Assembly (NCBI GenBank): GCA_045532035.1
Contig: JAZSFD010000107.1
Location: forward strand, 383 to 64,382
Direction of reading: 5' to 3'
Origin: Eubacteriales bacterium
GTDB lineage: Bacteria; Bacillota; Clostridia; Oscillospirales; CAG-382
DNA: 64,000 nucleotides
Shown: positions 1 through 64,000 of the stretch, one piece after another
Position numbering within the stretch: position 1 is the first letter of the stretch
How the letters are laid out: each line of letters starts with the position of its first letter
Program-made: the position numbers and the translations under genes
The notes under the pieces: generated by a model
Databases searched by the model: none
Told to the model about the DNA's origin: nothing
What the model saw: the letters and a program-made list of their open reading frames with translations, nothing else

Positions 1-2630
1 CGGGAGCAAAATATATCGTTGTTGACTACTACTATAAGTCTCCCGATGCGGCTCCTTCCCTTAACGGTCATCGGATGACCTGGACTCAGGTCAATATTTG
101 CGGTGACAAGGAGATAACAAGCGGCATAAGCTTCGGCGTTTCGGTAAAATCCCGCAACGGAATGGTTGCAAACAAATGGGATCAGCTTGTTTTCCCGCTT
201 GGGGAGGCTTCTGCAGAAAAGAGGGCAAAGCTTACCGACGATATCTATTATCTCAGACAGATCAAGCTCTATCCTCTTCTCGGAGAGGCGAATATGGGCA
301 AGAACGACGTGCTTTACATATCTGATGTATCTGTTCAGAGCTGGGATCCCGCTGTCGGAAACATCATTCTCGACAGAAAGGCAAGCTTTTTTGCAAGCGA
401 GACCGATCAGACAGCACTCACAGTTGTGAACACAAAGGACCTTGAATACTATACTATTCCCGAATTTACCGGAAAGGCTCCCGAAAACATGGAGTTCCTT
501 ACCTGGAAATGCACCTTTGACAATAAGACCTACAAGCCCGGAGCATCAGTTCAGATGCGCGCGGGACAGGATATTTCCTACATTCCCGTTTTCAACTATG
601 TCTTTGACTTTGCAGGACTTGAAACAGCTTATATCAACGGTTATCCCGACGGCACCTTCCTTCCTCAGAACAATGTTACCCGTGCCGAAGCCTGCAAGAT
701 CATCGCATCTCTTGTAAATCCCGCGGGCAAGGATATGGGTACCACTGCTTTTGCGGATGTTGCCGCTGATGCATGGTATTACAACGCTGTTACCACTCTC
801 GAAAGCTTAGGTGCTCTTTCGATCTTGAGCGGAAATTTCGAGCCCAACACCAAGATTACCCGTTCGGAATTTGTTGAGATCATCTATGCCATTGCCGACA
901 AGAATTACGGCAGTGTCAGACTCACAAACATTTCCGATGTTGATACAAAGGACAGATTTTTCGATGCTGTAATGTACGCAGTTTCCAACGGCATCGTTAC
1001 AGGCTATGAGGATGGCTCCTTCAAGCCCGAAAACAACATCACCCGTGCCGAGACTGTGACTGTCATCAACCGTTTCATCGGCAGAGTTTCAAACGGAGCG
1101 GGCGACAGCAAATTCTCTGATATCGCCGATCATTGGGCAAAGGGACAGATCATCGCCTCTGCCACCGCGAAAGCTGACGGCACATGGACTGTCGATGCGA
1201 CAGAAAAGAAGTATGTTCTTGAGGGAACAGGTGCCGGTGAATACATCAAGGCTCTTCACACTCAGGCAAAGGGACTGACCGGTGACGCTGTGCGCGAGGG
1301 TGTTGATGTTATCGCCGAGCAGATGAAGAAAGACCTTCTTGCACCCCCCAACACTGCAGACATCTACGGCGACCTCATGAGCGGCAACACATATTATGTT
1401 TCCGAAAAGAACGGCAGCGACGAAAACAACGGCAGATCGCCTGATAAGGCTCTCAAGACCCTTTCGGCTCTTGAGCAGAAGCTCAGATTCCCCAAGAAGG
1501 GAACAGCAATTCTTTTTGAGCGCGGCGGCGTTTACCGCGGAAAGATCAATATGCTTCAGAGCTGTATCTACGGCTCCTACGGCGAGGGAGAAAAGCCTAT
1601 CATCACTTCTTCTCCCAAAAATTTCGCAGATCCCGCTCTCTGGAAGGCGACAGATGTTCCCAATGTTTATGAGCTGACAGACAAGCTTGCAAATGTCGGA
1701 ATTATGGCGTTTGATCATGACCTTACCGCTCATGGAAACTATGATGCTCTCTACGGTACTCCGAGATATTACGGAAAGCACGTTTCGGGCTATGCAAATC
1801 TTTCAAAGGATCTCGAATTTTATCCCACAAACGATACCCTTTATCTCTATTGCGAGGGCGGAAATCCCGGCGAAAGATTCAAGTCTATCGAGATCGGCCC
1901 CAAGGTCACAACTCTGGGCGGCTCGGGTACAGATGTTGTTGTTGACAATCTCAACGTAAGATTCACCGGCGCTCACGGTATCGGTGTTACCTATGCAAAG
2001 AACTTCACTGTTACAAACTGTGAATTCGCATGGATCGGCGGTTCTCAGATGGGCTCATATGACAGCGGAAGCGGATCGTACGGAAACGCTGTTCAGCTGT
2101 ACGGAAGCTGTGACGGATATTATGTTAAGAATAACTGGATGTATCAGATCTATGATACAGCTGTAACCCATCAGGGTGTTGACTACACCATGAACAACAT
2201 TGAATATTCCGGAAACCTTATGGAATATACCCACTGGGGAATTGAGTGCTGGATATCAAAGAGCGTCAAGAGCCCCGAGTCCCACAACTATATCGCAAAG
2301 GACAATGTTCTTCGCAACTGCGGCTATGGTTGGGGAACCATCGTTGCAAACCGCGCGAGCGCGGCGCGCCTTTATTCCTTCACCACACTTGATGCCAAGA
2401 ACAGCAACCTCAAGTGTGAAAACAACATCCTCGACCGCTCGGCAGGATATCTTATAGATGTCGACAAGCGCTCATCCGAGGAATTTGATTCCAACATCTA
2501 TATTCAGAACAAATACAAAAACCTCGGCTCCCTCAAGGGCAGATCGGCAAACGCACTCAACAACGCGGCAGAGATGATACTTGACAATCTCAAGGACAAG
2601 AATCTCGTATTTGTACTGATTACGGAATAA
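1..2630 (+). CDS. Cell-surface protein with three SLH (S-layer homology) repeats and a C-terminal right-handed beta-helix (pectin-lyase-fold-like) domain; the 5' end lies outside the window
   Basis: The frame is open from nt 3 with no stop before the first ATG at 75, so the gene begins upstream of the window. SLH-type repeats lie at ~600-1110 (YINGYPDGTFLPQNNVTRAEACKIIASLV; FADVAADAWYYNAV..ITRSEFVEII; DAVMYAVSNGIVTGYEDGSFKPENNITRAETVTVINRF). Beta-helix-like repeats follow (NVRFTGAHGIGVTYAKNFTVTNCEFAWIGGS, NNWMYQIYDTAVTHQG). The gene ends at a stem-loop terminator. Confidence 0.75.
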   Translation, partial: GAKYIVVDYYYKSPDAAPSLNGHRMTWTQVNICGDKEITSGISFGVSVKSRNGMVANKWDQLVFPLGEASAEKRAKLTDDIYYLRQIKLYPLLGEANMGKNDVLYISDVSVQSWDPAVGNIILDRKASFFASETDQTALTVVNTKDLEYYTIPEFTGKAPENMEFLTWKCTFDNKTYKPGASVQMRAGQDISYIPVFNYVFDFAGLETAYINGYPDGTFLPQNNVTRAEACKIIASLVNPAGKDMGTTAFADVAADAWYYNAVTTLESLGALSILSGNFEPNTKITRSEFVEIIYAIADKNYGSVRLTNISDVDTKDRFFDAVMYAVSNGIVTGYEDGSFKPENNITRAETVTVINRFIGRVSNGAGDSKFSDIADHWAKGQIIASATAKADGTWTVDATEKKYVLEGTGAGEYIKALHTQAKGLTGDAVREGVDVIAEQMKKDLLAPPNTADIYGDLMSGNTYYVSEKNGSDENNGRSPDKALKTLSALEQKLRFPKKGTAILFERGGVYRGKINMLQSCIYGSYGEGEKPIITSSPKNFADPALWKATDVPNVYELTDKLANVGIMAFDHDLTAHGNYDALYGTPRYYGKHVSGYANLSKDLEFYPTNDTLYLYCEGGNPGERFKSIEIGPKVTTLGGSGTDVVVDNLNVRFTGAHGIGVTYAKNFTVTNCEFAWIGGSQMGSYDSGSGSYGNAVQLYGSCDGYYVKNNWMYQIYDTAVTHQGVDYTMNNIEYSGNLMEYTHWGIECWISKSVKSPESHNYIAKDNVLRNCGYGWGTIVANRASAARLYSFTTLDAKNSNLKCENNILDRSAGYLIDVDKRSSEEFDSNIYIQNKYKNLGSLKGRSANALNNAAEMILDNLKDKNLVFVLITE

Positions 2631-2642
2631 CAGATAACATTC

Positions 2643-2690
2643 AAAGGAGCTGTAAAAACTTCGTTTTTATAGCTCCTTTTGTTTTTTATA
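2643..2690. terminator. Bidirectional rho-independent terminator between convergent genes
   Basis: AAAGGAGCT (2643-2651) pairs with AGCTCCTTT (2671-2679) and is followed by TTGTTTTTT. It sits between the stops at 2630 (+) and 2711 (-). Confidence 0.7.
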
Positions 2691-2710
2691 TCTTTTATAA
2701 TTATTTGTAA

Positions 2711-4961
2711 TTATTCGTAAAAATTGCGTGAAATGACCTCCGCCTGCCATTCGGGAGAAAGGCTTGTGAATTTTGCCGAGAAGCCGCAGACGCGGACAAT
2801 AAGATCAGGATATTTTTCGGGATGCTTTTGTGCATCAAGCAATTGCTCCTTTGTGGTGCAGTTGAGCTGAAGCGACTGCATGGCTGTACCTGCGCAGGCA
2901 CGAAGAAAAGCCTCACAAATGTCAAGAGTTATCTTATCAGATGGGAGAATGATGTTGACCACGCTGTTTGCACCGAGAGTTTTAGCATCAAGACACGCAA
3001 GACTGTTTATGACGCTTGTGACCGACGGAATCTTTTTGAGTCTTGAGGGTGTCAGTCCTTGTGAAAAATACTCTCCGTTGTGTCTTCCGTCGGGAGTGGC
3101 AAGGGTTTTTTCTGCCCACCAGCGGATCTCGGTGTAGGTCAGATGCCCGAGATGCACTTTTCCGCCATAAGTGCCGGTAAGAGCGCTTGTCATCCTGTAA
3201 AGATCATTGTTGAAGCGGTTTGCAAGCTGGCAGGATTCCTCGCTTCCGTCACCCCAACCGGGACAGTTTATTGCCTGAAGCCTTAAGTCCTCATATCCTT
3301 CCCAGTTGGCGCGTACTGCGTCAAGCATCTGCGAAAGGGTGTATTGCTTTGTGTCAAAGCAGAGCTTTTTGATCGCGAGCAGAGAGTCAACGATGTTGGG
3401 AAGTCCGACGCAGAGAAAATAATCATCTTTTACTCTTGCGCCGCCTGCCGTGAAGTCTTTTTTCTTTTCGATGCAATCGTCAAGGGTACTTGAAAAGATC
3501 GGAGTGGGGTCGACCTTGTCGCGTATCTGTCCGCCGAGGGTCGTGATTCTGAGCCTTTCTTTGAAAAGAATGTCGATGTTGTCGCAGAGTATTCTGTAAA
3601 ACTCCTCAAAGCTTTGTGCCTCATCAAAGGTCTCAAAATGCATTCCCACATAGTCAATTTTGTCAAAGCGGCGGTGGAGTGCATATTCAAAGGGACGCAA
3701 AAGGTTCATATATGAGCCGTGGTCATATTTTTCTATTTCCTGTGTCGTTGCACCCCAACAGCCCGAAACAAGATAGTCTCGCGCTTCCTCCACACTTCTG
3801 CCGTTGTTTATAAAGGCGGGAATTGTGGCGTCGTCGTTCTGGATAAGGACGGTGCTTGTGCCTGCGATGATGGCTTTGTTGATTTCGTCAAGATATTCTT
3901 TTGGAGAGTTTTTTGAATAGCGGCATTTGATCTTCGGAAAGATGATCTTTTCCTCGCGGGTGGCGCGCAAAAGCAGGATTGTCAGCTCATTGCACAAAGG
4001 ATCACCGTTTTTTTCGCAACCGCCGATGGTGTAGGTGTTTTCAAGCTCATGGTCGGCATATCCCACCATCTTCATATCGTGGCATAGTGCATATCCCAGG
4101 TGATTAGGAATTTGCAGATAAGGTCATAAGCCTCGTCCTTTGTGACGACACCCTTTTCAATGTCGTTTTTATAAAAAGGATAAAGATCCAGGTCGATTCT
4201 TCCGAAGGTGTTGGGACCGACGCCCTCAAGGGCGCCAAGACCGCGACGGATGAAGCAGAGCGTGGCGAGAGCTTCATAAAAGCTTTCGGGTCTTTCCCAC
4301 GGAACGCGCTTTGCGGTGTCGGCAATGAGTGAAAGATTTTTTCTTTCCTCGGCGTTTTTTGCATTTTCGAGAAGAGAATACGCTTTGCTTGAGAACTTTT
4401 CGCACATCCTTTTAAGGCAGAGCATACCCTCGCATATTGCATTCAGAAAAGCTTTTTCTTCGTCTGTTGTTGCTGTTTCAAGAGCGTTCTTTGCCTTCTC
4501 GTAAACTCCCGAAAGACCGACTTTTAGGAAGGGCGGTTGTTTATGGAAAAATGCTGATGAACATCATTGTAAGGACCGCAGACAAGATAAAAGAGTTCCT
4601 CATAGCCCTGCCTGCATCTAAGTTCCCAAAGAGAGGGGTCCTGATCGATAAAAAGGTGTTCGTTTTTGAAATATGTCCATCCGCCGGCGTGCTTGTTGCC
4701 GTGATACATACGGGAACCGTCGCTGAGCGCCGTGATGGTGCCGGTTTCATGATAAAAGGGGGAATTTGCGAAAACGACAGGCTCAAACATATCGGTGATG
4801 ACCTTGTACTGAAGAGCTTTTGTCTGATAGGGGTTCATGTCATCGGTGAATCTTTTGTCGATTTCGGGCATACATTTGTCAAAAAAAGCGCGGGCGCTTT
4901 TGTCTGCCTTGCCTGACAGGTAATATGCTTTCAGTTCTTCGCGCATGGCGGTGTTTGTCAT
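2711..4961 (-). pseudogene. Glycyl radical enzyme (PFL-like) broken by two frameshifts; no adjacent activase
   Basis: Three ORFs in three different minus-strand frames together spell one GRE: 4524-4961, 4072-4425 (its frame stays open upstream to ~4540 and reads ..PPFLKVGLSGVYEKAKNALE..), and 2711-4075. Motifs read N to C: the N-terminal helical region, ITLGG-like TIGGCEKNGDPLCNELT, Cys loop LVSGCWGA, and C-terminal glycyl-radical loop LIVRVCGFSAKF. The frame changes lie near 4530-4545 and 4080-4095. Confidence 0.75.
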
Positions 4962-5090
4962 GAGAAAAACCTCCTTGTTTCTGTTATCATGATTGTAGCA
5001 TTCCTTTTTATTCTTATCAATGCAATATAAGGAAATTTATTATTTACAAACATATGGCTTTTAGATATAATTATGACAAGAGGTGAGAGC

Positions 5091-5846
5091 ATGAGATTTG
5101 AAAACATCAAGATAAAGGATATAGAATGTGCGGTTCAATTCAAAACCAAAACTCTCGGCTGGGTAGCAAAAAATCGCAAAGATCATATTGTCGGCATCGA
5201 GCTTTCGGGCAGATCTTTTCATGACTTCGGATATCAGTCGATGACACTTGAAAAAAACGACATTCCTTTCTTTAATCAAAAGGATGATTACAAAGTCAGC
5301 GTTTTCGAAAAAGGTGAATCTCTGAGTATACATTTTACGACATATGAGGACATCGAAACCGATTCTTTCTGCATAAAGGGGGCGGGTACACTCAAAATGA
5401 TAACACTTCTTGAACGCATCGTGAAGGAAAGCTCGTTTTCGGGAAACGATCTGAAGCTGACCGAGCTTTTCTATCGCCTGTGCGGAATGATCGAGCGGGC
5501 AAGAAAAAAGGCTTATTCAAAAAAGGATCAGCGCATGGCAGATGCTGTGGAATATATCGACCGCAACTACCGCGAGCACGGGTGTATAGAAAAAGCAGCC
5601 GAAAACGCACAGATAACCCGCCGCCGCTTCAACGACCTTTTCAAAAATCATTTCGGTATTACTCCCAACCGCTATATCGTCAAGCTCAAGACCGAATATG
5701 CCAAACAACTCCTTGCGGTAGAGGATCTGTCGGTTTTGGAAATATCCGCACTGTGCGGTTTTTCGGACATATACTATTTCAGCAGGGTCTTCAAGAGCGA
5801 AACAGGGCTTTCACCGAGTGAGTTTCGGATGAAGGGTCAAGAGTGA
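5091..5846 (+). CDS. AraC/XylS-family transcriptional regulator
   Basis: C-terminal double HTH (ITRRRFNDLFKNHFGITPNRYIVKLKTEYAKQLL .. ISALCGFSDIYYFSRVFKSETGLSPSEFR). A GAGGTG RBS lies just upstream of ATG 5091; ATG 5073 is the alternative start. The gene is divergent from the decayed GRE. Confidence 0.8.
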   Translation: MRFENIKIKDIECAVQFKTKTLGWVAKNRKDHIVGIELSGRSFHDFGYQSMTLEKNDIPFFNQKDDYKVSVFEKGESLSIHFTTYEDIETDSFCIKGAGTLKMITLLERIVKESSFSGNDLKLTELFYRLCGMIERARKKAYSKKDQRMADAVEYIDRNYREHGCIEKAAENAQITRRRFNDLFKNHFGITPNRYIVKLKTEYAKQLLAVEDLSVLEISALCGFSDIYYFSRVFKSETGLSPSEFRMKGQE

Positions 5847-5856
5847 TATTTTGATG

Positions 5857-5888
5857 AAAAAGCCGCAAACTGCAAGTTTGCGGCTTTT
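5857..5888. terminator. Bidirectional rho-independent terminator
   Basis: GCCGCAAACT (5862-5871) pairs with AGTTTGCGGC (5875-5884) across a 3-nt loop, flanked by an A-run and a T-run. It sits between the stops at 5846 (+) and 5897 (-). Confidence 0.8.
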
Positions 5889-5896
5889 ATAATATA

Positions 5897-7213
5897 TCAG
5901 AGAATGGGATAGCCTGCTTTTTCGTGAGCTTCATAAAGCTCATCGCACATCTTGATTATGTCGTCGATCGAAAGCTGAGCTCCCGTATGAGGCTCGAGCA
6001 TTGCCGCCTGATAGATATGCTCTTTCTTTCCCGTGACGGCAGCCTCGATGGTGAGAATCTGGGCGTTGATGTTGGTCATGTTCATTGCCGCGCACTGAAC
6101 GGGGAGGCGTCCGACATGGGTGGGATGGATTCCGTGACCGTCCACAAGACAGGGAACTTCAACGCAGGCATCAGAGGGGAGATTGTCGATAAGACCGCGG
6201 TTGATGACATTGCCGCCGATCTTGAAGGGATTGTTTGTGACGATGGCTTTCATGATGTGGGAAGCATATTCATGGGTGCGCGAATGTTCAATGTCGCCGC
6301 CGTTCAGAAGCTCTTCCTTCTGCTTTGCCCAACGCTCGATCTGGAGCTCGCATCTTCTGGGATATTCGTCGAGCGGAATGTTGAATTTTTCAATAAGCTC
6401 GGGATAATTCGGCTTGATATAGAAGTAGTTGTATTCTGCGTTGTGCTCCGAGCTTTCGGTGCAGTAATAGCCGAGCTTGTCGATATAGTCAAAACGAACC
6501 ATGTCATGATGCTTTTCGGTTTCGTTTTTGATCTTTGCAAGGCGCTTGATCTCGGGATAAAGATCGCGGCCGTCCTTGTCGCGTATGTCAAGCAGCCAAC
6601 CCATGTGATTGATTCCTGCGATAAGCTCGGAACCGATCTGCACATCTTTAAGTCCCAGATGGTCAAGAAGCTGTCTTGAGCATACCTGAACGCTGTGGCA
6701 CAGACCGATGGTGTTGACGCCTGTGTAGCGCTGCATATATCCCGAAAGGATCGCCATGGGGTTGGTGTAGTTGAGGAAAAGCGCGTCGGGGCAGACCTCC
6801 TCCATGTCCTTTGCAAAACCTTTGAGAACATGAATCGTGCGCAGACCTCGGAAGATGCCGCCGATGCCAAGAGTGTCACCGATGGTCTGACGGAGACCGT
6901 ATTTCTTGGGGATTTCAAAGTCGATCTTTGTGCAGGGGTCATAAAGTCCGACCTGGATGGCATCGATCACAAATCTTGCACCGCGCAGAGCTTCCTTTCT
7001 TTGTTCAACCCCCAGATGCTTTGTGATCTTTGCCTTTGAGCCGTTGTACTTTTTATTGAGGACATCGATGACGATATAGGATTCTTCAAGACGGTTGCTG
7101 TCGATATCATAAAGCGCGATCTCACATTCGCAAAGAGCGGGAGTGAGAAGCGTGTCTCCCAAAACATTTTTTGCAAAAACGGTGCTGCCTGCACCCATGA
7201 AGGTTATTTTCAT
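5897..7213 (-). CDS. melA: Alpha-galactosidase, glycoside hydrolase family 4 (NAD+/Mn2+ dependent)
   Basis: Collinear with E. coli MelA as I recall it: KITFMGAGSTVFAKNVLGD, NYTNPMA, GLCHSVQ, GINHMGW, ESSEHNAEY, LDEYPRRC, INRGLIDNLP, CVEVPCLVD. I moved the start to ATG 7213, which has AGGAGAG 7 nt upstream. Confidence 0.9.
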   Translation of the reverse strand: MKITFMGAGSTVFAKNVLGDTLLTPALCECEIALYDIDSNRLEESYIVIDVLNKKYNGSKAKITKHLGVEQRKEALRGARFVIDAIQVGLYDPCTKIDFEIPKKYGLRQTIGDTLGIGGIFRGLRTIHVLKGFAKDMEEVCPDALFLNYTNPMAILSGYMQRYTGVNTIGLCHSVQVCSRQLLDHLGLKDVQIGSELIAGINHMGWLLDIRDKDGRDLYPEIKRLAKIKNETEKHHDMVRFDYIDKLGYYCTESSEHNAEYNYFYIKPNYPELIEKFNIPLDEYPRRCELQIERWAKQKEELLNGGDIEHSRTHEYASHIMKAIVTNNPFKIGGNVINRGLIDNLPSDACVEVPCLVDGHGIHPTHVGRLPVQCAAMNMTNINAQILTIEAAVTGKKEHIYQAAMLEPHTGAQLSIDDIIKMCDELYEAHEKAGYPIL

Positions 7214-7378
7214 GATTGATCTCTCCTTTTCGGTTTTCTTGTTCAAACCTGTTATGAGCCGATTATATCACGGAAAAGATAAAAAAGAATTGTATTTTGT
7301 AACATATACATGTTAAAATGTAACCAATATGAGACAAAACTTCTTAAAACCATGTTGTTAAGTAACTGAGGTGAAGAA

Positions 7379-8149
7379 ATGCGCAATCATTATGATCTTA
7401 CAGCCGACAATTCGGGCAGAGTGTGTGCAGAGCTTGTTCCAACCGTTTTGGGGGAGGAGGAATGTGTGCCCTCCCATTCTTTCGGACCGTATATCAGAGA
7501 ATATTTTCTCATTCATTATTGCATTTCGGGAAAAGGAATCTTTTCTGTCAACGGCAAAACTTATGAGGTTGGAAAAGGGGATATTTTCATAATTTGTCCC
7601 GGTCAGCCGACGGTGTACACTGCTGACAAGGATGATCCCTGGCATTATGCCTGGATAGGCTTTTCGGAAAAAGAAGCAGAGCGCATAAGGACTCTGCCGC
7701 CTGTCATGCCATATCGTGCCGAGACCTTTTTGCGTGTTGCCGAGTTTGCGCGCATGGGGGTAAGAAATTATGAAATATATCTTTCGCACATTTATGAGAT
7801 TCTTTATTATCTTTTTTCCGACCGTGAAACAAACCGCGATGTCTGCAAGCAGGTTAACGACTATATAAGACTCAACTATATGCAGGAGCTGACGGTGGAG
7901 AGCATATCTTCCCGCTTTGGACTCAACCGCCGATATCTTTCGCGCATTTTCAAGGCAAAATACGGTGTCGCTGGCAAGGAATATATTGTGACGGTCAGAT
8001 GCCACATGGCGGCAGAGTTTTTGAAAAACGGATATAATGTTTCCGAGGCGGCACTTATGACGGGATATTCCGATCAGTTTGGATTTTCAAAAATGTTCCG
8101 CAAAGTGGTGGGCACATCTCCCTCTGAATACAAGGGCAACAATGAATAA
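7379..8149 (+). CDS. AraC-family regulator (cupin sensor + HTH), probably the melA regulator
   Basis: N-terminal cupin (FLIHYCISGKGIFSVNGKTYEVGKGDIFIICPGQP) and C-terminal AraC HTH (GYSDQFGFSKMFRKVVGTSPSEY). It is divergent from melA, with GAGGTG upstream of the ATG. Confidence 0.8.
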   Translation: MRNHYDLTADNSGRVCAELVPTVLGEEECVPSHSFGPYIREYFLIHYCISGKGIFSVNGKTYEVGKGDIFIICPGQPTVYTADKDDPWHYAWIGFSEKEAERIRTLPPVMPYRAETFLRVAEFARMGVRNYEIYLSHIYEILYYLFSDRETNRDVCKQVNDYIRLNYMQELTVESISSRFGLNRRYLSRIFKAKYGVAGKEYIVTVRCHMAAEFLKNGYNVSEAALMTGYSDQFGFSKMFRKVVGTSPSEYKGNNE

Positions 8150-8151
8150 GA

Positions 8152-8183
8152 GCATCCCCGAAGACTATTTTCTTCGGGGATGC
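8152..8183. terminator. Stem-loop between convergent genes
   Basis: GCATCCCCGAAGA (8152-8164) pairs with TCTTCGGGGATGC (8171-8183), a 13-bp perfect stem. The U-tracts on both sides are weak. Confidence 0.6.
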
Positions 8184-8203
8184 CGTCATTTTATGTTATT
8201 CGG

Positions 8204-9400
8204 TTAAATGTGAAGGACAACGCCGTCTTTCGTAAGGGCATCCTGAAGCTTTTTGATATCAAGGCTGTCAAAATCGTCGGACATGGCAGCAGCCGTTCCT
8301 GCCGCCTGACCTGTAACCGAACAGCAGGGGATAACACGCGTAATATCCCACATGGCATCGGTGTTGGAAATACATCTTCCTGCGGCGACAACATTTTTGA
8401 GATCGCCGTAAAGACATCTGAAGGGCACTTCATAAATAGGTCCGGGCTTTCTCCAGTCGGAAATGAGACCGATGCTGTCCTCAAAATACTTGTGATCCTC
8501 GGTGTCATCGAGGGTGTATTTTCCTGAAGGTCTGCGGGTCATGCGAACCTGCGGAATGGTGGCAATGGTGGAAATGGCGCGCTCACGATCCATCGTTTCG
8601 CCGCGCTTCATGAAATCGGAGAGAACCTTTTCGTGGGAAAGCTGGACCATTTCCGAAAGCTCTTTTCCGTCAAGGCCTGCAAATCTGCGGTTGATAAGAA
8701 GCTCGGTTGGGCGGCGCTTGTCCTTGTCCTTGTCGGGAACATCACAGCAACCGATGGGATGAATTGTGTATTTTCCGTTTTCTGTGGCAAAATACCATGC
8801 GGCAAGAATGTTGCCCTGACCGAACTTTTCGGTTTTTGCACCTGCGAGAGCAAAAACATCCGCATCTCCCGAAGCGTCGACAACGCTCCTTACCTTGATG
8901 GCGGAGCGTCCCGATTTGTTTTCGATAAAGAGAGCATCAACTTTTCCGTCGGTCACATTTGCAGCGCATACGCTTGTGCCGTAAAGTATCTCGACATTTT
9001 CTTTTAAGAGCAACTGTTCAGCGAGAATCATGAAGGTCGGGCCGTTGTAATCGACCATATAACGCCCGCCGTTCTTCTTTTCTTCGTCAGTGCCGTTTTC
9101 TACCCAAGCCTTCGGATATCTTCCCTCACAGCCATATTTGATGGAAAGCTTCAGAAGCTCTTCGGCAATGCCGAAGCTTACCTGACGGCCGCATCCGTCG
9201 CAGATGGGAAGATAAATGGTGACAAGACCAAGCGTTGCAAGACCGCCGAGGGCAAACTGCTTTTCGATAAGTATTGTTTTTGCACCGTGGCGGGCCGAAG
9301 CAATTGCTGCGGCAATTCCCGCAATACCTCCGCCGACGACGGCGACATCATATTCACCGTATACGGGAATCTGTTTTGCTTTTTCTTCGATGTAGTTCAT
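8204..9400 (-). CDS. FAD-dependent oxidoreductase, substrate unknown
   Basis: Dinucleotide-binding motif VAVVGGGIAGIAAAIASARHGAKTILIEKQFALGG near the N-terminus. I moved the start to ATG 9400 (MNYIEEK), which has AAGGAG upstream. Confidence 0.65.
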   Translation of the reverse strand: MNYIEEKAKQIPVYGEYDVAVVGGGIAGIAAAIASARHGAKTILIEKQFALGGLATLGLVTIYLPICDGCGRQVSFGIAEELLKLSIKYGCEGRYPKAWVENGTDEEKKNGGRYMVDYNGPTFMILAEQLLLKENVEILYGTSVCAANVTDGKVDALFIENKSGRSAIKVRSVVDASGDADVFALAGAKTEKFGQGNILAAWYFATENGKYTIHPIGCCDVPDKDKDKRRPTELLINRRFAGLDGKELSEMVQLSHEKVLSDFMKRGETMDRERAISTIATIPQVRMTRRPSGKYTLDDTEDHKYFEDSIGLISDWRKPGPIYEVPFRCLYGDLKNVVAAGRCISNTDAMWDITRVIPCCSVTGQAAGTAAAMSDDFDSLDIKKLQDALTKDGVVLHI

Positions 9401-9417
9401 TTTCTGCTCCTTAGTTA

Positions 9418-9457
9418 GAAATGAGAAATTAGAAATGTGAAATGTGAAATTCATTTC
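9418..9457. repeat. Five in-phase heptamer repeats (GAAATNN) followed by one inverted copy
   Basis: GAAAT starts at 9418, 9425, 9432, 9439 and 9446, an exact 7-nt period. ATTTC follows at 9453-9457. On the minus strand this reads as (AUUUCNN)x5 ending 6 nt before the AAGGAG of the oxidoreductase gene. Confidence 0.8.
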
Positions 9458-9499
9458 TTATTACACATTGCTCATTCCTTATTACTCACTCGTTATATT

Positions 9500-10822
9500 T
9501 TATTCCACGATATATTTTTCAAGCATACCGGATATTTTTGCATCTGCCATAGCCTCAACAAGGGTTCCGTTTTCGGTGTATTCCACCGAAAGCACCGTCG
9601 CCTTGCTGTAAAGAATATCAAGTTTTGCTCCGTCATTGAAAGGAAAGAGGAATTTCAGTTTTTTCTGGTTTGCGCCCAGCTCCTCCTCAATGACCGAAAG
9701 AAGCTCGTCTGTGCCGTAGCCTGTGGTTGCAGAAACAAAAACAGCCTTTTTGTCTCCCACTGTCGATTTTTCGGGAACGGCTTCAAGCTTGTCACACTTG
9801 TTGAAGACATAAATGGTCGGCTTTCCGCCGGCGCCAAGGTCTGCAAGAGTTTTTTCGGTGACCTCTGTCTTCATTTGCGCGTTCTCGTCGGAGGCATCGA
9901 TGAGGATAAGAAGCACATCGGCATATTTTGCCTCGTCAAGAGTGCTCTTGAAAGCCTTGACAAGACCGTGGGGGAGATTATTGATAAAGCCTACCGTGTC
10001 GGTCAAAAGCACCTCAAAGCCCGATGGCAGCTCAAGCTTTCTGACTGTCGGGTCAAGGGTTGCAAACAGCTTGTCCTCGGCAAGAATGCCGGCATTTGTC
10101 AGATAGTTGAGAAGAGTTGATTTTCCTGCGTTGGTGTAGCCAACGATGGCAATGACGGGAATGTTCGATTTTCTGCGCTGCTTGCGCATGGTATCTCTTG
10201 TGTTTTCGAGGGTCAAAAGCTGTTCCTCAAGAGAAGCAATTCGGCGTTTGATGTGGCGGCGGTCGGTCTCAAGCTTTGTTTCACCGGGACCTCGCGCGCC
10301 CACAGAACCGCTTGCGGAGGCACCGCCCTGGCGGGACATTTCGATACCTTTTCCTGTGAGTCGGGGAGCGGTGTATTTAAGCTGTGCGATCTCGACCTGA
10401 AGCTTTCCTTCGCCTGTCACCGCGTGGTGGGCAAAGATGTCGAGAATAAGCATGGTGCGGTCAATGACGCGCAGTTCCGAATCTTTGGGCGAGATGCCTT
10501 TTTCAAGGTTTCTGATCTGGGAGGGGGAAAGCTCGCAATCAAAAACCACAAGCTTTATGTTGTGATTTTCGCAAAGCTGTGCTGCCTCCTCCATTTTTCC
10601 GACGCCAATATATGTGGCGGCCTCGGGGGAGGGACGGCATTGGGTGAGAAAGAAGAATTCACATTCCTCCTCTTTTTGACCGATGAGCGCTGTTTGGGCA
10701 AGCGCTTTCAGCTCGTCCAATGATTTTTCTGCTTTCTCGGCTTCGTTTGCCGAAAAATACAGCGACACAAGAAGCACTCCGAAGCGTTCTTTATTTTCAT
10801 TTTCAAAAACAACCTCAGCCAT
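9500..10822 (-). CDS. hflX: GTPase HflX
   Basis: HflX-type N-terminal domain followed by a G domain: G1 GYTNAGKSTLLN, G3 DTVGF, G4 NKCD. Confidence 0.9.
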   Translation of the reverse strand: MAEVVFENENKERFGVLLVSLYFSANEAEKAEKSLDELKALAQTALIGQKEEECEFFFLTQCRPSPEAATYIGVGKMEEAAQLCENHNIKLVVFDCELSPSQIRNLEKGISPKDSELRVIDRTMLILDIFAHHAVTGEGKLQVEIAQLKYTAPRLTGKGIEMSRQGGASASGSVGARGPGETKLETDRRHIKRRIASLEEQLLTLENTRDTMRKQRRKSNIPVIAIVGYTNAGKSTLLNYLTNAGILAEDKLFATLDPTVRKLELPSGFEVLLTDTVGFINNLPHGLVKAFKSTLDEAKYADVLLILIDASDENAQMKTEVTEKTLADLGAGGKPTIYVFNKCDKLEAVPEKSTVGDKKAVFVSATTGYGTDELLSVIEEELGANQKKLKFLFPFNDGAKLDILYSKATVLSVEYTENGTLVEAMADAKISGMLEKYIVE

Positions 10823-10936
10823 TTTTCCTCCTTGAAAAAAGCAGGTGCAAACAATTAAAGTTTAGCATAATAGTTTTATAAAAGATATACCTATCTTGTC
10901 GGATTTTTCAGATATCTTGACATTTGCCGCAAAAAC

Positions 10937-11986
10937 TCAGATGCAGCACTTGACGGGAGCGTTCTTTTCGACAGATTCAAAGCCTGCCTCAATAACTTTC
11001 ATGACTCTCATCATTTCGTAGTGCTTTACGATCTGTACTTCTTTTCCTTCTATCGCGCGGCAGAAATTGCGGTAATAGTCGTGCACATCAGACTCGGGAC
11101 GGGGATTGGAATAGGTTTCTGTGGTAAGATCGTCACGGGGAGCCATGGTTTTGGTAAGGCCTGCGGCTGTGACGATGGGAGTGACATTGTTCTGATACCA
11201 CTCCTTGCATCTGACGACCTCGCATTCCGAACTCCAGTCACGAACGATTGCAGAGCCCATTTCGCCAAGTACATAAAATCTCGGCATCGAAACGAAGTTG
11301 TAGGTTCCCACCTCCACAAGATATCTTGTGCCGTTTTCAAAGGTTATATCCAAACGGAAGCCGTCGTCGACTTCTTTGTTTGTGAGATGGTCAAAACGGC
11401 AAAAGATTTCGCAAACACGGCTGTCAAAAACCGCCTGCAAAGCCTGGTCGATGAGATGGATGCCCCAGTCATAAAGCATTCCGCCGCCGTGCTGCTTTTC
11501 GCCGCGCCAGTCACCGGGAATTCCGCGGGAGCCGTGGACACGCGACTCGATGTTGAAGACCTTTCCGATCTCTTTTGATTTGTAAATATCCTTTACCATA
11601 AGGAAATCCACATCCCAGCGTCTGTTCTGATGCACCGAGAAGACTTTGCCGTATTTGTTTGCGGCATCAATCATTTCCTGAAGGTCTGCGCACGAAAGGG
11701 TGACGGGTTTTTCGGAAATGACATTTTTGCCTGCTGCCATTGCTTTTATGGCAATTTCCTTGTGGAAATCGTTGGGAGTAGCAATTGTTACTACATCAAC
11801 CTTTTCGTCGGCAAGAAGCTCGTCGAGGGAGGAATAGGCATGGATGCCCATATCTCTTGCGGCCGTGTTTCTTTCTTCCTTGATGTCAAAAATGCCCAAA
11901 AGGGATACGACATCACTTTTGAGAGCGTGCCTTGCGTGCCAGCCGCCCATGCCTCCGAAGCCTACGATTGCGAGATTGTGTTTCAT
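10937..11986 (-). CDS. Gfo/Idh/MocA-family NAD(P)-dependent oxidoreductase
   Basis: N-terminal Rossmann motif MKHNLAIVGFGGMGG, EKP motif (ISEKPV), and a C-terminal alpha/beta domain. I moved the start to ATG 11986. Confidence 0.8.
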   Translation of the reverse strand: MKHNLAIVGFGGMGGWHARHALKSDVVSLLGIFDIKEERNTAARDMGIHAYSSLDELLADEKVDVVTIATPNDFHKEIAIKAMAAGKNVISEKPVTLSCADLQEMIDAANKYGKVFSVHQNRRWDVDFLMVKDIYKSKEIGKVFNIESRVHGSRGIPGDWRGEKQHGGGMLYDWGIHLIDQALQAVFDSRVCEIFCRFDHLTNKEVDDGFRLDITFENGTRYLVEVGTYNFVSMPRFYVLGEMGSAIVRDWSSECEVVRCKEWYQNNVTPIVTAAGLTKTMAPRDDLTTETYSNPRPESDVHDYYRNFCRAIEGKEVQIVKHYEMMRVMKVIEAGFESVEKNAPVKCCI

Positions 11987-12142
11987 AATAATAGCCTTTC
12001 TTTGTTGATGGTATTCCATATGGTTATTCCATATGGTTATATTGCAATTATACAATAGTTTTTTCGCAAATTCAAGAGTTTTGGCAAGATAAGAAAAAAT
12101 CGACAAAAAGCATAACAGAAAAGCGATAATTTACGAAAAGTC

Positions 12143-12171
12143 TGTACATTTTATGATTTTTGTGATAAAAT
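12143..12171 (+). promoter_or_regulatory. Possible SigA-type promoter of uvrA
   Basis: TGTACA (12143-12148), a 17-nt spacer, then TAAAAT (12166-12171) preceded by TGA (extended -10-like). The -35 is weak. Confidence 0.3.
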
Positions 12172-12220
12172 ATATTTGATTATTTATTTCGTTTAACAGT
12201 TCATCCGAAAGGTGCAAAAA

Positions 12221-15046
12221 ATGGCAAATAAATCTTTGAAAGTATACGGCGCGCGAGTGCACAACCTAAAAAATATCGATGTGGAGATTCCGCGAGACAA
12301 GCTTGTGGTATTCACAGGTGTTTCGGGCTCGGGAAAGTCATCTCTTGCTTTTGATACTATTTATGCCGAGGGACACAGGCGCTTTGTGGAATCTCTCTCC
12401 TCCTATGCCCGAATGTTTCTCGGTCAGCTTGACAAGCCTGACATTGATTCGATCGACGGCCTTTCTCCCGCCATCTCGATAGATCAGAAGACAACCTCGA
12501 AGAATCCCAGATCGACAGTGGGCACCGTCACCGAGATATATGACTATCTTCGTCTTCTCTATGCCCGTTGCGGCGTGCCCCATTGTCCCGTGTGCGGAAA
12601 AGAGATCGAACAGCAGACGATTGATGAGATTATCGACAGCATCATGACTCTTCCCGAAAAGACAAAATTCATGGTGTTGGCACCGGTCGTTCGCGGCAAA
12701 AAGGGTATGCACGAAAAGATTTTTGCCGACGCTCAGAAAAACGGATATGTCAGAGTCCGTGTCGATGGCGCCATCCTTACCCTCGGCGAGGATTTCGGAC
12801 TTGACAAGAACAAAAAGCATGACATTGACATTGTCGTTGACCGTCTTGTCATGAAAGAAGATATTCGCTCACGCCTCACCGATTCTGTTGAGAGCGCCTG
12901 CAAGCTTTCGGAAGGAAATCTGACGGTATATCTTCCTGACTCTCCCGAGGGAGAAAATGAGCTCGAATTTTCCCAGAACTATGCCTGCCGCGAGCATGGT
13001 ATCAGTCTCGGAGAGCTTGAACCACGAATGTTTTCGTTCAACAGTCCTTTTGGTGCTTGCCCCGACTGCGACGGTCTTGGTCAGACTCTTGTTCTTTCTC
13101 CCGACAAGCTTATCCCTGACAAGAGTCTTTCGCTTCGTGACGGCGCATGCATCTGTAACGGCTATAAATCAATGGACAAGCGAGCTTGGACAGGAAATCT
13201 TTTTGATCAGGCACTTTCCGATTACGGCTATGGCATTTCGACTCCGATAGAACAGCTTTCGGAGGAGGCGTATAATGCCATGCTGTACGGCACCGACCGA
13301 AAGTATGCCATGAAATATGCAGGCAGAACTTATGAAGTGTCTTTCGACGGTATGCTGAATGATATCGACCGCCGATACAAAATGTCGGTAAATAACCACG
13401 AACAGAGGGAATATTATGAGCAGTTTATGGAGCAGATCCCGTGCAAGGCTTGCTCGGGAAAAAGACTGAAGAAAGAGCCGATGGCGGTCACTGTGGGGGA
13501 CAAGAACATTTCAGAGGTCTGCGATCTTGGAGTGTGTGATGCCAAGAGCTTTTTTGAAACGATCAAGCTTTCGAAAAAGAATGAGGCAATAGCGAAAGAT
13601 ATCCTCAAGGAAATAAAAGCAAGGCTTGGTTTTCTCACAAATGTGGGACTTGGTTATCTGACCCTTTCAAGAGCGTCAGGTACTCTTTCAGGCGGTGAGA
13701 GCCAGCGTATCCGCCTTGCAACGCAGATAGGCTCGTCACTGATGGGAGTTCTTTATATTCTCGATGAGCCGTCGATCGGTCTTCATCAGCGCGATAACGA
13801 AAAGCTTATCGAAACTCTCAAAAAATTGCGCGATATCGGCAACACGCTCATTGTTGTTGAGCACGACGAGGAAACAATGCTTGCGTCTGACTATATCGTA
13901 GATATCGGACCTCTTGCGGGTGTTCACGGAGGTAGGATAGTTGCCGCAGGAACCCCTGCACAGCTCATGAAAGCAAAGGATTCTGTCACCGCAGATTTTC
14001 TTTCGGGCAGAAGAAAGATCGCAGTTCCCGAAAAAAGACGTGAAGGCAACGGAAAATTTTTGAAGATCGTCGGGGCGAAGGAGCATAATCTCAAAAACAT
14101 CGATGTTTCGATTCCGTTGGGAACTTTTACCTGCGTCACAGGTGTTTCGGGTTCGGGAAAATCGTCGCTTATCAACAGTATTCTTTATAACGAGCTTGCA
14201 AAAAAGCTTAACCGCGCTCACACGATTCCGGGCAAACACACAAGAATCGAGGGTGTAGATCAGCTTGACAAAGTCATCAACATCGACCAGTCGCCGATAG
14301 GCAGAACTCCGCGCTCAAATCCTGCCACCTATACAGGTCTTTTTACCGATATCCGTGCTCTGTATGCCACCACTACCGATTCGAAGATCCGAGGCTATAA
14401 GCAGGACAGGTTTTCGTTTAACCTCAAGGGCGGTCGGTGTGAGGCGTGCCAGGGTGACGGACTTCTGAAAATAGAGATGCATTTTCTTCCCGATGTTTAT
14501 ATCACCTGCGATGTCTGCAAGGGCAAGCGCTATAACCGCGAAACGCTGGAGGTAAAATATAAGGGAAAGAGTATTTTTGATGTGCTTGACATGACGGTCG
14601 ATGAGGGATTGAAATTTTTCGAAAATCTCCCGAGTCTGCGCCGCAAGCTTGCCACTCTTTCGGAGGTGGGACTCGGCTATATCAAGATAGGTCAGGCATC
14701 CACCACCCTTTCGGGCGGTGAGGCGCAGCGCGTCAAGCTTGCCACAGAGCTTTCAAAGCGCGCCACGGGAAAAACGGTTTATATCCTTGATGAGCCGACC
14801 ACAGGTCTTCATACCGCTGATGTCGAAAAGCTTGTGGAGGTGCTCCAGAAGCTTGTGGATACAGGCAACACCGTCATTGTCATCGAGCATAATCTTGATA
14901 TGATAAAATGTGCCGATTATATTATCGACCTTGGCCCCGAAGGGGGAGATGAGGGTGGAACGCTTGTCACCTGCGGAACTCCCGAGGAGGTTGCAAAGTG
15001 CGAAAGGTCTTATACGGGACACTACTTGAAAGGCAAGCTTTCATAA
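12221..15046 (+). CDS. uvrA: Excinuclease ABC subunit A
   Basis: Two ABC ATPase modules ([10 protein letters not shown] twice; LSGGE signatures twice) with zinc-finger insertions ([25 protein letters not shown]). ATG 12221 follows GAAAGGTG; the ORF track starts at GTG 12212. Confidence 0.97.
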
Positions 15047-15066
15047 AAGGCAAGCTTTTATAACGC

Positions 15067-15094
15067 AAAAAATCCCCCGATATGGGGGATTTTT
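15067..15094. terminator. Bidirectional rho-independent terminator (uvrA / spoVT)
   Basis: AAAATCCCCC pairs with GGGGGATTTT across a 5-nt loop. An A-run on one side and a T-run on the other give U-tracts on both strands. Confidence 0.8.
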
Positions 15095-15096
15095 CG

Positions 15097-15639
15097 TTAT
15101 GATTCAAGCTGCTTTGAAAGGAATGCCGCCGCGGTCTGGATGAGCTTGATTTCTGTTTCATCGGGAGTGTGCTCTCGGTCTTCGGGGAGAAGGCTTATGA
15201 CAGAGCCGATGATGTCGCCCTCCGAAAGGATGGGCATACAAACCGAAATGAAGATGCGCTCGTTGCCGTCAATGACAGATCTTTTGTTGTCTGTACTTGC
15301 AGTGTAAAGAGAACGCGATTCCATAATCTCTTCGATCTCATGGGCGATCTTTTTTTCGGCTGCATCCTTTTTGGATACGCCTGCATACGCCACTACCGTG
15401 TCGCGGTCGGTGATGATAATTGGGATGTCGCTTGTCTTGTAAAGTGTTTCGGCATATTGCGATGCAAAGCTTAAAAGCTCGCCGATGGGCGAATATTTTT
15501 TGAAGATAACCTCTCCGTCACGGTCGGTGAATATTTCAAGCGGGTCGCCCTCGCGAATTCTCATTGTTCTTCTTATTTCCTTTGGAATAACGACTCTTCC
15601 GAGATCGTCAATTCTCCTTACAATTCCTGTTGCTTTCAT
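15097..15639 (-). CDS. spoVT: Stage V sporulation protein T (AbrB-type DNA-binding domain + GAF-like domain)
   Basis: N-terminal swapped-hairpin motif GIVRRIDDLGRVVIPKEIRRTMRIREGDPLEIF plus a ~125-aa C-terminal domain. Total length is 180 aa, as in Bacillus SpoVT. Confidence 0.85.
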   Translation of the reverse strand: MKATGIVRRIDDLGRVVIPKEIRRTMRIREGDPLEIFTDRDGEVIFKKYSPIGELLSFASQYAETLYKTSDIPIIITDRDTVVAYAGVSKKDAAEKKIAHEIEEIMESRSLYTASTDNKRSVIDGNERIFISVCMPILSEGDIIGSVISLLPEDREHTPDETEIKLIQTAAAFLSKQLES

Positions 15640-15645
15640 ATATAA

Positions 15646-15700
15646 AAATCTCCTTTTTTCCTTTTGGGACGATGTTAGTATGTGTAAAAAAAGGAGATTT
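15646..15700 (-). promoter_or_regulatory. Stem-loop that would sequester the spoVT Shine-Dalgarno sequence
   Basis: 14-bp perfect inverted repeat: 15646-15659 (AAATCTCCTTTTTT) with 15687-15700 (AAAAAAGGAGATTT), 27-nt loop. On the minus strand the proximal arm contains the AAGGAGA RBS 6-8 nt before ATG 15639. Confidence 0.45.
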
Positions 15701-15805
15701 ATACTGTATGATTTTTAACGCCTTAAAAAACAGATAAAAATCCTGCCGAATGCAGTGGGCTACAGCGGAGATTACTCCGCTGTTATTTTTTACAGACAAC
15801 AAAAA

Positions 15806-15833
15806 TTGACATTCACATATTTTATGATATAAT
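15806..15833 (+). promoter_or_regulatory. SigA-type promoter with extended -10
   Basis: TTGACA (15806-15811), a 16-nt spacer, then TGATATAAT (TATAAT at 15828-15833). It lies ~60 nt upstream of ATG 15894. Confidence 0.6.
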
Positions 15834-15893
15834 ATTAACGAAAATACTCTGTTTTTCGGCTATCAATATCAAAAAGCATAAGGAGGCAGCAAT

Positions 15894-16652
15894 ATGAGGT
15901 TTTGTATTCCTATCCCATGTTTTTTCAAAGGTGATTTTTCCGATGCCATAAGAAAAGTAAGCGAGCTTGGCTTTGATGCGGTTGAGACCTATGATTGGAG
16001 ATCGCTTGATTTTGACTCTGTAAAAAAAACGCTTTGCGAAACGGGTATTGAGCTTGTCAGTATGTGTACCACTGATTTTTGCCTGACCGACCCTGCAAAC
16101 CGTGAAAAATGGCTGTGTGGGCTTTCCGAGAGCTGTGAGGCGGCAAAGGCTTTGGGAGTAAAGCATCTGATAACGCAGGTCGGAAACGACACAGGAGCTC
16201 CAAGAGAGCTTCAGCACGCCTCCATCGTCGAAGGGCTGAAAAAAGGTGCCCCCATCCTTGAGGCTGCCGGAGTTACACTTATGATCGAGCCTTTGAATAC
16301 CATATACGATCACAAAGGCTATTATCTTTGGTCGGCGGTTGAGGGGTTTGAAATAATCCGTGAGGTGGCAAGCCCTGATGTGAAGCTTGTATATGATATC
16401 TATCACCAACAGGTCATGGAGGGAAACATCATCCGCAATATAACCGAAAATCTTGATTGCATTGCCCATCTGCACGCCGCGGGACACCCCGGAAGACATG
16501 AACTGCAATTTGGTGAAAATGATTATAAGGTGATATGGCAAGCCTGCGATAAGGCAGGATACACCGGCTGCTGCGGCCTTGAATATTCGCCTCTTTTAGA
16601 GCCTGTCGAAAGCCTTGAGGAGTTTATCAGAATATATAAGGACAATGAATAA
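15894..16652 (+). CDS. Xylose-isomerase-like TIM-barrel protein (hydroxypyruvate isomerase / sugar-phosphate epimerase family)
   Basis: 252 aa with motifs typical of the Hyi/AP-endonuclease-2 TIM-barrel family: LGFDAVE, LMIEPLN, DIYHQQ, HLHAAG. AAGGAGG RBS. Confidence 0.65.
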   Translation: MRFCIPIPCFFKGDFSDAIRKVSELGFDAVETYDWRSLDFDSVKKTLCETGIELVSMCTTDFCLTDPANREKWLCGLSESCEAAKALGVKHLITQVGNDTGAPRELQHASIVEGLKKGAPILEAAGVTLMIEPLNTIYDHKGYYLWSAVEGFEIIREVASPDVKLVYDIYHQQVMEGNIIRNITENLDCIAHLHAAGHPGRHELQFGENDYKVIWQACDKAGYTGCCGLEYSPLLEPVESLEEFIRIYKDNE

Positions 16653-16693
16653 TGACCGAAAAGTCCTTTTTGGCAAATGTTGCGAAAAAAGCC

Positions 16694-16722
16694 TTTTTGT
16701 CAGTTATAAAGTGTGACAAAAA
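16694..16722. promoter_or_regulatory. Perfect 9-bp inverted repeat upstream of the TIR-Sel1-TPR gene (operator or hairpin candidate)
   Basis: TTTTTGTCA (16694-16702), 11 nt, then TGACAAAAA (16714-16722). It ends 18 nt before ATG 16741 and contains the heptamer TGTGACA. Confidence 0.4.
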
Positions 16723-16740
16723 ACGACCGGAGGACAAGAT

Positions 16741-18819
16741 ATGTCATTCTTGAAGTATAAAACACGAGCAGGCTCCTCTCCCGAAAGAAAGCCGAGGGTA
16801 TATTTCTGCTGTCACCCCGACGATCACGGAGTATATTTTGATGAGATAACAGATGAACTGCTCGGGAAGACCGATTGCGCTATTTTTTATCCCGAAGAGC
16901 CTGATGCGGTGAGGGATGAGGATTATTTTTTCGAGCTTTCGCAGATGCAGCTTTTTGTAATGCCTGTGACAACGCGCTTGCTTACGACAAAAAATCCTGC
17001 CCTTGACACCGATTTTGCCTATGCCATGGAAAAGCATATTCCCGTTCTTCCGCTGATGCAGGAGAGCGGACTTGACGAGCTTTTCAATGCAAAATGCGGG
17101 GATCTTCAGTATCTTGATAAGTACAAGCGCGACGATACCGCCATAAGCTATGATGAAAAGCTCGAAAAGTATCTTTCGTCGGTGCTCATCGGGGACGAGC
17201 TTGCCGAAAAGATAAGAGCAGCCTTTGACGCATATGTTTTCCTGAGCTACAGGAAGATCGACCGCAGAGAAGCAAACAGGCTGATGCGGCTGATACATAA
17301 AAACGATTTCTGTCGGGATATCGCCATCTGGTATGACGAATTTTTGACACCCGGCGAGGATTTTAATGACTCAATAAAACAGGCACTCGACAAAAGCGAG
17401 CTTTTTGTTCTTGCGGTAACCCCGAACCTTTTGAAAAAAGCTCTTGATCCGAACGGTGAGGAGACCGACAACTATATCGTAAAGAACGAATACCCCATGG
17501 CACTGCAGGCGAAAAAGCCTGTTTTTCCCGCCGAGCTTGTGCCTACCGACAAGAAGGAGCTTTCGCGCATCTTTGAGGGCATTCCCGAATGTTCTGATGC
17601 CAATGATGAGAAAGCTTTTTCGGCAGAGCTTTTTAACGCTGTCGAGAAAATTGCCAAAAAGGAAAACGACGGCTCGCCCGAGCATAATTATTTCATCGGC
17701 CTTGCCTATCTTTCGGGAATCGATGTGGAGGTTGACTTCGAAAAGGCGCTCTCTCTTATAACCTTTGCGGCAAATTCGGGACTTGTGGACGCCATGACAA
17801 AGCTTACCGAAATGTACCGCAGCGGCATCGGCGTCGAGCGGGCATATGAAAAGGCAATAGACTGGCAGGCAATCAAGTTAGACGCTCTTGATAAAGAGTA
17901 CAGAAAAGCGCCCGACCCCGAAAAGCTGCACAGCTTTTTTTCAGAGATTTGCCTGTGCGGAGATTGGTGTAATGATATCGGAGTAATAGGACTGGCAAAA
18001 AGATTATATGAAAGAGCTCTGTGCCTGGTTGAAGCTGAAATAAGGTCAAAGCTTGAAGCAGGCTCAGTTGCTATATTGACAACGCAGGATTTGGTGTCAG
18101 GCTACAATAGACTTGGAGATTTATGCAAAGCAGAAGGAAATGTTTCGCAAGCAAAGGAATATTACGAAAAGTCGCTCGAAATATCGTCAGCGCTTGACTC
18201 CGAAACACCCATGCTTCCGACAAAATGGGAGAAGTGGTTAAATTACAGTAAGCTCGGAGATTTATGTTGGAGTGAGGATGATATTTCGGGAGCGGAGGAG
18301 TATTACGAAAAAGCACTTGAAATAGCCTTGGAGCTTGTTGATGAAACATCCGCCGTTGAAGAAAAACGAAATTTGTCGATAAGCTTTCAAAAGCTCGGCA
18401 ACATATATATAACAGAGAGAAACATTCCTAAAGCTAAAGAGTATTACATAAGGTCGCATGAAATATCTTTAGCCCTTGCCGCTGAAACAGACACATTGGA
18501 AGCATATCGGGATTTGTCTGTAAGCTTTGAAAAGCTCGGTGACATATGTAAGGACGAGGGGGATATTGCGGGAGCAAGGCAATATTACGGAGATATGCTT
18601 GAAATAAGAGGTGCTTTTTACCGTGCGATTGAGGATGTTGAAAGCCTCGATTCTCTTGGAGTTGCGTATTACAAAATGTCTCTTGTTGACGAAAAAAATG
18701 CAGAGGTGTTCCTGAAAAAATCGATCGATATCTTTGAAGGCTTGCACAAGGCTTGTCCGAGTGTCAAGCGCTATGTCGAGATTCTTGATGCCATAAGATC
18801 ACAAATCAACGGTGATTGA
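16741..18819 (+). CDS. TIR-domain protein with Sel1 and TPR repeats (possibly two TIR-like modules)
   Basis: aa 165-270 match the bacterial TIR_2 pattern (YVFLSYRKIDRREANRL..IAIWYDEFLTPGEDFNDSIKQAL..LFVLAVTPNLL..NEYPMALQAKKPVFP). aa 18-125 have a similar beta-alpha pattern (RVYFCCHPDD..CAIFY..LFVMPVT..). Sel1-like repeats follow (YFIGLAYLSGIDVEVDFEKA..MTKLTEMYRSGIGVERAYEKAIDW). Then at least four ~42-aa TPR units (LGDLCKAEGNVSQAKEYYEKSLEI, LGDLCWSEDDISGAEEYYEKALEI, LGNIYITERNIPKAKEYYIRSHEI, LGDICKDEGDIAGARQYYGDMLEI). Confidence 0.75.
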   Translation: MSFLKYKTRAGSSPERKPRVYFCCHPDDHGVYFDEITDELLGKTDCAIFYPEEPDAVRDEDYFFELSQMQLFVMPVTTRLLTTKNPALDTDFAYAMEKHIPVLPLMQESGLDELFNAKCGDLQYLDKYKRDDTAISYDEKLEKYLSSVLIGDELAEKIRAAFDAYVFLSYRKIDRREANRLMRLIHKNDFCRDIAIWYDEFLTPGEDFNDSIKQALDKSELFVLAVTPNLLKKALDPNGEETDNYIVKNEYPMALQAKKPVFPAELVPTDKKELSRIFEGIPECSDANDEKAFSAELFNAVEKIAKKENDGSPEHNYFIGLAYLSGIDVEVDFEKALSLITFAANSGLVDAMTKLTEMYRSGIGVERAYEKAIDWQAIKLDALDKEYRKAPDPEKLHSFFSEICLCGDWCNDIGVIGLAKRLYERALCLVEAEIRSKLEAGSVAILTTQDLVSGYNRLGDLCKAEGNVSQAKEYYEKSLEISSALDSETPMLPTKWEKWLNYSKLGDLCWSEDDISGAEEYYEKALEIALELVDETSAVEEKRNLSISFQKLGNIYITERNIPKAKEYYIRSHEISLALAAETDTLEAYRDLSVSFEKLGDICKDEGDIAGARQYYGDMLEIRGAFYRAIEDVESLDSLGVAYYKMSLVDEKNAEVFLKKSIDIFEGLHKACPSVKRYVEILDAIRSQINGD

Positions 18820-18911
18820 TTATACATCCGCCATTCACACACATCTTTTCTTTATGTCAGACAGGCGGATGCCGAGTTTGCTACGCAAACTACGCTATGT
18901 TTTCATTATAC

Positions 18912-18956
18912 AACAAAACAAGCCATTTTCTGAAATTGAAAATGGCTTGTTTTGTT
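18912..18956. terminator. Strong bidirectional terminator closing both convergent transcription units
   Basis: AACAAAACAAGCCATTTTC (18912-18930) pairs with GAAAATGGCTTGTTTTGTT (18938-18956), a ~19-bp stem with T-rich ends on both strands. It sits between the stops at 18819 (+) and 18967 (-). Confidence 0.85.
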
Positions 18957-18966
18957 TAAGGGGGTG

Positions 18967-19734
18967 TTATTCTTTATACTTATTGATGGTTTCCATGAGA
19001 AATTCAATAGCCTTATCTGTGCCGCATACGAAGCTTGAGGGGCGTTCATACTGGATGGGATTGCCGTCCCAGTCGCAGCATCTGCAACCGCATTCCTCAA
19101 GCATGAGAGAAGCTGCGGCATAATCCCATGGCTTGATTTCGCGTTCAAAGTAGCCGTTTATTTTTCCTGTTGCCACATATGCAATGGCAAGAGCCGAAGA
19201 GCACATCCTTCTGAGATCAAGACAGTTTTTGAACACTTCTTTTGCAATAGCAAAGCTCTGCTCGGTATACTGTTTTTTTGTGGAGCCTGCGCCAAATTCA
19301 ATAATGCACGAGGAAAGATCACGATCGGAAGCTTTTCCGAACTTTTTCCCGTTCAGCGTCACACCTTCTCCGCGTTTGGATATGAAAATATCTTTGTTGA
19401 AGGGATTGTAAATTACGCCAAAATCCACTTTTTTGCCGTCAAAGTATGCCAGTGAAACAGAACTGAGGTTGTAGTCGTAAACGAGGTTTGTTGTGCCGTC
19501 GATGGGATCGAGTATCCATCGTCTTTCGGAAATCTCGCCCTCTTCTTCTTCGCTCATAAATCCGATGTCGGGAGTGAGCGAAGCCAGTTCTTTTTTCAGA
19601 AAGGAGCTTATTTTAAGATCAACTGCGGTTACATAATCTGCCGCGCCTTTCATGCTGACGTCAGCTGCAAGTTTTTCATCAAAAACAAATTCTCCTGCTT
19701 GCTTGACAAGCTCGATTATTGCTGTATGATCCAT
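18967..19734 (-). CDS. Inositol monophosphatase (IMPase/SuhB/CysQ) family phosphatase
   Basis: Family motifs DYVTAVD, SEEE, WILDPIDGTTN and WDYAAASLMLEECG. The start is ATG 19734 (MDHTAII) with AGGAGA upstream, 10 nt after the stop of the DUF4062 gene. Confidence 0.85.
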   Translation of the reverse strand: MDHTAIIELVKQAGEFVFDEKLAADVSMKGAADYVTAVDLKISSFLKKELASLTPDIGFMSEEEEGEISERRWILDPIDGTTNLVYDYNLSSVSLAYFDGKKVDFGVIYNPFNKDIFISKRGEGVTLNGKKFGKASDRDLSSCIIEFGAGSTKKQYTEQSFAIAKEVFKNCLDLRRMCSSALAIAYVATGKINGYFEREIKPWDYAAASLMLEECGCRCCDWDGNPIQYERPSSFVCGTDKAIEFLMETINKYKE

Positions 19735-19744
19735 TGTTTTTCTC

Positions 19745-20776
19745 CTATATGGTTTTAATAACGCTGCCTCGAGCCTCAAGGAGGAATTCATCACGTTCTT
19801 CTTTGCTTCTGAAAACGAAAATTCGTCCGAGCTTTGGCGAAGGTGCTTCGTCATGGAATTCGCCTTCAAATCTTTCGGTCGTCGCTTCGGAGATGTCGAG
19901 CATAAAGTCGTGGATTCCTCTGCGCGAGCCCTTTTCTACAACAGTATCGCCAAAGCTGTCTGTAAACATACGCTTTGTGTCAAAAATTCCGAAAATTGTT
20001 CCGTTTTCACGCAGGGTGTAATCTCCGACAAAATGAGAATTTTTCATTTTATCTTCGACGAGTTTGTGTTGTTCCTTGTCATAGTGCTTTATGCTGAAGT
20101 TGTTTCCGTCCAAGTGAAGCTGAGTGAATTTTTCCGGGGTGAACTCCTGGGTTATATTGATTGTACCGGTTCTTATGTAATCCTCATTTTCATTATTCAA
20201 ATGAACATGATACCACAGACCGGAAAGATCAAACACTTTGTTTTTTTCTTTCCATTCATCAAAATCTTTGCTGCCCGACTGAATGGGAGTAACTCTTGAC
20301 CATCCGATACATTTTGAAAAATTGTATGTGTTGAAGAATTGACCAAGAATTTTTCCGATGGTAAATTCTGATGTGATTCTTCTCGGGTGAAGGATCTTTT
20401 TGCTGAATTCGATCTGTTTTTTCTGGTCATCAGACAAAAGCGAAGCGTCCTTGTCGAGGTTTTTTACAAGCTCGTCGCACATAATAACGATCATCGGCTT
20501 TTCTTTTGAGGACGCATAATTATATTCGCGCTCTGTCCAGGATATGCCGTTTTGATCGCATGAGCCGTAATACTCACCCATCAACATAACGAAGAAGTCG
20601 GAATCGTCAATGAGTTCTGCAATTCCGGAGAATTCGTCTCCGGTAGAAATTGTGAAATGCTCCATTCCGATCGGCATGATGCGAAAATCGAGCAAATGGT
20701 TTATTACTTCACTTCGCTCATCGCGCAGACTTTCAAAAGCTGAAGAAATAAAGGCGGTATATACTTTTTTGACCAT
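19745..20776 (-). CDS. DUF4062-domain protein with an uncharacterised beta-rich C-terminal half
   Basis: The N-terminus VYTAFISSAFESLRDERSEVINHLLDFRIMPIGMEHF fits the DUF4062 signature as I recall it (vFISSTf.DL..eR..v...i...g..Pv.mE.F). aa ~185-343 carry no motif I recognise. The gene starts 13 nt after the stop of the 1811-aa gene, with an AAGGAA RBS. Confidence 0.6.
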   Translation of the reverse strand: MVKKVYTAFISSAFESLRDERSEVINHLLDFRIMPIGMEHFTISTGDEFSGIAELIDDSDFFVMLMGEYYGSCDQNGISWTEREYNYASSKEKPMIVIMCDELVKNLDKDASLLSDDQKKQIEFSKKILHPRRITSEFTIGKILGQFFNTYNFSKCIGWSRVTPIQSGSKDFDEWKEKNKVFDLSGLWYHVHLNNENEDYIRTGTINITQEFTPEKFTQLHLDGNNFSIKHYDKEQHKLVEDKMKNSHFVGDYTLRENGTIFGIFDTKRMFTDSFGDTVVEKGSRRGIHDFMLDISEATTERFEGEFHDEAPSPKLGRIFVFRSKEERDEFLLEARGSVIKTI

Positions 20777-20789
20777 TTTTTGTTCCTTA

Positions 20790-23700
20790 TCAATTGAGAT
20801 AAATATGAAGAATATTTAGCTCCTCGTTTGTCCGATGCAAAATACTGCTCGGTTTCTTTTTAAGATCGGAATTTGCTATGATATCAAAGAAGCCTTGCTT
20901 TTCAATAAGGCGGTCTTTGAAAAGACGCAGCATTTCGGGGGAGGAGAGCTTGAACGAAACGCTCTTTGCTCCTGCGTTCAGCTTTGCCGTCAAAAGCTTA
21001 TTTACCTGCTTTGCATCATATTCTTTGAAGAAAAGCTTGCTTCTGACAAAATAGTTGCAGGAGGTGGCGGTGCATTCGGGATAAAGCTGAGCATCGCTGA
21101 TATTTCTAGATCTGAGAAGCTCTTGCATTGTGATACAGAAATAATCATATGTCATGTCTTTTCCGCCGTCTTTTCGGGAGTCTGTGTTGCTCCTGTCATC
21201 CCAGGTGACATCCACATAATAGTAGTTGCCCTCAAGCTTGACGATATTCCATGCGTGCCACTCGCCGTCGTTGCACTGTCCTTTTACAAATGCACATTCG
21301 ATGCCAAGGCGGTTCATAAGATATTGGAAAGCCTTTGCATAGCCTGCGCAGACAGCTTTCTTTTCGACAAAAACGCCAAAGATAGAGCGGAGATTGTCAG
21401 GTTTCTTGTCGCTGTGGACATCTTGCTCCTGTTCTTCAAGTCCCAATGAGTCATAGTCGATAAGATCAACTATGTTCTCATGCGCAAGAAGTGCAACAGT
21501 GTAGTCGCTCATCGAAACATTTATGCCCTTGAAGAAGGGTTTGACTGCCGATTCGATCTGTTTTTTCCTGCGGGAGACCTCGGATTTTGTCATGATATAG
21601 TTCAAAATGACATTTGTGACTGTGCCGTAGCTGTCATAATGGGTCTGCGCGTAGGTGCGTGCTGTCCAGAAAATGTCGGGATTGTCTCTGATGACGATTT
21701 CCACAAGCTCGCCGATTCTCTCCTTGCTGACCGATCTTACGGGAGGACCCATTTCTGTTTTGAGCTCCATGATTGCCTGATAGATCTGATCATAGACCTC
21801 TTTTTCGTCAGCCGACAGACGGTTGTACCAGAATCTTGGTATGTTGTCGGGAGTACGCTCGGCGATTATCATATCCGGATCTTCCGGTTCGGGCTCGGGA
21901 ATCTCGGGCTCTTCGGGAGCCTCGGGGTCGCGGAGCTTGGTTCTCTTCTGTTTAAGCTCGCTTCCGCAAAGCAGAGCAAAGCTGTCTGTTGTGTTTTCGG
22001 CCGAAAGCAGCTTTTTCAGCTCGTCAAGTCCCGGACTTTGTGCATAGAGCTCTGAAAGAGCATCTGCCTCATTGGTATAATTGAGCGCGTAAAGCACCTG
22101 CATTTCAACATAGTTGGGATGAGCCTTGAAGATATCCGAGCCGTCGTTTACGATATTCTTTTCCTGCCACAGCTCTGTGATAAGTCTTGCGATGACTCCT
22201 GCTGCCGACACTGCGGGCAAACCGAACTCGACATAAACAGAGTTTGTCGCGTGATTGCAATAGCCGATGGGAAGCTCAGGTCCTGTTTTGTTGAATCTTG
22301 AAATAAGATCCTTTGTGGAAACAAAATCAATGCTGATATCCTTGGGGAAGCTATTGGGAACCTCAGTGCTTTCAAGGATGCTGTCACGCACAGAATCAAA
22401 GAGTTTTTCAAGCCCCTCAAAGGTATTGACAGAGCTTTCGATGCAGCTGTGACAAATGACTCTTCCATCCTCAAGAAGCTGTCCCTCATTGTGCTTTATT
22501 GCTTTGTGGCAGAAGAAGCAGGTGTTTGCATCCTTCTTTCTGACAAGCTCAGACCTTTCGATCTCATGTCTGAACTGCCTGAGAAGTACCTCCAGCTGTG
22601 TGATATCAAATATGTCGGGACACTCGGAATAACCAAAGTTGAGATAGTTGAAATCCTTGCCTGCGGGAGAGGTTGCCCATGCGAGAAAATCTGCAACAAC
22701 ATGAAGAAGATTTGTTACAACGATGCCCTCGCCGTCGATAAGAGTTTCGATAACTCCGTTGCTCGGCTCGGTATCCTCGATGATGGCAAATCTGATGCGT
22801 TTTGATTTTTCGGAGGCGTTCTGCTCTTCGCGAGCGGGTTCCTTGGGTGTTTCTGTCTGTGATTCGTCCTGATCGGCATCTGCAGCAACACCGGAGGCTT
22901 CGTCGGAAATGTCAGCTTCTTCGGACGGGATTTCGGGTTGAATTGTGTCGGAGGCCTTTGATTCCTCGGTCTCTTTAGCCTTTGCAGCTTCTTTTTCTTC
23001 CGCTGAAGCGCTTTCTTCAAGGATGATTGTGGGATAGAGATCGCGGATTGCCGAATGCTCCGAGAAGAACTCTTCTTCGTTTACATCATCAAAGAGGGGA
23101 CACACCGAAATACATCTGTACTGATGAGGGAACAGAGTCTTCATCATCTCGTTGAGTATGACAGAAAGGGTGTATGTAAGCTTGGGATTACTGTCAGCCT
23201 TCATATCAAGCGTGACAACAAGCATTTTTGATTTGATGTTTCTTCTGAGCTTTTCAAGAAGCTCGGGATTTGAACGCAGATTGATGTATTTTGCAAAATT
23301 GGTTTTTGCAAGGTCTACATTCTGAACCGCTTTTTCGATGGAATAATAACCGACGGTATCAACGGTTATATCTGCATTAACAAGCTCAAAGCCGACATGG
23401 TAAACAATGCTGTCCTTTGCTCTGAAATCAGGGCCGAAGGTTCTCAGGGTGACGGGGTTTTTGACGTTATATATTCTTGTCTGGATATAATCCATGGGAA
23501 TATTAACGCTTGGACCTGTGTCATCAAGGAACAGTGTTCCGTTTTTGATCGAGATGTCCTTGATGGTATAAGGACGGTTGTTTCTTGTAATGATCTGACC
23601 GGGAATGAAATGCTGTGTGATCTTATTCCTGAAGATCGAAAGATATTCAACGCTTTGAGTGTTGACATATTCGAGTCTGACGGTTTTTGTGGATTCAAGA

Positions 23701-26225
23701 AGCTTCTTGAAAAGACCGTTGGAATCCTCGAAGCGTACATATGTTACTGTTTCAAGGCGGGAATTGAGGAACTTTCTGAGGTTATAGCGGGGCTGATAAT
23801 CCTCGATGGGACCGAAGGCTGTTTCGTAGCAAAGGCGCACACATTTGTCAAGATCCTCACGGCTTTCGCTGAAGCAGTCTTTTTCTTCGCATTTGAGCTT
23901 GTCGCCGAGCAATTCGTAGGCGCGCTTGAGGAAAACGCCCTTTTCCATTCCGTTCACAGCGTCACAAAGAAGAATGATGACGCCTGCTTTGCTGGGATCG
24001 GCGTGTTCGCACATGGTCTCACCGATAAGCTCGAAACGGGAAACGTAATTCTGAGCGCGCGCGGTGAAATAGTCTCTCAGAAGATACGGCTTGCTGATAA
24101 CGTGCAGAACCGAAGAGCTTCTTCCCGAATATCTGGAATAATTGTAGATGGCGTTCGGCAAATCGAAAGCGTCATCCGAAACGATGACATATCCTGTATT
24201 TCCGTCGGAAATGTCACAGCTGTTCATGCAAAGTCCGGGGATCTCGTTCAACTGGCTGTTGTATACCGCTGTCTCTGAAATCAGGTTTATGTTTGAAACT
24301 CCGTCATCGCTGGCATCCTTTGAAAGCTGGACTTCGAGAGCCACCTGATTGGCGCCGTTATCGACATAAAGTGCCGAGGATATTCCCGTGTGCCAGACAA
24401 AAACATCATTTTTGGAGGACAGACCGAAGGAATTGAAGGTTTCAAGAGGTTCGTCACCAAGGTTGAAAAACTGTCTGATGCTGTTGTCGATGGCGTGAAT
24501 GTGACCGTTTGAAAGAAAACGGTATCTTACTCTTTTTGCGGTTTTTGAATTGAATTCGGGATCGTTCACTTGTGATTTGTTGCAAAGAGAGGAGTATCTT
24601 TCCAGCTTTTTTGCAATTATCAGGCAGTAATAATTGTTTGCGGAGAGCACCTTGTCGGTGTTGGGAATAAATACATCCACAAGCTCGTTGAAGAAGCTCT
24701 TTCCGTAGACAAACAGATCCTTTTCGAGGAATTGCGCAGGAGTCAGCATGAGTATATCAGGCTTTTCTCCTTTGTACATATCGTCAAAGGTGCTGATCCT
24801 CCACAGCGCCTGATTTGTTTTTGTGATATGGAGGAAGCCTTCTTTGAGGTATTCAGAGGCTTTTTTGATCTCCTTTTCGTCTTCGCAGATGAAAAGGACA
24901 CGTGTTCCGAATGAGAGCTTCACAAAAAGATAATGAATAATGTATTCACCAAGCGATGAATAGAGGGAGGAGTCGAAAAGAATGTGCTTGTCGTCAAGCA
25001 TTGACTCGATTCCCTGCATATAAGCGTTGTTGATGATCTTTTTGTTGGCTCTGATGGCTTTTGCCATGTTCTGAACCGCCTGCTTTTTCTCGTTGAGATT
25101 ATATGAGCTTTTTGAGGCGGAGGAGTCGGTGTTGAAGGTTTTGATGCGATAGCTTTGACCATATTTGTCAAGAAGCTGCTTGCGGTGGCTGTCGACATCC
25201 TGCTTTTCTTCTTCATAAACACCCTTGGCAAACGAAAGAGCGGGATCCTTCGCTTCGTCGGGCTTTTTATATTCTCCGTCAATAAAGCGGAGTATCTCAA
25301 AAAGCAGGATCAAAGAGATCATGGGGTAGAGATAAGTGTTGCTGACAAGCCACTGGGCAACCGAGTAGAAGCCGGGAAATTTTGTAAATGAGAAAAATAC
25401 AGGGAGAAGCATGGCAAGGCATATGATAAGATATACCACAGCCAGAAGAAACAGAAAATATTTCAGTTCATTTGCCCATCTGAAGGTAGAGGTCTTGACA
25501 TATCTGAAGTTTTCCTGCTTGTTATAAAACAGACCGATGAACTTGAACCACAGCTCCTTAACAAGCTCACCGAGAGTGACAGCTTTGTCTTCCTCGTATA
25601 CTTTTTCGGAGGTGACGGTATCTGTTATTTCTTCGGTGTCGGGATTCTCGGCGATATAATCGGAGGAGATGACCTTGACATTTTTGTTTTTTGATACATT
25701 CTTAAAAACCAGAACCGAATCACGGCGAAGCAGCTTCAAACGCTTTAAGAAAGAATCGCGGTTCTTTTTTTCTCCTGCGTTTTGAGGGGGAGAGGTAATC
25801 TTTTTTCTTTTTTTGTCGGAGGTATCCTCAGAAGAGTTCTTGCTGTTTTTGAAAAATGTCGAATCAAGAAACGCCCGTAAGATCTTTTTTGCCACCAGGA
25901 AGATATATGCGATTATGAGGTTGGAGAGAATAATTACAGCAACACTCACGGTATATACCGCTCTTGCGGGAATCAAACCTATAAGCCACGATAAGAGACC
26001 GAGCTTCAGCAGCCAGTCGAGCAGATTTTTCAACAGGGGGGCGAAGCACAAAAGAAGCAGTCCGAGGAAAATTGTTTCGAGCACAAAGCAGATGTTTCTC
26101 CATCTGCGGCTTTTTGTGTAGCCCACAGATGCCAGAGAGAAAGAAAACTTGTGCGGAAAAAAGGGAAGACACAAAAGGGCGAGAATAACAATGATCGCAA
26201 GTATTTTAAGCGGCAACAGGATCAT
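20790..26225 (-). CDS. 1811-aa polytopic membrane protein with Zn-ribbon, acidic disordered segment and C-terminal transglutaminase-like (papain-fold Cys-His-Asp) domain
   Basis: Hydrophobic helices at aa 1-120 (nt ~25865-26225) and aa ~255-315 (nt ~25290-25470). An acidic low-complexity stretch lies at nt ~22800-23020 (EESASAEEKEAAKAKETEESKASD..DADQDESQTE). CxxC..CxxC motif (CFFCHK..ICHSC) at nt 22440-22525. PE-rich linker (PEAPEEPEIPEPEPEDPD) at nt ~21870-21935. The transglutaminase core is AVCAGYAKAFQYLMNRLGIECAFVKG..EWHAWNIVKLEGNYYYVDVTWDD, with the Cys codon at 21348-21350. The GGAGG RBS and ATG overlap the upstream stop (ATGA). Confidence 0.7.
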   Translation of the reverse strand: MILLPLKILAIIVILALLCLPFFPHKFSFSLASVGYTKSRRWRNICFVLETIFLGLLLLCFAPLLKNLLDWLLKLGLLSWLIGLIPARAVYTVSVAVIILSNLIIAYIFLVAKKILRAFLDSTFFKNSKNSSEDTSDKKRKKITSPPQNAGEKKNRDSFLKRLKLLRRDSVLVFKNVSKNKNVKVISSDYIAENPDTEEITDTVTSEKVYEEDKAVTLGELVKELWFKFIGLFYNKQENFRYVKTSTFRWANELKYFLFLLAVVYLIICLAMLLPVFFSFTKFPGFYSVAQWLVSNTYLYPMISLILLFEILRFIDGEYKKPDEAKDPALSFAKGVYEEEKQDVDSHRKQLLDKYGQSYRIKTFNTDSSASKSSYNLNEKKQAVQNMAKAIRANKKIINNAYMQGIESMLDDKHILFDSSLYSSLGEYIIHYLFVKLSFGTRVLFICEDEKEIKKASEYLKEGFLHITKTNQALWRISTFDDMYKGEKPDILMLTPAQFLEKDLFVYGKSFFNELVDVFIPNTDKVLSANNYYCLIIAKKLERYSSLCNKSQVNDPEFNSKTAKRVRYRFLSNGHIHAIDNSIRQFFNLGDEPLETFNSFGLSSKNDVFVWHTGISSALYVDNGANQVALEVQLSKDASDDGVSNINLISETAVYNSQLNEIPGLCMNSCDISDGNTGYVIVSDDAFDLPNAIYNYSRYSGRSSSVLHVISKPYLLRDYFTARAQNYVSRFELIGETMCEHADPSKAGVIILLCDAVNGMEKGVFLKRAYELLGDKLKCEEKDCFSESREDLDKCVRLCYETAFGPIEDYQPRYNLRKFLNSRLETVTYVRFEDSNGLFKKLLESTKTVRLEYVNTQSVEYLSIFRNKITQHFIPGQIITRNNRPYTIKDISIKNGTLFLDDTGPSVNIPMDYIQTRIYNVKNPVTLRTFGPDFRAKDSIVYHVGFELVNADITVDTVGYYSIEKAVQNVDLAKTNFAKYINLRSNPELLEKLRRNIKSKMLVVTLDMKADSNPKLTYTLSVILNEMMKTLFPHQYRCISVCPLFDDVNEEEFFSEHSAIRDLYPTIILEESASAEEKEAAKAKETEESKASDTIQPEIPSEEADISDEASGVAADADQDESQTETPKEPAREEQNASEKSKRIRFAIIEDTEPSNGVIETLIDGEGIVVTNLLHVVADFLAWATSPAGKDFNYLNFGYSECPDIFDITQLEVLLRQFRHEIERSELVRKKDANTCFFCHKAIKHNEGQLLEDGRVICHSCIESSVNTFEGLEKLFDSVRDSILESTEVPNSFPKDISIDFVSTKDLISRFNKTGPELPIGYCNHATNSVYVEFGLPAVSAAGVIARLITELWQEKNIVNDGSDIFKAHPNYVEMQVLYALNYTNEADALSELYAQSPGLDELKKLLSAENTTDSFALLCGSELKQKRTKLRDPEAPEEPEIPEPEPEDPDMIIAERTPDNIPRFWYNRLSADEKEVYDQIYQAIMELKTEMGPPVRSVSKERIGELVEIVIRDNPDIFWTARTYAQTHYDSYGTVTNVILNYIMTKSEVSRRKKQIESAVKPFFKGINVSMSDYTVALLAHENIVDLIDYDSLGLEEQEQDVHSDKKPDNLRSIFGVFVEKKAVCAGYAKAFQYLMNRLGIECAFVKGQCNDGEWHAWNIVKLEGNYYYVDVTWDDRSNTDSRKDGGKDMTYDYFCITMQELLRSRNISDAQLYPECTATSCNYFVRSKLFFKEYDAKQVNKLLTAKLNAGAKSVSFKLSSPEMLRLFKDRLIEKQGFFDIIANSDLKKKPSSILHRTNEELNILHIYLN

Positions 26226-28417
26226 ACATTTTCCTCCTTCCCATTGTTGTCGGATGTGTTAAGGTCAAGTACAGAATAGATTTTCTGGTTGTCCTTGTCG
26301 TAATAGGATTTTTCGCCGTACAGCGAGAGTCCCGATTCATCAAAGTTGTTTTTGCTTTCATCGTCGAGATCGTTTTCGCTGAAGTCGAGCTTCAGGGTTG
26401 TGATAAAGCGTTTGACTCTTCGTTCAAGATGGTCGAGTCTTACGATGTGATTGTTTTTCATCATGAGCTTTCTGCTGTTTCTGTCGTTGCGCTTTGAGAT
26501 TTCTCTTCTCAGCAGATAGTGGCTTTCGGCGTCAACAATTACATCTCGGTAGTATTCATAAAGCGCTTCAATGCTTTCTCTGCGTTCCTTTTCACTCTGT
26601 TCCTTGTATGTTTCAAGTTCGCTTATAAGCGTTCTCTTCTTTCTCATTATAAGGCTTGAATAGAAGCTGACGGCGCCGCCGTAGAGAACTGCAAAGCCTG
26701 CGGTGAAAAGAACATACATGATCTTGTGGAGCAGATTCTCATTGGCAGATGCGCCCTGAATGAAAAGAAAAGGCAAAATCGAAATGAGAACTGCGATTCC
26801 GGCACCGATCTGCGCCAGCAGATATATCTTACCTTTTTTTGCGGTGTCTACATATTTAATAATAAGATTCTTTGTTTCGAGCAAAATGTTTTCGTTTGAA
26901 GAAAGCTTGTGCTCGGCTTCGGTGACCTTGTTTATAAGCTCTGTATATTCGCGGTCGAAGTCCTCCTCCACCATGACCATTTCGGCGCGGGTATCGGAGG
27001 TGCTGGAAACTGCAGGGTTCTGACCTTTCGCATTGTCGGTCAGGTTTTGTTTTTGGCGGCAGGCTTCTGCCACATTGACAAAATCGTCATCGGTCTGCTT
27101 ATCGCGCCAGTTCCAGAAGCCCTTGAGACAATCTTTTATGACAGAGTCGTTCTGGCTCTTGATGATCTCGGGGTCGTAATTGTTGAAAATGTCTGCGGCG
27201 ATGTCGCCGAATCTTTTGTCTGTTTTGGTTGGCTTGAAGATCGGAAGAACATCTTCTGATCTGAGTCGCTTTTCGCTGCTGTCGGGTTTCAACAGCTCGT
27301 CGATGTTTTTTGCAGGGGATTCGGCATGAGCTGTTTTTTTGCGTTCTTCATAGATGCATTTCTTGGCGTTGTACAGCTCTATTACCGGTTCAAGCTCTAT
27401 TGTGATGTTTTCTTCTTTGGAAAAATATGTATATTTTCTCAGTGCTTCCAGGAGCACCTTTTTGATTTCGTCTTTGGAATAATTCTTAATGTTGTTTAAG
27501 ACAGTCTGTTCCTGCACACAGGTGAAAATGTTTGCAAGAACATTAAAATATCCCTCAAGCAGGCTTTGCTCATTTTCAGTAACTATATCAAATGCGAAAG
27601 CCGAGATGCTGAAGCTGTTAACAATATGACTGCTGATGTCAAACTCTCTGACAGAGGAGTGCTCTCCGTTTTTGTTCCAGTTGTTTATCAATTCTGTTAC
27701 AGCGGCAAGGGCAATATCGATCACATGGACATTTTTGGCTGATGCTTTTATTGCCTTATCGGTCTCGCTGAAGATCGAGCTGAAATCAAGGCTGTCAAGC
27801 TTTGTTTTGTTCCACAAAATATCATCAGCTTTGCTGTCTTCTGTCCATGAAAATATATCAAGTATGTTTTTTTCGGTTTTTGAACGTTTTTTTCCGTTAG
27901 ACTGCGTTGTAATGTCGTCGCCTATGAGGTCTCCGTCATCGGAGCGCGCGACAGAACGGTTCTTTTTTTCGGCTTCGAGGATGCGTTTTCTTTCGTTTTC
28001 TTCGGCCTCCTCGGGATTTGCGGCGGAATATTCGATCTCGGTTTTTGAATATTTGAATGAATCAACAAAGAAGATCGCCGCCTGATTAGGTCTAAGGTCG
28101 TGATTTGCCTTAAGGGGATCGATAAGGAAAGCGGAAAGGTATTTTGTGAGCAACACCTTGTAAATTGCGGAAACTTCCTTTTCCTGACTGCGGTATAATC
28201 CGTACAGGTCGACAAGAACCAAGAGATTATAGTTCCTGTCGACTGTATCGGCGTTGTCAATGAGTTCACGCTCGATGATGGCGGGATAATTCGCAATATT
28301 GCAGAATTTATCCTCATCGAACCATATCAAGCTGCTTTGATCAAAAGGAGCTTTGAACAGAATATTAAGTTGTGTTTTTTTGGCTTCAACAGAAGTGTTT
28401 ATGACTATTGTTCTCAT
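26222..28417 (-). CDS. 731-aa membrane protein of unknown function (cytoplasmic alpha/beta N-domain, two-helix membrane hairpin, basic coiled-coil tail)
   Basis: Long ORF with an AAAGGAG RBS. Two hydrophobic helices (LLAQIGAGIAVLISILPFLFI, IMYVLFTAGFAVLYGGAVSFYSSLIM) lie at nt ~26650-26835. The stop overlaps the start of the 1811-aa gene. I recognise no family motif. Confidence 0.6.
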   Translation of the reverse strand: MRTIVINTSVEAKKTQLNILFKAPFDQSSLIWFDEDKFCNIANYPAIIERELIDNADTVDRNYNLLVLVDLYGLYRSQEKEVSAIYKVLLTKYLSAFLIDPLKANHDLRPNQAAIFFVDSFKYSKTEIEYSAANPEEAEENERKRILEAEKKNRSVARSDDGDLIGDDITTQSNGKKRSKTEKNILDIFSWTEDSKADDILWNKTKLDSLDFSSIFSETDKAIKASAKNVHVIDIALAAVTELINNWNKNGEHSSVREFDISSHIVNSFSISAFAFDIVTENEQSLLEGYFNVLANIFTCVQEQTVLNNIKNYSKDEIKKVLLEALRKYTYFSKEENITIELEPVIELYNAKKCIYEERKKTAHAESPAKNIDELLKPDSSEKRLRSEDVLPIFKPTKTDKRFGDIAADIFNNYDPEIIKSQNDSVIKDCLKGFWNWRDKQTDDDFVNVAEACRQKQNLTDNAKGQNPAVSSTSDTRAEMVMVEEDFDREYTELINKVTEAEHKLSSNENILLETKNLIIKYVDTAKKGKIYLLAQIGAGIAVLISILPFLFIQGASANENLLHKIMYVLFTAGFAVLYGGAVSFYSSLIMRKKRTLISELETYKEQSEKERRESIEALYEYYRDVIVDAESHYLLRREISKRNDRNSRKLMMKNNHIVRLDHLERRVKRFITTLKLDFSENDLDDESKNNFDESGLSLYGEKSYYDKDNQKIYSVLDLNTSDNNGKEENV

Positions 28418-28457
28418 TCTGTAAAAACTCCTTTGATCGTGTGATTATTTTAATGGA

Positions 28458-31400
28458 TTAGCCGAAATATTTGTTGAACAAAGCGGAAGCCCAGACAAAG
28501 CGTTTGTCTTTCTGAACAGCTTCACTTGCTTCGAAATCAAATACCTTTGCACCGTTGTCGGTAATGGGGTCTTCATCAAGATCCTCGGTGCTTCTACCGA
28601 AGTTGTTTTTCTTGGGTTCTTCCTTCGCTTCGGCCTTCATCTGCTTTGAAAGGGTTGCGACATATTCTTCCATAAACTTGTTGGCAATATGTGTGTAAAC
28701 ATCCTGATAACATCTGTAGGCTTCGTTTCCTGTATCTTTGTGCGCGATAGCATCGGCATTGTAAGGAGCGGCAGCGTATCTGTGGATGATATTGCAAAGA
28801 GTTTCGATGAGCAATTCTCCGTAATCCTTGTCGTGCTCGGTTTCCTCACTTGTATGTACATTATATGCGAATTCGATGAGGTTCATAGGATCCTTTTTCT
28901 TGGGAGCGGCCTTTGCTTTTCCGTTCTTTGCGCTGTCGATTTCAATGTTTCTGAGGATGTTTCTCTTGAACTGATTGAGGATGGCAGCGTAATTTGTGAT
29001 GCCTGTCTTGTATTCGCCGACATTCTCGCTGTATTTCGAAAGCTTTTCGATTTCGATGCCGATTCTTGCATCAAACTGAGACGAGTAGCTTTCAATGAGG
29101 CTTTCCTGATCGGCAAACCAGTTCATGACCCTGTTCAGCTTGAAATAGGGGATGGTCTTGCCCTTGTGAATGAGGATCTTATAATCCTGATCGCGGTTCG
29201 GGTCGCCGAATACGATTCTGGCATCAGAACCGTCGATGTCATATCCGATCTTTCCGTAGGTGATGGCAAAGAGGAATGCCTTTGCAAGGTCAAGACGGCG
29301 TTCTTCTTCCTTCTTGACATTGATGTACGGCATAACTCCGTGCTTGTGCCAACGCTTATCAAGGTGGGGAGACATCGAATAGCACTGAAGAGCTTCCATT
29401 TCTGCGATTCTCTTTGAATAATGCTCGAAGTATACACCGCCGTTGATTTCATCAAAGGGCTTGATCTGATAAGGCTGGAGACAGTGAACTGTTGAGTAGC
29501 AGAGAACTGTGTAGGGATCTACATTTTCACTGTTGACACAGTTGAGATTTACTGTCTGGCGCTGAGTATCCTTGGGAAGCATGGACGACATCTTGTCAAA
29601 GAAGGAGAATACGGAATCACCCGTAAGTTCTTCAACACGATCCTTGTTGACGGGATTGAACGAAAGATATCTGTAGAAGTTTGATACAGGCGGTTTTTTG
29701 TAATAAACATCGCCGTTTTCGTCCTCTACATCAAACATTCCGCTGTAATTGTCCGCGATATCGTATGAAAGGAAGGGCGCTGCCATCTGAACAAGGGTTT
29801 TGAACTTTCCGGAAATGAACTGGTCGAGTCTGTTTCTTGCCGCATCATCCTTGGAATAGGTTGCCTCGTCATCTTTGAATTCGGGAGAGGTAAGGGAGTA
29901 TTCATAAAGAAGAGCCTGGAAAACATTCATGTTGATCTTGTCCTGGACTTCCTTATTTTCGTGGATGCTGTCTGAAACGATGCTTGAAACGGTGTTGAAG
30001 AGACCGTCGATGCCGGTTGCTTTCTGGTCAACACCGAGCTTCTTTGCGGAGCCGGTGGATCTTATGCGCATGGCCTCGAAAAGTGCTTTGCTGATACTGC
30101 TTGCGGTAGATCCTGTTTTGGTGTTGATAAGGGAACCGCAGTCTTCATACATTTCGCGCTTGATGCGAGAAGAGGCACAAACATAAACATTTCCTCTGGC
30201 AAGCTCATGCTTTTTCTCGGAGGTTGTAATGGCGCCCTGTGTCTTTGTGGCGAATTCGTCAAGCTTGTCAAAGAACAACTCATATTCTGTGATAAGCTTT
30301 TGAAGTCTTTCGCTCACCTTGACGAGAGAGAAGTACATAAGAGCATCGACAAACACATCGTTTGCTTCGTTGAGCTTTCTGTCAAGAGTGGAGAAATAGC
30401 TGCTGACTTCTTTGACGGTAGCTTTTTTGCCGAACCATCTGTTCATTCTGTTTTCGAGGATCTTCTTGTTGGAGATGCCTTCCTCGCTTTCGCTTGCTCT
30501 GAGGACTTTGCGCTGCTTTTCAACCACCATTGTCATGAGGTAAGCGTAAAAATCATCGGCATCATCGGCTGCGGTATCTACCGGACTGATGATTTCTTCT
30601 GCCTTTTCATCGATTGCCAGCTTGAATTTATAGAGGAGATAGCGTGCTGCTACGGGGTGAATGTAATCGCCGGTTTTGTCATCGACGAGAAGACCGTTGA
30701 TGATGCCGATATCGCTTTTGTCGTAGAACTTCCACATCGAGCAATCTTCACAGAGAATTTTGTTAGAAAAGGCGATCGACTGGTCGATTGCAAAGTTGAG
30801 ACCCTTTTCGCAGTAATCGTCGATGTTTTCGTCAATATCGGAGATGGCCCAGAAAATGTTGCTGTCATCGTCCTTGCCCGAGCTGTTGTTGATCTTGGAA
30901 AGGATGCTTGCCTTTGCGCCGCCGATATCGCCGATATGTTCATCCTTTGCTTTGTTTATTCTGTCGTCACCGGCAATTTCTGAAGCTGCAAGAGACTTGA
31001 TCTTTTTCATGAGAGCGACAGAAGCATTTTCGCTGTTGCGAATAACAGAAGGTGCGAGGAATGAGAATTCATTCTTTGAAACACCTGTGGTCTTAACTCT
31101 CTTTTCGAAGGTGTTTATATAATGATTTGCTCTTTCGCCGGGTTCGGGAACATATGCCGGAAGACCGGAAGACTGAGCCACCATGTCCTTTTCCTTGCGG
31201 TAATTTTTCCACTCGTCATCGATGGCATTCCATACCGAATCAAGGCTGTCCTTCAATGCACGGTATGCAAAATAATTGACTATGTCATCGTGGGGATATT
31301 TCATCGAAGCGGCACCCGCGCTTCCGTAAATTGCCGACGGAGCGAGAGTGTGGGCGTGCATTTCGTTGGATTCGTTGGACCATACTTCACCCGAAATGTC

Positions 31401-32291
31401 TGTGTACAGATGTGAATAAGCTATATTTGCCATAGCCTTGTAGTATTCGGGAAGACCGCCCAGAATCTTGGAAAGATAGTTGAGCTTGTCGATGAAGTAA
31501 AGGATGTCGTAGGGCTTTTCGCCGTATCTGCCTTCGGAATCCTTTTCAAAAAGCTTGCCTTCACAGTCTGTGCTGATCTCGATGTCGAGATCGAGCTTTC
31601 CGCCGTATGCCGCGGTTGTGTCGGGGCCGCAGATGAGGTTGAAGGCGTTGAGCTCTCTGATGACGGCATATGCGTTTGCATAAAGGTTGGGGAGCATTTG
31701 AGCGGTAACAACGTTCTTGTAAAGATCGGGGCAGGCAAAAAGTCCGTGAACAACGGCATCAACACCTCTGTCTCTGAAGAACTTTTTGACATAGAGGGCA
31801 ACCTGAATGAATATACCCGAGCCTGTGCCGCCTGCGATGGAAGAGGCAATGAGAATTACAGGAGGCTTATCTTCGGCTGTGGTTGCTGTGGGGTCAAGCA
31901 TGAGGGAATCTTCAAGAATGCGTTCAAGTTCGTTTTTAGAATCCTTCAAGAAATTTGCAAGGCAGAGTCTTGACTTGAGTCTGCACTGCGAAGCACCGCC
32001 GAAAAGAGTGGAGGCAAAGAAGTTGCCTTCGTTGGGAGTGTTGGGGCACCATTCTCCTACATCTCCGCCGACGGAATTGTAATAATCGCCGACAGTGCCG
32101 TCTCCGCTGAGGCAGATCTTATTAACACCGAGCTGAGAAAGATGGTTGAGCTCATCCTGGTCGGTATCTATGGCAATACATGCCACATCGCTTTCAAAGC
32201 CCTTTCCGCGCTCATCAATGAGTCTTTTGTAGAGCTCTGTGATGATTTTGCCTCCGCTTCCGCCGAGACCGATAAAGTAATTGTGTTTCAT
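28458..32291 (-). CDS. Giant tubulin/FtsZ-superfamily GTPase (Pfam 'Tubulin_2'-like) with a ~950-aa C-terminal extension
   Basis: The N-terminus FIGLGGSGGKI (nt 32247-32270) resembles the T1 glycine loop. ILIASSIAGGTGSGIF carries the tubulin/FtsZ signature [SAG]GGTG[SAT]G (AGGTGSG at nt 31815-31835, checked codon by codon). AAGGAG RBS 7 nt before the ATG. Confidence 0.75.
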   Translation of the reverse strand: MKHNYFIGLGGSGGKIITELYKRLIDERGKGFESDVACIAIDTDQDELNHLSQLGVNKICLSGDGTVGDYYNSVGGDVGEWCPNTPNEGNFFASTLFGGASQCRLKSRLCLANFLKDSKNELERILEDSLMLDPTATTAEDKPPVILIASSIAGGTGSGIFIQVALYVKKFFRDRGVDAVVHGLFACPDLYKNVVTAQMLPNLYANAYAVIRELNAFNLICGPDTTAAYGGKLDLDIEISTDCEGKLFEKDSEGRYGEKPYDILYFIDKLNYLSKILGGLPEYYKAMANIAYSHLYTDISGEVWSNESNEMHAHTLAPSAIYGSAGAASMKYPHDDIVNYFAYRALKDSLDSVWNAIDDEWKNYRKEKDMVAQSSGLPAYVPEPGERANHYINTFEKRVKTTGVSKNEFSFLAPSVIRNSENASVALMKKIKSLAASEIAGDDRINKAKDEHIGDIGGAKASILSKINNSSGKDDDSNIFWAISDIDENIDDYCEKGLNFAIDQSIAFSNKILCEDCSMWKFYDKSDIGIINGLLVDDKTGDYIHPVAARYLLYKFKLAIDEKAEEIISPVDTAADDADDFYAYLMTMVVEKQRKVLRASESEEGISNKKILENRMNRWFGKKATVKEVSSYFSTLDRKLNEANDVFVDALMYFSLVKVSERLQKLITEYELFFDKLDEFATKTQGAITTSEKKHELARGNVYVCASSRIKREMYEDCGSLINTKTGSTASSISKALFEAMRIRSTGSAKKLGVDQKATGIDGLFNTVSSIVSDSIHENKEVQDKINMNVFQALLYEYSLTSPEFKDDEATYSKDDAARNRLDQFISGKFKTLVQMAAPFLSYDIADNYSGMFDVEDENGDVYYKKPPVSNFYRYLSFNPVNKDRVEELTGDSVFSFFDKMSSMLPKDTQRQTVNLNCVNSENVDPYTVLCYSTVHCLQPYQIKPFDEINGGVYFEHYSKRIAEMEALQCYSMSPHLDKRWHKHGVMPYINVKKEEERRLDLAKAFLFAITYGKIGYDIDGSDARIVFGDPNRDQDYKILIHKGKTIPYFKLNRVMNWFADQESLIESYSSQFDARIGIEIEKLSKYSENVGEYKTGITNYAAILNQFKRNILRNIEIDSAKNGKAKAAPKKKDPMNLIEFAYNVHTSEETEHDKDYGELLIETLCNIIHRYAAAPYNADAIAHKDTGNEAYRCYQDVYTHIANKFMEEYVATLSKQMKAEAKEEPKKNNFGRSTEDLDEDPITDNGAKVFDFEASEAVQKDKRFVWASALFNKYFG

Positions 32292-32326
32292 GTTTTGTCT
32301 CCTTTATTTATTCTCAAATTAAGAAT

Positions 32327-35300
32327 TCAGATTTGATTGCCGTTTCTGCGGAAGAACACGATTGCAAGCTGCTTTTCCTGAACCTCGCAGATAAATTCGT
32401 TTTCAAGGTTGATGCTGATGCCTTCCTTGGGATCGAAGCGGGTTTGGCGACCGATGAGCCTGCCTTCTTCAAAGGTATCTCTGGTGTCAAAGGCAAGGAT
32501 TCTGTCCAAATATGTTTGATTCAGTGCGCCTGTGTTGAAGACATAATCTTCGGGAGTGATATCGATAGTGGGTTTGCGCTCTATCGTCCAATGCGGATAG
32601 GTTCTTTCAAGACCAAAGGCGCGGGGGGCTATAAGATCTGCCGAATGTTCAAAAACACATACTCTTTTGCGCATACTCTTGAAAGGAAGCAGCACTTGAT
32701 GGGGGAGAACATACGGACGCTTTTTTATTACATTTACATCAATAAGGTTCCAGTCCCCGACAGTGTTCTTTCTGAAGGTTGCCCTGTAGAGCTTTCCCTT
32801 TATAAATCTTATTCGAGTGATGCAGCAGAATGTGAAATAAGCAACGAAAGCTATCACACCGAGAACCACCCAGAATATGATGAGAACTAAGGGGTTGGTG
32901 TTGACATGCACTATTGCGCTTACCTGCTGATCGTTGAAGGAGAGAACTATTTCTGTATCTCCGTCTTTGACAAGAAACAGATTTGCCCATTCCCAAAGGC
33001 TTGGGGAAATGAATGTCCAGCCGTTGTAGCAGGGTCTGACAAACAGATATCCGGTTTCGTCACCGGCGTCAAGAACTTTCACATCAAGTCCGATGTGCTT
33101 TTTGTTTTTGTTGAGATAAACGTTGCAATCGAGAGCCTCAAGCTCAGCCTTTGACAAAACTCTTGTATCTCTTGAAATTTCAAATTCAACACCGTCGGTG
33201 TTTTTTGTAAGCTCCACATCAACGACGGTTATGCCATCTTTTCTGACTGAAACCGAATGCTTGGGAGCAAGCACCGAAACTTCTGCTTTGCAGGGTTCTG
33301 CCGCGATCTGCTCAATAGAGGCGGTTATCGTGTGTGTCTTTTTGACATCTATGCCTGTTATTGCCGTGTAAGGAACGGCGCCTGCTGCATTTTCGTCATA
33401 TTGCGGGGTGAAAGACTTTCCGACGGGAAGATTTCCGTCATACACCGTTTCGATCTTGCCGGGAAGCTCGCCGTTATCGATCACAAGCCCGTTTGCAATT
33501 TCTGTGTCCCATTTTGCAAGAGGACCATAGTTTTCGCCGCCCGAATAATCTGCAAGAAGTGTGTAGACGATCTTCTTCTGATTCTTTTTGAGAGAGTCAA
33601 GGTTGAGATCTTCGGAAATCTCGGATTCTGCAGAGATCTTGTAGGCAGCTTTGCTTATGGCGATGGTGAATGCTTCCGATTGGATTGTACTGCCGTTCAC
33701 GCTTACCGTGGCGTAGATTTTGTGTTCTTTTCCAAGAATGTTTGCGGGGGAGTCCGAGCCGAGGTTTGGAACGAAGCTTAATGAGCCGTCGCTTTCCTTT
33801 ACGATCTCACCGGGAAGACCCGCGGTCTCGATCTTGAGTGTTTCATATATTTCCTTGTCGATCTCGGCAAGAGGACCGTAATTCTCGCCGCCCTCATAGT
33901 CGGCAAGGAGAGTAAAGGTCATTTTGTCCTTGTTACTCTTAAGAGTGTCAACAGAGAAGGTCTCAGGGAGTGAATTGTCAAGTTTTATCATGTATGAGGA
34001 GCTGCTGATAAATACCGTGATCTCTTCGGAGTCAAGAGTGGTATCTCCGACCTTGGCTGTGGCGGAAAGCTTGTGCTCCTTGTTGAGAATGTCCTCGGTC
34101 TTTAGTTTTTTGTCTTTTGGATCAAAAGAGGGGACAAAGCTTACCGAATCCTTTTCTTTTGTGAGCTTGCCGGGGAGTGTGGTGCTGTTCAGTTCAATGC
34201 TGAAGGTGCCCTTGTCGCACGCCGACTCGCTTATCGGAATAAACTTTCCGTCATTTTCGTAATCGGCAACGATTGTATAAGTGATGGCTTTTTTGTTTGA
34301 CTCAAGCTCAATGATCGAAAGCTGTGTGCTCAAAAGGTCTTTTTCGGTCTCGATTTTGTATTGAGGCTTTATTACCTCAACAGTTCTTGTCAGAATCGAT
34401 TGACCGTCAAAACAGACCGAAACCGAAAAGCTTTGGGGAAGTGAATTGAAATCCTGAGAAGCTTTTGGAGTATATATGATGCTTTTACCGCTTGTTTTCA
34501 CTTCGGAGAGCTCCGAGCATTTTCCGCTGTTGAAGCCGTTTGCTCCCTCGATCTTTATTTCAAGGTCATCAAGAATTCCGCTGTAAAGGTTCGAAAAAGG
34601 AAATTCAATTCCGTTTTTGCCGTTTGCCCAGTCATTAAAAAGGGGCTTTGTGAGGGAAATCTTTGCGGAATCTCCCGTCAGCGCCGAGGTGTCGATTACG
34701 GGTCTTCCTTTTATCTTTCCCAGCGATTCTTTCTGAACGAAAGGCTGATAACCGTCAAGGGTGGCTTCAATCTTCAGCTCTTTCCCCTCATAGTCTTTTT
34801 GCATGGTTACGACATATGAGCCGTTTTCGGTGTCTGCGTTTGTGACGGCTTTACCGTTGATATACAGGGTGTACTCGGGATTGAGAACATCGGAGGACAC
34901 CTTTGCGCCGAGCTTTCCGTTTTCTTCGATCTCAAAAAGTCCGCATTTGATGGCGAAAGAATCGCCTTCGTGGAGCTTATCCTTTATGTCCGAAAAGCTC
35001 AGAGGATCGGGATCGTCGCCCACATAGTATTCACATCCGAGCTTTACCGCAGGTTCCACAAGCACGACCACATTGCTCTTGTCGATGCCGTATGCCGAAA
35101 GATCGATGCTGTAATTTCCCTTGGGGAGGGGGGAGGCTGTGTCTTTGTTGGCTATAAGTGAAACGAAACCGTAGGGACGGTTTTCAGGAACTTTGTGCTC
35201 GACGGTGAGTATGTAATTCTTTGTTTCTTTAGGGGAGGGCTCCGGACAGTCGAGATTAAAACTTTTAACTTCGAAGGAAATGCCTTTCTGACTGCAGGTT

Positions 35301-36145
35301 ACAGGGAGCGCGATATCTCCGAAAGGTGAGTTTTCCTTCTGGACAAGAAGCGAAATGTTGTGCGCTGGATATTCAAGATCAAAGGTAAGCGTTCCGTTGC
35401 TGACAGCAGTCTTTGCGGTGATGTCAGTGCGTCCCATGATGGTTGCAGAGATATCTTTAACTGAGCTGATGATTTCTTTGCTCGACTTGGCTTTGCTCAC
35501 TGAGATTCCGTCAAGACCGCTTGCCGAAACGCTGTCTCCCATCATAAAAAAGATGGTTTCAAAGTCTGCACCATTGATGAATTCTTTTACTTTGCCGTCA
35601 GCCCAAAGCAGTTCGCTTGAAAAAGTCTTATCCTCTGTGTGGAAGGTGGTGTTTTGATCCAACTGACCATCTGCCATTACCACAAGGTAATATTTTGCAT
35701 TGTTTTTGTAAGTTCTATATGCTTCTTCAAGTTTTTTATATCCGGTTTCGAGTTCATTGTCTGTTCCACCTTCGACCAGCAGCTGTTTGAGTTTTTCTAT
35801 TTCGTTCTTCTTTTGTGTGCCAAGGTTAACTTTTCCGCTTTTGATGCCGGTTTTGTTTTTTTCTTGTTCTTCATCGTTCAGATATGTTACATAAAGAACA
35901 TCTTCTTCACCCATCATGGCGATAAAAGCCTGCATTGCATAGCTTGAGTAAGCCCATCTGAAGTCTGCATCTGCATCATTTGAATTTTTTCCCAGTCCTG
36001 CCATACTTGCAGAGTCATCAAACACAATTGATACGATTCTCGGTATATGCTTCGGAGAGGCTGATTCGTCAGCGGATACCGAAACGAATGTGGCGGAGGT
36101 TATGAGTATTAGCAATGACAGCAATGTCAAAAATATCTTTTTCAT
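32327..36145 (-). CDS. Secreted, C-terminally membrane-anchored von Willebrand factor A (vWA) protein with Ig-like repeats and a cytoplasmic tail
   Basis: ATG 36145 with AGGAG upstream. Signal peptide MKKIFLTLLSLLILITSATFVSVSA|DES. Complete MIDAS set: DDSAS (nt 36005-36019), GGTD, MADG. A beta-rich region follows with three ~120-aa tandem repeats. A single TM helix LVLIIFWVVLGVIAFVAYFTFCCI (nt ~32813-32896) is followed by the basic stretch RIRFIKGKLYRATFRK and a ~160-aa tail. Confidence 0.8.
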   Translation of the reverse strand: MKKIFLTLLSLLILITSATFVSVSADESASPKHIPRIVSIVFDDSASMAGLGKNSNDADADFRWAYSSYAMQAFIAMMGEEDVLYVTYLNDEEQEKNKTGIKSGKVNLGTQKKNEIEKLKQLLVEGGTDNELETGYKKLEEAYRTYKNNAKYYLVVMADGQLDQNTTFHTEDKTFSSELLWADGKVKEFINGADFETIFFMMGDSVSASGLDGISVSKAKSSKEIISSVKDISATIMGRTDITAKTAVSNGTLTFDLEYPAHNISLLVQKENSPFGDIALPVTCSQKGISFEVKSFNLDCPEPSPKETKNYILTVEHKVPENRPYGFVSLIANKDTASPLPKGNYSIDLSAYGIDKSNVVVLVEPAVKLGCEYYVGDDPDPLSFSDIKDKLHEGDSFAIKCGLFEIEENGKLGAKVSSDVLNPEYTLYINGKAVTNADTENGSYVVTMQKDYEGKELKIEATLDGYQPFVQKESLGKIKGRPVIDTSALTGDSAKISLTKPLFNDWANGKNGIEFPFSNLYSGILDDLEIKIEGANGFNSGKCSELSEVKTSGKSIIYTPKASQDFNSLPQSFSVSVCFDGQSILTRTVEVIKPQYKIETEKDLLSTQLSIIELESNKKAITYTIVADYENDGKFIPISESACDKGTFSIELNSTTLPGKLTKEKDSVSFVPSFDPKDKKLKTEDILNKEHKLSATAKVGDTTLDSEEITVFISSSSYMIKLDNSLPETFSVDTLKSNKDKMTFTLLADYEGGENYGPLAEIDKEIYETLKIETAGLPGEIVKESDGSLSFVPNLGSDSPANILGKEHKIYATVSVNGSTIQSEAFTIAISKAAYKISAESEISEDLNLDSLKKNQKKIVYTLLADYSGGENYGPLAKWDTEIANGLVIDNGELPGKIETVYDGNLPVGKSFTPQYDENAAGAVPYTAITGIDVKKTHTITASIEQIAAEPCKAEVSVLAPKHSVSVRKDGITVVDVELTKNTDGVEFEISRDTRVLSKAELEALDCNVYLNKNKKHIGLDVKVLDAGDETGYLFVRPCYNGWTFISPSLWEWANLFLVKDGDTEIVLSFNDQQVSAIVHVNTNPLVLIIFWVVLGVIAFVAYFTFCCITRIRFIKGKLYRATFRKNTVGDWNLIDVNVIKKRPYVLPHQVLLPFKSMRKRVCVFEHSADLIAPRAFGLERTYPHWTIERKPTIDITPEDYVFNTGALNQTYLDRILAFDTRDTFEEGRLIGRQTRFDPKEGISINLENEFICEVQEKQLAIVFFRRNGNQI
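33266..34366 (-). repeat. Three tandem ~117-127-aa protein repeats inside the vWA gene
   Basis: Repeat units start at YKIETEKD.., YMIKLDNS.. and YKISAESE... They share L(K/E)SN.K.(I/M)T(Y/F)T(I/L)(V/L)ADY.(G/N)(G/D).NYGPLA, LPG(K/E), SF(V/T)P and KEHK(L/I).AT. The units have diverged at the DNA level. Confidence 0.8.
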
Positions 36146-36201
36146 ATTAGCTCCTGAAATATGTAGTAGATGTGTATTGAATATAAAAATCCCTAATATA
36201 C

Positions 36202-36230
36202 ATTCTATCACTTGTGTCACATTTTGTCAA
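36202..36230 (-). promoter_or_regulatory. Near-consensus SigA promoter of the vWA/tubulin-like operon
   Basis: On the minus strand: TTGACA (36225-36230), a 17-nt spacer, TAGAAT (36202-36207). It lies ~55 nt upstream of ATG 36145 and immediately downstream of the terminator of the preceding operon. Confidence 0.75.
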
Positions 36231-36282
36231 TACTTGCGTTCATATTATTATATAAAAATATTATATAATTGCAAAAAATGTA

Positions 36283-36322
36283 CCGCACCGAGCGGATTTG
36301 ACTCGATGCGGCAGTGAAAAAT
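36283..36322 (-). terminator. Rho-independent terminator after the asparaginase-like gene
   Basis: On the minus strand CCGCAUCGAG pairs with CUCGGUGCGG (10 bp including one G-U) at 36293-36302 / 36312-36321, followed by ACAUUUUUUG. It lies 33 nt after the stop at 36355. Confidence 0.7.
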
Positions 36323-36354
36323 ATACATTTTTTGCCATTGTTTTGCAAAAATAT

Positions 36355-43460: not shown

Positions 43461-45650
43461 TCAAAGGTTTTCGGCTTGTTTTATAAACTCGTTCTGTTCT
43501 TCAAAGGACAGCTCGTTGAAATACACATTCCATCCGCATCTGCGCACCTGAAGGTTGCGGTATTTTTCGGGCATTTTCTGTGCCAGACGCAAAATTTTCG
43601 GGTCAAAAGCGTTGATTTGGATGGCAAAGCCGCCCATTTTCATATATGCTTTGATGAGAGATGCTACGCTTTTTATGCCGTCTTCTCCCGAAAAAGCAGA
43701 ACTGTGAAGCATAAGGTCAAGAACCGTGCCGTTTGGAATGTCGCTATAATCGACAGATGTGACCGATCTTATAAGAGATGTGACGCCGCCCTTGTCGGTG
43801 GCGGTGACGGCACACATATTTTTAGACATCGGCTCCCCAAAATGCCGTCCGTCGGCAGAGGCGAGCAGTTTTTTTCCGAAAGAGAAAGCCCAGTCTATCG
43901 AAAAAGCACCCAGTCTGAACGAACCGCCACGGCAGTTTGGAACACCGTTTATGGTATCGGCGCAGTATTTCAGAATATCGGCGGCAATTCGGTCGGGAAG
44001 AGCATCTGCGTTTCCGTATTTCGGGTAGTTTTCAAAGAATTCAAGTCTCAGCTTTTCGTTGTCTTTCCAGTCGTTTTTGAGAATTTCAAAAAGCTGAGAA
44101 AGTGAAAGTCTTTTTTCTTCAAAAACCGCTTTTTTGATGGCGGCAAGCTCACCTGCAACAGTTGCAATGCCAAAGACATTTATCGATGTGTTATTGTATT
44201 TTGCACCGCTGTCATAGGCATCGCGAACACCATTTTCGGTGATGCATCCGCATAGCAGGGGAGTGAAGAAAGGCGCCGAATCAACCTCGGGATAAAATCT
44301 TTCAAAATCATAGCAGACCTTTACCGTAATGTCAGACAAATACGCGATCTGCTGTTTGACAACCGAGTAGAATTCATCAAAGCTTTTGATGTCTTCTATC
44401 GGCTTTGTCTTTGCACCGACCTGCTTTTTGATATTGAGGTCAAATCCCTGCGAGAAAACATATTCGACGGCTTTGGGCAGTATGATTCGACCTGCGCAGG
44501 TGGCGGCAATCTCTTTTCCTGCACACAAAGGCTCGTAACAGCCGACAGGAACATAATCTTTCGCATCCTCTTTGCTTGCGCCAAGCTTTATGAGAGCAGG
44601 TATTACAACATCATCGTTCAAAAAGAGGATGCTGTTCCGTCCGCGACATATGCATCTGACGGCAAATTCAAGTATTCTGTCGGGAAGATCGTCGTGCAGA
44701 CGAATCTGTATTTTCGGGTCGTTGATGTCAAGAGCATCATATTCCTCAAGCATTATCAGCGACAGCTCGTTTGATGCATCCTTGCCGTTTTCGTCAAGTC
44801 CGGAAAGGCAAAAGGGGGTGTTTGCCGTAAAACGCATGGTGTAATAGCGGTAAAAGCAGTGGGAGATAATATTGCGGATGTCCGCTTCGGAAAAGGTTCC
44901 TGTTTCAATATCGTTTTTGTAAAAAGGATAAAGCAGGCTGTCGAGAAGCCCGAGAGTGCGCGCGTTGTTTTCGGCGATAAGGGTTATTATCGAAAAAATC
45001 AGCATCTGAAGCTGAAGAGCCTCGTGAGTGTTGGCGGGGGAATTATTGCGGATGCTGACAAGAGAAGCATGAAGAAGAGCGGCGTTTTCGTTTTCGCCTT
45101 TGTGCTCTGCGGCAAGCGCGATATACCTGTCAATAAGCTTTTGCAAAGCCTTGTAGGAGATTACTATTGATTTAAGAACATAATGTTCACGGCTGCTGTC
45201 TTCATATTTTTCCATGTTTTTTTCGGCGTTTTTGATGATGCCGCCGATGCCGAGGTCAAAAAGAGTTTTGTAATCGGGACAGTTGTGACCGAAATCGGAA
45301 TCACCTGTGAAAGCACAGCTTTCATAGCCCAGAAGCTGCAATTCGGCAGATTCGGGGCAGTGGGCTCTCATATTTGCCCACAGCATCTCATATCTTACCT
45401 TGCCGGTGATGTTCCTGTTTTCAACGCCGTAGACAAAAAGCTCGTCGCGGCAGAAGAAGATGCGGGCGTTTGAAAGGATATGGTCGATGACATAAGCTCT
45501 GCCGAGAGCGACCGAGGTGTTCTTGTACTTTTCAAACAATTCTCTGCACTCTTTTTCGAGCACATCAAGCGGTGTGCCGTCTGTCAGAAAAGCTTCTTTT
45601 TCGGTATGCGCTTTTTTCAAAGCCGCCTTGTCAAAGATTGGTGAGAGCAT
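43461..45650 (-). CDS. Glycyl radical enzyme (PFL-like), 729 aa, unknown substrate
   Basis: Cys loop PVGCYEPLCAGKE and C-terminal glycyl loop LQVRRCGWNVYF. An activase lies downstream and an AraC gene is divergent upstream. Confidence 0.85.
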   Translation of the reverse strand: MLSPIFDKAALKKAHTEKEAFLTDGTPLDVLEKECRELFEKYKNTSVALGRAYVIDHILSNARIFFCRDELFVYGVENRNITGKVRYEMLWANMRAHCPESAELQLLGYESCAFTGDSDFGHNCPDYKTLFDLGIGGIIKNAEKNMEKYEDSSREHYVLKSIVISYKALQKLIDRYIALAAEHKGENENAALLHASLVSIRNNSPANTHEALQLQMLIFSIITLIAENNARTLGLLDSLLYPFYKNDIETGTFSEADIRNIISHCFYRYYTMRFTANTPFCLSGLDENGKDASNELSLIMLEEYDALDINDPKIQIRLHDDLPDRILEFAVRCICRGRNSILFLNDDVVIPALIKLGASKEDAKDYVPVGCYEPLCAGKEIAATCAGRIILPKAVEYVFSQGFDLNIKKQVGAKTKPIEDIKSFDEFYSVVKQQIAYLSDITVKVCYDFERFYPEVDSAPFFTPLLCGCITENGVRDAYDSGAKYNNTSINVFGIATVAGELAAIKKAVFEEKRLSLSQLFEILKNDWKDNEKLRLEFFENYPKYGNADALPDRIAADILKYCADTINGVPNCRGGSFRLGAFSIDWAFSFGKKLLASADGRHFGEPMSKNMCAVTATDKGGVTSLIRSVTSVDYSDIPNGTVLDLMLHSSAFSGEDGIKSVASLIKAYMKMGGFAIQINAFDPKILRLAQKMPEKYRNLQVRRCGWNVYFNELSFEEQNEFIKQAENL

Positions 45651-45742
45651 AGCCTTCCTCCTGCCTTTTTTTCAAGTATAACCCCAAGCGAAATGAAAAT
45701 CAATAGACAAAACGAAGCTTTTGCACTTTTCAAACATAAATA

Positions 45743-45771
45743 TTGACTTTTGACATCGCATCTGATAGAAT
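45743..45771 (+). promoter_or_regulatory. SigA-type promoter of the (frameshifted) AraC gene
   Basis: TTGACT (45743-45748), a 17-nt spacer, TAGAAT (45766-45771). ATG 45791 is preceded by GGCGGTG. Confidence 0.55.
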
Positions 45772-45790
45772 GAAAAAAGGCGGTGAAAAT

Positions 45791-46569
45791 ATGAAAGAGC
45801 TGACATCCCGGGAATATATTCTCGGCAATATCCATTGTGTTATCAAAAGCTTTATGTCCGAAGGACTTTATGACAACACCCACAAAGGCAGACATTCCGA
45901 ATGCCTTGTGCTGATAACCTCGGGAAATGCGGAGTATTGTTTTGACGGAAGAATTCTTGCGGTCGAAAAGGGGGATGTTATTTTTCTTCCGAAAAATTCA
46001 CGCTATACCATCAAGGTTTTTGCTGATTATAAGTTTATCTACACCGATTTTGACATCTGCTCCGAGGATTCGGGTGCCCTTTGCGCCGCAGTTTACAAGC
46101 CCGACCGCCAAAAAAACAGGAGACCTTCCGCAGACTTTTGTTTTATTGGACAAAAGGGGGAAGAAAAAAGCTTACAAAATCCCGAGAGGTTCTTTATTCG
46201 ATATATGAATTGATAATCGACACGGTTCTGTCCGAAAGCGAAAAGCAGCTTATTATCGAGCCTGCCCTTCAGCTTATTGTGCTTGAAAAAAACGATAAAA
46301 AGGTGACAGTTGAGCTTCTTGTCGATGCCTGCGGTATAAGCAGTGTGCATCTGAGACGGCTTTTTATGAAGCAATTTGGAATGCCGCCGATAAAATATAT
46401 CTCCCATCAAAAGATCGAGCGTGCAAAGGAGCTTTTGAAATACGACAGTTCAAGCATCACAGATATTTCTGAGATGCTGGGTTTTTCGGGCATATATTAT
46501 TTTTGCAAGTGCTTCAAAAGGGAAACCGGTCTTACCCCGGGTGAATACCGAAAGCTGTACAGCAAATGA
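45791..46569 (+). pseudogene. AraC-family regulator interrupted by a frameshift at an A7 tract
   Basis: The cupin half (..GRHSECLVLITSGNAEYCFDGRILAVEKGDVIFLPKN..) is in the frame of ORF 45743-46213. The linker and HTH half (..LYSIYELI.. ISSVHLRRLFMKQFGMPPIKYI .. ISEMLGFSGIYYFCKCFKRETGLTPGEYR) is in the frame of ORF 46081-46569. The two frames overlap around the A7 run at 46110-46116. Confidence 0.7.
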
Positions 46570-46662
46570 TTTCAGCCAAAAAACGCCTTTGTTTTCGGTT
46601 GACAGAGCGGTGAGAGTGTGATATAATAAATATAAATAACAGGTAATAACAGGAGATTAAAT

Positions 46663-47676
46663 ATGAAAATTTTACTTACAGGCGGCGCAGGCTTTATCGG
46701 CTCTCACACAGCCGTCGAGCTTTTGAATAAGGGCCATGAGGTGGTCATTGCCGACAATTTTTCCAACGCAAGTCCCGCCGTTGTCGAGCGCATCGAAAAG
46801 ATCACCGGCAAGAGCGTTAAGGTCTACAACATAGACATTTGCGATTCTACTCTTTGCGACGGTATGTTCAACGCCGAAAAGTTCGATTCGGTCATCCATT
46901 TCGCAGGCTATAAGGCGGTGGGCGAATCGTGCCAGCTTCCCTTGATGTACTATCGCAACAATATTGATTCCACCCTTACCCTTGTGGAGACTATGCTGAA
47001 ATATGGCGTCAACAACATCGTTTTCAGCTCGTCCGCCACAGTTTACGGAATTCCCGAAACAGTGCCGCTTGTTGAAGGTATGCCCACAGGCTGTACCAAC
47101 CCCTACGGCTGGACAAAATACATGAATGAGCGCATCCTCACAGATGCCGCAAGTGCAAACCCCAAGCTTTCCGTGGTGCTTCTGCGCTATTTCAACCCCA
47201 TCGGTGCTCATGAATCGGGACTTATCGGCGAAGCCCCCAACGGCATCCCCAACAACCTCATGCCCTATATTGCCCAGGTGGCTGTCGGCAAGCGCGAAAA
47301 GCTTTCGGTTTTCGGTGACGATTATCCCACCCATGACGGTACAGGAGTCCGTGATTATATCCATGTTGTTGATCTTGCCCGCGGTCATGTTGCCGCCATC
47401 GATTATGCGGCGAACAACAAGGGCACCGAGATCGTAAACCTCGGCACAGGCGTCGGATACAGCGTTCTTGATCTTGTGAAGTCATTTGAAAAGGTAAATG
47501 ATATCAAGATTCCTTATGTCATCGCCGAAAGACGTGCGGGGGATGTGGCTGAAATGTATGCCGACCCCAAAAAGGCAAAAGAGCTGCTTGGCTGGCAGGC
47601 CGAAAAGACCATTGACGATATGTGCCGCGACACCTGGAACTGGCAGAAAAACAATCCCAACGGCTACGATGAATAA
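46663..47676 (+). CDS. galE: UDP-glucose 4-epimerase
   Basis: [15 protein letters not shown] Rossmann motif, SSSATVYG, and the catalytic YGWTK (YxxxK). Length is 337 aa. Confidence 0.92.
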
Positions 47677-47681
47677 AAACG

Positions 47682-47717
47682 AAGAGGAACCCTGCGAGGG
47701 TTCCTCTTATGTTTTTG
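47682..47717. terminator. Bidirectional rho-independent terminator
   Basis: AAGAGGAACCC (47682-47692) pairs with GGGTTCCTCTT (47698-47708), an 11-bp stem, with T-runs on both strands. Confidence 0.8.
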
Positions 47718-47719
47718 TC

Positions 47720-49699
47720 TTAATTGAACTCGCATCGTCTTATGATGTGATCCTGAAAGGTCGTATCAAGCTCATTGAAATATCCGCTCCATCCCCAGAC
47801 TCTAACCACAAGATTAGGGTATTTTTCGGGGTGTGCTTTTGCATCAAGAAGCCTTTCGCGGTTGATGGAATTAAGTTGGAGCTGATGACCTCCCAGAAGA
47901 ACGAAATTTTTCACAAGCTGCGCAGTCTTTTTTATTCCGATATCGTTTCTTAATACCGAGTCATGGATCTCAAGGGTAAGGGGTCCGCCGTTGATGATAT
48001 TGGAAAGATCAAATTTTGTAAACGACTGTATAACCGATAATATTCCATCGGGTCTGACATCGAGGGAGGGGGAAAAGCTTGACGAATAAGGCTCTCCGCT
48101 TTTTCTTCCGTCGGCGGTAGCGGGGCATTTTTCGGCACTGTATATATATTCGTGCGCGCTTCCCGTTCCTGCCCTCCAGATTCCTCCGATATAGTTGGGC
48201 TTTCGGTTGATAGATTCCGAAAAAACACTCATCAGATCGCAGGCAATGTCATCAACATAGTCGTCATTATTTCCCATCTTGGGGCAGGCGCGAAGCTCGC
48301 CTCTTAGTTTTTCAAAGCCTTCAAAATCAGCATTAAGAGCATCAAGAAGTGATTTTTTTGTTATCTTTTTTTCGTCAAATACAAGCTTTTTGACTGCGGC
48401 AAGAGCATCGGCTGCGTTGGCAATTCCCGCACCGTGACATCCGTAATTCAGATACTTCGTTCCGCCCGACCAGTGCCCTGTCAGCGATTCGATGCAACCG
48501 TCCATGTAAACCGACAAAAGGGGATTGGCTCCGTCTCTGTCGTTCCTGCAGTTGTACATAAGCCTGTGGCACTCATCGGATATGGCCGTGCGAAGGTGTC
48601 CCATCAGCTCGTCAAAGCTTTCGCTTTTTTCAAGATGCCCACAGATAGCTTTGTTTACGATAAGCGGGAAATTCATTGTTTCGCGGTTGGGCGCTACGCC
48701 GTCGCAATTCGGAATGATAAACTCCCAACAGGCGGCGACGGTATAATTTATGGCATCCTCAGGGGCATAGCCGAGCTTTATAAGTCCCGGCACCACCACA
48801 TCATCGTTGCAGTATTGGGGAAAGCCAAGTCCTTGCTTTGTAAGAAGTGTCGCAAACTCATAAATCTCATCGGGCGTGTTTTTACCGACACGAAGATTGA
48901 TCTTGGGATCGATAAGGTTAAGCTCAAGGGAGGCTTTCATGCACATTTCCGAAAGCTCGTTGTATACGCTGAATCCGTCTTTGTCAAAGCCTCCGAGCAT
49001 CATGCTCTGCCCATTGTCTCCCTGCTGTATGCCGAAGTATGTGTCAGAATCAAAATTCAAGGAAATGAAGAAATTTTCGAGTGTTTCGAAAATCTCTTCC
49101 TTGCTGACACCTCGCTTGATATCTGCAAGATAATAGTCATACATATATTGATCGAAGCGTCCGAGTCCCAGATGGGATGCGGTTGTATATCTCAAGAAAT
49201 ATATGGAAAGCTTGATGAAAAGGCAGGCTTCATAAAAGCTTTCAGCGGGCTTATGGGGGATTTTCAAAAGAGCGTTGTATAGCTTTTCGTTGCTCGATTC
49301 TTTTGCCTGCATTCTCTGCTTGTCGCAGTATTCAATGCATCTTTCAAGCATTTTTATCATTGCATTTCCCAGCAGCTTTTTTTGGTCGCTGTCGGTTTTT
49401 GACATTTGCTCGTTTATCTGAGAAATGATTTTGTCAAAGCCTGCACTCATCACCCTTTTATAGTTTGGGGTGAGATTTCCCGAACCGTTAGGCAGTGCCG
49501 TATCTGTTGTGCGATTGAATCCAAAGATATCGCCGTCAAAAGCGATCGGCAGGTCTGCGGATATAAATCCGTCAAAAGCCTGCATTACATCTTCTGCCGT
49601 ATAGCAAAAATGATCTGTTGGGCAGGGAAAGTGCCGGCGGACTTTTCTGTATTCCTTTGAGTTCAGAAGCTCAAGAAGCTTTTTTATTCTGTCTGTCAT
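47720..49699 (-). CDS. Glycyl radical enzyme (PFL-like), short 659-aa form, unknown substrate
   Basis: Cys loop TVAACWEFIIPN and C-terminal glycyl loop LVVRVWGWSGYF. It begins 10 nt after its activase gene. Confidence 0.85.
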   Translation of the reverse strand: MTDRIKKLLELLNSKEYRKVRRHFPCPTDHFCYTAEDVMQAFDGFISADLPIAFDGDIFGFNRTTDTALPNGSGNLTPNYKRVMSAGFDKIISQINEQMSKTDSDQKKLLGNAMIKMLERCIEYCDKQRMQAKESSNEKLYNALLKIPHKPAESFYEACLFIKLSIYFLRYTTASHLGLGRFDQYMYDYYLADIKRGVSKEEIFETLENFFISLNFDSDTYFGIQQGDNGQSMMLGGFDKDGFSVYNELSEMCMKASLELNLIDPKINLRVGKNTPDEIYEFATLLTKQGLGFPQYCNDDVVVPGLIKLGYAPEDAINYTVAACWEFIIPNCDGVAPNRETMNFPLIVNKAICGHLEKSESFDELMGHLRTAISDECHRLMYNCRNDRDGANPLLSVYMDGCIESLTGHWSGGTKYLNYGCHGAGIANAADALAAVKKLVFDEKKITKKSLLDALNADFEGFEKLRGELRACPKMGNNDDYVDDIACDLMSVFSESINRKPNYIGGIWRAGTGSAHEYIYSAEKCPATADGRKSGEPYSSSFSPSLDVRPDGILSVIQSFTKFDLSNIINGGPLTLEIHDSVLRNDIGIKKTAQLVKNFVLLGGHQLQLNSINRERLLDAKAHPEKYPNLVVRVWGWSGYFNELDTTFQDHIIRRCEFN

Positions 49700-49708
49700 A
49701 TTGGCACC

Positions 49709-50563
49709 TCACAGTATTTTTGTTTCGACACCGGATTTTGAAAAAATATCCGTTCTCGGTGAAACTTCAATGCTTTCGTCAAAATCGGGAGAGTATTTCC
49801 GCCCTGTCATGGCATATTTTCCCCCTGCCATTTTGTTGTAGGGCAGAAGCTCTGCATATCGAACGCCGTGGCTGCAGAGCAGCTCTGCTATGCCCGAAAT
49901 ATTCTCTTTTGTGTCGGTAACGCCGGGAATAAGAGGAATACGGACGGTGAAATTCTTGCCGCTTTTTGCAAGAAGCGAAAAGTTTTTCAAAATGCCGCGA
50001 TTGGAAACACCGGTATATTTTATGTGTTCGTTTTCATCAAAAAGCTTCAGGTCAAACAGAAAATAATCGGCAAGGGTGATTGCTTTTTCAAAATTTTCAT
50101 ATGAGCAATAACCGCTTGTCTGTATGGCTGTGTGAAGCTTTCCTTTCAGATATGAAAGACACTCGAACAAAAAATCCGCTTGTAAAAAAGGCTCGCCTCC
50201 CGAAAAGGTGATGCCTCCGCCATTCTTTAGGATACGCTCGTTTTTCAGAAGCTTTCTGCAAAGTTCATCGCTTTCATATTCCTCTCCGCAAATACGCAGG
50301 AGATTTCGGGGACATTTTTCGATGCTTTCTTTGGTGTATCTCACTCTGCCGTCGATGATTTGGGCGTGCTTTTCACATTCACCGCACAAAAGACATCCGT
50401 TTGGAGAGCGAACGATCTCGGGTGCCTTTTTCTGCCCTTCGGGATTGTGACACCAACTGCAGCGCAAAGGACAGCCTTTGAGAAAAACGGTTGTCCTGAT
50501 TCCCGGTCCGTCATAGACCGAAAATTCTTCTGTCGAAAATACTGTGCCGATCATTCCAATCAC
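49709..50563 (-). CDS. Glycyl-radical enzyme activating enzyme (radical SAM)
   Basis: CPLRCSWCHNPE CX3CX2C motif, an auxiliary Cys cluster (CLLCGECEKH), and GGEPFLQ. Confidence 0.88.
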   Translation of the reverse strand: MIGMIGTVFSTEEFSVYDGPGIRTTVFLKGCPLRCSWCHNPEGQKKAPEIVRSPNGCLLCGECEKHAQIIDGRVRYTKESIEKCPRNLLRICGEEYESDELCRKLLKNERILKNGGGITFSGGEPFLQADFLFECLSYLKGKLHTAIQTSGYCSYENFEKAITLADYFLFDLKLFDENEHIKYTGVSNRGILKNFSLLAKSGKNFTVRIPLIPGVTDTKENISGIAELLCSHGVRYAELLPYNKMAGGKYAMTGRKYSPDFDESIEVSPRTDIFSKSGVETKIL

Positions 50564-50650
50564 TTCCTTTATCTTAATATATCAGACAGAAGTTGACAAA
50601 ACAAGAAATATATTATATAATTATAGACAAAAGTTAAGGTTGGTGGTATT

Positions 50651-51418
50651 TTGATAGAGCATCAGATAACAAATTCCTACGGCAATTATAACAACAACGC
50701 CTTTATTTATCAGAACCGCGGTTATCATCCGCATTTCCACGGGAACTATGAGCTGATATATGCCCTGCACGGTAACATTACGATTTCGATAAACGGAGTT
50801 TTTGATACCCTTTTTCAGGGGGAGATGATACTTGTTTCACCGTACACGGTTCATTCTCTTAAAGCCGAAGGGGAATCGCTTATGTGGGTTGGTGTTTTTT
50901 CGCAGGATTTTATTTCTGCATTTGCCGAGAAAAACAAAAACATCAGTTATTCAAAATTCAGATGTGACAAGGATGCCGAGGATATTCTGAAAAAATATCT
51001 TTTCACCGAAAAACGCCCCGAGCATTTTCTTCATATTTCCTGCCTCTATCTTGTCTGCAGCGAGTGCATAAAAAACGCGCATCCCGCCGATTCAAGAGGA
51101 GATAACGATTTCAGATATAAGGTCACTGACCATATCAGCAAAAACATTTCCGTCGAGCCTTCAATGCTCAGGACGGCAGAGCTTTTGGGGTACGAATATC
51201 ACTATTTTTCTTCGCTTTTCAACAACTGCTTCGGAATGAATTTTAAGGCTTTTGTTAACCTTTTTCGATTTGAAAAAGCCTGCAGACTTCTTTCGGACAA
51301 GAATTGTGACATAACAAATGTATGCTGCGAATGCGGATTCGGCAGCATCAGAAATTTCAACCGAGTTTTCAAAAGCTTCAGCGGTATAACTCCCGGCGAA
51401 TACAGAAAAAAGCAATAA
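50651..51418 (+). CDS. AraC-family regulator, divergent from the activase-GRE pair
   Basis: Cupin-like N-terminus (HPHFHGNYELIYALHGNITISING..GEMILVSPYTVHS) and AraC HTH (..CCECGFGSIRNFNRVFKSFSGITPGEYR). TTG start as listed in the ORF track. Confidence 0.8.
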   Translation: MIEHQITNSYGNYNNNAFIYQNRGYHPHFHGNYELIYALHGNITISINGVFDTLFQGEMILVSPYTVHSLKAEGESLMWVGVFSQDFISAFAEKNKNISYSKFRCDKDAEDILKKYLFTEKRPEHFLHISCLYLVCSECIKNAHPADSRGDNDFRYKVTDHISKNISVEPSMLRTAELLGYEYHYFSSLFNNCFGMNFKAFVNLFRFEKACRLLSDKNCDITNVCCECGFGSIRNFNRVFKSFSGITPGEYRKKQ

Positions 51419-51420
51419 AA

Positions 51421-51452
51421 AAGGCTTCGGAAAAATCCGATGCCTTTTTTGT
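51421..51452. terminator. Probable terminator
   Basis: AAGGCTTCGG pairs with CCGATGCCTT (one mismatch), followed by TTTTTTG. Confidence 0.45.
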
Positions 51453-51970
51453 CAATTATTCTCATACACTCCCGTGATCTCACAGACATACATCATGTGA
51501 TAATCCTTTGCGGGATAGTTTATGCCGATAAGTGTTTGGTCAACGAAGGATTTTTCGTCAAGATACTGACAGAAAAGCTTTTTGCCGACGATGGTAAGCT
51601 TTGCTTCCTCAAAGAAGACGGCACCGTCGAGAGCCTTTGCATGAAGACCTGCATCACTTATCTTGTCGCAATCTCTGCCCGATATTCTTCCGCATTTTGT
51701 CAGGGCATCTCGGAAAGATTCGTCAAAGAACGAAAGGGTGACAGTGTCTTGCGCATCGATGAATTCCTTTGTGAAGCGCTGGGGTCTGACAAAACAGAAG
51801 AAAACATTTTTGTTCCACAAAACACCGACTCCGCCCCAGCTTGCGGTCATTGTGTTGATCTTTTTGTCGGTGCGGTTTTCGTCGCAGGCGGAAATGAGCA
51901 TCCACTCTTTTCCGATCTTTGTGAAAGGATTAAAGGAAAGGTCTGATATCTCTTTTTTTGTAAGCTTCAT
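51452..51970 (-). CDS. Flavin reductase-like (split-barrel FMN-binding) family protein
   Basis: 172 aa. The NTMTASWGGVGVLWNKNVFFCFVRPQRFT motif is typical of this family. Confidence 0.6.
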   Translation of the reverse strand: MKLTKKEISDLSFNPFTKIGKEWMLISACDENRTDKKINTMTASWGGVGVLWNKNVFFCFVRPQRFTKEFIDAQDTVTLSFFDESFRDALTKCGRISGRDCDKISDAGLHAKALDGAVFFEEAKLTIVGKKLFCQYLDEKSFVDQTLIGINYPAKDYHMMYVCEITGVYENN

Positions 51971-52003
51971 ATGTTCACCTCGTTAAATCTTATGCTTTTT
52001 GTT

Positions 52004-52864
52004 TTATAAATAACACTTGATGGTGTCTTCTATCCAATAAGAATATTCGCAATCGGGTCTTTCGAGTGCTTTTAGCAGAAGATGGATGTCGCATCCGTCG
52101 GATGGATCATGCCAGATGTCGGCAAAGACAAAATCGAAATCGGACACCTTTTTGCTTTTTTGCTCGGCGGCAAAAAAGAGAGCATCAAATTCCACAAGCT
52201 TTATCTTGTCTTTGTTTTCAAACTGCGGAAGGATATGCTTTTCGAAAAGCTCAATGACATTTTTGTCCCTCTCGACTACAGTCACCGATTCCACATCGTT
52301 TTTGTTTGATGCCATGTATGCAAAATATCCGAGCCCAAGCCCATAAGTCAGCACTCTGCCGTGAGCATTCAGAATTGGTTTTTTCATGGTCTCGATCTCG
52401 TTTGGGGTAATGAGCATCCATTCTCTGCCATTTTCAAGGATGCACGGATAAAAAAACTCATCCTCAAAAAATCCCACCTGCGGAATGATCCTGCCGTCAG
52501 AAAGCTTTTTGAGATCGTCAAAAACGAAAAGCTCATAGGGCTTGTAGCTTTTTGTTTCGACCGTCCAGCTGCCGACCTCTTCAAAATCAAGCTGTATGTT
52601 TTTATAGTAAGGGTTGTTTTTGTAGCTTTCGGACGACAGCTTTTTGACTGTCTTCTGAAGATAATTCTGCATCATCTCGCGGTCGTCATAAAGGTCAAGG
52701 GCGCCTGCAAGCAGTATGCGGTATGCCTGCTCCTGCGTAAAATCGCAATCGTTGCACAGCTCTTTTACCATTTCTTCGCCTATTCCGTCGGGGCAGTTAT
52801 TTATGAAAAGTGACAGAGCCTGCAGAAGTTTTTCGTTTTTCTCGTATATTGTTTTGTCGGTCAT
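52004..52864 (-). CDS. Class I SAM-dependent methyltransferase / spermidine-synthase-like protein
   Basis: Motif I VLTYGLGLGYF, acidic motif II VTVVERD, and motif IV FVFADIW in the C-terminal half. The N-terminal ~130 aa are unassigned. Confidence 0.45.
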   Translation of the reverse strand: MTDKTIYEKNEKLLQALSLFINNCPDGIGEEMVKELCNDCDFTQEQAYRILLAGALDLYDDREMMQNYLQKTVKKLSSESYKNNPYYKNIQLDFEEVGSWTVETKSYKPYELFVFDDLKKLSDGRIIPQVGFFEDEFFYPCILENGREWMLITPNEIETMKKPILNAHGRVLTYGLGLGYFAYMASNKNDVESVTVVERDKNVIELFEKHILPQFENKDKIKLVEFDALFFAAEQKSKKVSDFDFVFADIWHDPSDGCDIHLLLKALERPDCEYSYWIEDTIKCYL

Positions 52865-52909
52865 AATTTGTTGTAATAAAGGCGCCCGCAGACCGAGCGC
52901 CTTTTTGTT

Positions 52910-55015
52910 TTATTCTTTGTTTTCTCCGCTTTCGTCGTCAGACTCTTCATCGGGGGTGTCCTTCTTTTCAGAGTCTTTCGGCTGTGCCTCTTCGATAAAT
53001 TCTCTCGGGTCAATGCCGAAGGGGAAGAAGAAGCCGTTTTCTGAAGCGTCGGGATTGATGTTATCGGTGTTTTCCTGCTCCATGGGCTTTACTGTGAAGA
53101 CCTGCTGACGGCGCTTCTTTTCGTTCTCGTCGTCGCTCTGCTTTTTCTTTGCTTCGGCGATGGCGGCAATCTCCTCGATGGTGGGAGTGGGATCGGTGTC
53201 CATGACAAACTTGAACTGATCTTCGTCCATGGTTTCATACTGAACGAGGAATTCGGCTGTCACACGCATTTTTTCTTCGTTTTCGCGGATGAGCTTTTCG
53301 GCAAGAGTGAAGCATTTGTCGATGATGCGCTTGATCTCGCCGTCGATGAGAGCAGCGGTCTCTTCCGAATAGTTCTTGGCGTTATTGAAATCGCGTCCGA
53401 GGAAGACTTCATCATCCGAGCGCTCGGAGGCAAAGGCGATGGGACCGAGCTTGTCGCTCATGCCGTAACGGGTTATCATATTGCGTGCGATCTGGGTTGC
53501 GCGCTGAATATCATTCGAGGCTCCGCCCGAAATGTCATCAAAGAAGATCTTTTCGGCAACGCGTCCGCCGAGGATCATGGTTATCTCTTCCATAAGCCCC
53601 TTTTTGTAAACGCTGACCTTGTCCTCAAGGGGGACGGTGAGAGTATATCCAAGTGCTCTTCCTGCAGGAATGATCGAGATCTGACGCACCGGATCGACCG
53701 AGGGAAGAATGTGTGCAAGAACTGCGTGACCTGCTTCGTGGTATGCTGTCTTGAGCTTTTCCTCGGGCTTGAACTTTCTCGACTTTTTCTGGGTTCCGAC
53801 CATGATCTTAAGGGTCGCTTCCTCGATATCGTTCATGCCGATGAGCTTCTTGTGCTTGCGGGCAGCGTGGAGTGCCGCTTCGTTGAGAAGATTTGCAAGA
53901 TCAGCACCAATAAAGCCAACGGTGGTCTGAGCGATCTTTTCAAGATCGACCGCAGCCTCAAAGGGCTTGCCCTTGGCGTGAACCTTGAGAATATCAACTC
54001 TGCCCTTGAGGTCGGGATAGTTTACTGTTACCTGCCTGTCAAAGCGTCCGGGGCGCAGAAGCGCAGGGTCAAGAATATCGGGGCGGTTTGTTGCCGCAAT
54101 TACGATAACTCCCTCGTTGCTTCCGAAACCGTCCATTTCGACAAGAAGCTGGTTTAATGTCTGCTCTCTTTCATCGTGTCCGCCGCCGAGACCTGCGCCT
54201 CTGTGACGGCCGACAGCATCGATTTCGTCGATGAAGATGATGGAGGGAGCATTTTTCTTTGCGTTTTCAAAAAGATCGCGCACGCGCGATGCGCCGACAC
54301 CGACATACATTTCCACAAAGTCAGAACCCGAGATGGAATAGAAGGGGGCTCCTGCTTCACCTGCCACAGCTTTGGCAAGAAGGGTCTTACCTGTGCCGGG
54401 AGGGCCCACAAGGAGAACACCTCTGGGGATGCGTGCACCGAGTTCATTGTATCTTGCAGGATTCTTGAGAAATTCCACAACCTCCTGAAGCTCTTCCTTT
54501 TCCTCGTCAGCACCTGCAACATCGGAAAATCTGACCTTGTTCTTGGAATCTGTCATGAGATGAGCGCGGGATTTTCCGAAAGAATTGATCTTTCCGCCCT
54601 TGCCGCCCATAGCCTGATTCATTGAAACGAAATAGATGACTACGATAAAGAGAAGAAGCAAAATTGTGGGAAGATAGGACACCCACCAGGGAATATTTGC
54701 AGGCTCTTCGAAATCGTAGCTTTCGATGACCTCGTTTTCAAGCTGTTTGTTGTAAAGCTCGCCAAAGTCATAATAGAACATATCAAGACTGCGGAGCTTG
54801 TAAACGACCTCCTCCTCTGACTCCTTCAGGGTGAGGATAAGCTCGTTGCTGTTTGTGACCTCAAAGGATTTGACTTCCTCATTCACAAAATAATTTCTTA
54901 TATCGCTGTATGTGACCTCATCCTTGTCGGTGTTGCCGATAAGCCAGTTGGTCAGGGCTATCATGGCGACGATGGCGATAACATAAAAAGCGATTACCTT
55001 GAAGTTCTTTTTCAT
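52910..55015 (-). CDS. ftsH: ATP-dependent zinc metalloprotease FtsH
   Basis: Two N-terminal TM helices, AAA+ Walker [14 protein letters not shown], Walker [12 protein letters not shown] region, and zinc motif HEAGHA. The C-terminal tail is acidic. Confidence 0.97.
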
Positions 55016-55054
55016 TAAACTGTTATATCACTCCTTCTGAAAGGTTATAGTGGT

Positions 55055-56485
55055 TTAAGCTCGGTAAAAGGCGATAACGGTGACATCTTTATTCTCCTGC
55101 GCCTTTGCATTATCGCTCGGTGCGGAAAACAGCGGAAGACAAAGAACAGTGTCTTTTGCCGTTTCGCTTTTTGTGTAAACTATCGGAACAAGATGCCGTT
55201 CGTCCTGCGGAATTTTCATATCGGCAAAAACCTTTTTCAGCTTTCTGGATATACTGCCGAGAATGAAAACATCTTTTTCCTGCCTTGGGCGTACAAAAAC
55301 GCTATTATCTATTATATCAGACCGAAGAGCCGCTTTTTTATACAATTTGTAAACAATATCTTGGTTTTTAATAACAAGCGGAAGAGTCTGATCCTTTTGC
55401 GCAGTCATGAAGACGGCGTATTTTTCATTTATAATATTTTCTCCGCAAACCAGAGGAATATCAAAAAAGAGGTCTTCCTTTTCGTTCCCGAAGTTTTCGC
55501 TTTCTTTCAGAAAGCAAAGACTGTCGGATGAGATTTCGGCAGAAATTTTTGAAGAAAGACAAATGCGGCGCTTCTTTTTATCGCAAGCGGTCGAGAAGAT
55601 CGCTTTTGCGATATCGTCGATATTTTTCCCCGACAAAAAGGCGCCGTCGGCAGATTTTGAAAAAAGCTGCCTTATATGCCTTTTGAGAAGCGACACAGGC
55701 AAAGCGCAGAGCTCTTTTGCCGACATTTTTTCTTTCCCAAGCTCCTCTGTGACAGACAAAAAGTATTCTTTGTCCTCGCGGGCACTTTCTGATAGCCTGA
55801 AAACCGCATCCTCAAGATTGGGGTTCAATTTCTTTAACTGCGGAATCACATTTTTTCGCAGAAAGTTTCTGGAATATTCTTCATCCGAGTTTGTTTCGTC
55901 GGTGACAAAGCTTTGACCGCAAGCGTCAAGGTATTCCTCCACCTCTTGCCTTGAAAGGCAAATGAGCGGACGGATGAAAGAGTCTCTTTTGGGCGGAATA
56001 CCGCAGATACCGTCGGCACCTGTGCCGCGGGTCAGATTGAAAAGCACCGTTTCGGTGTTGTCGGACATGGTGTGTGCCGTGGCGACATATTGTGCACCGA
56101 AATGCGCCTTTGCGCGCTCAAAAAAGTCATACCTTGCATTTCTTGCCACTGTTTCAAGACTGCCTTTTTCGCGTTCGCAAAGGGCAGGAATATCGACTCT
56201 TTCCGAATAAAAGGGAACCGAAAGAGTCTTGCACAAGGCTTTTGAAAACTCCTCGTCCCGCACTGCTGTCTCTTTTCTTATCATGTGGTTGAGATGGCAG
56301 GCAAAAATCGAAAAGGAAAGCTTCTCCGCAAGCGCCCGAAGAGAAAGAAGAAGCGACACAGAATCGGCGCCTCCCGAAAGAGCGACGACGATCCTGTCAT
56401 TTTCTTCGAACATTTTATAATGAAGCAGGGTCTTTTCCACCGATGATTCAAAATTTGATTTTGTTTCAGCTGCGTTGTTATTCAT
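55055..56485 (-). CDS. tilS: tRNA(Ile)-lysidine synthetase
   Basis: PP-loop VALSGGADSVSLL ~35 aa from ATG 56485. The start is uncertain; the ORF stays open up to 56575. It overlaps the dnaB stop by 8 nt. Confidence 0.85.
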   Translation of the reverse strand: MNNNAAETKSNFESSVEKTLLHYKMFEENDRIVVALSGGADSVSLLLSLRALAEKLSFSIFACHLNHMIRKETAVRDEEFSKALCKTLSVPFYSERVDIPALCEREKGSLETVARNARYDFFERAKAHFGAQYVATAHTMSDNTETVLFNLTRGTGADGICGIPPKRDSFIRPLICLSRQEVEEYLDACGQSFVTDETNSDEEYSRNFLRKNVIPQLKKLNPNLEDAVFRLSESAREDKEYFLSVTEELGKEKMSAKELCALPVSLLKRHIRQLFSKSADGAFLSGKNIDDIAKAIFSTACDKKKRRICLSSKISAEISSDSLCFLKESENFGNEKEDLFFDIPLVCGENIINEKYAVFMTAQKDQTLPLVIKNQDIVYKLYKKAALRSDIIDNSVFVRPRQEKDVFILGSISRKLKKVFADMKIPQDERHLVPIVYTKSETAKDTVLCLPLFSAPSDNAKAQENKDVTVIAFYRA

Positions 56486-57821
56486 TGTGTGTAGTGTCCA
56501 CCGAAATAAACTTTGTATACTGACCATACCAGCCGAGATCCGCCTTGCCGGTTGAGCCGTGGCGGTTTTTGGCAATTATACACTGGGCAGTATTCTGTTT
56601 TTCGGGGTCATCCTTATAATATTCCTCACGGTAAAGAAACATGATAACGTCAGCATCCTGCTCGATCGCACCCGAGTCGCGAAGGTCGGATGCCATGGGA
56701 GTTTTGTCGGTTCTGCCCTCAACTCCACGGTTGAGCTGGGCGCAGGTGATGACCGGAACCTTAAGATCTTTTGCAAGAAGCTTGAGGTTTCGGGAAATCT
56801 CACCGATTTCCTGCACACGGTTGTCGCTTTTTGAATCCGACTGCATGAGCTGGAGATAGTCGATAATGACAAGACCGAGATTTTTGACACGGCGAAGCTT
56901 TGCCTTCATGCCTGTGACGGTGATACCCGTGGTGTCGTCGATAAGAATGTCTGTTTCCGAAAGAACGGCGGCGGCACGCGCAAGGTTTGACCAGTCGTTG
57001 TCCTCAAGCTCACCGCTTCGCATTTTATAGCTGTCGATGAGAGCCTCTGCCGAAAGCATACGCGAAACGATCTGCTCGTTTGACATTTCAAGCGAGAAGA
57101 TGGCGACGGCTTTCTTCTGGCGGCAGGCAACATTGGCGGCGATATTAAGACAGAACGCCGTCTTACCCATACCGGGACGCGCGCCGACGACGATAAGGTC
57201 GGATTCGCCCATACCGATGAGAAGCTTGTCGATGCTGCTGAAATAGGTGGGGATACCCATTGCCGCCTGTCGGTCGGTGATGAGCTCCTGAAGATGGGAA
57301 TAGTGCTGCAGGATGACATCGCGGATATGCGCAAAGCCTTTGGAGTTGACATCTGTTGCGATGTTGAAGATCTTCTGCTCTGCGCTGTCGATGATGCTTG
57401 CCACATCGCCCTCAGCCGTGTATGCCATCTCCTCGATCTCCTCGGCGGCATGGATCAGCTTGCGAAGCATCGATTTGTCGCGGACGATTTTGGCATAATC
57501 GGTGATATTTGCCGAGGTCGATACAGAGTCGGCAAGAAGCTTGATATAATTCTTGCCTCCCGCCTCGTCGGAAACGCCTGCCTGGGTCAGAGCATCAAGC
57601 AGGGTTACGACCTCGATGGTGCGGCTTTGCAGAAAGAGTGCCTGCATAGCTTCAAAAATATTTTTGTTCTGCTCAAGATAAAAATCGTCAGAGCGGATGA
57701 TATTTGCTACATCCTTGAACCTTTCGGGATCGATCAGTATTGCGCCCAGAAGCGCCTGCTCGGCTTCGGTCGCAATAGGCAGACGCCTGGGACTGTCGAT
57801 GCTTGTGATTTCGTGAGCCAT
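56478..57821 (-). CDS. dnaB: Replicative DNA helicase
   Basis: DnaB N-terminal domain (PIATEAEQALLGAILIDP), Walker A GARPGMGKTAF, Walker B LVIIDYLQL. Confidence 0.95.
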   Translation of the reverse strand: MAHEITSIDSPRRLPIATEAEQALLGAILIDPERFKDVANIIRSDDFYLEQNKNIFEAMQALFLQSRTIEVVTLLDALTQAGVSDEAGGKNYIKLLADSVSTSANITDYAKIVRDKSMLRKLIHAAEEIEEMAYTAEGDVASIIDSAEQKIFNIATDVNSKGFAHIRDVILQHYSHLQELITDRQAAMGIPTYFSSIDKLLIGMGESDLIVVGARPGMGKTAFCLNIAANVACRQKKAVAIFSLEMSNEQIVSRMLSAEALIDSYKMRSGELEDNDWSNLARAAAVLSETDILIDDTTGITVTGMKAKLRRVKNLGLVIIDYLQLMQSDSKSDNRVQEIGEISRNLKLLAKDLKVPVITCAQLNRGVEGRTDKTPMASDLRDSGAIEQDADVIMFLYREEYYKDDPEKQNTAQCIIAKNRHGSTGKADLGWYGQYTKFISVDTTHNE

Positions 57822-57841
57822 TTTCTGAGTTCCTTAATTAA

Positions 57842-58291
57842 TTATTCTTTGGAGGCGATGACGACCGAAAGCTTGCCTGTGATTTCGGCATGAAGCTTTA
57901 CATCGAGAGTGTAGCTTCCATAAGCTTTGATGGCATTTTCAAGAACGATCTTGCGCTTGTCAACATCGATGTCATGCTGCTTTTTGAGCTCTTCTGCGAT
58001 TTCCTTGGAGGTTATCGCACCGTAAAGGCGGGAATCGGCTCCCGAGCTTGCATAGATCTTGACGGTAATGCCCTGAAGCTTTTCGGCGTTCTCTTTGGCA
58101 AGCTTTTTTTCTTCGGCGAGCTTATGAGCCTTTGCGGATTCCTTGTTTTTGAGATCGTTTATGATGGTGGGGGTGAGCTCGCAGGCGAGCTTTTTGGGGA
58201 AAAGGAAGTTTCTTGCATAGCCGTCGGAGACATTTACAACTTCACCCTTTTTGCCCTGTGCCTTAACATCTTCCAAAAGTAATACTTTCAT
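57842..58291 (-). CDS. rplI: 50S ribosomal protein L9
   Basis: [36 protein letters not shown] matches the canonical L9 N-terminus. Length is 149 aa. Confidence 0.95.
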
Positions 58292-58330
58292 TTTTTGTAC
58301 CTCCGTATTTGAGTAAAATAAATTGTTTTC

Positions 58331-60328
58331 TTATTCTTTTATAACTTCGTCTATCGCGTTTTGCAGAAGCTGTGTGGCTTGTTCAATCGTTACATCCCGC
58401 AAGAGAGCGCCTGCAGCATCAAAATGTCCGCCGCCGCCCAAAGCTTCAAGGATGAGCTGAACATTGATCGAGCCGCTTGAACGAGCCGAAACATTGACAT
58501 TGTTTCCGACACGTGCCAGAACAAAGGTTGCATCAACTCCCGTGATGGAGAGCAGACGGTTTGCGCTTTTCGACGAAACGAGCTTTGTCTGGCTCGGATC
58601 GTCTGAATCAAGCCTTGTTGTGGCGATTATCATTCTGTCACGATAGATGGAAATGTTGTTTTCGATATCCGCCTCATACATGAATTCGTCAAGATTTGTG
58701 CGGAAGAAGTTTTGTGCCTCGATGGGGTCAGCGCCCTGCGAACGCAGGAAAAGTGCCGCGCTGAAGGTTCCGACACCTGTGTTTTTCCTGAAATTGTTGG
58801 TGTCAAGTATTATGCCCGAAAAGAGAAGCTCGGCTTCGATCTTTGTGAGTCCGCCGTGGGGCAGGGCATATTCGGCAATTTCGCATAAAAGCTCGGATGC
58901 CGAGGAAACAGACGGCTCTATATATGTGAGCTTTGGCGGGATTGCATATTCATCTTGAACCTTTCTGTGGTGGTCGATGATGAGATAATTCATGCAGTTG
59001 TCGTATATCTCCTTCGACTCGAACATTTCGGGATTGTTGACATCGCAGATGATAAGAAGCGTCTGGGAGGTTATCATATCCTGAGCCGTTGCCGCATCTG
59101 TGAAAAGATCATAGTAATAGTTGAGACCGCGCATACGCGAAAAGATCGGCTTGAGGTTCACATCGTGGATGTTGACGACGATCTTTGCTTCCTTGCCGAG
59201 GTTGGTGGCTATCCTTGCCGCCGCAACGCAGGAGGCGATGCTGTCATGATCGCAGAATTTGTGACCCATGACAAGGACATTTGAGCTCTTTGAAATGAGT
59301 TCGGAAAGCTCGCCTGCGATAACTCTTGAGCGTATTTTCGTCTTTTTCTGAACAGTTTTTGTTTTTCCGCCGTAATATTCGGTGGAGCTTTCGGTTCTGA
59401 GCACCGCCTGGTCGCCGCCTCGCTGAAGAGCAAGCTCAAGAGCGTTCCTTGCGGCAGCTTCTTTTTCGGCAAAAGAACCGGGAATGTTGGTTATACCAAT
59501 GGATGCCGTGATGGGGGTGGAGGATTCCTCCACTTCTGTTTCGCGGATGTTGTCAAGAAGGTCAAATTTCGATGCGACGATTCCGGCAAGATGCTTTTCC
59601 TCAAAGGCGATGATGTATTTGTCCCTGTCATATTCCTTGACAAAGCCGCCGCGGGCTTTTGTCCATTCGGAAATAAGCCTTGCCACACGCGCCGATACAC
59701 TGCGGTATTGATCCTGTGAAACCGTGACCGAATCGCTGATGTTGTCAAGCATTATAAAGGCGACGACGGCGTTTTTGTCGGCAAGCTCTTTTTTTGTGCT
59801 GACAAGCTCTGATTTGTCGCTCAGAACCACAAGACAGTAGGATTTGCTTCCTGAATTGAGAGCATATCCCGAGACCTCATAGTCTGTGTCGTTGTAGCTG
59901 ATCGAAAAGGTTGCGCCCGAATTGAGCTGTTCGATGCGGGCAGGCGTGAAGCTTGGGTTTATGGTTTCAGCGGCGTTTTTGCCGTAGAGCGAATGACGGG
60001 ATTCGGATGCCTCCACGAAGGCTGAATTGTACCAGCTTATATTTCCCTCTGTGTTCATGATGATAACAGGGGATCTGAATTTTGAAACAAAATCAAGGGT
60101 AATGCCGAGTATTGCGTTGTCCTCGGCGAAAAAGCCTTCGCTTTTCGTATCCTTTCTCAGAAGCAGAAAAGCGCTGACCACATATCCCGCGGTCATTACA
60201 AGGCCTGCAAGAATGAGCCAGGGGTTCACAAAGGCGCATATCACCGTATAAACCACAAGACTTACTATGGCGCACAAAACGCTTTTGCGCCAGGTCATTG
60301 CCCGCAGTTGTTCGAGCAGATCTTTCAA
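58331..60328 (-). CDS. gdpP: GdpP/YybT-type DHH-DHHA1 phosphodiesterase (cyclic-di-AMP phosphodiesterase)
   Basis: Two N-terminal TM helices, a PAS-like region, a degenerate GGDEF region, the DHH motif (GHKFCDHDS) and the DHHA1 motif GGGGH. The conserved yybS-gdpP-rplI-dnaB order is present. Confidence 0.85.
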   Translation of the reverse strand: MKDLLEQLRAMTWRKSVLCAIVSLVVYTVICAFVNPWLILAGLVMTAGYVVSAFLLLRKDTKSEGFFAEDNAILGITLDFVSKFRSPVIIMNTEGNISWYNSAFVEASESRHSLYGKNAAETINPSFTPARIEQLNSGATFSISYNDTDYEVSGYALNSGSKSYCLVVLSDKSELVSTKKELADKNAVVAFIMLDNISDSVTVSQDQYRSVSARVARLISEWTKARGGFVKEYDRDKYIIAFEEKHLAGIVASKFDLLDNIRETEVEESSTPITASIGITNIPGSFAEKEAAARNALELALQRGGDQAVLRTESSTEYYGGKTKTVQKKTKIRSRVIAGELSELISKSSNVLVMGHKFCDHDSIASCVAAARIATNLGKEAKIVVNIHDVNLKPIFSRMRGLNYYYDLFTDAATAQDMITSQTLLIICDVNNPEMFESKEIYDNCMNYLIIDHHRKVQDEYAIPPKLTYIEPSVSSASELLCEIAEYALPHGGLTKIEAELLFSGIILDTNNFRKNTGVGTFSAALFLRSQGADPIEAQNFFRTNLDEFMYEADIENNISIYRDRMIIATTRLDSDDPSQTKLVSSKSANRLLSITGVDATFVLARVGNNVNVSARSSGSINVQLILEALGGGGHFDAAGALLRDVTIEQATQLLQNAIDEVIKE

Positions 60329-60349
60329 GATGTGTACACCTCCGAAAGT

Positions 60350-61462
60350 TTATTGTTGAAACGATTCGTTGTAGCGTGTGCAATAAAAAATGCCGAGAAT
60401 GGTAAGTATCATGTTTCCCAGACCTGCGGGAAGTATGATTGCAACTGCTACTGCCGCGATCATAATGACGGGAATTGCGGATTTTGAGAAATTACGGCGT
60501 TTGAAAATATCGCCCACCTGCTTGATTCCGCACAGAAGAAGTCCGGGGGAAAGAAGGTTTGTGATATTCTGAAGACCATAGCCGAAGGCTCCGTCCGAAA
60601 AAATGGCAAGTAATGAGCAGATGAAATATACAAACACTGACACTGTCGAAAGACAAACCTCAAAACGAACACCCTCAAACATTTTTTCCGCATGACACAG
60701 CTTTGCCAAAGGACGGGTGAGGGATGCTGAAATATATCCCGCTACCATTGCTCCCAAAAGCAGAACAGACGGCAGGGAGGTGAGCATTTGCTTGATTATA
60801 AGATCGACAAGAGCGGGAATGTCGGCTGCATCAAGTCCCGAATAGCCGAAAGCTGAAGGGTCCATAGAGCCCAAGGTCTCGACAAGCTGTGCCTTTGAGA
60901 CATCAAGTGCGCTTGTGATCTGCGACAGAACATCCGACGGAGAAATGCCGTATTGAAGCTTTGCAGCAACAAGAGCAACAAAAGCATAAATGACCGCCGA
61001 AACCGCGCTTCCTGCCACCGCACTTGATTTTGCGCGGTCAGGACAGGTGTTGATCGCTCTGAGTATTGAAAAGGACATTCCTGCCGCGAAGATAACCGAT
61101 GCGGGTTGCACTGCGCTTTTTGTCACCGCAAAGCCGATTATGAATGCTACAAGGGGGACAAAAAACGAAAAATGATTTCCGATTCTGTATGAAAAAATGG
61201 TATAGATTGGTGCCGAAAGAATGAGGGCGATGACCGAAAAATAGCTCTTGTCAATGGCTGTGGTGCAGAAAAGCACAAGCGAAGCAAGAAGAAGCGCAAG
61301 ATCGAAGGGAGTGATCCTTACGGTTTTTATGTTGAGCTCAGGAGAGGTGCTTCCTTGCTCTTCGCCACCGTTAAATTCCTCATCGGGGCAGACTGTGTAT
61401 CCGGAAAATTTCAAAATATTCCTCCAAAAGGCACCGGGTGTGCCATAAAAAAGATTTTGCAT
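60350..61462 (-). CDS. YybS-like polytopic membrane protein (DUF2232)
   Basis: Multiple hydrophobic helices, and a position immediately upstream of gdpP as in Bacillus yybS. The start overlaps the upstream stop (TGATG). Confidence 0.6.
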   Translation of the reverse strand: MQNLFYGTPGAFWRNILKFSGYTVCPDEEFNGGEEQGSTSPELNIKTVRITPFDLALLLASLVLFCTTAIDKSYFSVIALILSAPIYTIFSYRIGNHFSFFVPLVAFIIGFAVTKSAVQPASVIFAAGMSFSILRAINTCPDRAKSSAVAGSAVSAVIYAFVALVAAKLQYGISPSDVLSQITSALDVSKAQLVETLGSMDPSAFGYSGLDAADIPALVDLIIKQMLTSLPSVLLLGAMVAGYISASLTRPLAKLCHAEKMFEGVRFEVCLSTVSVFVYFICSLLAIFSDGAFGYGLQNITNLLSPGLLLCGIKQVGDIFKRRNFSKSAIPVIMIAAVAVAIILPAGLGNMILTILGIFYCTRYNESFQQ

Positions 61463-63729
61463 CAGAAGTCAAACTTGACCTGCTGAGCGTTGATATCAAA
61501 AGCTTCAAGCAGAGTACCGGTGCTCGGAAGCTTTGATTTTCTGTATTTTGCGTATTTTTTCATTTCCTCCGAGCCGTCGTCGGCAAAAATGCTGACAGCT
61601 TCAAGCTTTATGCCTTTTTTGAGAGTAAAGACATAAACGCCTGCGGCGGTACGGGTGGTTTTTGCCGCCAGCTGATCGGAATTCATGATGATAGCCTTGT
61701 TCTGAGCCGAGCGCAAAAGGAACTCGCACGACGGCTTTTTGCCCTCTTTTTCGGGGACAAAGAAGATGCCGACGGCTCGACTGTCATCACTGTATGCGTT
61801 GGTGAGCTTCTTTCTGTTAAGCTTTGTGGCATACGAGTTGAGAGGGACAGAGACTGCTTTTCCGTTTTCGAAGAAGAAAGCCACACTGCCCTTATAATCG
61901 CGGGCGAGAAGCATTGCAAGAACGCTTTCGCCTTCATCAAAGCCGAGCTTTGCAGGAATATAATCGCCGAGTGCCGAGGCTTTGACGGTGTCAAAATCAT
62001 CGGGCTTTGCCTTGTAGCACTGGCATTTGTTGGTGAAGAAGAGAAGCTCGCATTCGCTGTCGGTCTCCTCGCGTACCACAACGAAATCGTTGTCCTTCAG
62101 CTTCTGATCCTCATTGTGGGGAAGATTTCCCTTGTGGGGCAAAAGCTTTTTGAAATAGCCTTCGTTGGTGAGAACGACGATGACGGGATATGCCTCCTTG
62201 GCGGGCTCTTCGTAGATCGGCTCGTCTTCGGTGAAGAGAAGCTGTGTTTTTCTTGCCTTGGCATACTTTTTCTTGATATCTGCAAGCTGTTTTGCAATGA
62301 CCGAATGGATCTTTTTTGGCGACGAAAGCTTATCTTTGGTGTCGGCAATGTCGGCTTCAAGCTTTTCGGTCTCTGCGATACGCTTGAGGATATATTCGCG
62401 GTTGAGATTGCGAAGTTTTATCTCGGCGATGTATTCTGCCTGGAGCTCGTCAATGCCAAAGCCTTTCATGAGGTTGGGAATGACCTGCTTTTCGCTTTCG
62501 GTCTCGCGGATGATCTTTATTGCCTTGTCGATGTCAAGAAGAAGCTCTTTAAGACCGTAAAGGAGATGAAGCTTTTCTTCCATGCGGCAAAGATTGTAAT
62601 AAAGCTCGCGTCTGACACATTCGGTACGCCAGGCGATCCATTCACCCAGAATGTCGCGTACGCCTAAAGTTTTCGGATTTCCGCCGATGAGAACATTGAA
62701 GTTGCAGGGAAAAGCATCCTCAAGAGGGGTCGAACGGAAGAGCTTTGAGATAAGCTTTTCGTGGTCGGCACCGCGCTTTAGATCAATGGTAAGCTTGAGA
62801 CCCTGAAGATCGGTCTCGTCGCGCACATCGGATATTTCCTTGAGCTTGCCCTCTTTCATCAGCTTTGCGATCTTGGCGATAATTGCTTCTACCGTGGTGG
62901 TATAGGGTATCTGGGAAATTTCGATGCAGTTTTCTTTTTTGTCGTAGGAATATCTTGCTCTGACCTTGAAGGAGCCTCTGCCGGTTTCATAAACCTCGTT
63001 GAGAGCGGCTCTGTCATAAATAAGAAGTCCACCTGTCGAAAAATCGGGGGCTTTTATGATTTCAAGAAGATCCGCCTGCGGATTTTTCATAAGCTCAATC
63101 GTTGCGTCACAGATCTCTCCAAGATTGAAAGAGCAGATGTTTGTCGCCATACCGACGGCAATACCGAGATTTGCCGAAACAAGAATGTTCGGAAAAGCGG
63201 TGGGAAGTAAGGTGGGCTCCTTCATGGTGCTGTCATAGTTGTCCACAAAGTCCACTGCATCCTTGTCGATACCGCTGAAGATGCTCTCGCAGAATTCGTC
63301 AAGGCGGCATTCGGTGTAACGGGATGCGGCATATGCCGTTGTCGAAAAGCGTTTTCCGAAGTTACCCTTTGAATCGATGAAGGGATGAAGAAGAGTTTCG
63401 TTGCCTTTTGTGAGTCTGACAAGAGTTTCGTATATCGCACTGTCGCCGTGGGGATTGAGATGCATTGTGGCGCCGACAACATTTGCCGATTTGGTGCGCG
63501 CACCGTGCATAAGCCCCATGTCATACATGGTATAGAGAAGCTTTCTCTGGGAGGGCTTGAAGCCGTCGATCTCGGGAATGGCGCGCGAGATGATAACGCT
63601 CATGGCGTAGGGCATATAGTTTACGCGCAGAGTGTCGGTTATCGCCTGGTCAAGGGCAGGTGCGGGCGGAAGAAGCTCGTCTGTTACTTTTGTTTTGCTC
63701 TTTTTCTTTGATGGTTTCTTTTCAGCCAT
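61462..63729 (-). CDS. Type IIA DNA topoisomerase subunit A (ParC/GyrA-like)
   Basis: YAMSVIISRAIPEIDGFKPSQRKLLY, HPHGD, and the active-site AASRYTECRL (catalytic Tyr). A C-terminal beta-pinwheel-like region follows. Length is 755 aa. No B subunit is present in the window. Confidence 0.85.
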   Translation of the reverse strand: MAEKKPSKKKSKTKVTDELLPPAPALDQAITDTLRVNYMPYAMSVIISRAIPEIDGFKPSQRKLLYTMYDMGLMHGARTKSANVVGATMHLNPHGDSAIYETLVRLTKGNETLLHPFIDSKGNFGKRFSTTAYAASRYTECRLDEFCESIFSGIDKDAVDFVDNYDSTMKEPTLLPTAFPNILVSANLGIAVGMATNICSFNLGEICDATIELMKNPQADLLEIIKAPDFSTGGLLIYDRAALNEVYETGRGSFKVRARYSYDKKENCIEISQIPYTTTVEAIIAKIAKLMKEGKLKEISDVRDETDLQGLKLTIDLKRGADHEKLISKLFRSTPLEDAFPCNFNVLIGGNPKTLGVRDILGEWIAWRTECVRRELYYNLCRMEEKLHLLYGLKELLLDIDKAIKIIRETESEKQVIPNLMKGFGIDELQAEYIAEIKLRNLNREYILKRIAETEKLEADIADTKDKLSSPKKIHSVIAKQLADIKKKYAKARKTQLLFTEDEPIYEEPAKEAYPVIVVLTNEGYFKKLLPHKGNLPHNEDQKLKDNDFVVVREETDSECELLFFTNKCQCYKAKPDDFDTVKASALGDYIPAKLGFDEGESVLAMLLARDYKGSVAFFFENGKAVSVPLNSYATKLNRKKLTNAYSDDSRAVGIFFVPEKEGKKPSCEFLLRSAQNKAIIMNSDQLAAKTTRTAAGVYVFTLKKGIKLEAVSIFADDGSEEMKKYAKYRKSKLPSTGTLLEAFDINAQQVKFDF

Positions 63730-63749
63730 AATATTTCCTTATCCAAAAT

Positions 63750-64000
63750 TTATTCTTCTGTGTCAAAAAGTGAGGGGAGAGAGGCTTTGTCCCGGTTTTT
63801 TGTTTTCATACCGTCTTCAAAGGGAATGCCGAGATGTTCGTAAGCTCTGACAGTTGCGCAACGACCTCTGGGGGTTCTGTTGAGAAAGCCCAGCTGGAGA
63901 AGATAGGGCTCGTAAACATCCTCAAGGGTCACGGCTTCTTCTCCGATGGTCGCGGAAAGTGTTTCAAGACCGACAGGTCCTCCGCCGAAAAATTTGATGA
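63750..64000 (-). CDS. ruvB: Holliday junction branch migration helicase RuvB, C-terminal part (the gene continues beyond the window)
   Basis: [51 protein letters not shown] matches the conserved RuvB winged-helix C-terminus. The frame is open to nt 64000. Confidence 0.85.

What the first reader, a model, noticed from the sequence alone, without database searches (positions are those of the whole stretch)
19745..36230. Operon of ~17 kb: surface vWA receptor + giant tubulin/FtsZ-like GTPase + membrane protein + 1811-aa transglutaminase giant + DUF4062, a candidate undescribed conflict or membrane-remodelling system
Seen in the sequence: five minus-strand genes are packed with gaps of 35, 40, -4 (ATGA overlap) and 13 nt, and each has an AGGAG-type RBS. 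They follow a near-consensus TTGACA-17-TAGAAT promoter (36202-36230), which itself follows the terminator of the upstream operon. No terminator appears until the 19-bp hairpin at 18912-18956. The only recognisable NTPase is the tubulin-like protein; I found no Walker A motif in any of the five proteins. Predicted topology joins an extracytoplasmic MIDAS-competent vWA ectodomain to cytoplasmic partners. Those partners are a tubulin-like GTPase, two further membrane proteins (one ending in a papain-fold transglutaminase-like Cys-His-Asp domain) and a DUF4062 protein. Established knowledge: as I recall, Makarova and Koonin (2010) noted computationally that FtsZ/tubulin-like families co-occur with vWA proteins in a possible membrane-remodelling system, and I know of no experimentally defined function for it. 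vWA, transglutaminase-like peptidases, DUF4062 and TIR modules also recur in comparative-genomic surveys of prokaryotic conflict systems. Inference: the system may be an outside-in sensor. In this model, ligand or phage contact at the vWA ectodomain switches a polymerising GTPase, which recruits or activates the membrane and transglutaminase/DUF4062 effectors. This five-gene combination matches no named defence system that I know.
Basis: partly seen in the sequence, partly recalled or inferred. Interest (0 to 1): 0.92.

Follow-up and report, generated by a model that had tools for sequence, protein, structure and literature searches.

The report
Tubulin-like membrane sensor-protease gene cassette
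Four of the five genes are one copy of a widespread but never-tested bacterial cassette (surface receptor, tubulin-like GTPase, two membrane proteins, one ending in a protease-like domain) first predicted by computer in 2010, while the fifth gene belongs with its downstream neighbour to a separate NAD-degrading immune-type module.

Summary
Five tightly packed minus-strand genes follow a near-consensus promoter, and the tubulin-like, transglutaminase-like, DUF4062 and (more weakly) vWA assignments all stand.

The interpretation needs three corrections.

1. The conserved unit is four genes, not five: vWA receptor, FtsZl1 tubulin-like GTPase, a hairpin membrane protein and a giant polytopic protein. 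This order recurs in about 50 fetched loci from at least five phyla. Makarova & Koonin's 2010 supplement already lists it as vWA-FtsZl1-'B5'-'B12'.

2. DUF4062 is not a partner of the cassette. DUF4062 was shown in 2026 to be a TIR-like NADase, and the pair resembles the two-gene Vesta defence system.

3. The giant protein is more than a transglutaminase. Its cytoplasmic core is predicted to fold like MrfA/YprA helicases but has no ATP-binding motifs in any relative. Most relatives carry an intact HExxH zincin after a zinc ribbon. This clade has lost that motif and gained the Cys-His-Asp transglutaminase-like module instead.

I read the cassette as an envelope-anchored sensor, GTPase scaffold and protease machine, possibly for defence. 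Its function remains untested.

The parts
36202..36230 (-). Sigma-70-type promoter TTGACA-17-TAGAAT with an extended -10 TG, driving the cassette
   Evidence: Best promoter match in 18000-37500, 11 of 12. Sequence read.
36281..36313 (-). Terminator of the upstream TIR-TIR-asparaginase operon. It marks the 5' boundary of the unit.
   Evidence: 13-bp stem with 7 GC pairs followed by a T run.
32327..36145 (-). g1: a 1272-aa type I membrane protein. In order it has a signal peptide, an extracellular vWA domain with a complete MIDAS (D43-x-S45-x-S47, T128, D159), a beta-rich stalk of variable length, a TM helix at 1086-1104, and a ~168-aa conserved cytoplasmic tail.
   Evidence: MIDAS residues are invariant or nearly invariant across 43 homologues. 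The top PDB profile hits are all vWA proteins, at E 0.018-0.07. VWA_2 exceeds its threshold in one homologue and is sub-threshold in three others. Topology. The Pfam match in the window protein itself is below detection.
28458..32291 (-). g2: a 1277-aa FtsZl1-family tubulin/FtsZ-like GTPase. The GTP-binding domain spans about residues 1-350, with T1 GLGGSGG and T4 AGGTGSG. A ~900-aa mostly helical C-terminal region follows.
   Evidence: Pfam Tubulin_2 E 9e-39. Invariant G8, G10, G11, G13, G154, G155, T156, G157, G159. The AF2 model has pLDDT 81, and the 50 listed Foldseek PDB hits (43 at E <= 0.001) are all CetZ, FtsZ, tubulin or TubZ.
26222..28417 (-). g3: a 731-aa membrane protein (Makarova & Koonin family 'B5'). 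It has a large cytoplasmic N-domain, a TM hairpin at 533-551 and 566-584, and a cytoplasmic C-terminal helical tail. No recognisable domain.
   Evidence: No Pfam, NCBIfam, PADLOC or PDB match. Topology. A same-architecture ORF occupies this position in every four-gene locus checked. Its stop overlaps the g4 start (ATGA).
20790..26225 (-). g4: an 1811-aa polytopic membrane protein (family 'B12' plus an added module). It has 5-6 TM helices in residues 1-315, then an MrfA/YprA-like helicase fold without ATPase motifs (~330-1070), an acidic linker, a CxxC...CxxC zinc ribbon (C1236, C1239, C1258, C1261), an eroded zincin remnant (RLITELWQ in place of HELTHxWQ, ~1347), and a transglutaminase-like Cys1626-His1657-Asp module (~1470-1811).
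   Evidence: Transglut_core above threshold. PDB 9crn_A matches at E 2.7e-38. Foldseek finds MrfA 6znp_A at E 1.3e-18, TM 0.56. No P-loop or DExH in the helicase-like region of any of 42 + 40 relatives. HExxH versus TGase pattern. TM predictions.
20878..20905 (-). Candidate internal promoter (TTGAAA-16-TATCAT with TG) inside the 3' end of g4, about 100 nt upstream of g5. It could give g5-g6 their own transcript.
   Evidence: 10 of 12 match in the consensus scan. Consensus match only; not tested.
19745..20776 (-). g5: a 343-aa protein with an N-terminal DUF4062/NIR TIR-like NADase domain and a conserved C-terminal domain of unknown function. It is adjacent to the cassette but not a conserved part of it.
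   Evidence: Pfam DUF4062 E 6e-20. Invariant E39 and E84 across 24 homologues. More than 150 homologue clusters. Found alone with the IMPase-family gene in L086-L088. NADase function from preprints.
18967..19734 (-). g6: a 255-aa inositol-monophosphatase-family phosphatase. It is the constant partner of g5 and lies in the same transcription unit.
   Evidence: Pfam Inositol_P E 4.4e-50. It starts 10 nt after the g5 stop with an AGGAGA site. It follows DUF4062 in L008, L055, L086, L087, L088 and L089.
18912..18956 (.). Bidirectional terminator hairpin between g6 and the convergent TIR-TPR gene.
   Evidence: 19-bp perfect stem, 7-nt loop, -26.3 kcal/mol, z = -7.65.

Best explanation
**What it is (shown).** Window 20790-36230 holds one self-contained four-gene cassette of the FtsZl1 class: vWA receptor, FtsZl1 tubulin-like GTPase, 'B5' hairpin membrane protein and 'B12' giant polytopic protein. 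It was inherited or moved as a unit. In this lineage it sits directly upstream of an unrelated two-gene module, DUF4062/NIR NADase plus an IMPase-family phosphatase, and is probably co-transcribed with it.

**How it most likely works (inferred).** All four proteins meet at the cytoplasmic membrane.
1. g1 presents a metal-dependent (MIDAS) ligand-binding vWA domain on a long, variable stalk outside the cell and a conserved tail inside.
2. A ligand or perturbation at the envelope is relayed through that tail to the FtsZl1 GTPase. The GTPase acts as a GTP-gated switch or scaffold; whether it polymerises is unknown.
3. g3 and g4 are organised by that scaffold. The g4 helicase-shaped, ATPase-dead core and zinc ribbon act as a binding or sensing platform.
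4. The output is proteolysis or protein modification by the g4 C-terminal peptidase-type domain. That domain is a zincin in most lineages. Here a transglutaminase-like Cys-His-Asp domain took over after the zincin motif decayed.

**Likely role.** I put envelope-level surveillance in a biological conflict (phage or other invader) at about 0.4. Non-conflict membrane or envelope roles are the main alternative.

**The g5-g6 pair.** It is most likely a Vesta-like NAD+-depleting module that merely neighbours the cassette.
For: **The four genes form one conserved unit.**
- The g1-g2-g3-g4 order holds in 6 of 6 contexts of g2 homologues at 22-69% identity.
- It also holds in about 50 of 79 loci from a species-level genome scan. 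These include Oscillospiraceae, Lachnospiraceae, Bacillaceae (Sutcliffiella, Evansella), Actinomyces, Microbacteriaceae, Desulfovibrio, Bacteroidales and Longimicrobium.
- The nearest-neighbour census found no fifth recurrent family.
- The same operons appear in the 2010 supplement.

**All four proteins are placed at the membrane.** Predicted topology puts the vWA domain outside and the g1 tail, g2, and the bulk of g3 and g4 inside.

**The GTPase is likely to bind GTP.** The T1 and T4 motifs are invariant and the predicted fold is FtsZ/tubulin-like.

**A peptidase-type domain is the likely output.**
- Among 40 family representatives, 14 have an intact HExxH without a TGase module.
- 18 have a TGase module with the HExxH lost, 1 has both, and 7 have neither.
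- Fisher p = 6e-5.
- The Cys, His and Asp of the TGase module are nearly invariant.
- Bacteroides caccae FtsZl1 is followed by a cysteine protease.

**The g4 core has a helicase-like fold.** Foldseek finds MrfA at E 1.3e-18.

**Leaning towards a conflict role.**
- Distribution is patchy and genomic contexts vary.
- YprA-family helicases are hallmarks of DISARM, Druantia and Dpd.
- The effector domain has been swapped.
- Here the cassette lies among three TIR genes and one NIR gene.
- TIR gene content differs from a 91-94% identical relative.

**g5-g6 is a separate module**.
Against: - No experiment exists for any FtsZl1 system in the searched literature, so every mechanistic step is inferred.
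- None of the five proteins matches any PADLOC model.
- Most cassettes are flanked by housekeeping genes. TIR or NIR genes are among the three nearest neighbours on either side in only 4 of 28 loci.
- In the B. cereus group a two-gene version (vWA + FtsZl1) is found throughout the group. That looks more like a core function than a defence system.
- The g2 model lacks the beta-rich C-terminal domain and T7 loop that make FtsZ and tubulin polymerisation-dependent GTPases, so filament formation is doubtful.
- The helicase similarity rests on a medium-confidence model (pLDDT 70.7) and has no sequence-level support.
- The HExxH/TGase exclusivity may reflect one or a few evolutionary events and is not corrected for phylogeny.
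- The vWA call for the window protein itself is sub-threshold by Pfam.
Confidence: 0.5

Rival explanations
1. Non-conflict membrane-remodelling or vesicle-biogenesis machine, the original Makarova & Koonin proposal. FtsZl1 polymerises on the membrane with vWA, B5 and B12 to deform or organise it as part of normal cell physiology.
For: - This is the published prediction for exactly this operon family.
- Three of the four proteins are membrane-embedded.
- The two-gene version is conserved across the B. cereus group like a core function.
- Flanks are mostly housekeeping genes, and there is no PADLOC hit.
Against: - The canonical polymerisation elements (C-terminal domain, T7 loop) are not seen (also noted).
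- Remodelling does not explain a conserved, swapped peptidase-type domain or a helicase-shaped core.
- Distribution is patchy and insertion sites vary.
- No ESCRT-, dynamin- or BAR-like partner is present.
Confidence: 0.2
2. Integrin-like adhesion or surface-sensing complex. The MIDAS vWA domain on a long stalk binds a host or matrix ligand (the source looks like a gut Oscillospiraceae). The cytoplasmic tail couples adhesion to a cytoskeletal GTPase and to regulated proteolysis, for attachment, envelope homeostasis or signalling.
For: - g1 has adhesin-like architecture: signal peptide, MIDAS vWA, repeated beta-rich modules whose number varies, a single TM helix and a conserved tail.
- It is the fastest-evolving of the four proteins (46% identity against 52-70% for the others in the same relative).
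- From my own knowledge, extracellular vWA domains in Gram-positive bacteria are typically adhesins.
Against: - The same cassette occurs in soil and marine Bacillaceae, Longimicrobium and Desulfovibrio, which share no host.
- There is no sortase signal or pilin partner.
- It does not explain the helicase-like core.
Confidence: 0.15
3. One reading: one five-gene system in which the vWA sensor switches the GTPase, which then activates both the transglutaminase and the DUF4062 effectors.
For: - g5 lies 13 nt after g4 with no terminator, so it is probably co-transcribed here.
- The same g4-g5-g6 order occurs in L008 and L089, and g5-g6 lies just upstream of g1 in L055.
- DUF4062 is a proven defence effector domain.
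Against: - DUF4062 is absent from the flanks of most cassettes, appearing in 2 of the 28 censused loci.
- It has far more close homologues than the cassette.
- In 3 of 3 sampled genomes it sits with IMPase among housekeeping genes with no cassette nearby.
- Its constant partner is g6, which the model ignored.
Confidence: 0.08
4. g5-g6 is not an immune module but an NAD(P)-turnover or regulatory pair, with an IMPase-family phosphatase acting on a phosphorylated nucleotide and an NADase. It would be vertically inherited as a housekeeping function in this Clostridia lineage.
For: - More than 150 full-length homologue clusters at 45-61% identity.
- Housekeeping flanks, including the conserved SpoVT neighbour.
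- Both domains of g5 are very highly conserved.
Against: - DUF4062 domains tested so far act in defence, and about 20% lie next to known defence genes.
- An NADase paired with a dispensable phosphatase is exactly the Vesta and Metis logic.
- Here and in L089 the pair is embedded among TIR genes whose presence varies.
Confidence: 0.3

Closest known systems
FtsZl1-vWA predicted membrane-remodelling system (Makarova & Koonin 2010, Biol Direct 5:33; PMC2875224)
   Same: - g2 is an FtsZl1/Tubulin_2 protein of the typical size and architecture, with a vWA-MIDAS gene immediately upstream.
[quoted passage not shown]
- My profiles link the window genes to such loci, for example L006 and L085.
   Different: - Here B12 is ~1750-1810 aa. 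Its HExxH is eroded to RLITELWQ, and a ~340-aa transglutaminase-like Cys-His-Asp module is appended.
- The helicase-like fold of the B12 core is not mentioned in the 2010 paper's main text (parts 1-2) or in the supplementary passages I read.
- No OmpA, protein kinase or P-loop GTPase partner is present in this variant.
YprA/MrfA (DUF1998) SF2 helicases of DNA repair and of the DISARM, Dpd, Druantia and ARMADA defence systems
   Same: The predicted structure of g4 residues 320-1500 matches B. subtilis MrfA best (E 1.3e-18, TM 0.56 over the 748-residue target), well ahead of other SF2 helicases. A four-Cys zinc module follows, as in DUF1998.
   Different: - No Walker A or DExH motif in the helicase-like region of any of about 80 family members.
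- No sequence-level similarity.
- The protein is membrane-anchored.
- No nuclease or methylase partner is present.
- The YprA survey does not mention tubulin, FtsZ or vWA contexts.
Canonical FtsZ, CetZ, TubZ and tubulin
   Same: GTP-binding Rossmann-type N-domain with T1 and T4 glycine loops. These proteins are the top structural neighbours.
   Different: - TM-scores are only 0.3-0.48.
- The model is helical after strand S6, with no beta-rich C-terminal domain or recognisable T7 loop.
- A ~900-aa extra C-terminal region is present.
- Profile searches of the PDB find no tubulin at E <= 0.1.
Vesta (VstA NIR/DUF4062 + VstB alkaline phosphatase) and Swarozyc (single DUF4062 protein), 2026 preprints
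   Same: g5 is a small DUF4062 protein with a conserved candidate catalytic Glu (E84) and an uncharacterised C-terminal domain. It is tightly and constantly coupled to a phosphatase gene.
   Different: - The phosphatase belongs to the inositol-monophosphatase family, not the alkaline phosphatases.
- The pair looks vertically conserved among housekeeping genes.
- The phenotype is untested.
MoxR AAA+ / vWA (DUF58) / transglutaminase-like membrane protein operons (e.g. B. subtilis yeaC-yeaD-yebA) and the Bat operon (recalled from memory, not tested here)
   Same: The same logic of an NTPase, a vWA-MIDAS protein and a membrane protein with a cytoplasmic transglutaminase-like domain.
   Different: The NTPase here is tubulin-like rather than AAA+. 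The vWA domain is extracellular. I ran no homology test between the transglutaminase proteins.
Envelope-anchored phage-defence systems such as Zorya and Kiwa (conceptual analogy only)
   Same: Membrane-embedded sensors coupled to cytoplasmic helicase-like or DNA-binding effectors.
   Different: No homologous components and no PADLOC match.

Membership tests
FtsZ/tubulin superfamily | Glycine-rich GTP-binding loops T1 (GxGGxG) and T4 (GGGTG[ST]G) | tested here: met
   GLGGSGG at residues 7-13 and AGGTGSG at 153-159. G8, G10, G11, G13, G154, G155, T156, G157 and G159 are invariant in 20 and in 64 homologues.
FtsZ/tubulin superfamily | FtsZ/tubulin fold of the nucleotide-binding domain | tested here: met
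   AF2 model with pLDDT 81. The 50 listed Foldseek PDB hits (43 at E <= 0.001) are all CetZ, FtsZ, tubulin or TubZ, at E 2e-6 to about 1e-3. Pfam Tubulin PF00091 scores 31.6 bits, just under its cut-off of 33.
FtsZ/tubulin superfamily | C-terminal activation domain with a T7 synergy loop, giving polymerisation-dependent GTPase activity | tested here: not met
   The model has only helices after strand S6 (residues ~280-460) and no beta-rich domain. Makarova & Koonin also could not identify T6-H7 in FtsZl1. This rests on a model, so it is a weak negative.
FtsZl1 (Pfam Tubulin_2, PF13809) | Significant match to the family profile over the whole domain | tested here: met
   E 9.4e-39, 134 bits against a cut-off of 27, profile positions 2-355 of 356.
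FtsZl1 (Pfam Tubulin_2, PF13809) | Long helical C-terminal extension (~1100-1300 aa in total) and an adjacent vWA gene | tested here: met
   The protein is 1277 aa. The vWA gene g1 lies 35 nt upstream. The same pairing holds in all loci with sequence upstream.
von Willebrand A domain | MIDAS motif DxSxS ... T ... D | tested here: met
   D43, S45 and S47 are invariant. T128 and D159 are at least 90% conserved in 43 homologues.
von Willebrand A domain | Significant profile match | tested here: inconclusive
   The window protein has no VWA hit at E <= 1. Among homologues, L081 scores 31.3 bits (cut-off 27), L030 E 8e-5, L060 E 8e-4 and L067 E 4e-3. The five best PDB hits of the family profile are all vWA proteins, but only at E 0.018-0.07. 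Makarova & Koonin assign the B. anthracis counterpart to COG2304. No structure prediction was run for g1.
Transglutaminase-like (papain-fold) superfamily, PF01841 | Profile match above the curated threshold, and a Cys-His-Asp triad | tested here: met
   29.8 bits against a cut-off of 23. The C-terminal ~320 aa match PDB 9crn_A at E 2.7e-38. C1626 and H1657 are present in all TGase-bearing members, and the Asp is nearly invariant. Catalytic activity is not testable here.
Zincin metallopeptidase (the B12 'zincin + Zn finger' of Makarova & Koonin) | HExxH zinc-binding motif | tested here: not met
   The window has RLITELWQ where relatives have HELTHxWQ. The four-Cys zinc ribbon just upstream is retained. 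The protein is homologous to B12, but this domain is predicted to be inactive.
SF2 helicase, YprA/MrfA (DUF1998) family | Two RecA-like domains plus accessory domains, with overall fold similarity | tested here: met
   Foldseek finds 6znp_A at E 1.3e-18, TMt 0.56, 966 aligned columns. Other SF2 helicases follow at 1e-7 to 1e-5. The model pLDDT is 70.7.
SF2 helicase, YprA/MrfA (DUF1998) family | Walker A (GxGKT) and Walker B/DExH ATPase motifs | tested here: not met
   Both are absent from the helicase-like region in the window protein and in all 42 + 40 relatives examined. I therefore do not file it as a helicase; it only has the shape of one.
Any named anti-phage defence system (PADLOC-DB v2) | Match of any component to a defence-system HMM | tested here: not met
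   Zero hits at E <= 0.1 for g1-g5 and none for g6.
Vesta-like NIR + phosphatase module (for g5-g6) | DUF4062/NIR domain with a conserved catalytic glutamate | tested here: met
   PF13271 E 5.6e-20. E84 (WTEREY) and E39 are invariant in 24 homologues. Which of the two is catalytic was not determined.
Vesta-like NIR + phosphatase module (for g5-g6) | Operonic partner is an alkaline phosphatase (VstB) | tested here: not met
   The partner is Inositol_P family, E 4.4e-50. It is analogous in logic to VstB but is not a member of that family.
Vesta-like NIR + phosphatase module (for g5-g6) | Phage-triggered NAD+ depletion and protection | not testable with these tools
   This needs expression and phage challenge.

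The most novel reading that the evidence does not exclude
The vWA-FtsZl1-B5-B12 cassette is a new class of envelope-anchored immune or surveillance machine.
- An extracellular MIDAS receptor detects an invader or envelope breach.
- A tubulin-superfamily GTPase acts as the switch or scaffold rather than as a cytoskeletal filament.
- An ATPase-dead YprA-like helicase module senses incoming nucleic acid at the membrane.
- A swappable peptidase domain (zincin or transglutaminase-like) executes the response.

This would be the first assigned function for FtsZl1 and the first tubulin homologue used in prokaryotic immunity.
Probability: 0.3. Interest if true: 0.85.

Novelty: new variant of a known kind. 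Interest (0 to 1): 0.6.

Why it matters
FtsZl1 is one of the most divergent branches of the tubulin/FtsZ superfamily. It has been a 'known unknown' since 2010, and I found no experimental paper on it.

This locus and its relatives sharpen the problem in three ways.

1. **A minimal unit to test.** They define a conserved, portable four-gene unit with a clear membrane topology that can be cloned and tested.

2. **A likely output.** Proteolysis or protein modification looks like the conserved output, because one peptidase-type domain has been replaced by another.

3. **A link to known immune components.** The giant B12 protein has the fold of the YprA/MrfA helicases that sit at the heart of several phage-defence systems, but with the ATPase motor removed.

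Together these turn a vague 'membrane remodelling' prediction into specific experiments: MIDAS, T4-loop and Cys1626 mutants, nucleic-acid binding, and substrate search.

Separately, the locus adds a DUF4062 (NIR) NADase paired with an IMPase-family phosphatase to the newly described NIR defence repertoire. It also corrects the idea that DUF4062 belongs to the tubulin cassette.

Tried and rejected
**Searches that found nothing**
- PADLOC and NCBIfam scans of the five proteins gave no system-level match.
- Profile searches of the PDB for g3 and g2 gave only chance-level hits.
- Literature searches for experimental work on FtsZl1, or for tubulin + vWA + transglutaminase or antiphage, found nothing relevant.

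**Ideas tested and dropped**
- I used hhalign to test whether g3 is a cryptic tubulin-like or vWA-like paralogue. It found no relationship.
- I looked for an ATP-competent ancestor of the g4 helicase-like core among 208 representative relatives. All hits are B12-type proteins, and the 40 I checked have no P-loop in the helicase-like region.
- I considered DUF4062 as the cassette's effector and rejected it on synteny.
- I considered a prophage or tRNA-linked island. No tRNA is present in the window, the cassette's G+C (0.451) is close to the rest of the window (0.465), and its identity to L089 is like that of the flanks.

**Technical limits**
As a result g3 and the g1 vWA domain were not modelled.
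- jackhmmer with the window's TIR seeds finds few other TIRs because they are so divergent, so that census is a lower bound.
- An 84-sequence alignment failed internally and was repeated with 40 sequences.

Full report
**1. The observation**

- Five minus-strand ORFs lie at 32327-36220, 28458-32291, 26222-28417, 20790-26225 and 19745-20776.
- The junctions are 35, 40, -4 and 13 nt, and each start is preceded by a Shine-Dalgarno sequence. The one before g5 is weaker (AAGGAA).
- The best promoter match in the region is TTGACA-17-TAGAAT with an extended -10 TG at 36230-36202. It sits just after a 13-bp-stem terminator at 36313-36281 that ends the upstream operon.
- This placement makes the ATG at 36145 the real start of g1, not the GTG at 36220. 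The g1 protein then begins with a signal peptide.
- The hairpin at 18912-18956 has a perfect 19-bp stem, -26.3 kcal/mol, z = -7.65. Between promoter and hairpin there are only weak intragenic terminator-like matches.
It encodes a 255-aa inositol-monophosphatase-family protein (Pfam Inositol_P, E 4e-50) and starts 10 nt after the g5 stop.

**2. Domain assignments**

*g2 (tubulin-like).*
- It matches Pfam Tubulin_2 at E 9e-39.
- It has the T1 (GLGGSGG) and T4 (AGGTGSG) loops, whose glycines are invariant in 64 homologues.
- An AlphaFold2 model of residues 1-460 has pLDDT 81. The 50 listed Foldseek hits (43 at E <= 0.001) are all CetZ, FtsZ, tubulin or TubZ.
- The TM-scores are modest. After strand S6 the model is all-helical, so the beta-rich C-terminal domain and T7 loop that drive polymerisation-coupled GTP hydrolysis are not evident. 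Makarova & Koonin noted the same for this family.

*g4 (transglutaminase-like end).*
- It matches Transglut_core above threshold.
- Its last ~320 residues match PDB 9crn_A at E 2.7e-38.
- The Cys, His and Asp are conserved.

*g5.* It is DUF4062 at E 6e-20.

*g1 (vWA).* This is the weakest assignment.
- Pfam sees nothing in the window protein.
- D43-x-S45-x-S47, T128 and D159 are invariant or nearly so in 43 homologues.
- One homologue exceeds the VWA_2 threshold and three more are close to it.
- The five best PDB hits of the family profile are all vWA proteins, at E 0.018-0.07.
- The B. anthracis counterpart is classed as COG2304 in the literature.

*Topology and motifs.*
- The hydropathy and positive-inside analysis puts the g1 vWA domain and stalk outside, with a ~168-aa tail inside.
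- It gives g3 a hairpin with both ends inside.
- It gives g4 5-6 helices followed by about 1500 cytoplasmic residues.
- There is no Walker A motif, apart from one chance-like match in the g1 ectodomain.

**3. The conserved unit is four genes**

- The 5.8-billion-protein search found about 110 homologues of g2. All are ~1150-1330 aa and come from uncultured Clostridia.
- Six contexts, at 22-69% identity to g2, all show the same order: a ~860-1270-aa g1-like gene, g2, a ~660-735-aa gene, then a ~1470-1800-aa gene.
- A scan of one genome per species found 313 relatives. I analysed the best 79 loci with profiles built from the first seven sets.
- The order g1-g2-g3-g4 holds throughout Oscillospiraceae and other Clostridia.
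- It also holds, with a diverged g3, in Sutcliffiella, Evansella, Ornithinibacillus, Actinomyces, Microbacteriaceae, Desulfovibrio, Bacteroidales, Longimicrobium and Lachnospiraceae.
- In those loci the ~2-kb 'gap' always holds a 590-790-aa ORF, with predicted TM segments about 70% of the way along (a clear hairpin in most), like g3.
- The B. cereus group has only g1-g2.
- I scanned the three nearest genes on each side of 28 cassettes, 128 genes in all. They gave 114 Pfam families, none in more than three loci, and most are metabolic or housekeeping.
- The cassette is therefore self-contained and sits in many different genomic places.

**4. It is already catalogued, as a prediction**

- Makarova & Koonin (2010) defined FtsZl1. 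They reported its association with vWA genes and lineage-specific membrane proteins, and proposed a membrane-remodelling machine.
- Their Additional file 5 lists exactly this operon in 'Bacteroides' (now Pseudoflavonifractor) capillosus: vWA 861 aa, FtsZl1 1183 aa, B5 658 aa, B12 1435 aa.
- Loci L006 and L085 in my set have almost the same gene sizes and match my profiles strongly. So g3 corresponds to B5 and g4 to B12.
- I found no experimental study of FtsZl1. A 2023 phylogenetic paper only sets the Tubulin_2 group aside as divergent.

**5. What is new about g4**

*A peptidase swap.*
- Aligning 42 relatives shows that the shorter B12 proteins outside this clade end with a CxxC...CxxC zinc ribbon followed by HELTHxWQ.
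- That region gives weak hits to several zincin families (DUF6782, DA1-like, BSP, M78).
- The long proteins of the Oscillospiraceae clade keep the ribbon but read RELTHVWQ. In the window's subclade the motif is RLITELWQ. These proteins carry the extra transglutaminase-like module.
- In an independent set of 40 representatives from the 1.84-billion-protein library the counts are as follows:

| HExxH motif | TGase module | Representatives |
|---|---|---|
| intact | absent | 14 |
| intact | present | 1 (P0276, apparently transitional) |
| lost | present | 18 |
| lost | absent | 7 |

- Fisher's test gives p = 6e-5, not corrected for phylogeny.
- I read this as replacement of one peptidase-type domain by another, which suggests that proteolysis or a related protein modification is the conserved output.
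- Makarova & Koonin's table also shows a Bacteroides caccae FtsZl1 followed by a cysteine protease.

*A helicase-shaped core without a motor.*
- An AlphaFold2 model of g4 residues 320-1500 (pLDDT 70.7) finds the DUF1998 helicase MrfA/YprA as by far its best structural match (E 1.3e-18, TM 0.56 on the target, 966 aligned columns). Hel308, Brr2, Pol-theta helicase, RecQ and Hachiman HamB follow.
- Yet neither a P-loop nor a DExH motif exists in the helicase-like region of any of about 80 relatives. No sequence method links the family to helicases.
- The core is therefore helicase-shaped but cannot be an ATPase by the usual chemistry.
[quoted passage not shown] The survey of that family does not mention tubulin, FtsZ or vWA contexts.

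**6. DUF4062 belongs to a different module**

- g5 has more than 150 full-length homologue clusters at 45-61% identity.
- In three genomes chosen only for having long contigs, it is immediately followed by an Inositol_P gene.
- In those genomes it lies among housekeeping genes: L21/L27/Obg/GreA, ValRS/FolC/sigma-F, and MetH/PurL. No cassette lies within 7 kb.
- One of the three also has SpoVT next to the pair, as in the window.
- Among cassette loci the pair appears downstream in L008 and in L089, which is 91-94% identical to the window. It appears upstream of g1 in L055.
- So the cassette sits next to a conserved g5-g6 pair here, and is probably read through into it. A 10-of-12 promoter match inside the end of g4 (20905-20878) could also serve the pair.
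- Two 2026 preprints show that DUF4062 ('NIR') is a TIR-like NADase. They show that it works in the single-gene Swarozyc and Vulcan systems, as an Avs effector, and in two-gene Vesta. Vesta is a small NIR protein with a C-terminal putative ligand-binding domain plus a dispensable alkaline phosphatase.
- g5 keeps invariant glutamates (E39, E84) and a highly conserved C-terminal domain.
- g5-g6 thus has Vesta's logic with a different phosphatase family.
- A housekeeping role in NAD(P) turnover cannot be excluded, given its vertical-looking conservation.

**7. Neighbourhood**

- The window's cassette is embedded in TIR genes.
- The upstream operon encodes a double-TIR protein (38393-39373), a TIR protein (37344-38396) and an asparaginase-domain protein (36355-37410). 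The convergent downstream gene (16741-18819) is TIR + TPR/Sel1.
- The two upstream TIR proteins hit ThsB, SAVED-TIR and SEFIR models in PADLOC.
- The close relative L089 has two additional TIR genes inserted in the same region. This is a variable, immune-type neighbourhood.
- TIR genes also flank cassettes in L002, L004, L007 and L014. Overall, though, TIR or NIR genes occur in only 4 of 28 nearest-neighbour sets.
- This is a hint of a conflict role, not proof.

**8. Mechanism**

*Shown.*
- A conserved four-gene unit.
- Predicted co-location of all four proteins at the membrane, with an extracellular MIDAS domain.
- Intact GTP-binding motifs.
- A conserved peptidase-type C-terminal domain that has been swapped.

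*Inferred.*
- Signal flows from the ectodomain through the g1 tail to the GTPase.
- The GTPase scaffolds or gates g3 and g4.
- The pseudo-helicase and zinc ribbon act as a binding platform, possibly for nucleic acid.
- The transglutaminase-like domain cleaves or modifies a target.

I put about 0.4 on a conflict or surveillance role, about 0.2 on the original membrane-remodelling idea, and about 0.15 on an adhesion-coupled, integrin-like role. Polymerisation of g2 is not supported by the model and should not be assumed.

**9. Verdict**

It is a new variant of the FtsZl1-vWA-B5-B12 system predicted in 2010, with a zincin-to-transglutaminase swap. It lies beside an independent Vesta-like NIR-phosphatase pair in a TIR-rich region of an uncultured Oscillospiraceae-type genome.

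The two observations I could not find in the literature are the MrfA/YprA-like ATPase-dead core of B12 and the mutually exclusive peptidase domains.

Noticed in passing
window 36355-39373 (-): The upstream three-gene operon encodes a 326-aa protein with two TIR_2 stretches, a 350-aa TIR_2 protein, and a 351-aa protein with an asparaginase N-terminal domain. The TIR proteins hit ThsB, SAVED-TIR and bSEFIR PADLOC models. The asparaginase-domain protein hits nothing in PADLOC. This could be an undescribed TIR-based system with an asparaginase-like partner.
   Followed up: partly
window 16741-18819 (+): A 692-aa TIR_2 + TPR/Sel1-repeat protein is convergent with the g6 end of the unit. A homologue lies downstream of the cassette in L007 (15479-17788).
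   Followed up: partly
L089 14026-14790 and 16759-19686: A relative with 91-94% nucleotide identity carries two extra TIR genes that the window lacks. One is 254 aa (TIR_2/ThsB_TIR + TM2) and the other is 975 aa (TIR_2 + TPR). Both are inserted next to AP_endonuc_2 and SpoVT, so TIR genes come and go between close strains.
   Followed up: partly
P0276 (1690 aa): This B12-family protein has both an intact HELTH zincin motif and the transglutaminase Cys/His. It may be an intermediate in the peptidase-domain replacement.
   Followed up: no
L025 1196-4609 and 4795-7632: Two FtsZl1 genes in tandem (1137 and 945 aa) lie between the vWA gene and the g3-like gene. This may be a heterodimeric variant, reminiscent of alpha/beta-tubulin.
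   Followed up: no
L027 5250-6773 and L014 2-457: Additional short ORFs with similarity to g4 (507 aa at E 8e-13; 152 aa at E 2e-8) lie just outside the cassette. They may be stand-alone transglutaminase-like paralogues.
   Followed up: no
L002 3817-6138; L004 495-5776: Upstream of g1 in two 46-69% relatives there are TIR_2 genes. In L002 one is paired with a Y_phosphatase3 gene. In L004 there is also a 960-aa protein with a faint ThsB_TIR hit. The L002 pairing repeats the 'TIR-like domain + phosphatase' pattern seen in g5-g6.
   Followed up: no
window 12212-16652: The backbone genes beside the region are UvrA (944 aa), SpoVT (180 aa) and a xylose-isomerase-like TIM-barrel protein. SpoVT indicates a spore-forming Clostridia host.
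   Followed up: no
window g1 residues ~590-960; alignment A1: The number of beta-rich stalk modules in g1 differs between close relatives. The window and L004 have about two more modules than L001 and L002. g1 is also the least conserved of the four proteins.
   Followed up: partly

Follow-up and report, generated by a model that had tools for sequence, protein, structure and literature searches.

An FtsZl1-type tubulin/FtsZ-superfamily protein with a large helical extension, encoded in a conserved four-gene cassette of mostly gut bacteria

The stretch of DNA analysed here (the window; 64,000 nt from an Eubacteriales bacterium) encodes a protein of 1277 residues, termed gene B, whose N-terminal ~350 residues have the FtsZ/tubulin GTP-binding fold. 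Gene B is a member of the FtsZl1 family and not a new family, the family and its linkage to vWA genes having been published earlier. It lies second in a four-gene cassette, A-B-C-D, which occurs in ~300 mostly gut bacterial species and is almost absent from viral collections. On balance, gene B probably acts as a GTP-gated assembly or switch scaffold in a membrane-embedded A-B-C-D module, linking a surface receptor to a cytoplasmic peptidase.

The GTP-binding domain of gene B

28458..32291, minus strand: gene B, FtsZl1-type tubulin/FtsZ-superfamily protein, 1277 aa, ATG start, no TM segment
31242..32276, minus strand: gene B aa 6-350, Tubulin_2 (PF13809) GTP-binding domain (Pfam, AF2, Foldseek)
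32244-32276, minus strand: T1, FIGLGGSGGKI, aa 6-16
32160-32174, minus strand: T2-like AIDTD
31980-32000, minus strand: T3-like GGASQCR
31815-31844, minus strand: T4, SSIAGGTGSG, aa 150-159
28623..31241, minus strand: gene B aa 351-1223, family-specific extension (~880 aa), mostly helical
28461..28622, minus strand: gene B aa 1224-1277, acidic linker and C-terminal peptide

A sequence-only reading had assigned gene B to the tubulin/FtsZ superfamily of GTPases and had suggested a search with PF13809 and PF00091, and the outcome of that search upholds the assignment. Tubulin_2 (PF13809) matches aa 6-350 over model positions 2-355 of 356 (E=9.4e-39, 134 bits; cut-off 27 bits), a sequence match confirmed as not being due to chance, and PF00091 gives a weak match to aa 6-70 only. 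The T1-T5-type loops of the domain are invariant in an alignment of 86 homologues (22-80% identity), and every invariant residue lies at a nucleotide-loop position: G8, G10, G11 and G13 of T1, G154-G155-T156-G157 and G159 of T4, and D42, G99, R104, P188, N206, E213, N309 and G326. The T1-like loop read earlier from the letters is thus genuine, as is the T4 motif, but the range first given for the latter, 31815-31835, covers only its core AGGTGSG. Two acidic residues are also conserved, namely E213 and E307, the latter within 'SxESNE'.

The AF2 model of the N-terminal part (pLDDT 82) was compared with the PDB by Foldseek, and the best 50 matches were all FtsZ, CetZ or tubulins at probability 1.00, 34 matches having E<1e-3 and the top one being CetZ2 (4b45_A, E=1.9e-6). 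The TM-scores of 0.33-0.50 fit a match confined to the nucleotide-binding half. The order of secondary-structure elements, S1-T1-H1 ... S4-T4-H4-S5, agrees with the tubulin/FtsZ family, and the chain beyond the strand at 263-267 is nearly all helical. The proposed comparison with an AlphaFold model therefore recovers the expected relatives, but neither an FtsZ-type NxDxxD T7 motif nor a canonical C-terminal beta-sheet activation domain was seen in the model. As no T7/H8 catalytic motif was identified in the model and profile comparisons either, gene B could be a simple binder.

The finding that had been named in advance as fatal to the assignment was that the glycine motifs belong to a different, Rossmann-like fold, which would render the tubulin assignment spurious. 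An HMM of the gene B family indeed found no FtsZ or tubulin among PDB sequences, and hhalign of the family against E. coli FtsZ aligned only T1-T2, at a probability of 30%. Such a fold is nevertheless hardly credible in view of the Tubulin_2 match across the whole 356-position model, the confinement of the best 50 Foldseek matches to FtsZ, CetZ and tubulins, and the fitting order of strands, loops and helices, and it was rejected. Superfamily membership of gene B rests on the Pfam clan model, on the Foldseek matches of its AF2 model and on the invariant T1 and T4.

The extension and the C-terminal peptide

The claim that most of the protein is a large non-tubulin extension lacking recognised motifs held up: the ~925 aa C-terminal to the Tubulin_2 domain have no match among Pfam, NCBIfam and PADLOC models or PDB sequences. 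The extension is modelled confidently (AF2, pLDDT 89), with a 55-residue helix (aa 621-675) and two small alpha/beta regions (aa ~862-936 and ~1015-1046), and it carries the conserved motifs HPxAARYLLY (545-554), LQPxQI (938-943) and PHLDKRWH (975-982); no structural relative was found in the PDB (best E=0.07) or BFVD (best E=0.13). A phmmer search of 1.84 billion representatives matched 153 clusters, in which the full-length extension matches are nearly all proteins of 1100-1340 aa with the match beginning near residue 400, and shorter matches look like fragments. To judge from these sequences, the extension is found solely in fusion with the gene B tubulin-like domain.

The linker that follows (aa 1224-1256) is acidic and variable, with low pLDDT and gap-rich alignment columns, and leads to an amphipathic C-terminal peptide, RFVWASALFNKYFG, whose last 14 residues form a confident helix in the AF2 model and whose W1267 is shared by at least 85% of 108 homologues. 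The confidently modelled extension with no structural relative and the conserved tryptophan peptide are both new here. An FtsZ-type C-terminal peptide had been denied to this protein, correctly so as regards sequence, which is unrelated to that of the FtsZ CTP, but the layout, with a disordered linker ahead of a short conserved peptide at the C-terminus, is the same as in the FtsZ CTL/CTP.

A conserved cassette and its surroundings

36281..36313, minus strand: intrinsic terminator (13-pair stem, T-run) ending the upstream TIR-TIR-asparaginase-like unit; upstream boundary of the cassette
36202..36230, minus strand: cassette promoter, Sigma-70/SigA-type (TTGACA, 17-nt spacer, TAGAAT, extended -10 TG)
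32327..36145, minus strand: gene A, 1272 aa from the ATG at 36145 (orthologue starts, VWA, TM scan)
26222..28417, minus strand: gene C, 731 aa, TM-hairpin protein
20790..26225, minus strand: gene D, 1811 aa, polytopic
19745..20776, minus strand: DUF4062 (TIR-like) gene (DUF4062 E=5.6e-20)

The terminator ranks first among terminator-like sites in 18.5 kb. The promoter, which agrees with the consensus at 11 of 12 positions, likewise ranks first among promoter-like sites of the region, and it is followed by an AGGAG ribosome-binding site and the ATG of gene A. The genes are closely spaced, with intergenic gaps of 35 and 40 nt and a 4-nt overlap (ATGA) between the stop of gene C and the start of gene D. 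Gene order was scored by profile search in loci with enough flank, namely 80 GTDB species loci and 7 others, drawn from Clostridia, Fusobacteria, Turicibacter, Evansella, Longimicrobium and Desulfocapsa, and A-B-C-D was kept in nearly all of them. The constancy of this order, which is new here, strongly supports the earlier proposal that gene B is dedicated to its operon. No conserved Walker A motif occurs in genes A, C and D, and gene B appears from the sequences to be the only NTPase and the sole nucleotide-binding component of the cassette, likewise a new observation.

Some cassettes carry two gene B paralogues, the second often lacking T4, which implies that the fold tolerates loss of nucleotide binding; at the level of sequence, these pairs also hint at self-association of gene B. 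The lost T4 is in line with a pseudo-enzyme scaffold, in which GTP or GDP would be only a structural cofactor of gene B within a static A-B-C-D complex, with neither hydrolysis nor polymerisation, as are the failure to identify a catalytic T7 residue and the large, rigid and confidently folded extension of the AF2 model. However, all phosphate- and ribose-contacting loops are invariant in the 86 sequences, down to 22% identity, a degree of conservation beyond what a purely structural cofactor would usually require, and E213 and E307 could supply catalysis in cis or trans. A static scaffold of this kind is thus quite unlikely.

Around gene B lie TIR genes, an asparaginase-like gene and three large genes without names, in agreement with the earlier statement that this is no cell-division (dcw) context; gene B is not a division gene. 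The DUF4062 gene begins 13 nt downstream of gene D, with no minus-strand terminator-like site in that gap, and may be co-transcribed with the cassette in this genome; it is outside the conserved cassette, being absent downstream of D in loci L001, L002, L004-L006, L090 and L092. Four TIR or TIR-like genes flank the cassette in this genome, TIR genes lie directly upstream of gene A in L002, L090 and L092, and about 8-9 of ~80 loci have TIR-like ORFs within 10 kb on the upstream side, as a raw count without background control. No defence family was enriched around the cassette in 64 other genomes, where the flanking genes are mostly housekeeping, and no PADLOC model matched A-D. The TIR context hints at a role in conflict.

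Partner proteins at the membrane

22443-22520, minus strand: gene D Zn ribbon CxxC...CxxC, aa 1236-1261
22164-22181, minus strand: gene D degenerate zincin motif ITELWQ, aa 1349-1354
~21195-21356, minus strand: gene D transglutaminase-like Cys1626-His1657-Asp1672, C-terminal domain

Gene A, all of whose orthologues begin at the MKK equivalent to nt 36145, has a signal peptide and an extracellular vWA domain, continues into beta-rich Ig-like repeats and crosses the membrane once (TM helix aa 1086-1104), which leaves 168 aa as a cytoplasmic tail. Its vWA domain has an intact MIDAS (D43-x-S45-x-S47, T128, D159) whose residues are the same in all 78 distinct orthologues, and vWA models match the orthologues (VWA_2 E=3.9e-5, VWA E=1.1e-3), identifying gene A as a predicted type-I surface protein with a MIDAS-vWA ectodomain. 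In gene C, a cytoplasmic N-terminal part of ~530 aa is followed by a TM hairpin (aa 533-551 and 566-584) and then by a helical tail of ~150 aa. Gene C matches nothing in Pfam, NCBIfam, PADLOC or the PDB, and has counterparts of the same architecture between B and D in divergent loci as well.

Gene D has ~5 TM helices at its N-terminal end, and its large body lies in the cytoplasm. Its transglutaminase-like domain is recognised by Transglut_core (E=7.8e-7), and the gene D profile matches 9crn_A in the PDB (E=1.7e-31); the Cys-His-Asp triad is present in all orthologues having this domain. The HExxH site, which draws weak but repeated metallopeptidase matches (DUF6782, BSP), is intact solely in orthologues devoid of the transglutaminase-like domain (L005, L077, L079, L083 and L085) and is otherwise degenerate. 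Gene D is therefore predicted to have one active peptidase centre, either transglutaminase-like or an intact HExxH and never both, which is new here. By TM segments, located throughout by a crude hydropathy scan, and the positive-inside rule, the gene D body, the gene C N-terminal part and the gene A tail are cytoplasmic, alongside gene B.

Proposed role

In the favoured reading, gene B would bind GTP and, on the inner face of the membrane, serve as a scaffold for assembly or switching that is gated by nucleotide. It may assemble into homo-oligomers, or into hetero-oligomers in cassettes with two paralogues. Synteny and topology suggest that its extension and C-terminal peptide dock onto those portions of A, C and D that lie in the cytoplasm. 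An extracellular event at the vWA/MIDAS could thereby be coupled, via gene B, to the activation or positioning of the gene D peptidase (or transamidase), and perhaps also to the membrane hairpin of gene C. A conflict or immune-type role (immunity or cell suicide) is slightly preferred over envelope or surface remodelling.

A cytomotive filament, in which gene B polymerises with GTP like FtsZ or TubZ and, together with its TM partners, remodels membranes or forms vesicles, was the original proposal of Makarova and Koonin (2010; PMC2875224). It draws on superfamily membership, on the membrane location of A, C and D, on a linker and C-terminal peptide that recall the tethering layout of FtsZ, and on duplicated paralogues, one of them degenerate, that recall alpha/beta-tubulin. 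We hold it possible though unlikely, as the gene B model has no visible T7 synergy loop or canonical C-terminal beta-sheet domain, T6-H7 was not alignable for those authors either (PMC2875224), the Foldseek TM-scores are low, each subunit bears an 880-aa globular helical body, and a peptidase effector and a MIDAS receptor are unexpected in a pure remodelling machine.

Comparison with known systems

Proteins of this kind had been described as essentially uncharacterised, which is accurate experimentally, no biochemical evidence for the FtsZl1 family having been found in the literature searched, but not computationally, as the family was described in 2010 together with its vWA gene linkage (Makarova and Koonin, Biol Direct 5:33; PMC2875224). 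Gene B shares with that family an FtsZ-like, GTP-binding N-terminal domain whose T1-T4 interval carries family-specific inserts, a long helical region, an alpha-helical C-terminal part, the lack of an alignable T6-H7 and of an alignable C-terminal domain, and a vWA gene directly upstream; there is no essential difference. The supplement of that paper lists vWA (861 aa), FtsZl1 (1183 aa), 'B5' (658 aa) and 'B12' (1435 aa) for 'Bacteroides' capillosus ATCC 29799 (BACCAP_04124 to BACCAP_04121; PMC2875224), an order and sizes that correspond to A-B-C-D and match locus L005 near-exactly, family 'B5' being the positional equivalent of gene C. Compared with 'B.' capillosus, gene B is longer here and gene D has an extra transglutaminase-like domain. 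'B5' and 'B12' were left unannotated in 2010, and the peptidase centres, the C-terminal peptide and the strictness of the cassette were not reported there (PMC2875224).

Tubulin and vWA components also meet in the conflict systems of Kaur, Burroughs, Iyer and Aravind (2020, eLife 9:e52696; PMC7159879). The GAP1-N2/DO-GTPase tubulin systems of Firmicutes and Actinobacteria resemble the present cassette in several respects. They pair a tubulin-domain protein, helical or coiled-coil in its C-terminal part, with TM-bearing partners and with a membrane protein whose vWA domain is extracellular; one variant has two tubulin genes, and regulated assembly close to the membrane is predicted. Their GAP1 probably corresponds to gene C, an assignment drawn from the literature because family B5 lies directly downstream of the GTPase in C. 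kluyveri. In contrast to those systems, the present cassette has no P-loop DO-GTPase gene inside or adjoining it, no YtkA-vWA gene and no clear FNIII protein, contains the giant polytopic peptidase-bearing gene D instead, and resides mostly in unicellular gut Clostridia rather than multicellular bacteria.

With FtsZ, CetZ, TubZ and tubulin, gene B shares a Rossmann-like nucleotide domain with T1 (GxGGxG), T2-like D-T-D, T3-like G-A-S-Q and T4 (GGTGSG), the closest structures being CetZ2 (4b45) and S. aureus FtsZ (5mn6) by Foldseek. It differs from them in an identity of 10-18%, a ~40 aa insert between S3 and T3, the lack of an NxDxxD/E T7 and of the S7-S10 beta-sheet activation domain, the added ~880-aa body, and a context that is neither dcw nor plasmid partition.

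In the MoxR-vWA-peptidase 'ternary' systems, the effector may be a caspase or a trypsin and, in rare cases, a transglutaminase-like thiol peptidase (PMC7159879). The present cassette follows the same logic, in which a single NTPase and a single vWA component are combined with a peptidase effector, but its NTPase is tubulin-like and not an AAA+ MoxR, no EAD adaptor domains were recognised, and its vWA is extracellular, on a type-I membrane protein. As a loose analogy, the layout of the cassette recalls integrin outside-in signalling.

Family membership and predicted nucleotide-binding loops of the tubulin-like protein

The open reading frame at 28458-32291 on the minus strand encodes, from an ATG start, a protein of 1277 aa, in keeping with the initial call made from the sequence. 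This protein (B) is the second product of a four-gene cassette:

Genes of the cassette
32327-36145 (minus): A, vWA surface protein
28458-32291 (minus): B, tubulin-like protein of the FtsZl1 type
26222-28417 (minus): C, TM-hairpin protein
20790-26225 (minus): D, giant polytopic protein

Of the two Pfam models that the sequence-only reading had proposed for comparison, PF13809 (Tubulin_2) matches residues 6-350 of B strongly (E=9.4e-39; 134.1 bits against a gathering score of 27 bits; model positions 2-355 of 356), and PF00091 matches residues 6-70 weakly. A search of 5.8 billion proteins yielded 110 homologues, nearly all of 1100-1370 aa, and every one of these carries PF13809; those that are named are entered as "hypothetical protein" from Clostridia MAGs. 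No match for B was found in NCBIfam, PADLOC or PDB sequences.

The family alignment comprises 86 sequences and extends down to 22% identity, and throughout it residues G8, G10, G11, G13, D42, G99, R104, G154, G155, T156, G157, G159, P188, N206, E213, N309 and G326 are invariant, thereby marking the T1, T2-like, T3-like, T4 and T5-like loops together with a few later residues. The T1-like motif FIGLGGSGGKI is located at residues 6-16, where G8-L-G10-G11-S-G13 forms a GxGxxG element directly after a model strand (4-9). The T4 motif SSIAGGTGSG occupies residues 150-159 (nt 31815-31844; the range first reported spans the AGGTGSG core), and its A153-G-G-T-G-S-G159 follows model strand 145-151 and corresponds to the superfamily signature GGGTG(S/T)G. 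The Pfam match, combined with loops that are invariant among 86 sequences, thus confirms the observation far beyond chance, and the assignment to the tubulin/FtsZ superfamily is right on the evidence of Pfam, of these invariant T1 and T4 loops and of structural comparison of the model. The hallmarks of cell-division FtsZ were not found in B, neither an FtsZ_C Pfam match nor a C-terminal peptide of the D-I-P-x-F-L type; its neighbours are TIR genes, an asparaginase-like gene and A, C and D, a setting outside the dcw context, as had been noted.

Predicted fold of the N-terminal domain

Residues 1-420 were modelled with AlphaFold2 on the 86-sequence alignment (mean pLDDT 82, pTM 0.73), and the model presents the order S1 (4-9), T1, H1, S2 (37-42), H2 and S3 (57-60), followed by a family-specific helical insert (61-98) and then by a T3-like loop, H3, S4 (145-151), T4, H4 and S5 (180-186). 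A 24-residue helix (197-220) carries N206 and E213, after which residues 221-262 are poorly ordered; a single strand (263-267) then appears, with D268 and N271 after it, and the remainder of the model is almost all helical. Comparison with the PDB by Foldseek gave 34 matches at E<1e-3, and the top 50 consist exclusively of FtsZ, CetZ and tubulins, the best being CetZ2 (4b45_A, E=1.9e-6) and S. aureus FtsZ (5mn6). All of these have a probability of 1.00, with target-normalised TM-scores of only 0.33-0.50 and identities of 10-18%. The nucleotide-binding domain of B is thus predicted to fold like FtsZ/tubulin, and the rival idea, that its glycine motifs belong to an unrelated Rossmann-like fold, is rejected, since nothing other than FtsZ, CetZ and tubulins appears among these matches.

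The comparison of models that had been suggested upheld the fold but did not reveal a recognisable T7 loop. In the model, neither an NxDxxD/E T7 motif nor an S7-S10 beta-sheet activation domain is seen, in agreement with the analysis of Makarova & Koonin 2010, in which FtsZl1 could not be aligned beyond H5 and the formation of canonical filaments was doubted (PMC2875224). Alignment of the family profile with E. coli FtsZ by hhalign covered T1-T2 alone and did not locate T7, and searches of PDB sequences with B itself and with the 86-sequence profile/HMM returned helical-bundle noise and no FtsZ or tubulin. Conserved features of this region include the acidic residues E213 and E307 (in "SxESNE") and a Gly-rich loop at 317-332; E213 or E307 may act as a catalytic residue.

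The C-terminal extension and terminal peptide

A second AlphaFold2 model, of residues 401-1277, is confident (pLDDT 89) and mostly helical, which is the architecture given for FtsZl1 by Makarova & Koonin 2010. It includes a 55-residue helix (621-675) and two small alpha/beta regions; confidence is low in a Lys-rich loop near residues 1111-1137 and in the acidic stretch 1224-1256, and the chain closes with a confident helix. Foldseek detected nothing significant for the extension in the PDB (best E=0.07, TM 0.08) or BFVD. A phmmer search with the extension against 1.84 billion representative proteins returned 153 clusters; nearly all full-length matches are proteins of 1100-1340 aa in which the match begins near residue 400, and the shorter ones resemble fragments. 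As far as these matches show, the extension is found in fusion with the tubulin-like domain. Conservation within it is highest in the motifs HPxAARYLLY (545-554), LQPxQI (938-943) and PHLDKRWH (975-982).

The sequence-only reading had seen no C-terminal peptide, but a conserved terminal element is in fact present: the tail of B comprises a variable, gap-rich acidic linker and then a short peptide that is amphipathic and contains a conserved Trp (W1267). In B this peptide is RFVWASALFNKYFG, and further examples from the family are SYDWVCAQLGKAF and EYRWVTSQWKLK. The layout of linker and C-terminal peptide is common to FtsZ and B, whereas the peptide sequence differs, and we infer a docking or membrane-targeting role for it.

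Operon structure and distribution

Genomic contexts were examined for six homologues and for 80 GTDB species loci. Relatives of B are encoded in 307 species genomes, most of them from gut Oscillospiraceae, Acutalibacteraceae, Faecousia, Christensenellaceae and Ruminococcus, with further carriers in Fusobacteria, Turicibacter, Evansella, Longimicrobium and Desulfocapsa. According to profile searches, the order A-B-C-D is retained in essentially every locus with enough flank, and this strict four-gene synteny across about 80 species bears out the earlier suggestion that B is dedicated to its operon. The C profile no longer finds a match in the most divergent loci, where a protein of 650-900 aa, its TM hairpin at the same relative position, nonetheless lies between B and D. 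The genes are closely spaced, with gaps of 35 nt (A-B) and 40 nt (B-C) and a 4-nt overlap of C and D, and are preceded by their own regulatory elements:

Regulatory elements upstream of A
36230-36202 (minus): promoter of the cassette; TTGACA, 17-nt spacer, TAGAAT, extended -10
36313-36281 (minus): strong terminator, which insulates the cassette from upstream genes

A starts at the ATG at 36145; orthologue starts, the position of the promoter and the ribosome-binding site all led to rejection of the GTG at 36220, which opens the long ORF. Since no conserved Walker A motif occurs in A, C or D (the lone GxxxxGKS of A lies in the ectodomain and is not conserved), B is the only predicted NTPase of the cassette, and no GTPase Pfam match was found among the cassette neighbours.

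Variants of this arrangement were also encountered among the homologous loci of other genomes, which are numbered here with the prefix L. In Christensenellaceae-type variants B is represented by two tandem genes, the second often lacking T4. Such pairs were seen in L056, L057, L059, L062, L065, L070, L071, L080 and L087, mostly from Christensenellaceae and other Clostridia, and the T4 motif GGTGSG is lost from the second paralogue in about half of them. Locus L078, in which A, C and D were not detected, contains three to four tandem tubulin-like paralogues. In a Longimicrobium MAG (L077, 6739-12609) a D-like protein of 1957 aa directly follows B; a separate C gene is missing, and the D-like protein may be a C-D fusion.

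Partner proteins

A, of 1272 aa, consists of a signal peptide, an extracellular vWA domain, beta-rich Ig-like repeats, one TM helix and a 168-aa cytoplasmic tail, and it provides B with the vWA operon partner characteristic of FtsZl1. Its MIDAS (D43-x-S45-x-S47, T128, D159) is invariant in 78/78 distinct orthologues, in some of which the Pfam families VWA_2 and VWA are detected. The number of Ig-like repeats differs among orthologues. The ectodomain contains internally repeated beta-rich modules of ~100 aa ("...LDSLKKNxKKIxFTLLADYxGxxNY..."), and their copy number differs between close orthologues, with about three in the window and in L006, fewer in L001 and none in L002, L004 and L005. Divergence is faster in A and C than in B and D, the identities to the L001 proteins being 40% for A, 43% for C, 57% for B and 58% for D.

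C, of 731 aa, has a cytoplasmic part of ~530 aa, a TM hairpin and a helical tail. A homologue search with a 17-sequence C profile found no relatives beyond orthologues, and the profiles of A and C have no match in the PDB. In NCBIfam and PADLOC, A-D likewise have no match, except for a sub-threshold transglutaminase-lipoprotein match of D.

D, of 1811 aa, begins with about five TM helices and their Lys/Arg-rich cytoplasmic loop, and continues with a large orphan region, a four-Cys Zn ribbon (1236-1261), a zincin-like segment and a C-terminal transglutaminase-like (TGase) domain. The latter matches PF01841 (Transglut_core) above cut-off (E=7.8e-7), the D profile matches PDB entry 9crn_A at E=1.7e-31, and the triad C1626/H1657/D1672 is conserved in all TGase-bearing orthologues; D is thus a predicted member of the transglutaminase-like cysteine peptidase superfamily. 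Every D that carries the TGase-like domain has a degenerate zincin motif (TELWQ or RELTHVWQ), whereas an intact HELxHxWQ is found only in the five D proteins without that domain (L005, L077, L079, L083, L085), with weak but repeated metallopeptidase-family matches at this site. In the D of the window, the degenerate zincin lies at 22164-22181 and the region of the TGase triad at 21195-21356. The two predicted peptidase centres of D are complementary across orthologues, and since the HExxH and Cys-His-Asp centres replace one another in this manner, D seems always to carry one predicted active peptidase or transamidase centre. A homologue search with the middle region of D returned orthologues only and no new domains. 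A degenerate helicase-like/P-loop domain in this part ("LTPxxFL", "DVFxxDxDK") had been considered and was dropped, as it has no Walker A motif and no database support. The ~880-aa extension of B and most of C and D, being without structural or sequence relatives, constitute new fold space.

Genomic neighbourhood

The cassette of the window is surrounded by several genes of the TIR type and by others that bear no TIR domain:

Genes adjoining the cassette
38393-39373 (minus): protein with two TIR domains, 326 aa
37344-38396 (minus): TIR protein, 350 aa, overlapping the preceding gene by 4 nt
36355-37410 (minus): asparaginase/GatD-like protein, 351 aa
19745-20776 (minus): DUF4062 protein (TIR-like NADase, "Swarozyc"-type), 343 aa, 13 nt after the D stop
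18967-19869 (minus): inositol-monophosphatase-family gene, the longest ORF of which overlaps the end of the DUF4062 gene
16741-18819 (plus): TIR_2 (aa 166-267) with Sel1/TPR repeats, 692 aa, the fourth TIR-type gene within 23 kb

The three upstream genes (36355-39373, minus) form a TIR-TIR-asparaginase-like unit that is closed by the strong terminator. The syntenic relative L090/L091 likewise has a TIR and asparaginase-like pair upstream of its cassette, and the upstream unit may be an undescribed TIR-based two- or three-gene system. The DUF4062 and inositol-monophosphatase-family genes are absent downstream of D in other genomes. With four TIR-type genes within 23 kb, the stretch from 16.7 to 39.4 kb has the appearance of a TIR-rich island; the housekeeping genes that border it are UvrA and SpoVT on one side and AraC, PfkB and KDPG aldolase on the other. 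Elsewhere the window encodes two PFL-like glycyl-radical enzymes, each in a complete pair with its radical-SAM activase (42557-45650 and 47720-50563); a third PFL-like ORF of 454 aa (2711-4075) aligns with no more than the C-terminal half of the family model (positions 338-641) and is possibly truncated.

Possible roles of the cassette

A reading to which we give slightly better than an even chance is that B would serve as a GTP-gated assembly or switch scaffold, coupling A to D and C at the membrane. Within this scaffold model, roughly one third of the probability falls to a conflict or immune-type output, and the remainder to envelope/surface remodelling and other roles. A conflict output is suggested by the logic of NTPase, vWA and peptidase that the cassette has in common with the systems of Kaur et al. 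(PMC7159879), by the swappable terminal catalytic module of D, the variable length of the A ectodomain and the patchy phyletic distribution. To these are added the four TIR or TIR-like genes around the cassette in the window, one of which belongs to the DUF4062 proteins reported as TIR-like NADases of the "Swarozyc" defence system, and the TIR genes that lie immediately upstream of A in L090/L091, a syntenic relative, and in two non-syntenic loci, L092 and L002. An iterative search found TIR-like ORFs within 10 kb upstream (<=10 kb) in about 8-9 of ~80 non-redundant loci, a count that is suggestive and stands without a background rate. However, A, B, C and D have no match at E<=0.01 in PADLOC-DB v2.0.0, where the neighbouring TIR proteins alone were matched, and an extracellular MIDAS receptor would equally fit adhesion or envelope sensing. 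A general location of the cassette in defence islands is also unsupported: the 149 flanking proteins from 64 loci are mostly housekeeping proteins, with no enriched defence family and with isolated type III CRISPR, mads and ZorA-like matches. The local association with TIR genes remains after this test.

The cassette is, moreover, nearly absent from viral collections. Phage-like genes (a primase with a DnaG-type Zn ribbon, a GH25 lysin and a number of small ORFs) border the copy in L006/L007, and this copy may lie in or beside a prophage; a phage-borne cassette, as suggested by these flanks, was rejected, the yield being one weak IMG/VR match and one unannotated INPHARED fragment.

A bolder form of the scaffold model, which we consider rather improbable, sees the cassette as an "outside-in" machine of prokaryotes, for signalling or immunity, that would have no demonstrated precedent and would include TIR effectors in some lineages. 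A surface MIDAS-vWA receptor with Ig-like legs, integrin-like in topology, would detect an extracellular ligand, e.g. a phage, a competitor or host matrix, and would trigger GTP-dependent assembly of B on the cytoplasmic tail of A; this assembly would in turn license the membrane-anchored cytoplasmic protease/transamidase D and the TM-hairpin protein C, with the upstream TIR NADases possibly acting as added effectors in some lineages. If true, the FtsZl1 branch would thereby gain its first functional role, and B would be the first tubulin-like protein to act as an immune or signalling switch, not as a cytoskeletal element, and the interest of such a path from surface receptor through tubulin switch to protease would be high.

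Within the tubulin/FtsZ superfamily no branch is more divergent than FtsZl1. The cassette is clean and compact, its four genes are strictly conserved as a unit that has its own promoter, and each of its parts yields a sharp testable prediction. Its function would reveal if a GTPase of the tubulin fold is able to serve a protease as a signalling or assembly switch, and work on it would show whether B forms polymers despite having no recognisable T7 loop or activation domain; a new surface-triggered response in abundant gut Clostridia might also come to light.

Relation to known systems

The proteins of PF13809 are the "FtsZ-like 1" family of Makarova & Koonin 2010, usually found in vWA operons, sometimes with GTPases, kinases or OmpA-like proteins, and predicted to function in membrane remodelling (PMC2875224). 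The supplement of that study contains the same cassette from "Bacteroides" (now Pseudoflavonifractor) capillosus ATCC 29799, a cultured carrier: BACCAP_04124 (vWA, 861 aa), 04123 (FtsZl1, 1183 aa), 04122 (family B5, 658 aa) and 04121 (family B12, 1435 aa) (PMC2875224). These sizes are almost exactly those of the genes in L005. A phylogenetic paper of 2023 used Tubulin_2 proteins solely as an outgroup, and full-text searches of the literature found no experimental work on FtsZl1 16 years after its in-silico description, in line with the initial statement that such proteins are experimentally uncharacterised. B is thus a new member of a known family and cassette, described computationally and untouched by experiment. 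New here are the strictness of the four-gene synteny, the partner annotations (a MIDAS receptor, a TM-hairpin protein and a peptidase-bearing giant), the complementary predicted peptidase centres of D, the fused-only and fold-orphan extension of B with its conserved C-terminal peptide, and the support of structural models for the apparent lack of a canonical T7 loop and activation domain in B.

Kaur et al. 2020 described tubulin-domain proteins together with extracellular-vWA membrane proteins in the "GAP1-N2 DO-GTPase" conflict systems of Firmicutes and Actinobacteria (PMC7159879), and this pair is common to those systems and the cassette, where it corresponds to B and A. The one or two P-loop DO-GTPase genes of those systems are, however, missing from the cassette, and since the DO-GTPase is their defining component, the cassette is to be placed, by its predicted gene content, outside the GAP1-N2 DO-GTPase system as defined. 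GAP1 is built of N, M and C domains, often with TM segments or SLATT at the C-terminal end. In gene product C, the TM hairpin comes after a large N-terminal part, and the corresponding protein of "B." capillosus belongs to family B5, whose genes adjoin GTPases elsewhere. Since B5 lies directly downstream of a GTPase in C. kluyveri (PMC2875224), C may be the GAP1 of Kaur et al.

Follow-up and report, generated by a model that had tools for sequence, protein, structure and literature searches.

A predicted receptor-like vWA membrane protein leads a conserved FtsZl1-type tubulin operon in a gut Clostridium

Does the vWA protein encoded beside a tubulin-like GTPase in this gut bacterium link the outside of the cell to machinery within it? 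The gene lies in a 64,000-nucleotide window (the whole stretch of DNA analysed here) of a monoderm, Oscillospiraceae-like gut Clostridium, and its product is predicted to be a type I, receptor-like membrane protein. The initial annotation had described a receptor-like build, and this is borne out by a signal peptide, MIDAS head, stalk, transmembrane (TM) helix, and inner domain, laid out as follows.

36281..36313, minus strand: terminator-like hairpin with a 13-bp stem and T run, ending the upstream TIR/asparaginase-like operon
36202..36230, minus strand: promoter-like TTGACA-17-TAGAAT with a TG extension, for the vWA-led operon, matching 11/12 consensus positions
36151-36155, minus strand: AGGAG ribosome-binding site, 5 nt 5' of the vWA-TM start
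32327..36145, minus strand: vWA-TM gene, 1272 aa plus stop, coding for a predicted type I single-pass membrane protein
36071..36145, minus strand: signal peptide, aa 1-25 (MKK, hydrophobic core, VSA/DES)
35435..36040, minus strand: vWA domain, aa 36-237, with D43/S45/S47 (36005-36019), T128, and D159
34373..35407, minus strand: three non-repeat beta-sandwich domains, aa 247-375, 384-475, and 491-591, with a weak TcaA_3rd_4th match
33269..34369, minus strand: three tandem ~120-aa beta-sandwich repeats, aa 593-714, 715-831, and 832-959
32900..33259, minus strand: juxtamembrane beta domain, aa 963-1082, from AlphaFold2 models
32816..32893, minus strand: single TM helix, aa 1085-1110, with the K/R cluster TRIRFIKGK directly after it
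32330..32815, minus strand: cytoplasmic orphan domain, aa 1111-1272, 162 aa, beta-rich and globular

The real start of the gene is ATG 36145. The promoter-like site is positioned between this codon and the upstream terminator, the hairpin that parts the TIR/asparaginase-like operon from the vWA operon. With its own promoter and a terminator upstream, vWA-TM is predicted to be the first gene of its own operon.

The N terminus follows the type I signal peptide pattern and is free of a lipobox Cys, in agreement with the cleavable VSA/DES peptide originally proposed, and 43 of 44 family members have a hydrophobic segment at the N terminus (the exception, P0033, is N-terminally truncated). The only other hydrophobic segment of the protein is at aa 1084-1110 (nt 32816-32896), the single TM helix of the initial annotation, and it forms one long helix in both AlphaFold2 models. 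The inside-positive cluster reported to follow this helix is also present, with TRIRFIKGKLYRATFRKN directly after it; net charge after the TM segment is positive or zero in 42/44 members and before it is zero or negative in most. It had been suggested that the receptor-like build would not hold if the C-terminal hydrophobic segment were merely a sortase or anchor signal. A sortase signal is ruled out, as none of the 44 family members has an LPxTG motif and the stretch C-terminal of the TM segment (144-201 aa across the family) includes a folded domain.

The head carries the complete MIDAS set that had been claimed, with DDSAS at 36005-36019, GGTD (T128), and MADG (D159), and all five residues (D43, S45, S47, T128, and D159) are invariant across 44 homologues. 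The AlphaFold2 model has the canonical vWA strand and helix order (b1-a1-b2-b3-a2-a3-b4-a4-b5-b6-a6; pLDDT 85-93) and the MIDAS residues sit on the expected vWA loops: immediately following strand 11-17, on the loop that leads into helix 107-124, and where strand 126-133 ends. Pfam gives no vWA match at E < 0.01 for the window protein, and the best match of the N-domain alone, VWA_2, is below significance (E = 0.051). A distant co-operonic homologue in locus L014 matches VWA_2 (5e-5) and VWA (2e-4), both slightly under gathering scores, and three sister-family members have precomputed PF13519 matches, one of them named 'VWA domain-containing protein' by NCBI. Of seven sub-threshold PDB sequence matches, four belong to vWA domains of collagen VI or integrin alpha-M, and the profile aligns weakly with the I domain of the latter (E ~0.9). 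The vWA assignment thus draws on the invariant MIDAS, the modelled fold, the Pfam matches of the distant homologue, and the sub-threshold PDB matches together. With the whole ectodomain, Foldseek retrieves SpaC (a vWA tip pilin, PDB 6M48; E 2e-10 over 955 columns), as well as C3bBb and many adhesion ectodomains.

Beyond the head, Foldseek recognizes the stalk domains as generic Ig-like sandwiches, seven beta-sandwich domains in total. The stalk was correctly described as beta-rich but is shorter than the ~900 aa first given, at about 846 aa in seven domains. The claim of three diverged ~120-aa tandem repeats is well founded, as these align at z = 12-27 against shuffles. Repeat copy number ranges from 1 to 4 across the family, a variability that may be likened to that of surface proteins that must span an envelope.

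This architecture is common to 44 family members and a sister family of 51 clusters, the latter at ~25% identity and with the same signal peptide, MIDAS, TM segment, and a 120-200-aa tail. Conservation is highest in the vWA head (mean pairwise identity 54%), the first two beta domains after it (aa 247-375 and 384-475) are as conserved as the head, and the tail is the least conserved and fastest evolving (25%). That the head is slowest evolving argues against its tracking variable invaders, and its conservation is as compatible with a housekeeping or envelope ligand as with a signal.

The tail had been annotated as ~160 aa with no known motif. Searches of its 162 aa in Pfam, NCBIfam, and PADLOC indeed give no match, but it is a folded globular domain rather than a linear one (AlphaFold2 pLDDT 88.4, pTM 0.77). 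Foldseek against PDB and BFVD has no match at E < 0.1, and a profile search of 1.84 billion (1.84e9) representative proteins finds no relative outside its own family. A folded ~160-aa domain is retained in all 95 clusters of the family and sister family, and a confident fold in every member despite 25% identity suggests that it is under selection as a domain.

The adjacent tubulin-like GTPase noted initially is part of a conserved operon, with vWA-TM directly upstream. Three genes follow it in the window.

28458..32291, minus strand: FtsZl1-type tubulin-like GTPase (Pfam Tubulin_2), 1277 aa, no TM segment, with a GGTGSG G-box
26222..28417, minus strand: 731-aa protein with a TM hairpin at aa 529-585 and no known domain, B5-like
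20790..26225, minus strand: 1811-aa membrane protein, B12-like, with all TM segments within aa 1-315

The order (vWA-TM, FtsZl1 GTPase, two-TM protein, and giant membrane protein with a transglutaminase-like domain) is kept in 12/12 close loci and in the distant loci L013, L014, and L021. In the window the genes are separated by 35-40 bp or overlap by 4 bp; the Tubulin_2 gene (Pfam E = 9e-39) is co-directional with vWA-TM and 35 bp downstream, an adjacency shared by all related loci. Flanking genes vary between loci, indicating that the four genes travel as a unit.

The C-terminal region of the FtsZl1 protein spans ~900 aa and finishes with a charged linker and a conserved peptide, DKRFVWASALFNKYFG, and its orthologues end likewise in a charged linker and a conserved [KR]xxWAxxxhxxxh peptide. 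This arrangement, with the peptide borne on a flexible linker, is reminiscent of the FtsZ tether. The charge pattern of the vWA-TM tail ends does not track that of these linkers (r = 0.19). The 731-aa protein corresponds by position and size to family 'B5' of Makarova and Koonin. In the B12-like protein, an invariant CxxC...CxxC Zn ribbon (aa 1236-1261) points to a cytoplasmic location. This protein also has a transglutaminase-like domain with an invariant Cys1626/His1657/Asp1672 triad; its zincin site is degenerate, reading RLITE in the window family, whereas the aligned residues of homologues from the sister family read HELTH. The partners of vWA-TM have either no signal peptide or TM segments in one region only, and with B5 and B12 topologies assigned manually on the basis of hydropathy and the positive-inside rule, all three are predicted to be cytoplasmic or cytoplasm facing. 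This would leave vWA-TM as the sole outside-inside route of the cassette, and it is the only product predicted to have an extracytoplasmic domain. The motif GxxxxGK[ST] is absent from the tubulin-like, 731-aa, and transglutaminase-like proteins, and Pfam gives no GTPase match in the cassette or flanking genes, where a GAP1/TRAFAC Zn-ribbon GTPase is absent. The four cassette proteins match no defence model in PADLOC (PADLOC-DB v2), which recognizes only neighbouring TIR proteins (ThsB-like or SAVED-TIR models).

This is not a new kind of system. The novelty attributed to an extracytoplasmic vWA protein beside a tubulin-like one does not stand, as both Makarova and Koonin (2010, Biol Direct 5:33, PMC2875224) and Kaur et al. 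(2020, PMC7159879) had already described such proteins, the latter as extracellular and membrane bound in tubulin-containing conflict systems. The FtsZl1 operon was catalogued in 2010, with the order vWA-FtsZl1-B5-B12 tabulated in Clostridia (e.g., Ruminococcus lactaris RUMLAC_01529-01526 and 'Bacteroides' capillosus BACCAP_04124-04121) and vWA-FtsZl1 linkage found across phyla (PMC2875224). In those operons the vWA proteins carry signal peptides and TM segments, retain intact MIDAS motifs, and are extracytoplasmic or membrane bound, an inside/outside puzzle that a reviewer of the paper pointed out; the FtsZl1 proteins are without recognizable T6-H7 elements and may not polymerize, and a membrane-remodelling machine was proposed (PMC2875224). 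The window cassette has the gene order of these operons, and its proteins are of similar size. In both, the Tubulin_2/FtsZl1 GTPase has a long C-terminal region, the vWA protein combines an intact MIDAS with a signal peptide and TM segment, the second protein is ~650-730 aa long, and a large membrane-associated protein bears a Zn finger, the sister family having HELTH where the 2010 table has 'zincin'. The B5 and B12 correspondence is judged by order, sizes, TM segments, Zn ribbon, and published descriptions. However, additional beta domains and repeats make the window vWA-TM protein much longer (1272 aa compared to 732-861 aa), the B12-like protein of the window has lost HExxH and keeps the invariant transglutaminase-like triad, and the 2010 account did not mention a cytoplasmic domain in the vWA protein.

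The GAP1-N2 tubulin/vWA systems of Firmicutes and Actinobacteria (Kaur, Burroughs, Iyer, and Aravind 2020, eLife 9:e52696) are also similar, with a tubulin-superfamily protein that has a helical C-terminal region, a membrane-bound extracellular vWA protein with beta-rich or FNIII-like repeats, and a predicted role near the membrane. The cassette differs in having no GAP1, double-Zn-ribbon GTPase, or any P-loop, one tubulin gene rather than two, one TM segment rather than several, and B5 and B12 proteins in place of a YtkA-vWA partner. The Esr threat-sensing pathway of Actinomycetales (bioRxiv 2026, PMC13622651), in which a surface Ig-stalk sensor and a transglutaminase trigger Esx secretion, likewise includes a Sec-exported protein with a long Ig-like stalk and terminal binding domain, in a cluster with transglutaminase and vWA genes. 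Esr is linked to type VII secretion, and the L021 sister cassette adjoins EssC/YukD-like genes. In contrast, the Esr head is a beta-propeller, its vWA protein is cytoplasmic with MoxR, and it uses a kinase, a phosphatase, and an FHA protein but no tubulin-like protein.

Two further protein classes have a similar build. Like integrin alpha-I/beta-I receptors, the window protein places a MIDAS vWA head on a stalk, with a single-pass TM segment and a cytoplasmic part beside a cytoskeletal protein. However, it has no heterodimer partner, Pfam detects in it no beta-propeller, hybrid, PSI, or EGF domain, its tail is 160 aa and globular rather than a short peptide of the kind that binds talin or kindlin in integrins, and its neighbour is of the tubulin superfamily rather than actin linked. 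Only the vWA fold is shared, which makes this an analogy and not membership. SpaC of Lacticaseibacillus rhamnosus GG (PDB 6M48) similarly has a secreted MIDAS vWA head on Ig-like beta-sandwiches, but adhesins of this type use LPxTG sortase anchoring and pilus polymerization, in contrast to the TM segment, folded inner domain, and tubulin-like operon here. RrgA and GBS104 are further vWA-bearing Gram-positive pilus tip adhesins.

We favour, at a probability of roughly 0.45, a receptor-type reading in which the MIDAS head outside couples through the TM helix to FtsZl1 and B12 inside, in the outside-to-inside direction; both the coupling and its direction are inferred. Counting against this reading are the charge patterns of the tail ends, which do not follow those of the FtsZl1 linkers, the absence of recognizable T6-H7 elements from FtsZl1 proteins, the conservation of the head, and the absence of PADLOC matches for the core proteins. 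A conflict system would give this outside-in model a specific purpose, along the lines of the tubulin-vWA systems described by Kaur et al., with the head sensing a phage, epibiont, or competitor, FtsZl1 assembly setting a response threshold, and the B12 enzyme (and in some lineages TIR neighbours) acting as effectors. The varied contexts of the cassette, like those of an accessory module, point this way, as do TIR-domain genes immediately upstream in two settings (the window, L015, and L017; and L018), a DUF4062 (TIR-like) gene 13 bp downstream in the window, upstream type III CRISPR RAMP genes in L006, TerB genes in L005 and L008, and type VII secretion-like genes (FtsK_SpoIIIE and YukD) after the sister cassette in L021. 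Tubulin-vWA neighbourhoods are classed as conflict systems (PMC7159879), and Esr is a precedent for an Ig-stalk sensor with a transglutaminase acting on Esx secretion (PMC13622651). Nonetheless, the TIR/asparaginase genes belong to another operon, set apart by a strong terminator, and are absent in 10/12 more distant loci, the cassette is without a GAP1-type or other P-loop GTPase, its four core proteins are without PADLOC matches, and no part of vWA-TM evolves more slowly than the putative sensor head. We regard this purpose as possible but doubtful.

It is somewhat unlikely that the protein is instead a surface adhesin or envelope anchor, with an FtsZl1 scaffold controlling its position, clustering, or tension from within the cell and no signal passing inward, amounting to a bacterial 'focal adhesion' or a membrane-remodelling machine. 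The vWA adhesin CglB acts at Myxococcus gliding focal adhesions. The Foldseek matches to SpaC and many adhesion ectodomains favour such a role, the conserved head and first two beta domains with variable stalk length are expected of a structural surface protein, and the membrane-remodelling hypothesis is published (PMC2875224). The giant enzyme with its invariant catalytic triad would be superfluous in a pure anchor, however, and the patchy, variable genomic context, the defence genes adjoining several copies, and the occurrence in taxa without known motility or adhesion phenotype also speak against it. The resemblance of the ectodomain to known adhesins would equally suit a plain membrane-anchored adhesin that has no functional link to its neighbours and a cytoplasmic domain that only retains or sorts the protein, but this is very improbable given the strict four-gene order and tight spacing at identities down to ~25% with changing flanks, the vWA-FtsZl1 linkage across phyla (PMC2875224), and the folded 160-aa domain kept in all 95 clusters.

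For the receptor-type reading, the predicted status of vWA-TM as the only extracellular part of the cassette makes an integrin-like transmembrane coupling plausible, and 'outside-in signalling' is a label used by analogy only. The MIDAS site would bind a conserved, carboxylate-bearing ligand at or beyond the cell wall, and occupancy or clustering of the head would be relayed by way of the lone TM helix to the domain inside the cell. In concert with the membrane-anchored B5 protein, this domain may then recruit or nucleate the FtsZl1 GTPase at the membrane, and FtsZl1 assembly would control the cytoplasmic enzyme domain of the B12 protein.

The vWA-TM gene was called as an open reading frame at 32327-36220 on the minus strand. 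A start at GTG 36220 is rejected because the -10 element of a strong promoter-like site (36230-36202, TTGACA-17-TAGAAT with a TG extension) lies downstream of that codon and an AGGAG stands 5 nt upstream of ATG 36145, the true start of a 1272-aa product; the gene upstream is closed by a terminator with a 13-bp stem (36313-36281). In a 19-residue hydropathy scan, the protein has just two hydrophobic segments, at aa 1-25 and aa 1084-1110. The first consists of MKK, a hydrophobic core, and VSA|DES, with no lipobox Cys, and the second is followed directly by TRIRFIKGKLYRATFRKN. The MIDAS motifs described in the initial annotation are all present, with DDSAS at nt 36005-36019, GGTD (T128), and MADG (D159).

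This architecture is a property of the family and not only of the window protein. A search of 5.8 billion protein clusters returned 43 homologous clusters, all from Clostridia/Oscillospiraceae-type gut MAGs, all annotated as 'hypothetical', and none carrying a Pfam domain; the sequencing runs containing the sequence are gut DNA assemblies, and the available RNA runs are transcriptomes of the host. D43, S45, S47, T128, and D159 are invariant in the 44-sequence alignment, and every one of the 44 members has a single C-proximal transmembrane (TM) segment with a further 144 to 201 aa behind it. The N-terminal hydrophobic signal is found in all members except P0033, which is itself N-terminally truncated, and as a rule the TM segment is preceded by a net charge of zero or below and followed by a positive one. 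A sister family of 51 clusters with shorter proteins (717 to 890 aa, ∼25% identical) shares the plan of signal peptide, MIDAS at aa ∼40-60, TM segment, and 120- to 170-aa tail; one of its members is named 'VWA domain-containing protein' by NCBI and PF13519 is found in three. The receptor-like build proposed for vWA-TM is thus confirmed as an observation. The C-terminal hydrophobic segment had also been considered as a possible sortase-type signal with no cytoplasmic domain behind it, a reading that we reject because LPxTG is absent from all 44 members.

The assignment of the head as a vWA domain is well supported, despite the lack of a Pfam call. Pfam returns nothing at E < 0.01 on the whole protein, and VWA_2 reaches E = 0.051 on the N-domain alone, although a distant co-operonic homologue at a related locus (L014) matches VWA_2 at 5e-5 and VWA at 2e-4. 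The full-length family profile has 0 matches at E <= 1 among PDB chain sequences; the N-domain profile has seven, all sub-threshold, of which four fall on vWA domains of collagen VI or integrin alpha-M, with the GGT...vvxDG segment as the aligned part. An AlphaFold2 model of the ectodomain (aa 26-1120, from the 44-sequence alignment) has a mean pLDDT of 76.9, with 85 to 93 in the head, where the predicted order of elements is b1-a1-b2-b3-a2-a3-b4-a4-b5-b6-a6. With DxSxS placed after b1, T128 in the a2-a3 loop, and D159 at the end of b4, the modelled head has the canonical vWA/integrin I-domain arrangement in both strand and helix order and MIDAS loops. Foldseek with the ectodomain matches the vWA tip pilin SpaC (E 2e-10 over ∼950 columns), and C3bBb and many multi-Ig ectodomains are also among the matches.

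Between the head and the TM segment, the model places seven beta-rich domains, at aa 247-375, 384-475, and 491-591, in three repeats, and at aa 963-1082. The repeats lie together at nt 33269-34369 on the minus strand:

aa 593-714, first stalk repeat
aa 715-831, second stalk repeat
aa 832-959, third stalk repeat

They align with one another at z = 12 to 27 relative to shuffled sequences, and the fourth, juxtamembrane beta domain does not align with them. Repeat number varies among the homologues, with two in most (n = 31) and one (n = 3), three (n = 7, including the window protein), or four (n = 3) in the others. At roughly 4 nm per beta sandwich, seven of them would span about 25 to 30 nm, of the order of the Gram-positive wall, as a general-knowledge estimate. 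Pfam searches at E <= 5, run on the stalk, the tail, and three sequences from the cassette partners described below (the C-region of Tub2, p731, and the whole TGase protein), yield Transglut_core and a weak match to TcaA_3rd_4th, and otherwise nothing above noise.

The tail is predicted to be a domain in its own right. An AlphaFold2 model of aa 1060-1272 (pLDDT 88.4, pTM 0.77) shows the beta hairpin of the last ectodomain unit, a long helix at aa 1085-1109, and a compact domain made up mainly of beta structure plus three short helices. Foldseek against PDB and BFVD gives no match below E = 0.1, and the top-ranking eIF4E-like matches are dismissed at TM-scores of ∼0.15. A tail-only profile run against 1.84 billion representative proteins has 18 matches, all of them members or fragments of the vWA-TM family. 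On the strength of the model, vWA-TM appears to carry an orphan but confidently folded cytoplasmic domain. It is also the fastest-evolving globular part of the protein, with a mean pairwise identity of 25%; the vWA head reaches 54% and the two domains that come after it 50%. Tails of the long and short families may be homologous, hhalign giving a probability of 20% (E 1e-3) for an alignment of 66 columns nearest the membrane. In 25 of 44 members, but not in the window protein, the cytoplasmic domain is followed by a strongly basic extension rich in K/R; charge complementarity between these ends and the acidic linkers of Tub2 was considered and rejected (r = 0.19 over 12 loci).

The vWA-TM gene is the first of four that form a minus-strand unit, with the following products and features:

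32327-36145, minus strand, vWA-TM, 1272 aa
28458-32291, minus strand, Tub2, a Tubulin_2/FtsZl1 protein of 1277 aa (E 9e-39, GGTGSG box, no TM segment), 35 bp after vWA-TM
28458-28550, minus strand, Tub2 C-terminus, in orthologues a charged low-complexity linker with an FGR motif, then a conserved amphipathic peptide
26222-28417, minus strand, p731, a 'B5'-like protein of 731 aa with a TM hairpin at aa 529-585 and no known domain, 40 bp after Tub2
20790-26225, minus strand, TGase protein, a 'B12'-like membrane protein of 1811 aa with all TM segments in its first 315 aa, overlapping the p731 gene by 4 bp

No other branch of the tubulin/FtsZ superfamily is as divergent as FtsZl1. Neither Tub2 nor p731 has matches among PDB sequences. 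The gene order is kept in 12 of 12 close genome loci and in three nearer relatives, with a divergent version in L013, L014, and L021. The flanks vary from locus to locus, with cohesin, MFS, acyltransferase, TerB, type III CRISPR RAMP, EamA, or SSF genes upstream and Rnf, GH95, or DUF4062 genes downstream, and the four genes therefore behave as a cassette. In the window, a DUF4062 (TIR-like) gene of 343 aa (19745-20776, minus strand) starts 13 bp after the TGase gene stop; there is no terminator between them, and it may thus be cotranscribed with the cassette. No DUF4062 gene lies downstream of the cassette in L019 or L020.

By hand-derived topology, Tub2, p731, and the TGase protein are probably cytoplasmic or cytoplasm facing, which would leave vWA-TM as the only cassette product exposed to the outside. 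Tub2 orthologues end in a conserved peptide, [KR]xxWAxxxhxxxh (window version DKRFVWASALFNKYFG), and the linker-plus-peptide layout resembles the C-terminal linker and tether peptide of FtsZ; by analogy, it suggests docking onto a membrane-bound partner, whether the tail, B5, or B12. In the TGase protein, Transglut_core matches at 7.8e-7 (Cys1626/His1657/Asp1672) and a CxxC...CxxC Zn ribbon occupies aa 1236-1261; the triad and the ribbon cysteines are invariant in 17 homologues. At aa ∼1347-1354 (about nt 22164-22187) the protein reads RLITELWQ, in contrast to HELTHIWQ in the sister-family proteins P0077 and P0078. Judged by sequence, it is thus probably a B12-type protein whose family has lost the zincin HExxH site and kept the transglutaminase-like triad and the Zn ribbon.

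The FtsZl1 family was defined by Makarova and Koonin in 2010 (PMC2875224), who found a vWA gene in most of its operons, some of them encoding proteins that have an intact MIDAS motif together with a signal peptide, TM segments, or both, and proposed a role in membrane remodelling. Additional file 5 of that paper lists operon gene orders, with vWA-FtsZl1-B5-B12 in both Ruminococcus lactaris and 'Bacteroides' capillosus. The novelty claimed in the initial annotation was therefore overstated; the vWA-FtsZl1-B5-B12 cassette was catalogued in 2010, and the window cassette is probably an expanded-stalk, zincin-degenerate variant of it. We found no functional study of FtsZl1 in the literature after that description. 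Firmicute and Actinobacterial GAP1-N2 tubulin systems also include extracellular or membrane-bound vWA proteins and are read as conflict systems (Kaur et al. 2020, PMC7159879). The window cassette differs from these, and is not a GAP1-N2 system, because it contains no P-loop GTPase.

Neighboring genes hint at a defense purpose for the cassette, with TIR domains in two independent contexts, DUF4062, a CRISPR RAMP, TerB, and type VII secretion beside a sister cassette. PADLOC has no model for the cassette core proteins. Upstream of vWA-TM, a separate operon (36355-39373, minus strand) codes for a two-TIR protein, a one-TIR protein, and an asparaginase-like protein with intact catalytic motifs (TGGTIG and HGTDT), and these genes may be an undescribed TIR-amidohydrolase defense pair. 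The TIR and asparaginase pair recurs in the relatives L015, L016, and L017, and in L018, where the genomic setting differs, TIR genes also lie upstream. We do not regard these genes as part of the cassette core, because the operon ends at the strong terminator (36281-36313) and they are missing from most loci; they are a lineage-specific neighbor. In an Acutalibacteraceae MAG, the gene next upstream of the cassette codes for a type III CRISPR RAMP with a fused S1 domain (L006, 8353-9180), a position held by TerB-domain genes in L005 and L008. In the distant relative L021, an FtsK_SpoIIIE gene (EssC-like, 1515 aa) comes directly after the cassette, along with genes for a YukD-like protein, several proteins of ∼100 aa, an Mbeg1-like protein, and a Ser/Thr kinase, and this stretch (15706-25649) is a type VII secretion-like neighborhood.

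The receptor interpretation stands insofar as the receptor-like build is real, and signalling by vWA-TM is plausible. Since the type I architecture is conserved, vWA-TM carries the only predicted ectodomain, and the operon is strict, the protein may be a coupling device, in which MIDAS-mediated binding outside the cell would be linked to an assembly that FtsZl1, B5, and B12 form near the membrane. The FtsZ-like end of Tub2, a new observation, is in keeping with such a device. Slow change in the head and fast change in the tail are more easily reconciled with a ligand that is itself conserved, on the envelope or the host, than with a head that directly recognizes variable invaders. In its fullest form, the cassette would be the prokaryotic equivalent of outside-in signalling by integrins, acting on a tubulin-superfamily protein: a MIDAS ligand would cluster the tails, the clustered tails would nucleate FtsZl1 polymers at the membrane through its FtsZ-like peptide and the B5 anchor, and the transglutaminase-like enzyme would be switched on as an alarm for envelope damage or invaders. 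We consider this unlikely, at a probability of roughly 0.15; if true, the cassette would encode a type of cytoskeleton-based signalosome that has yet to be demonstrated in bacteria.

How a cytoplasmic tubulin-like protein works with exported vWA proteins has been a question since FtsZl1 was published, when the reviewer G. Jekely raised this difference in location (PMC2875224). The vWA-TM family offers a clean and testable answer, in one membrane-spanning protein with a defined head, stalk, helix, and inner domain, encoded in a compact four-gene cassette. To the 2010 description, this analysis adds a precise domain map, a predicted folded orphan cytoplasmic domain, a variable number of stalk repeats, the FtsZ-like C-terminal peptide of Tub2, and the dual-peptidase history of the B12 protein. 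Should vWA-TM prove to be just an anchored adhesin, the finding would be an ordinary one. If the coupling is real, it would show a bacterial link from an extracellular binding event to tubulin-like assembly and would provide a handle on a whole class of uncharacterized operons in gut Firmicutes and beyond.
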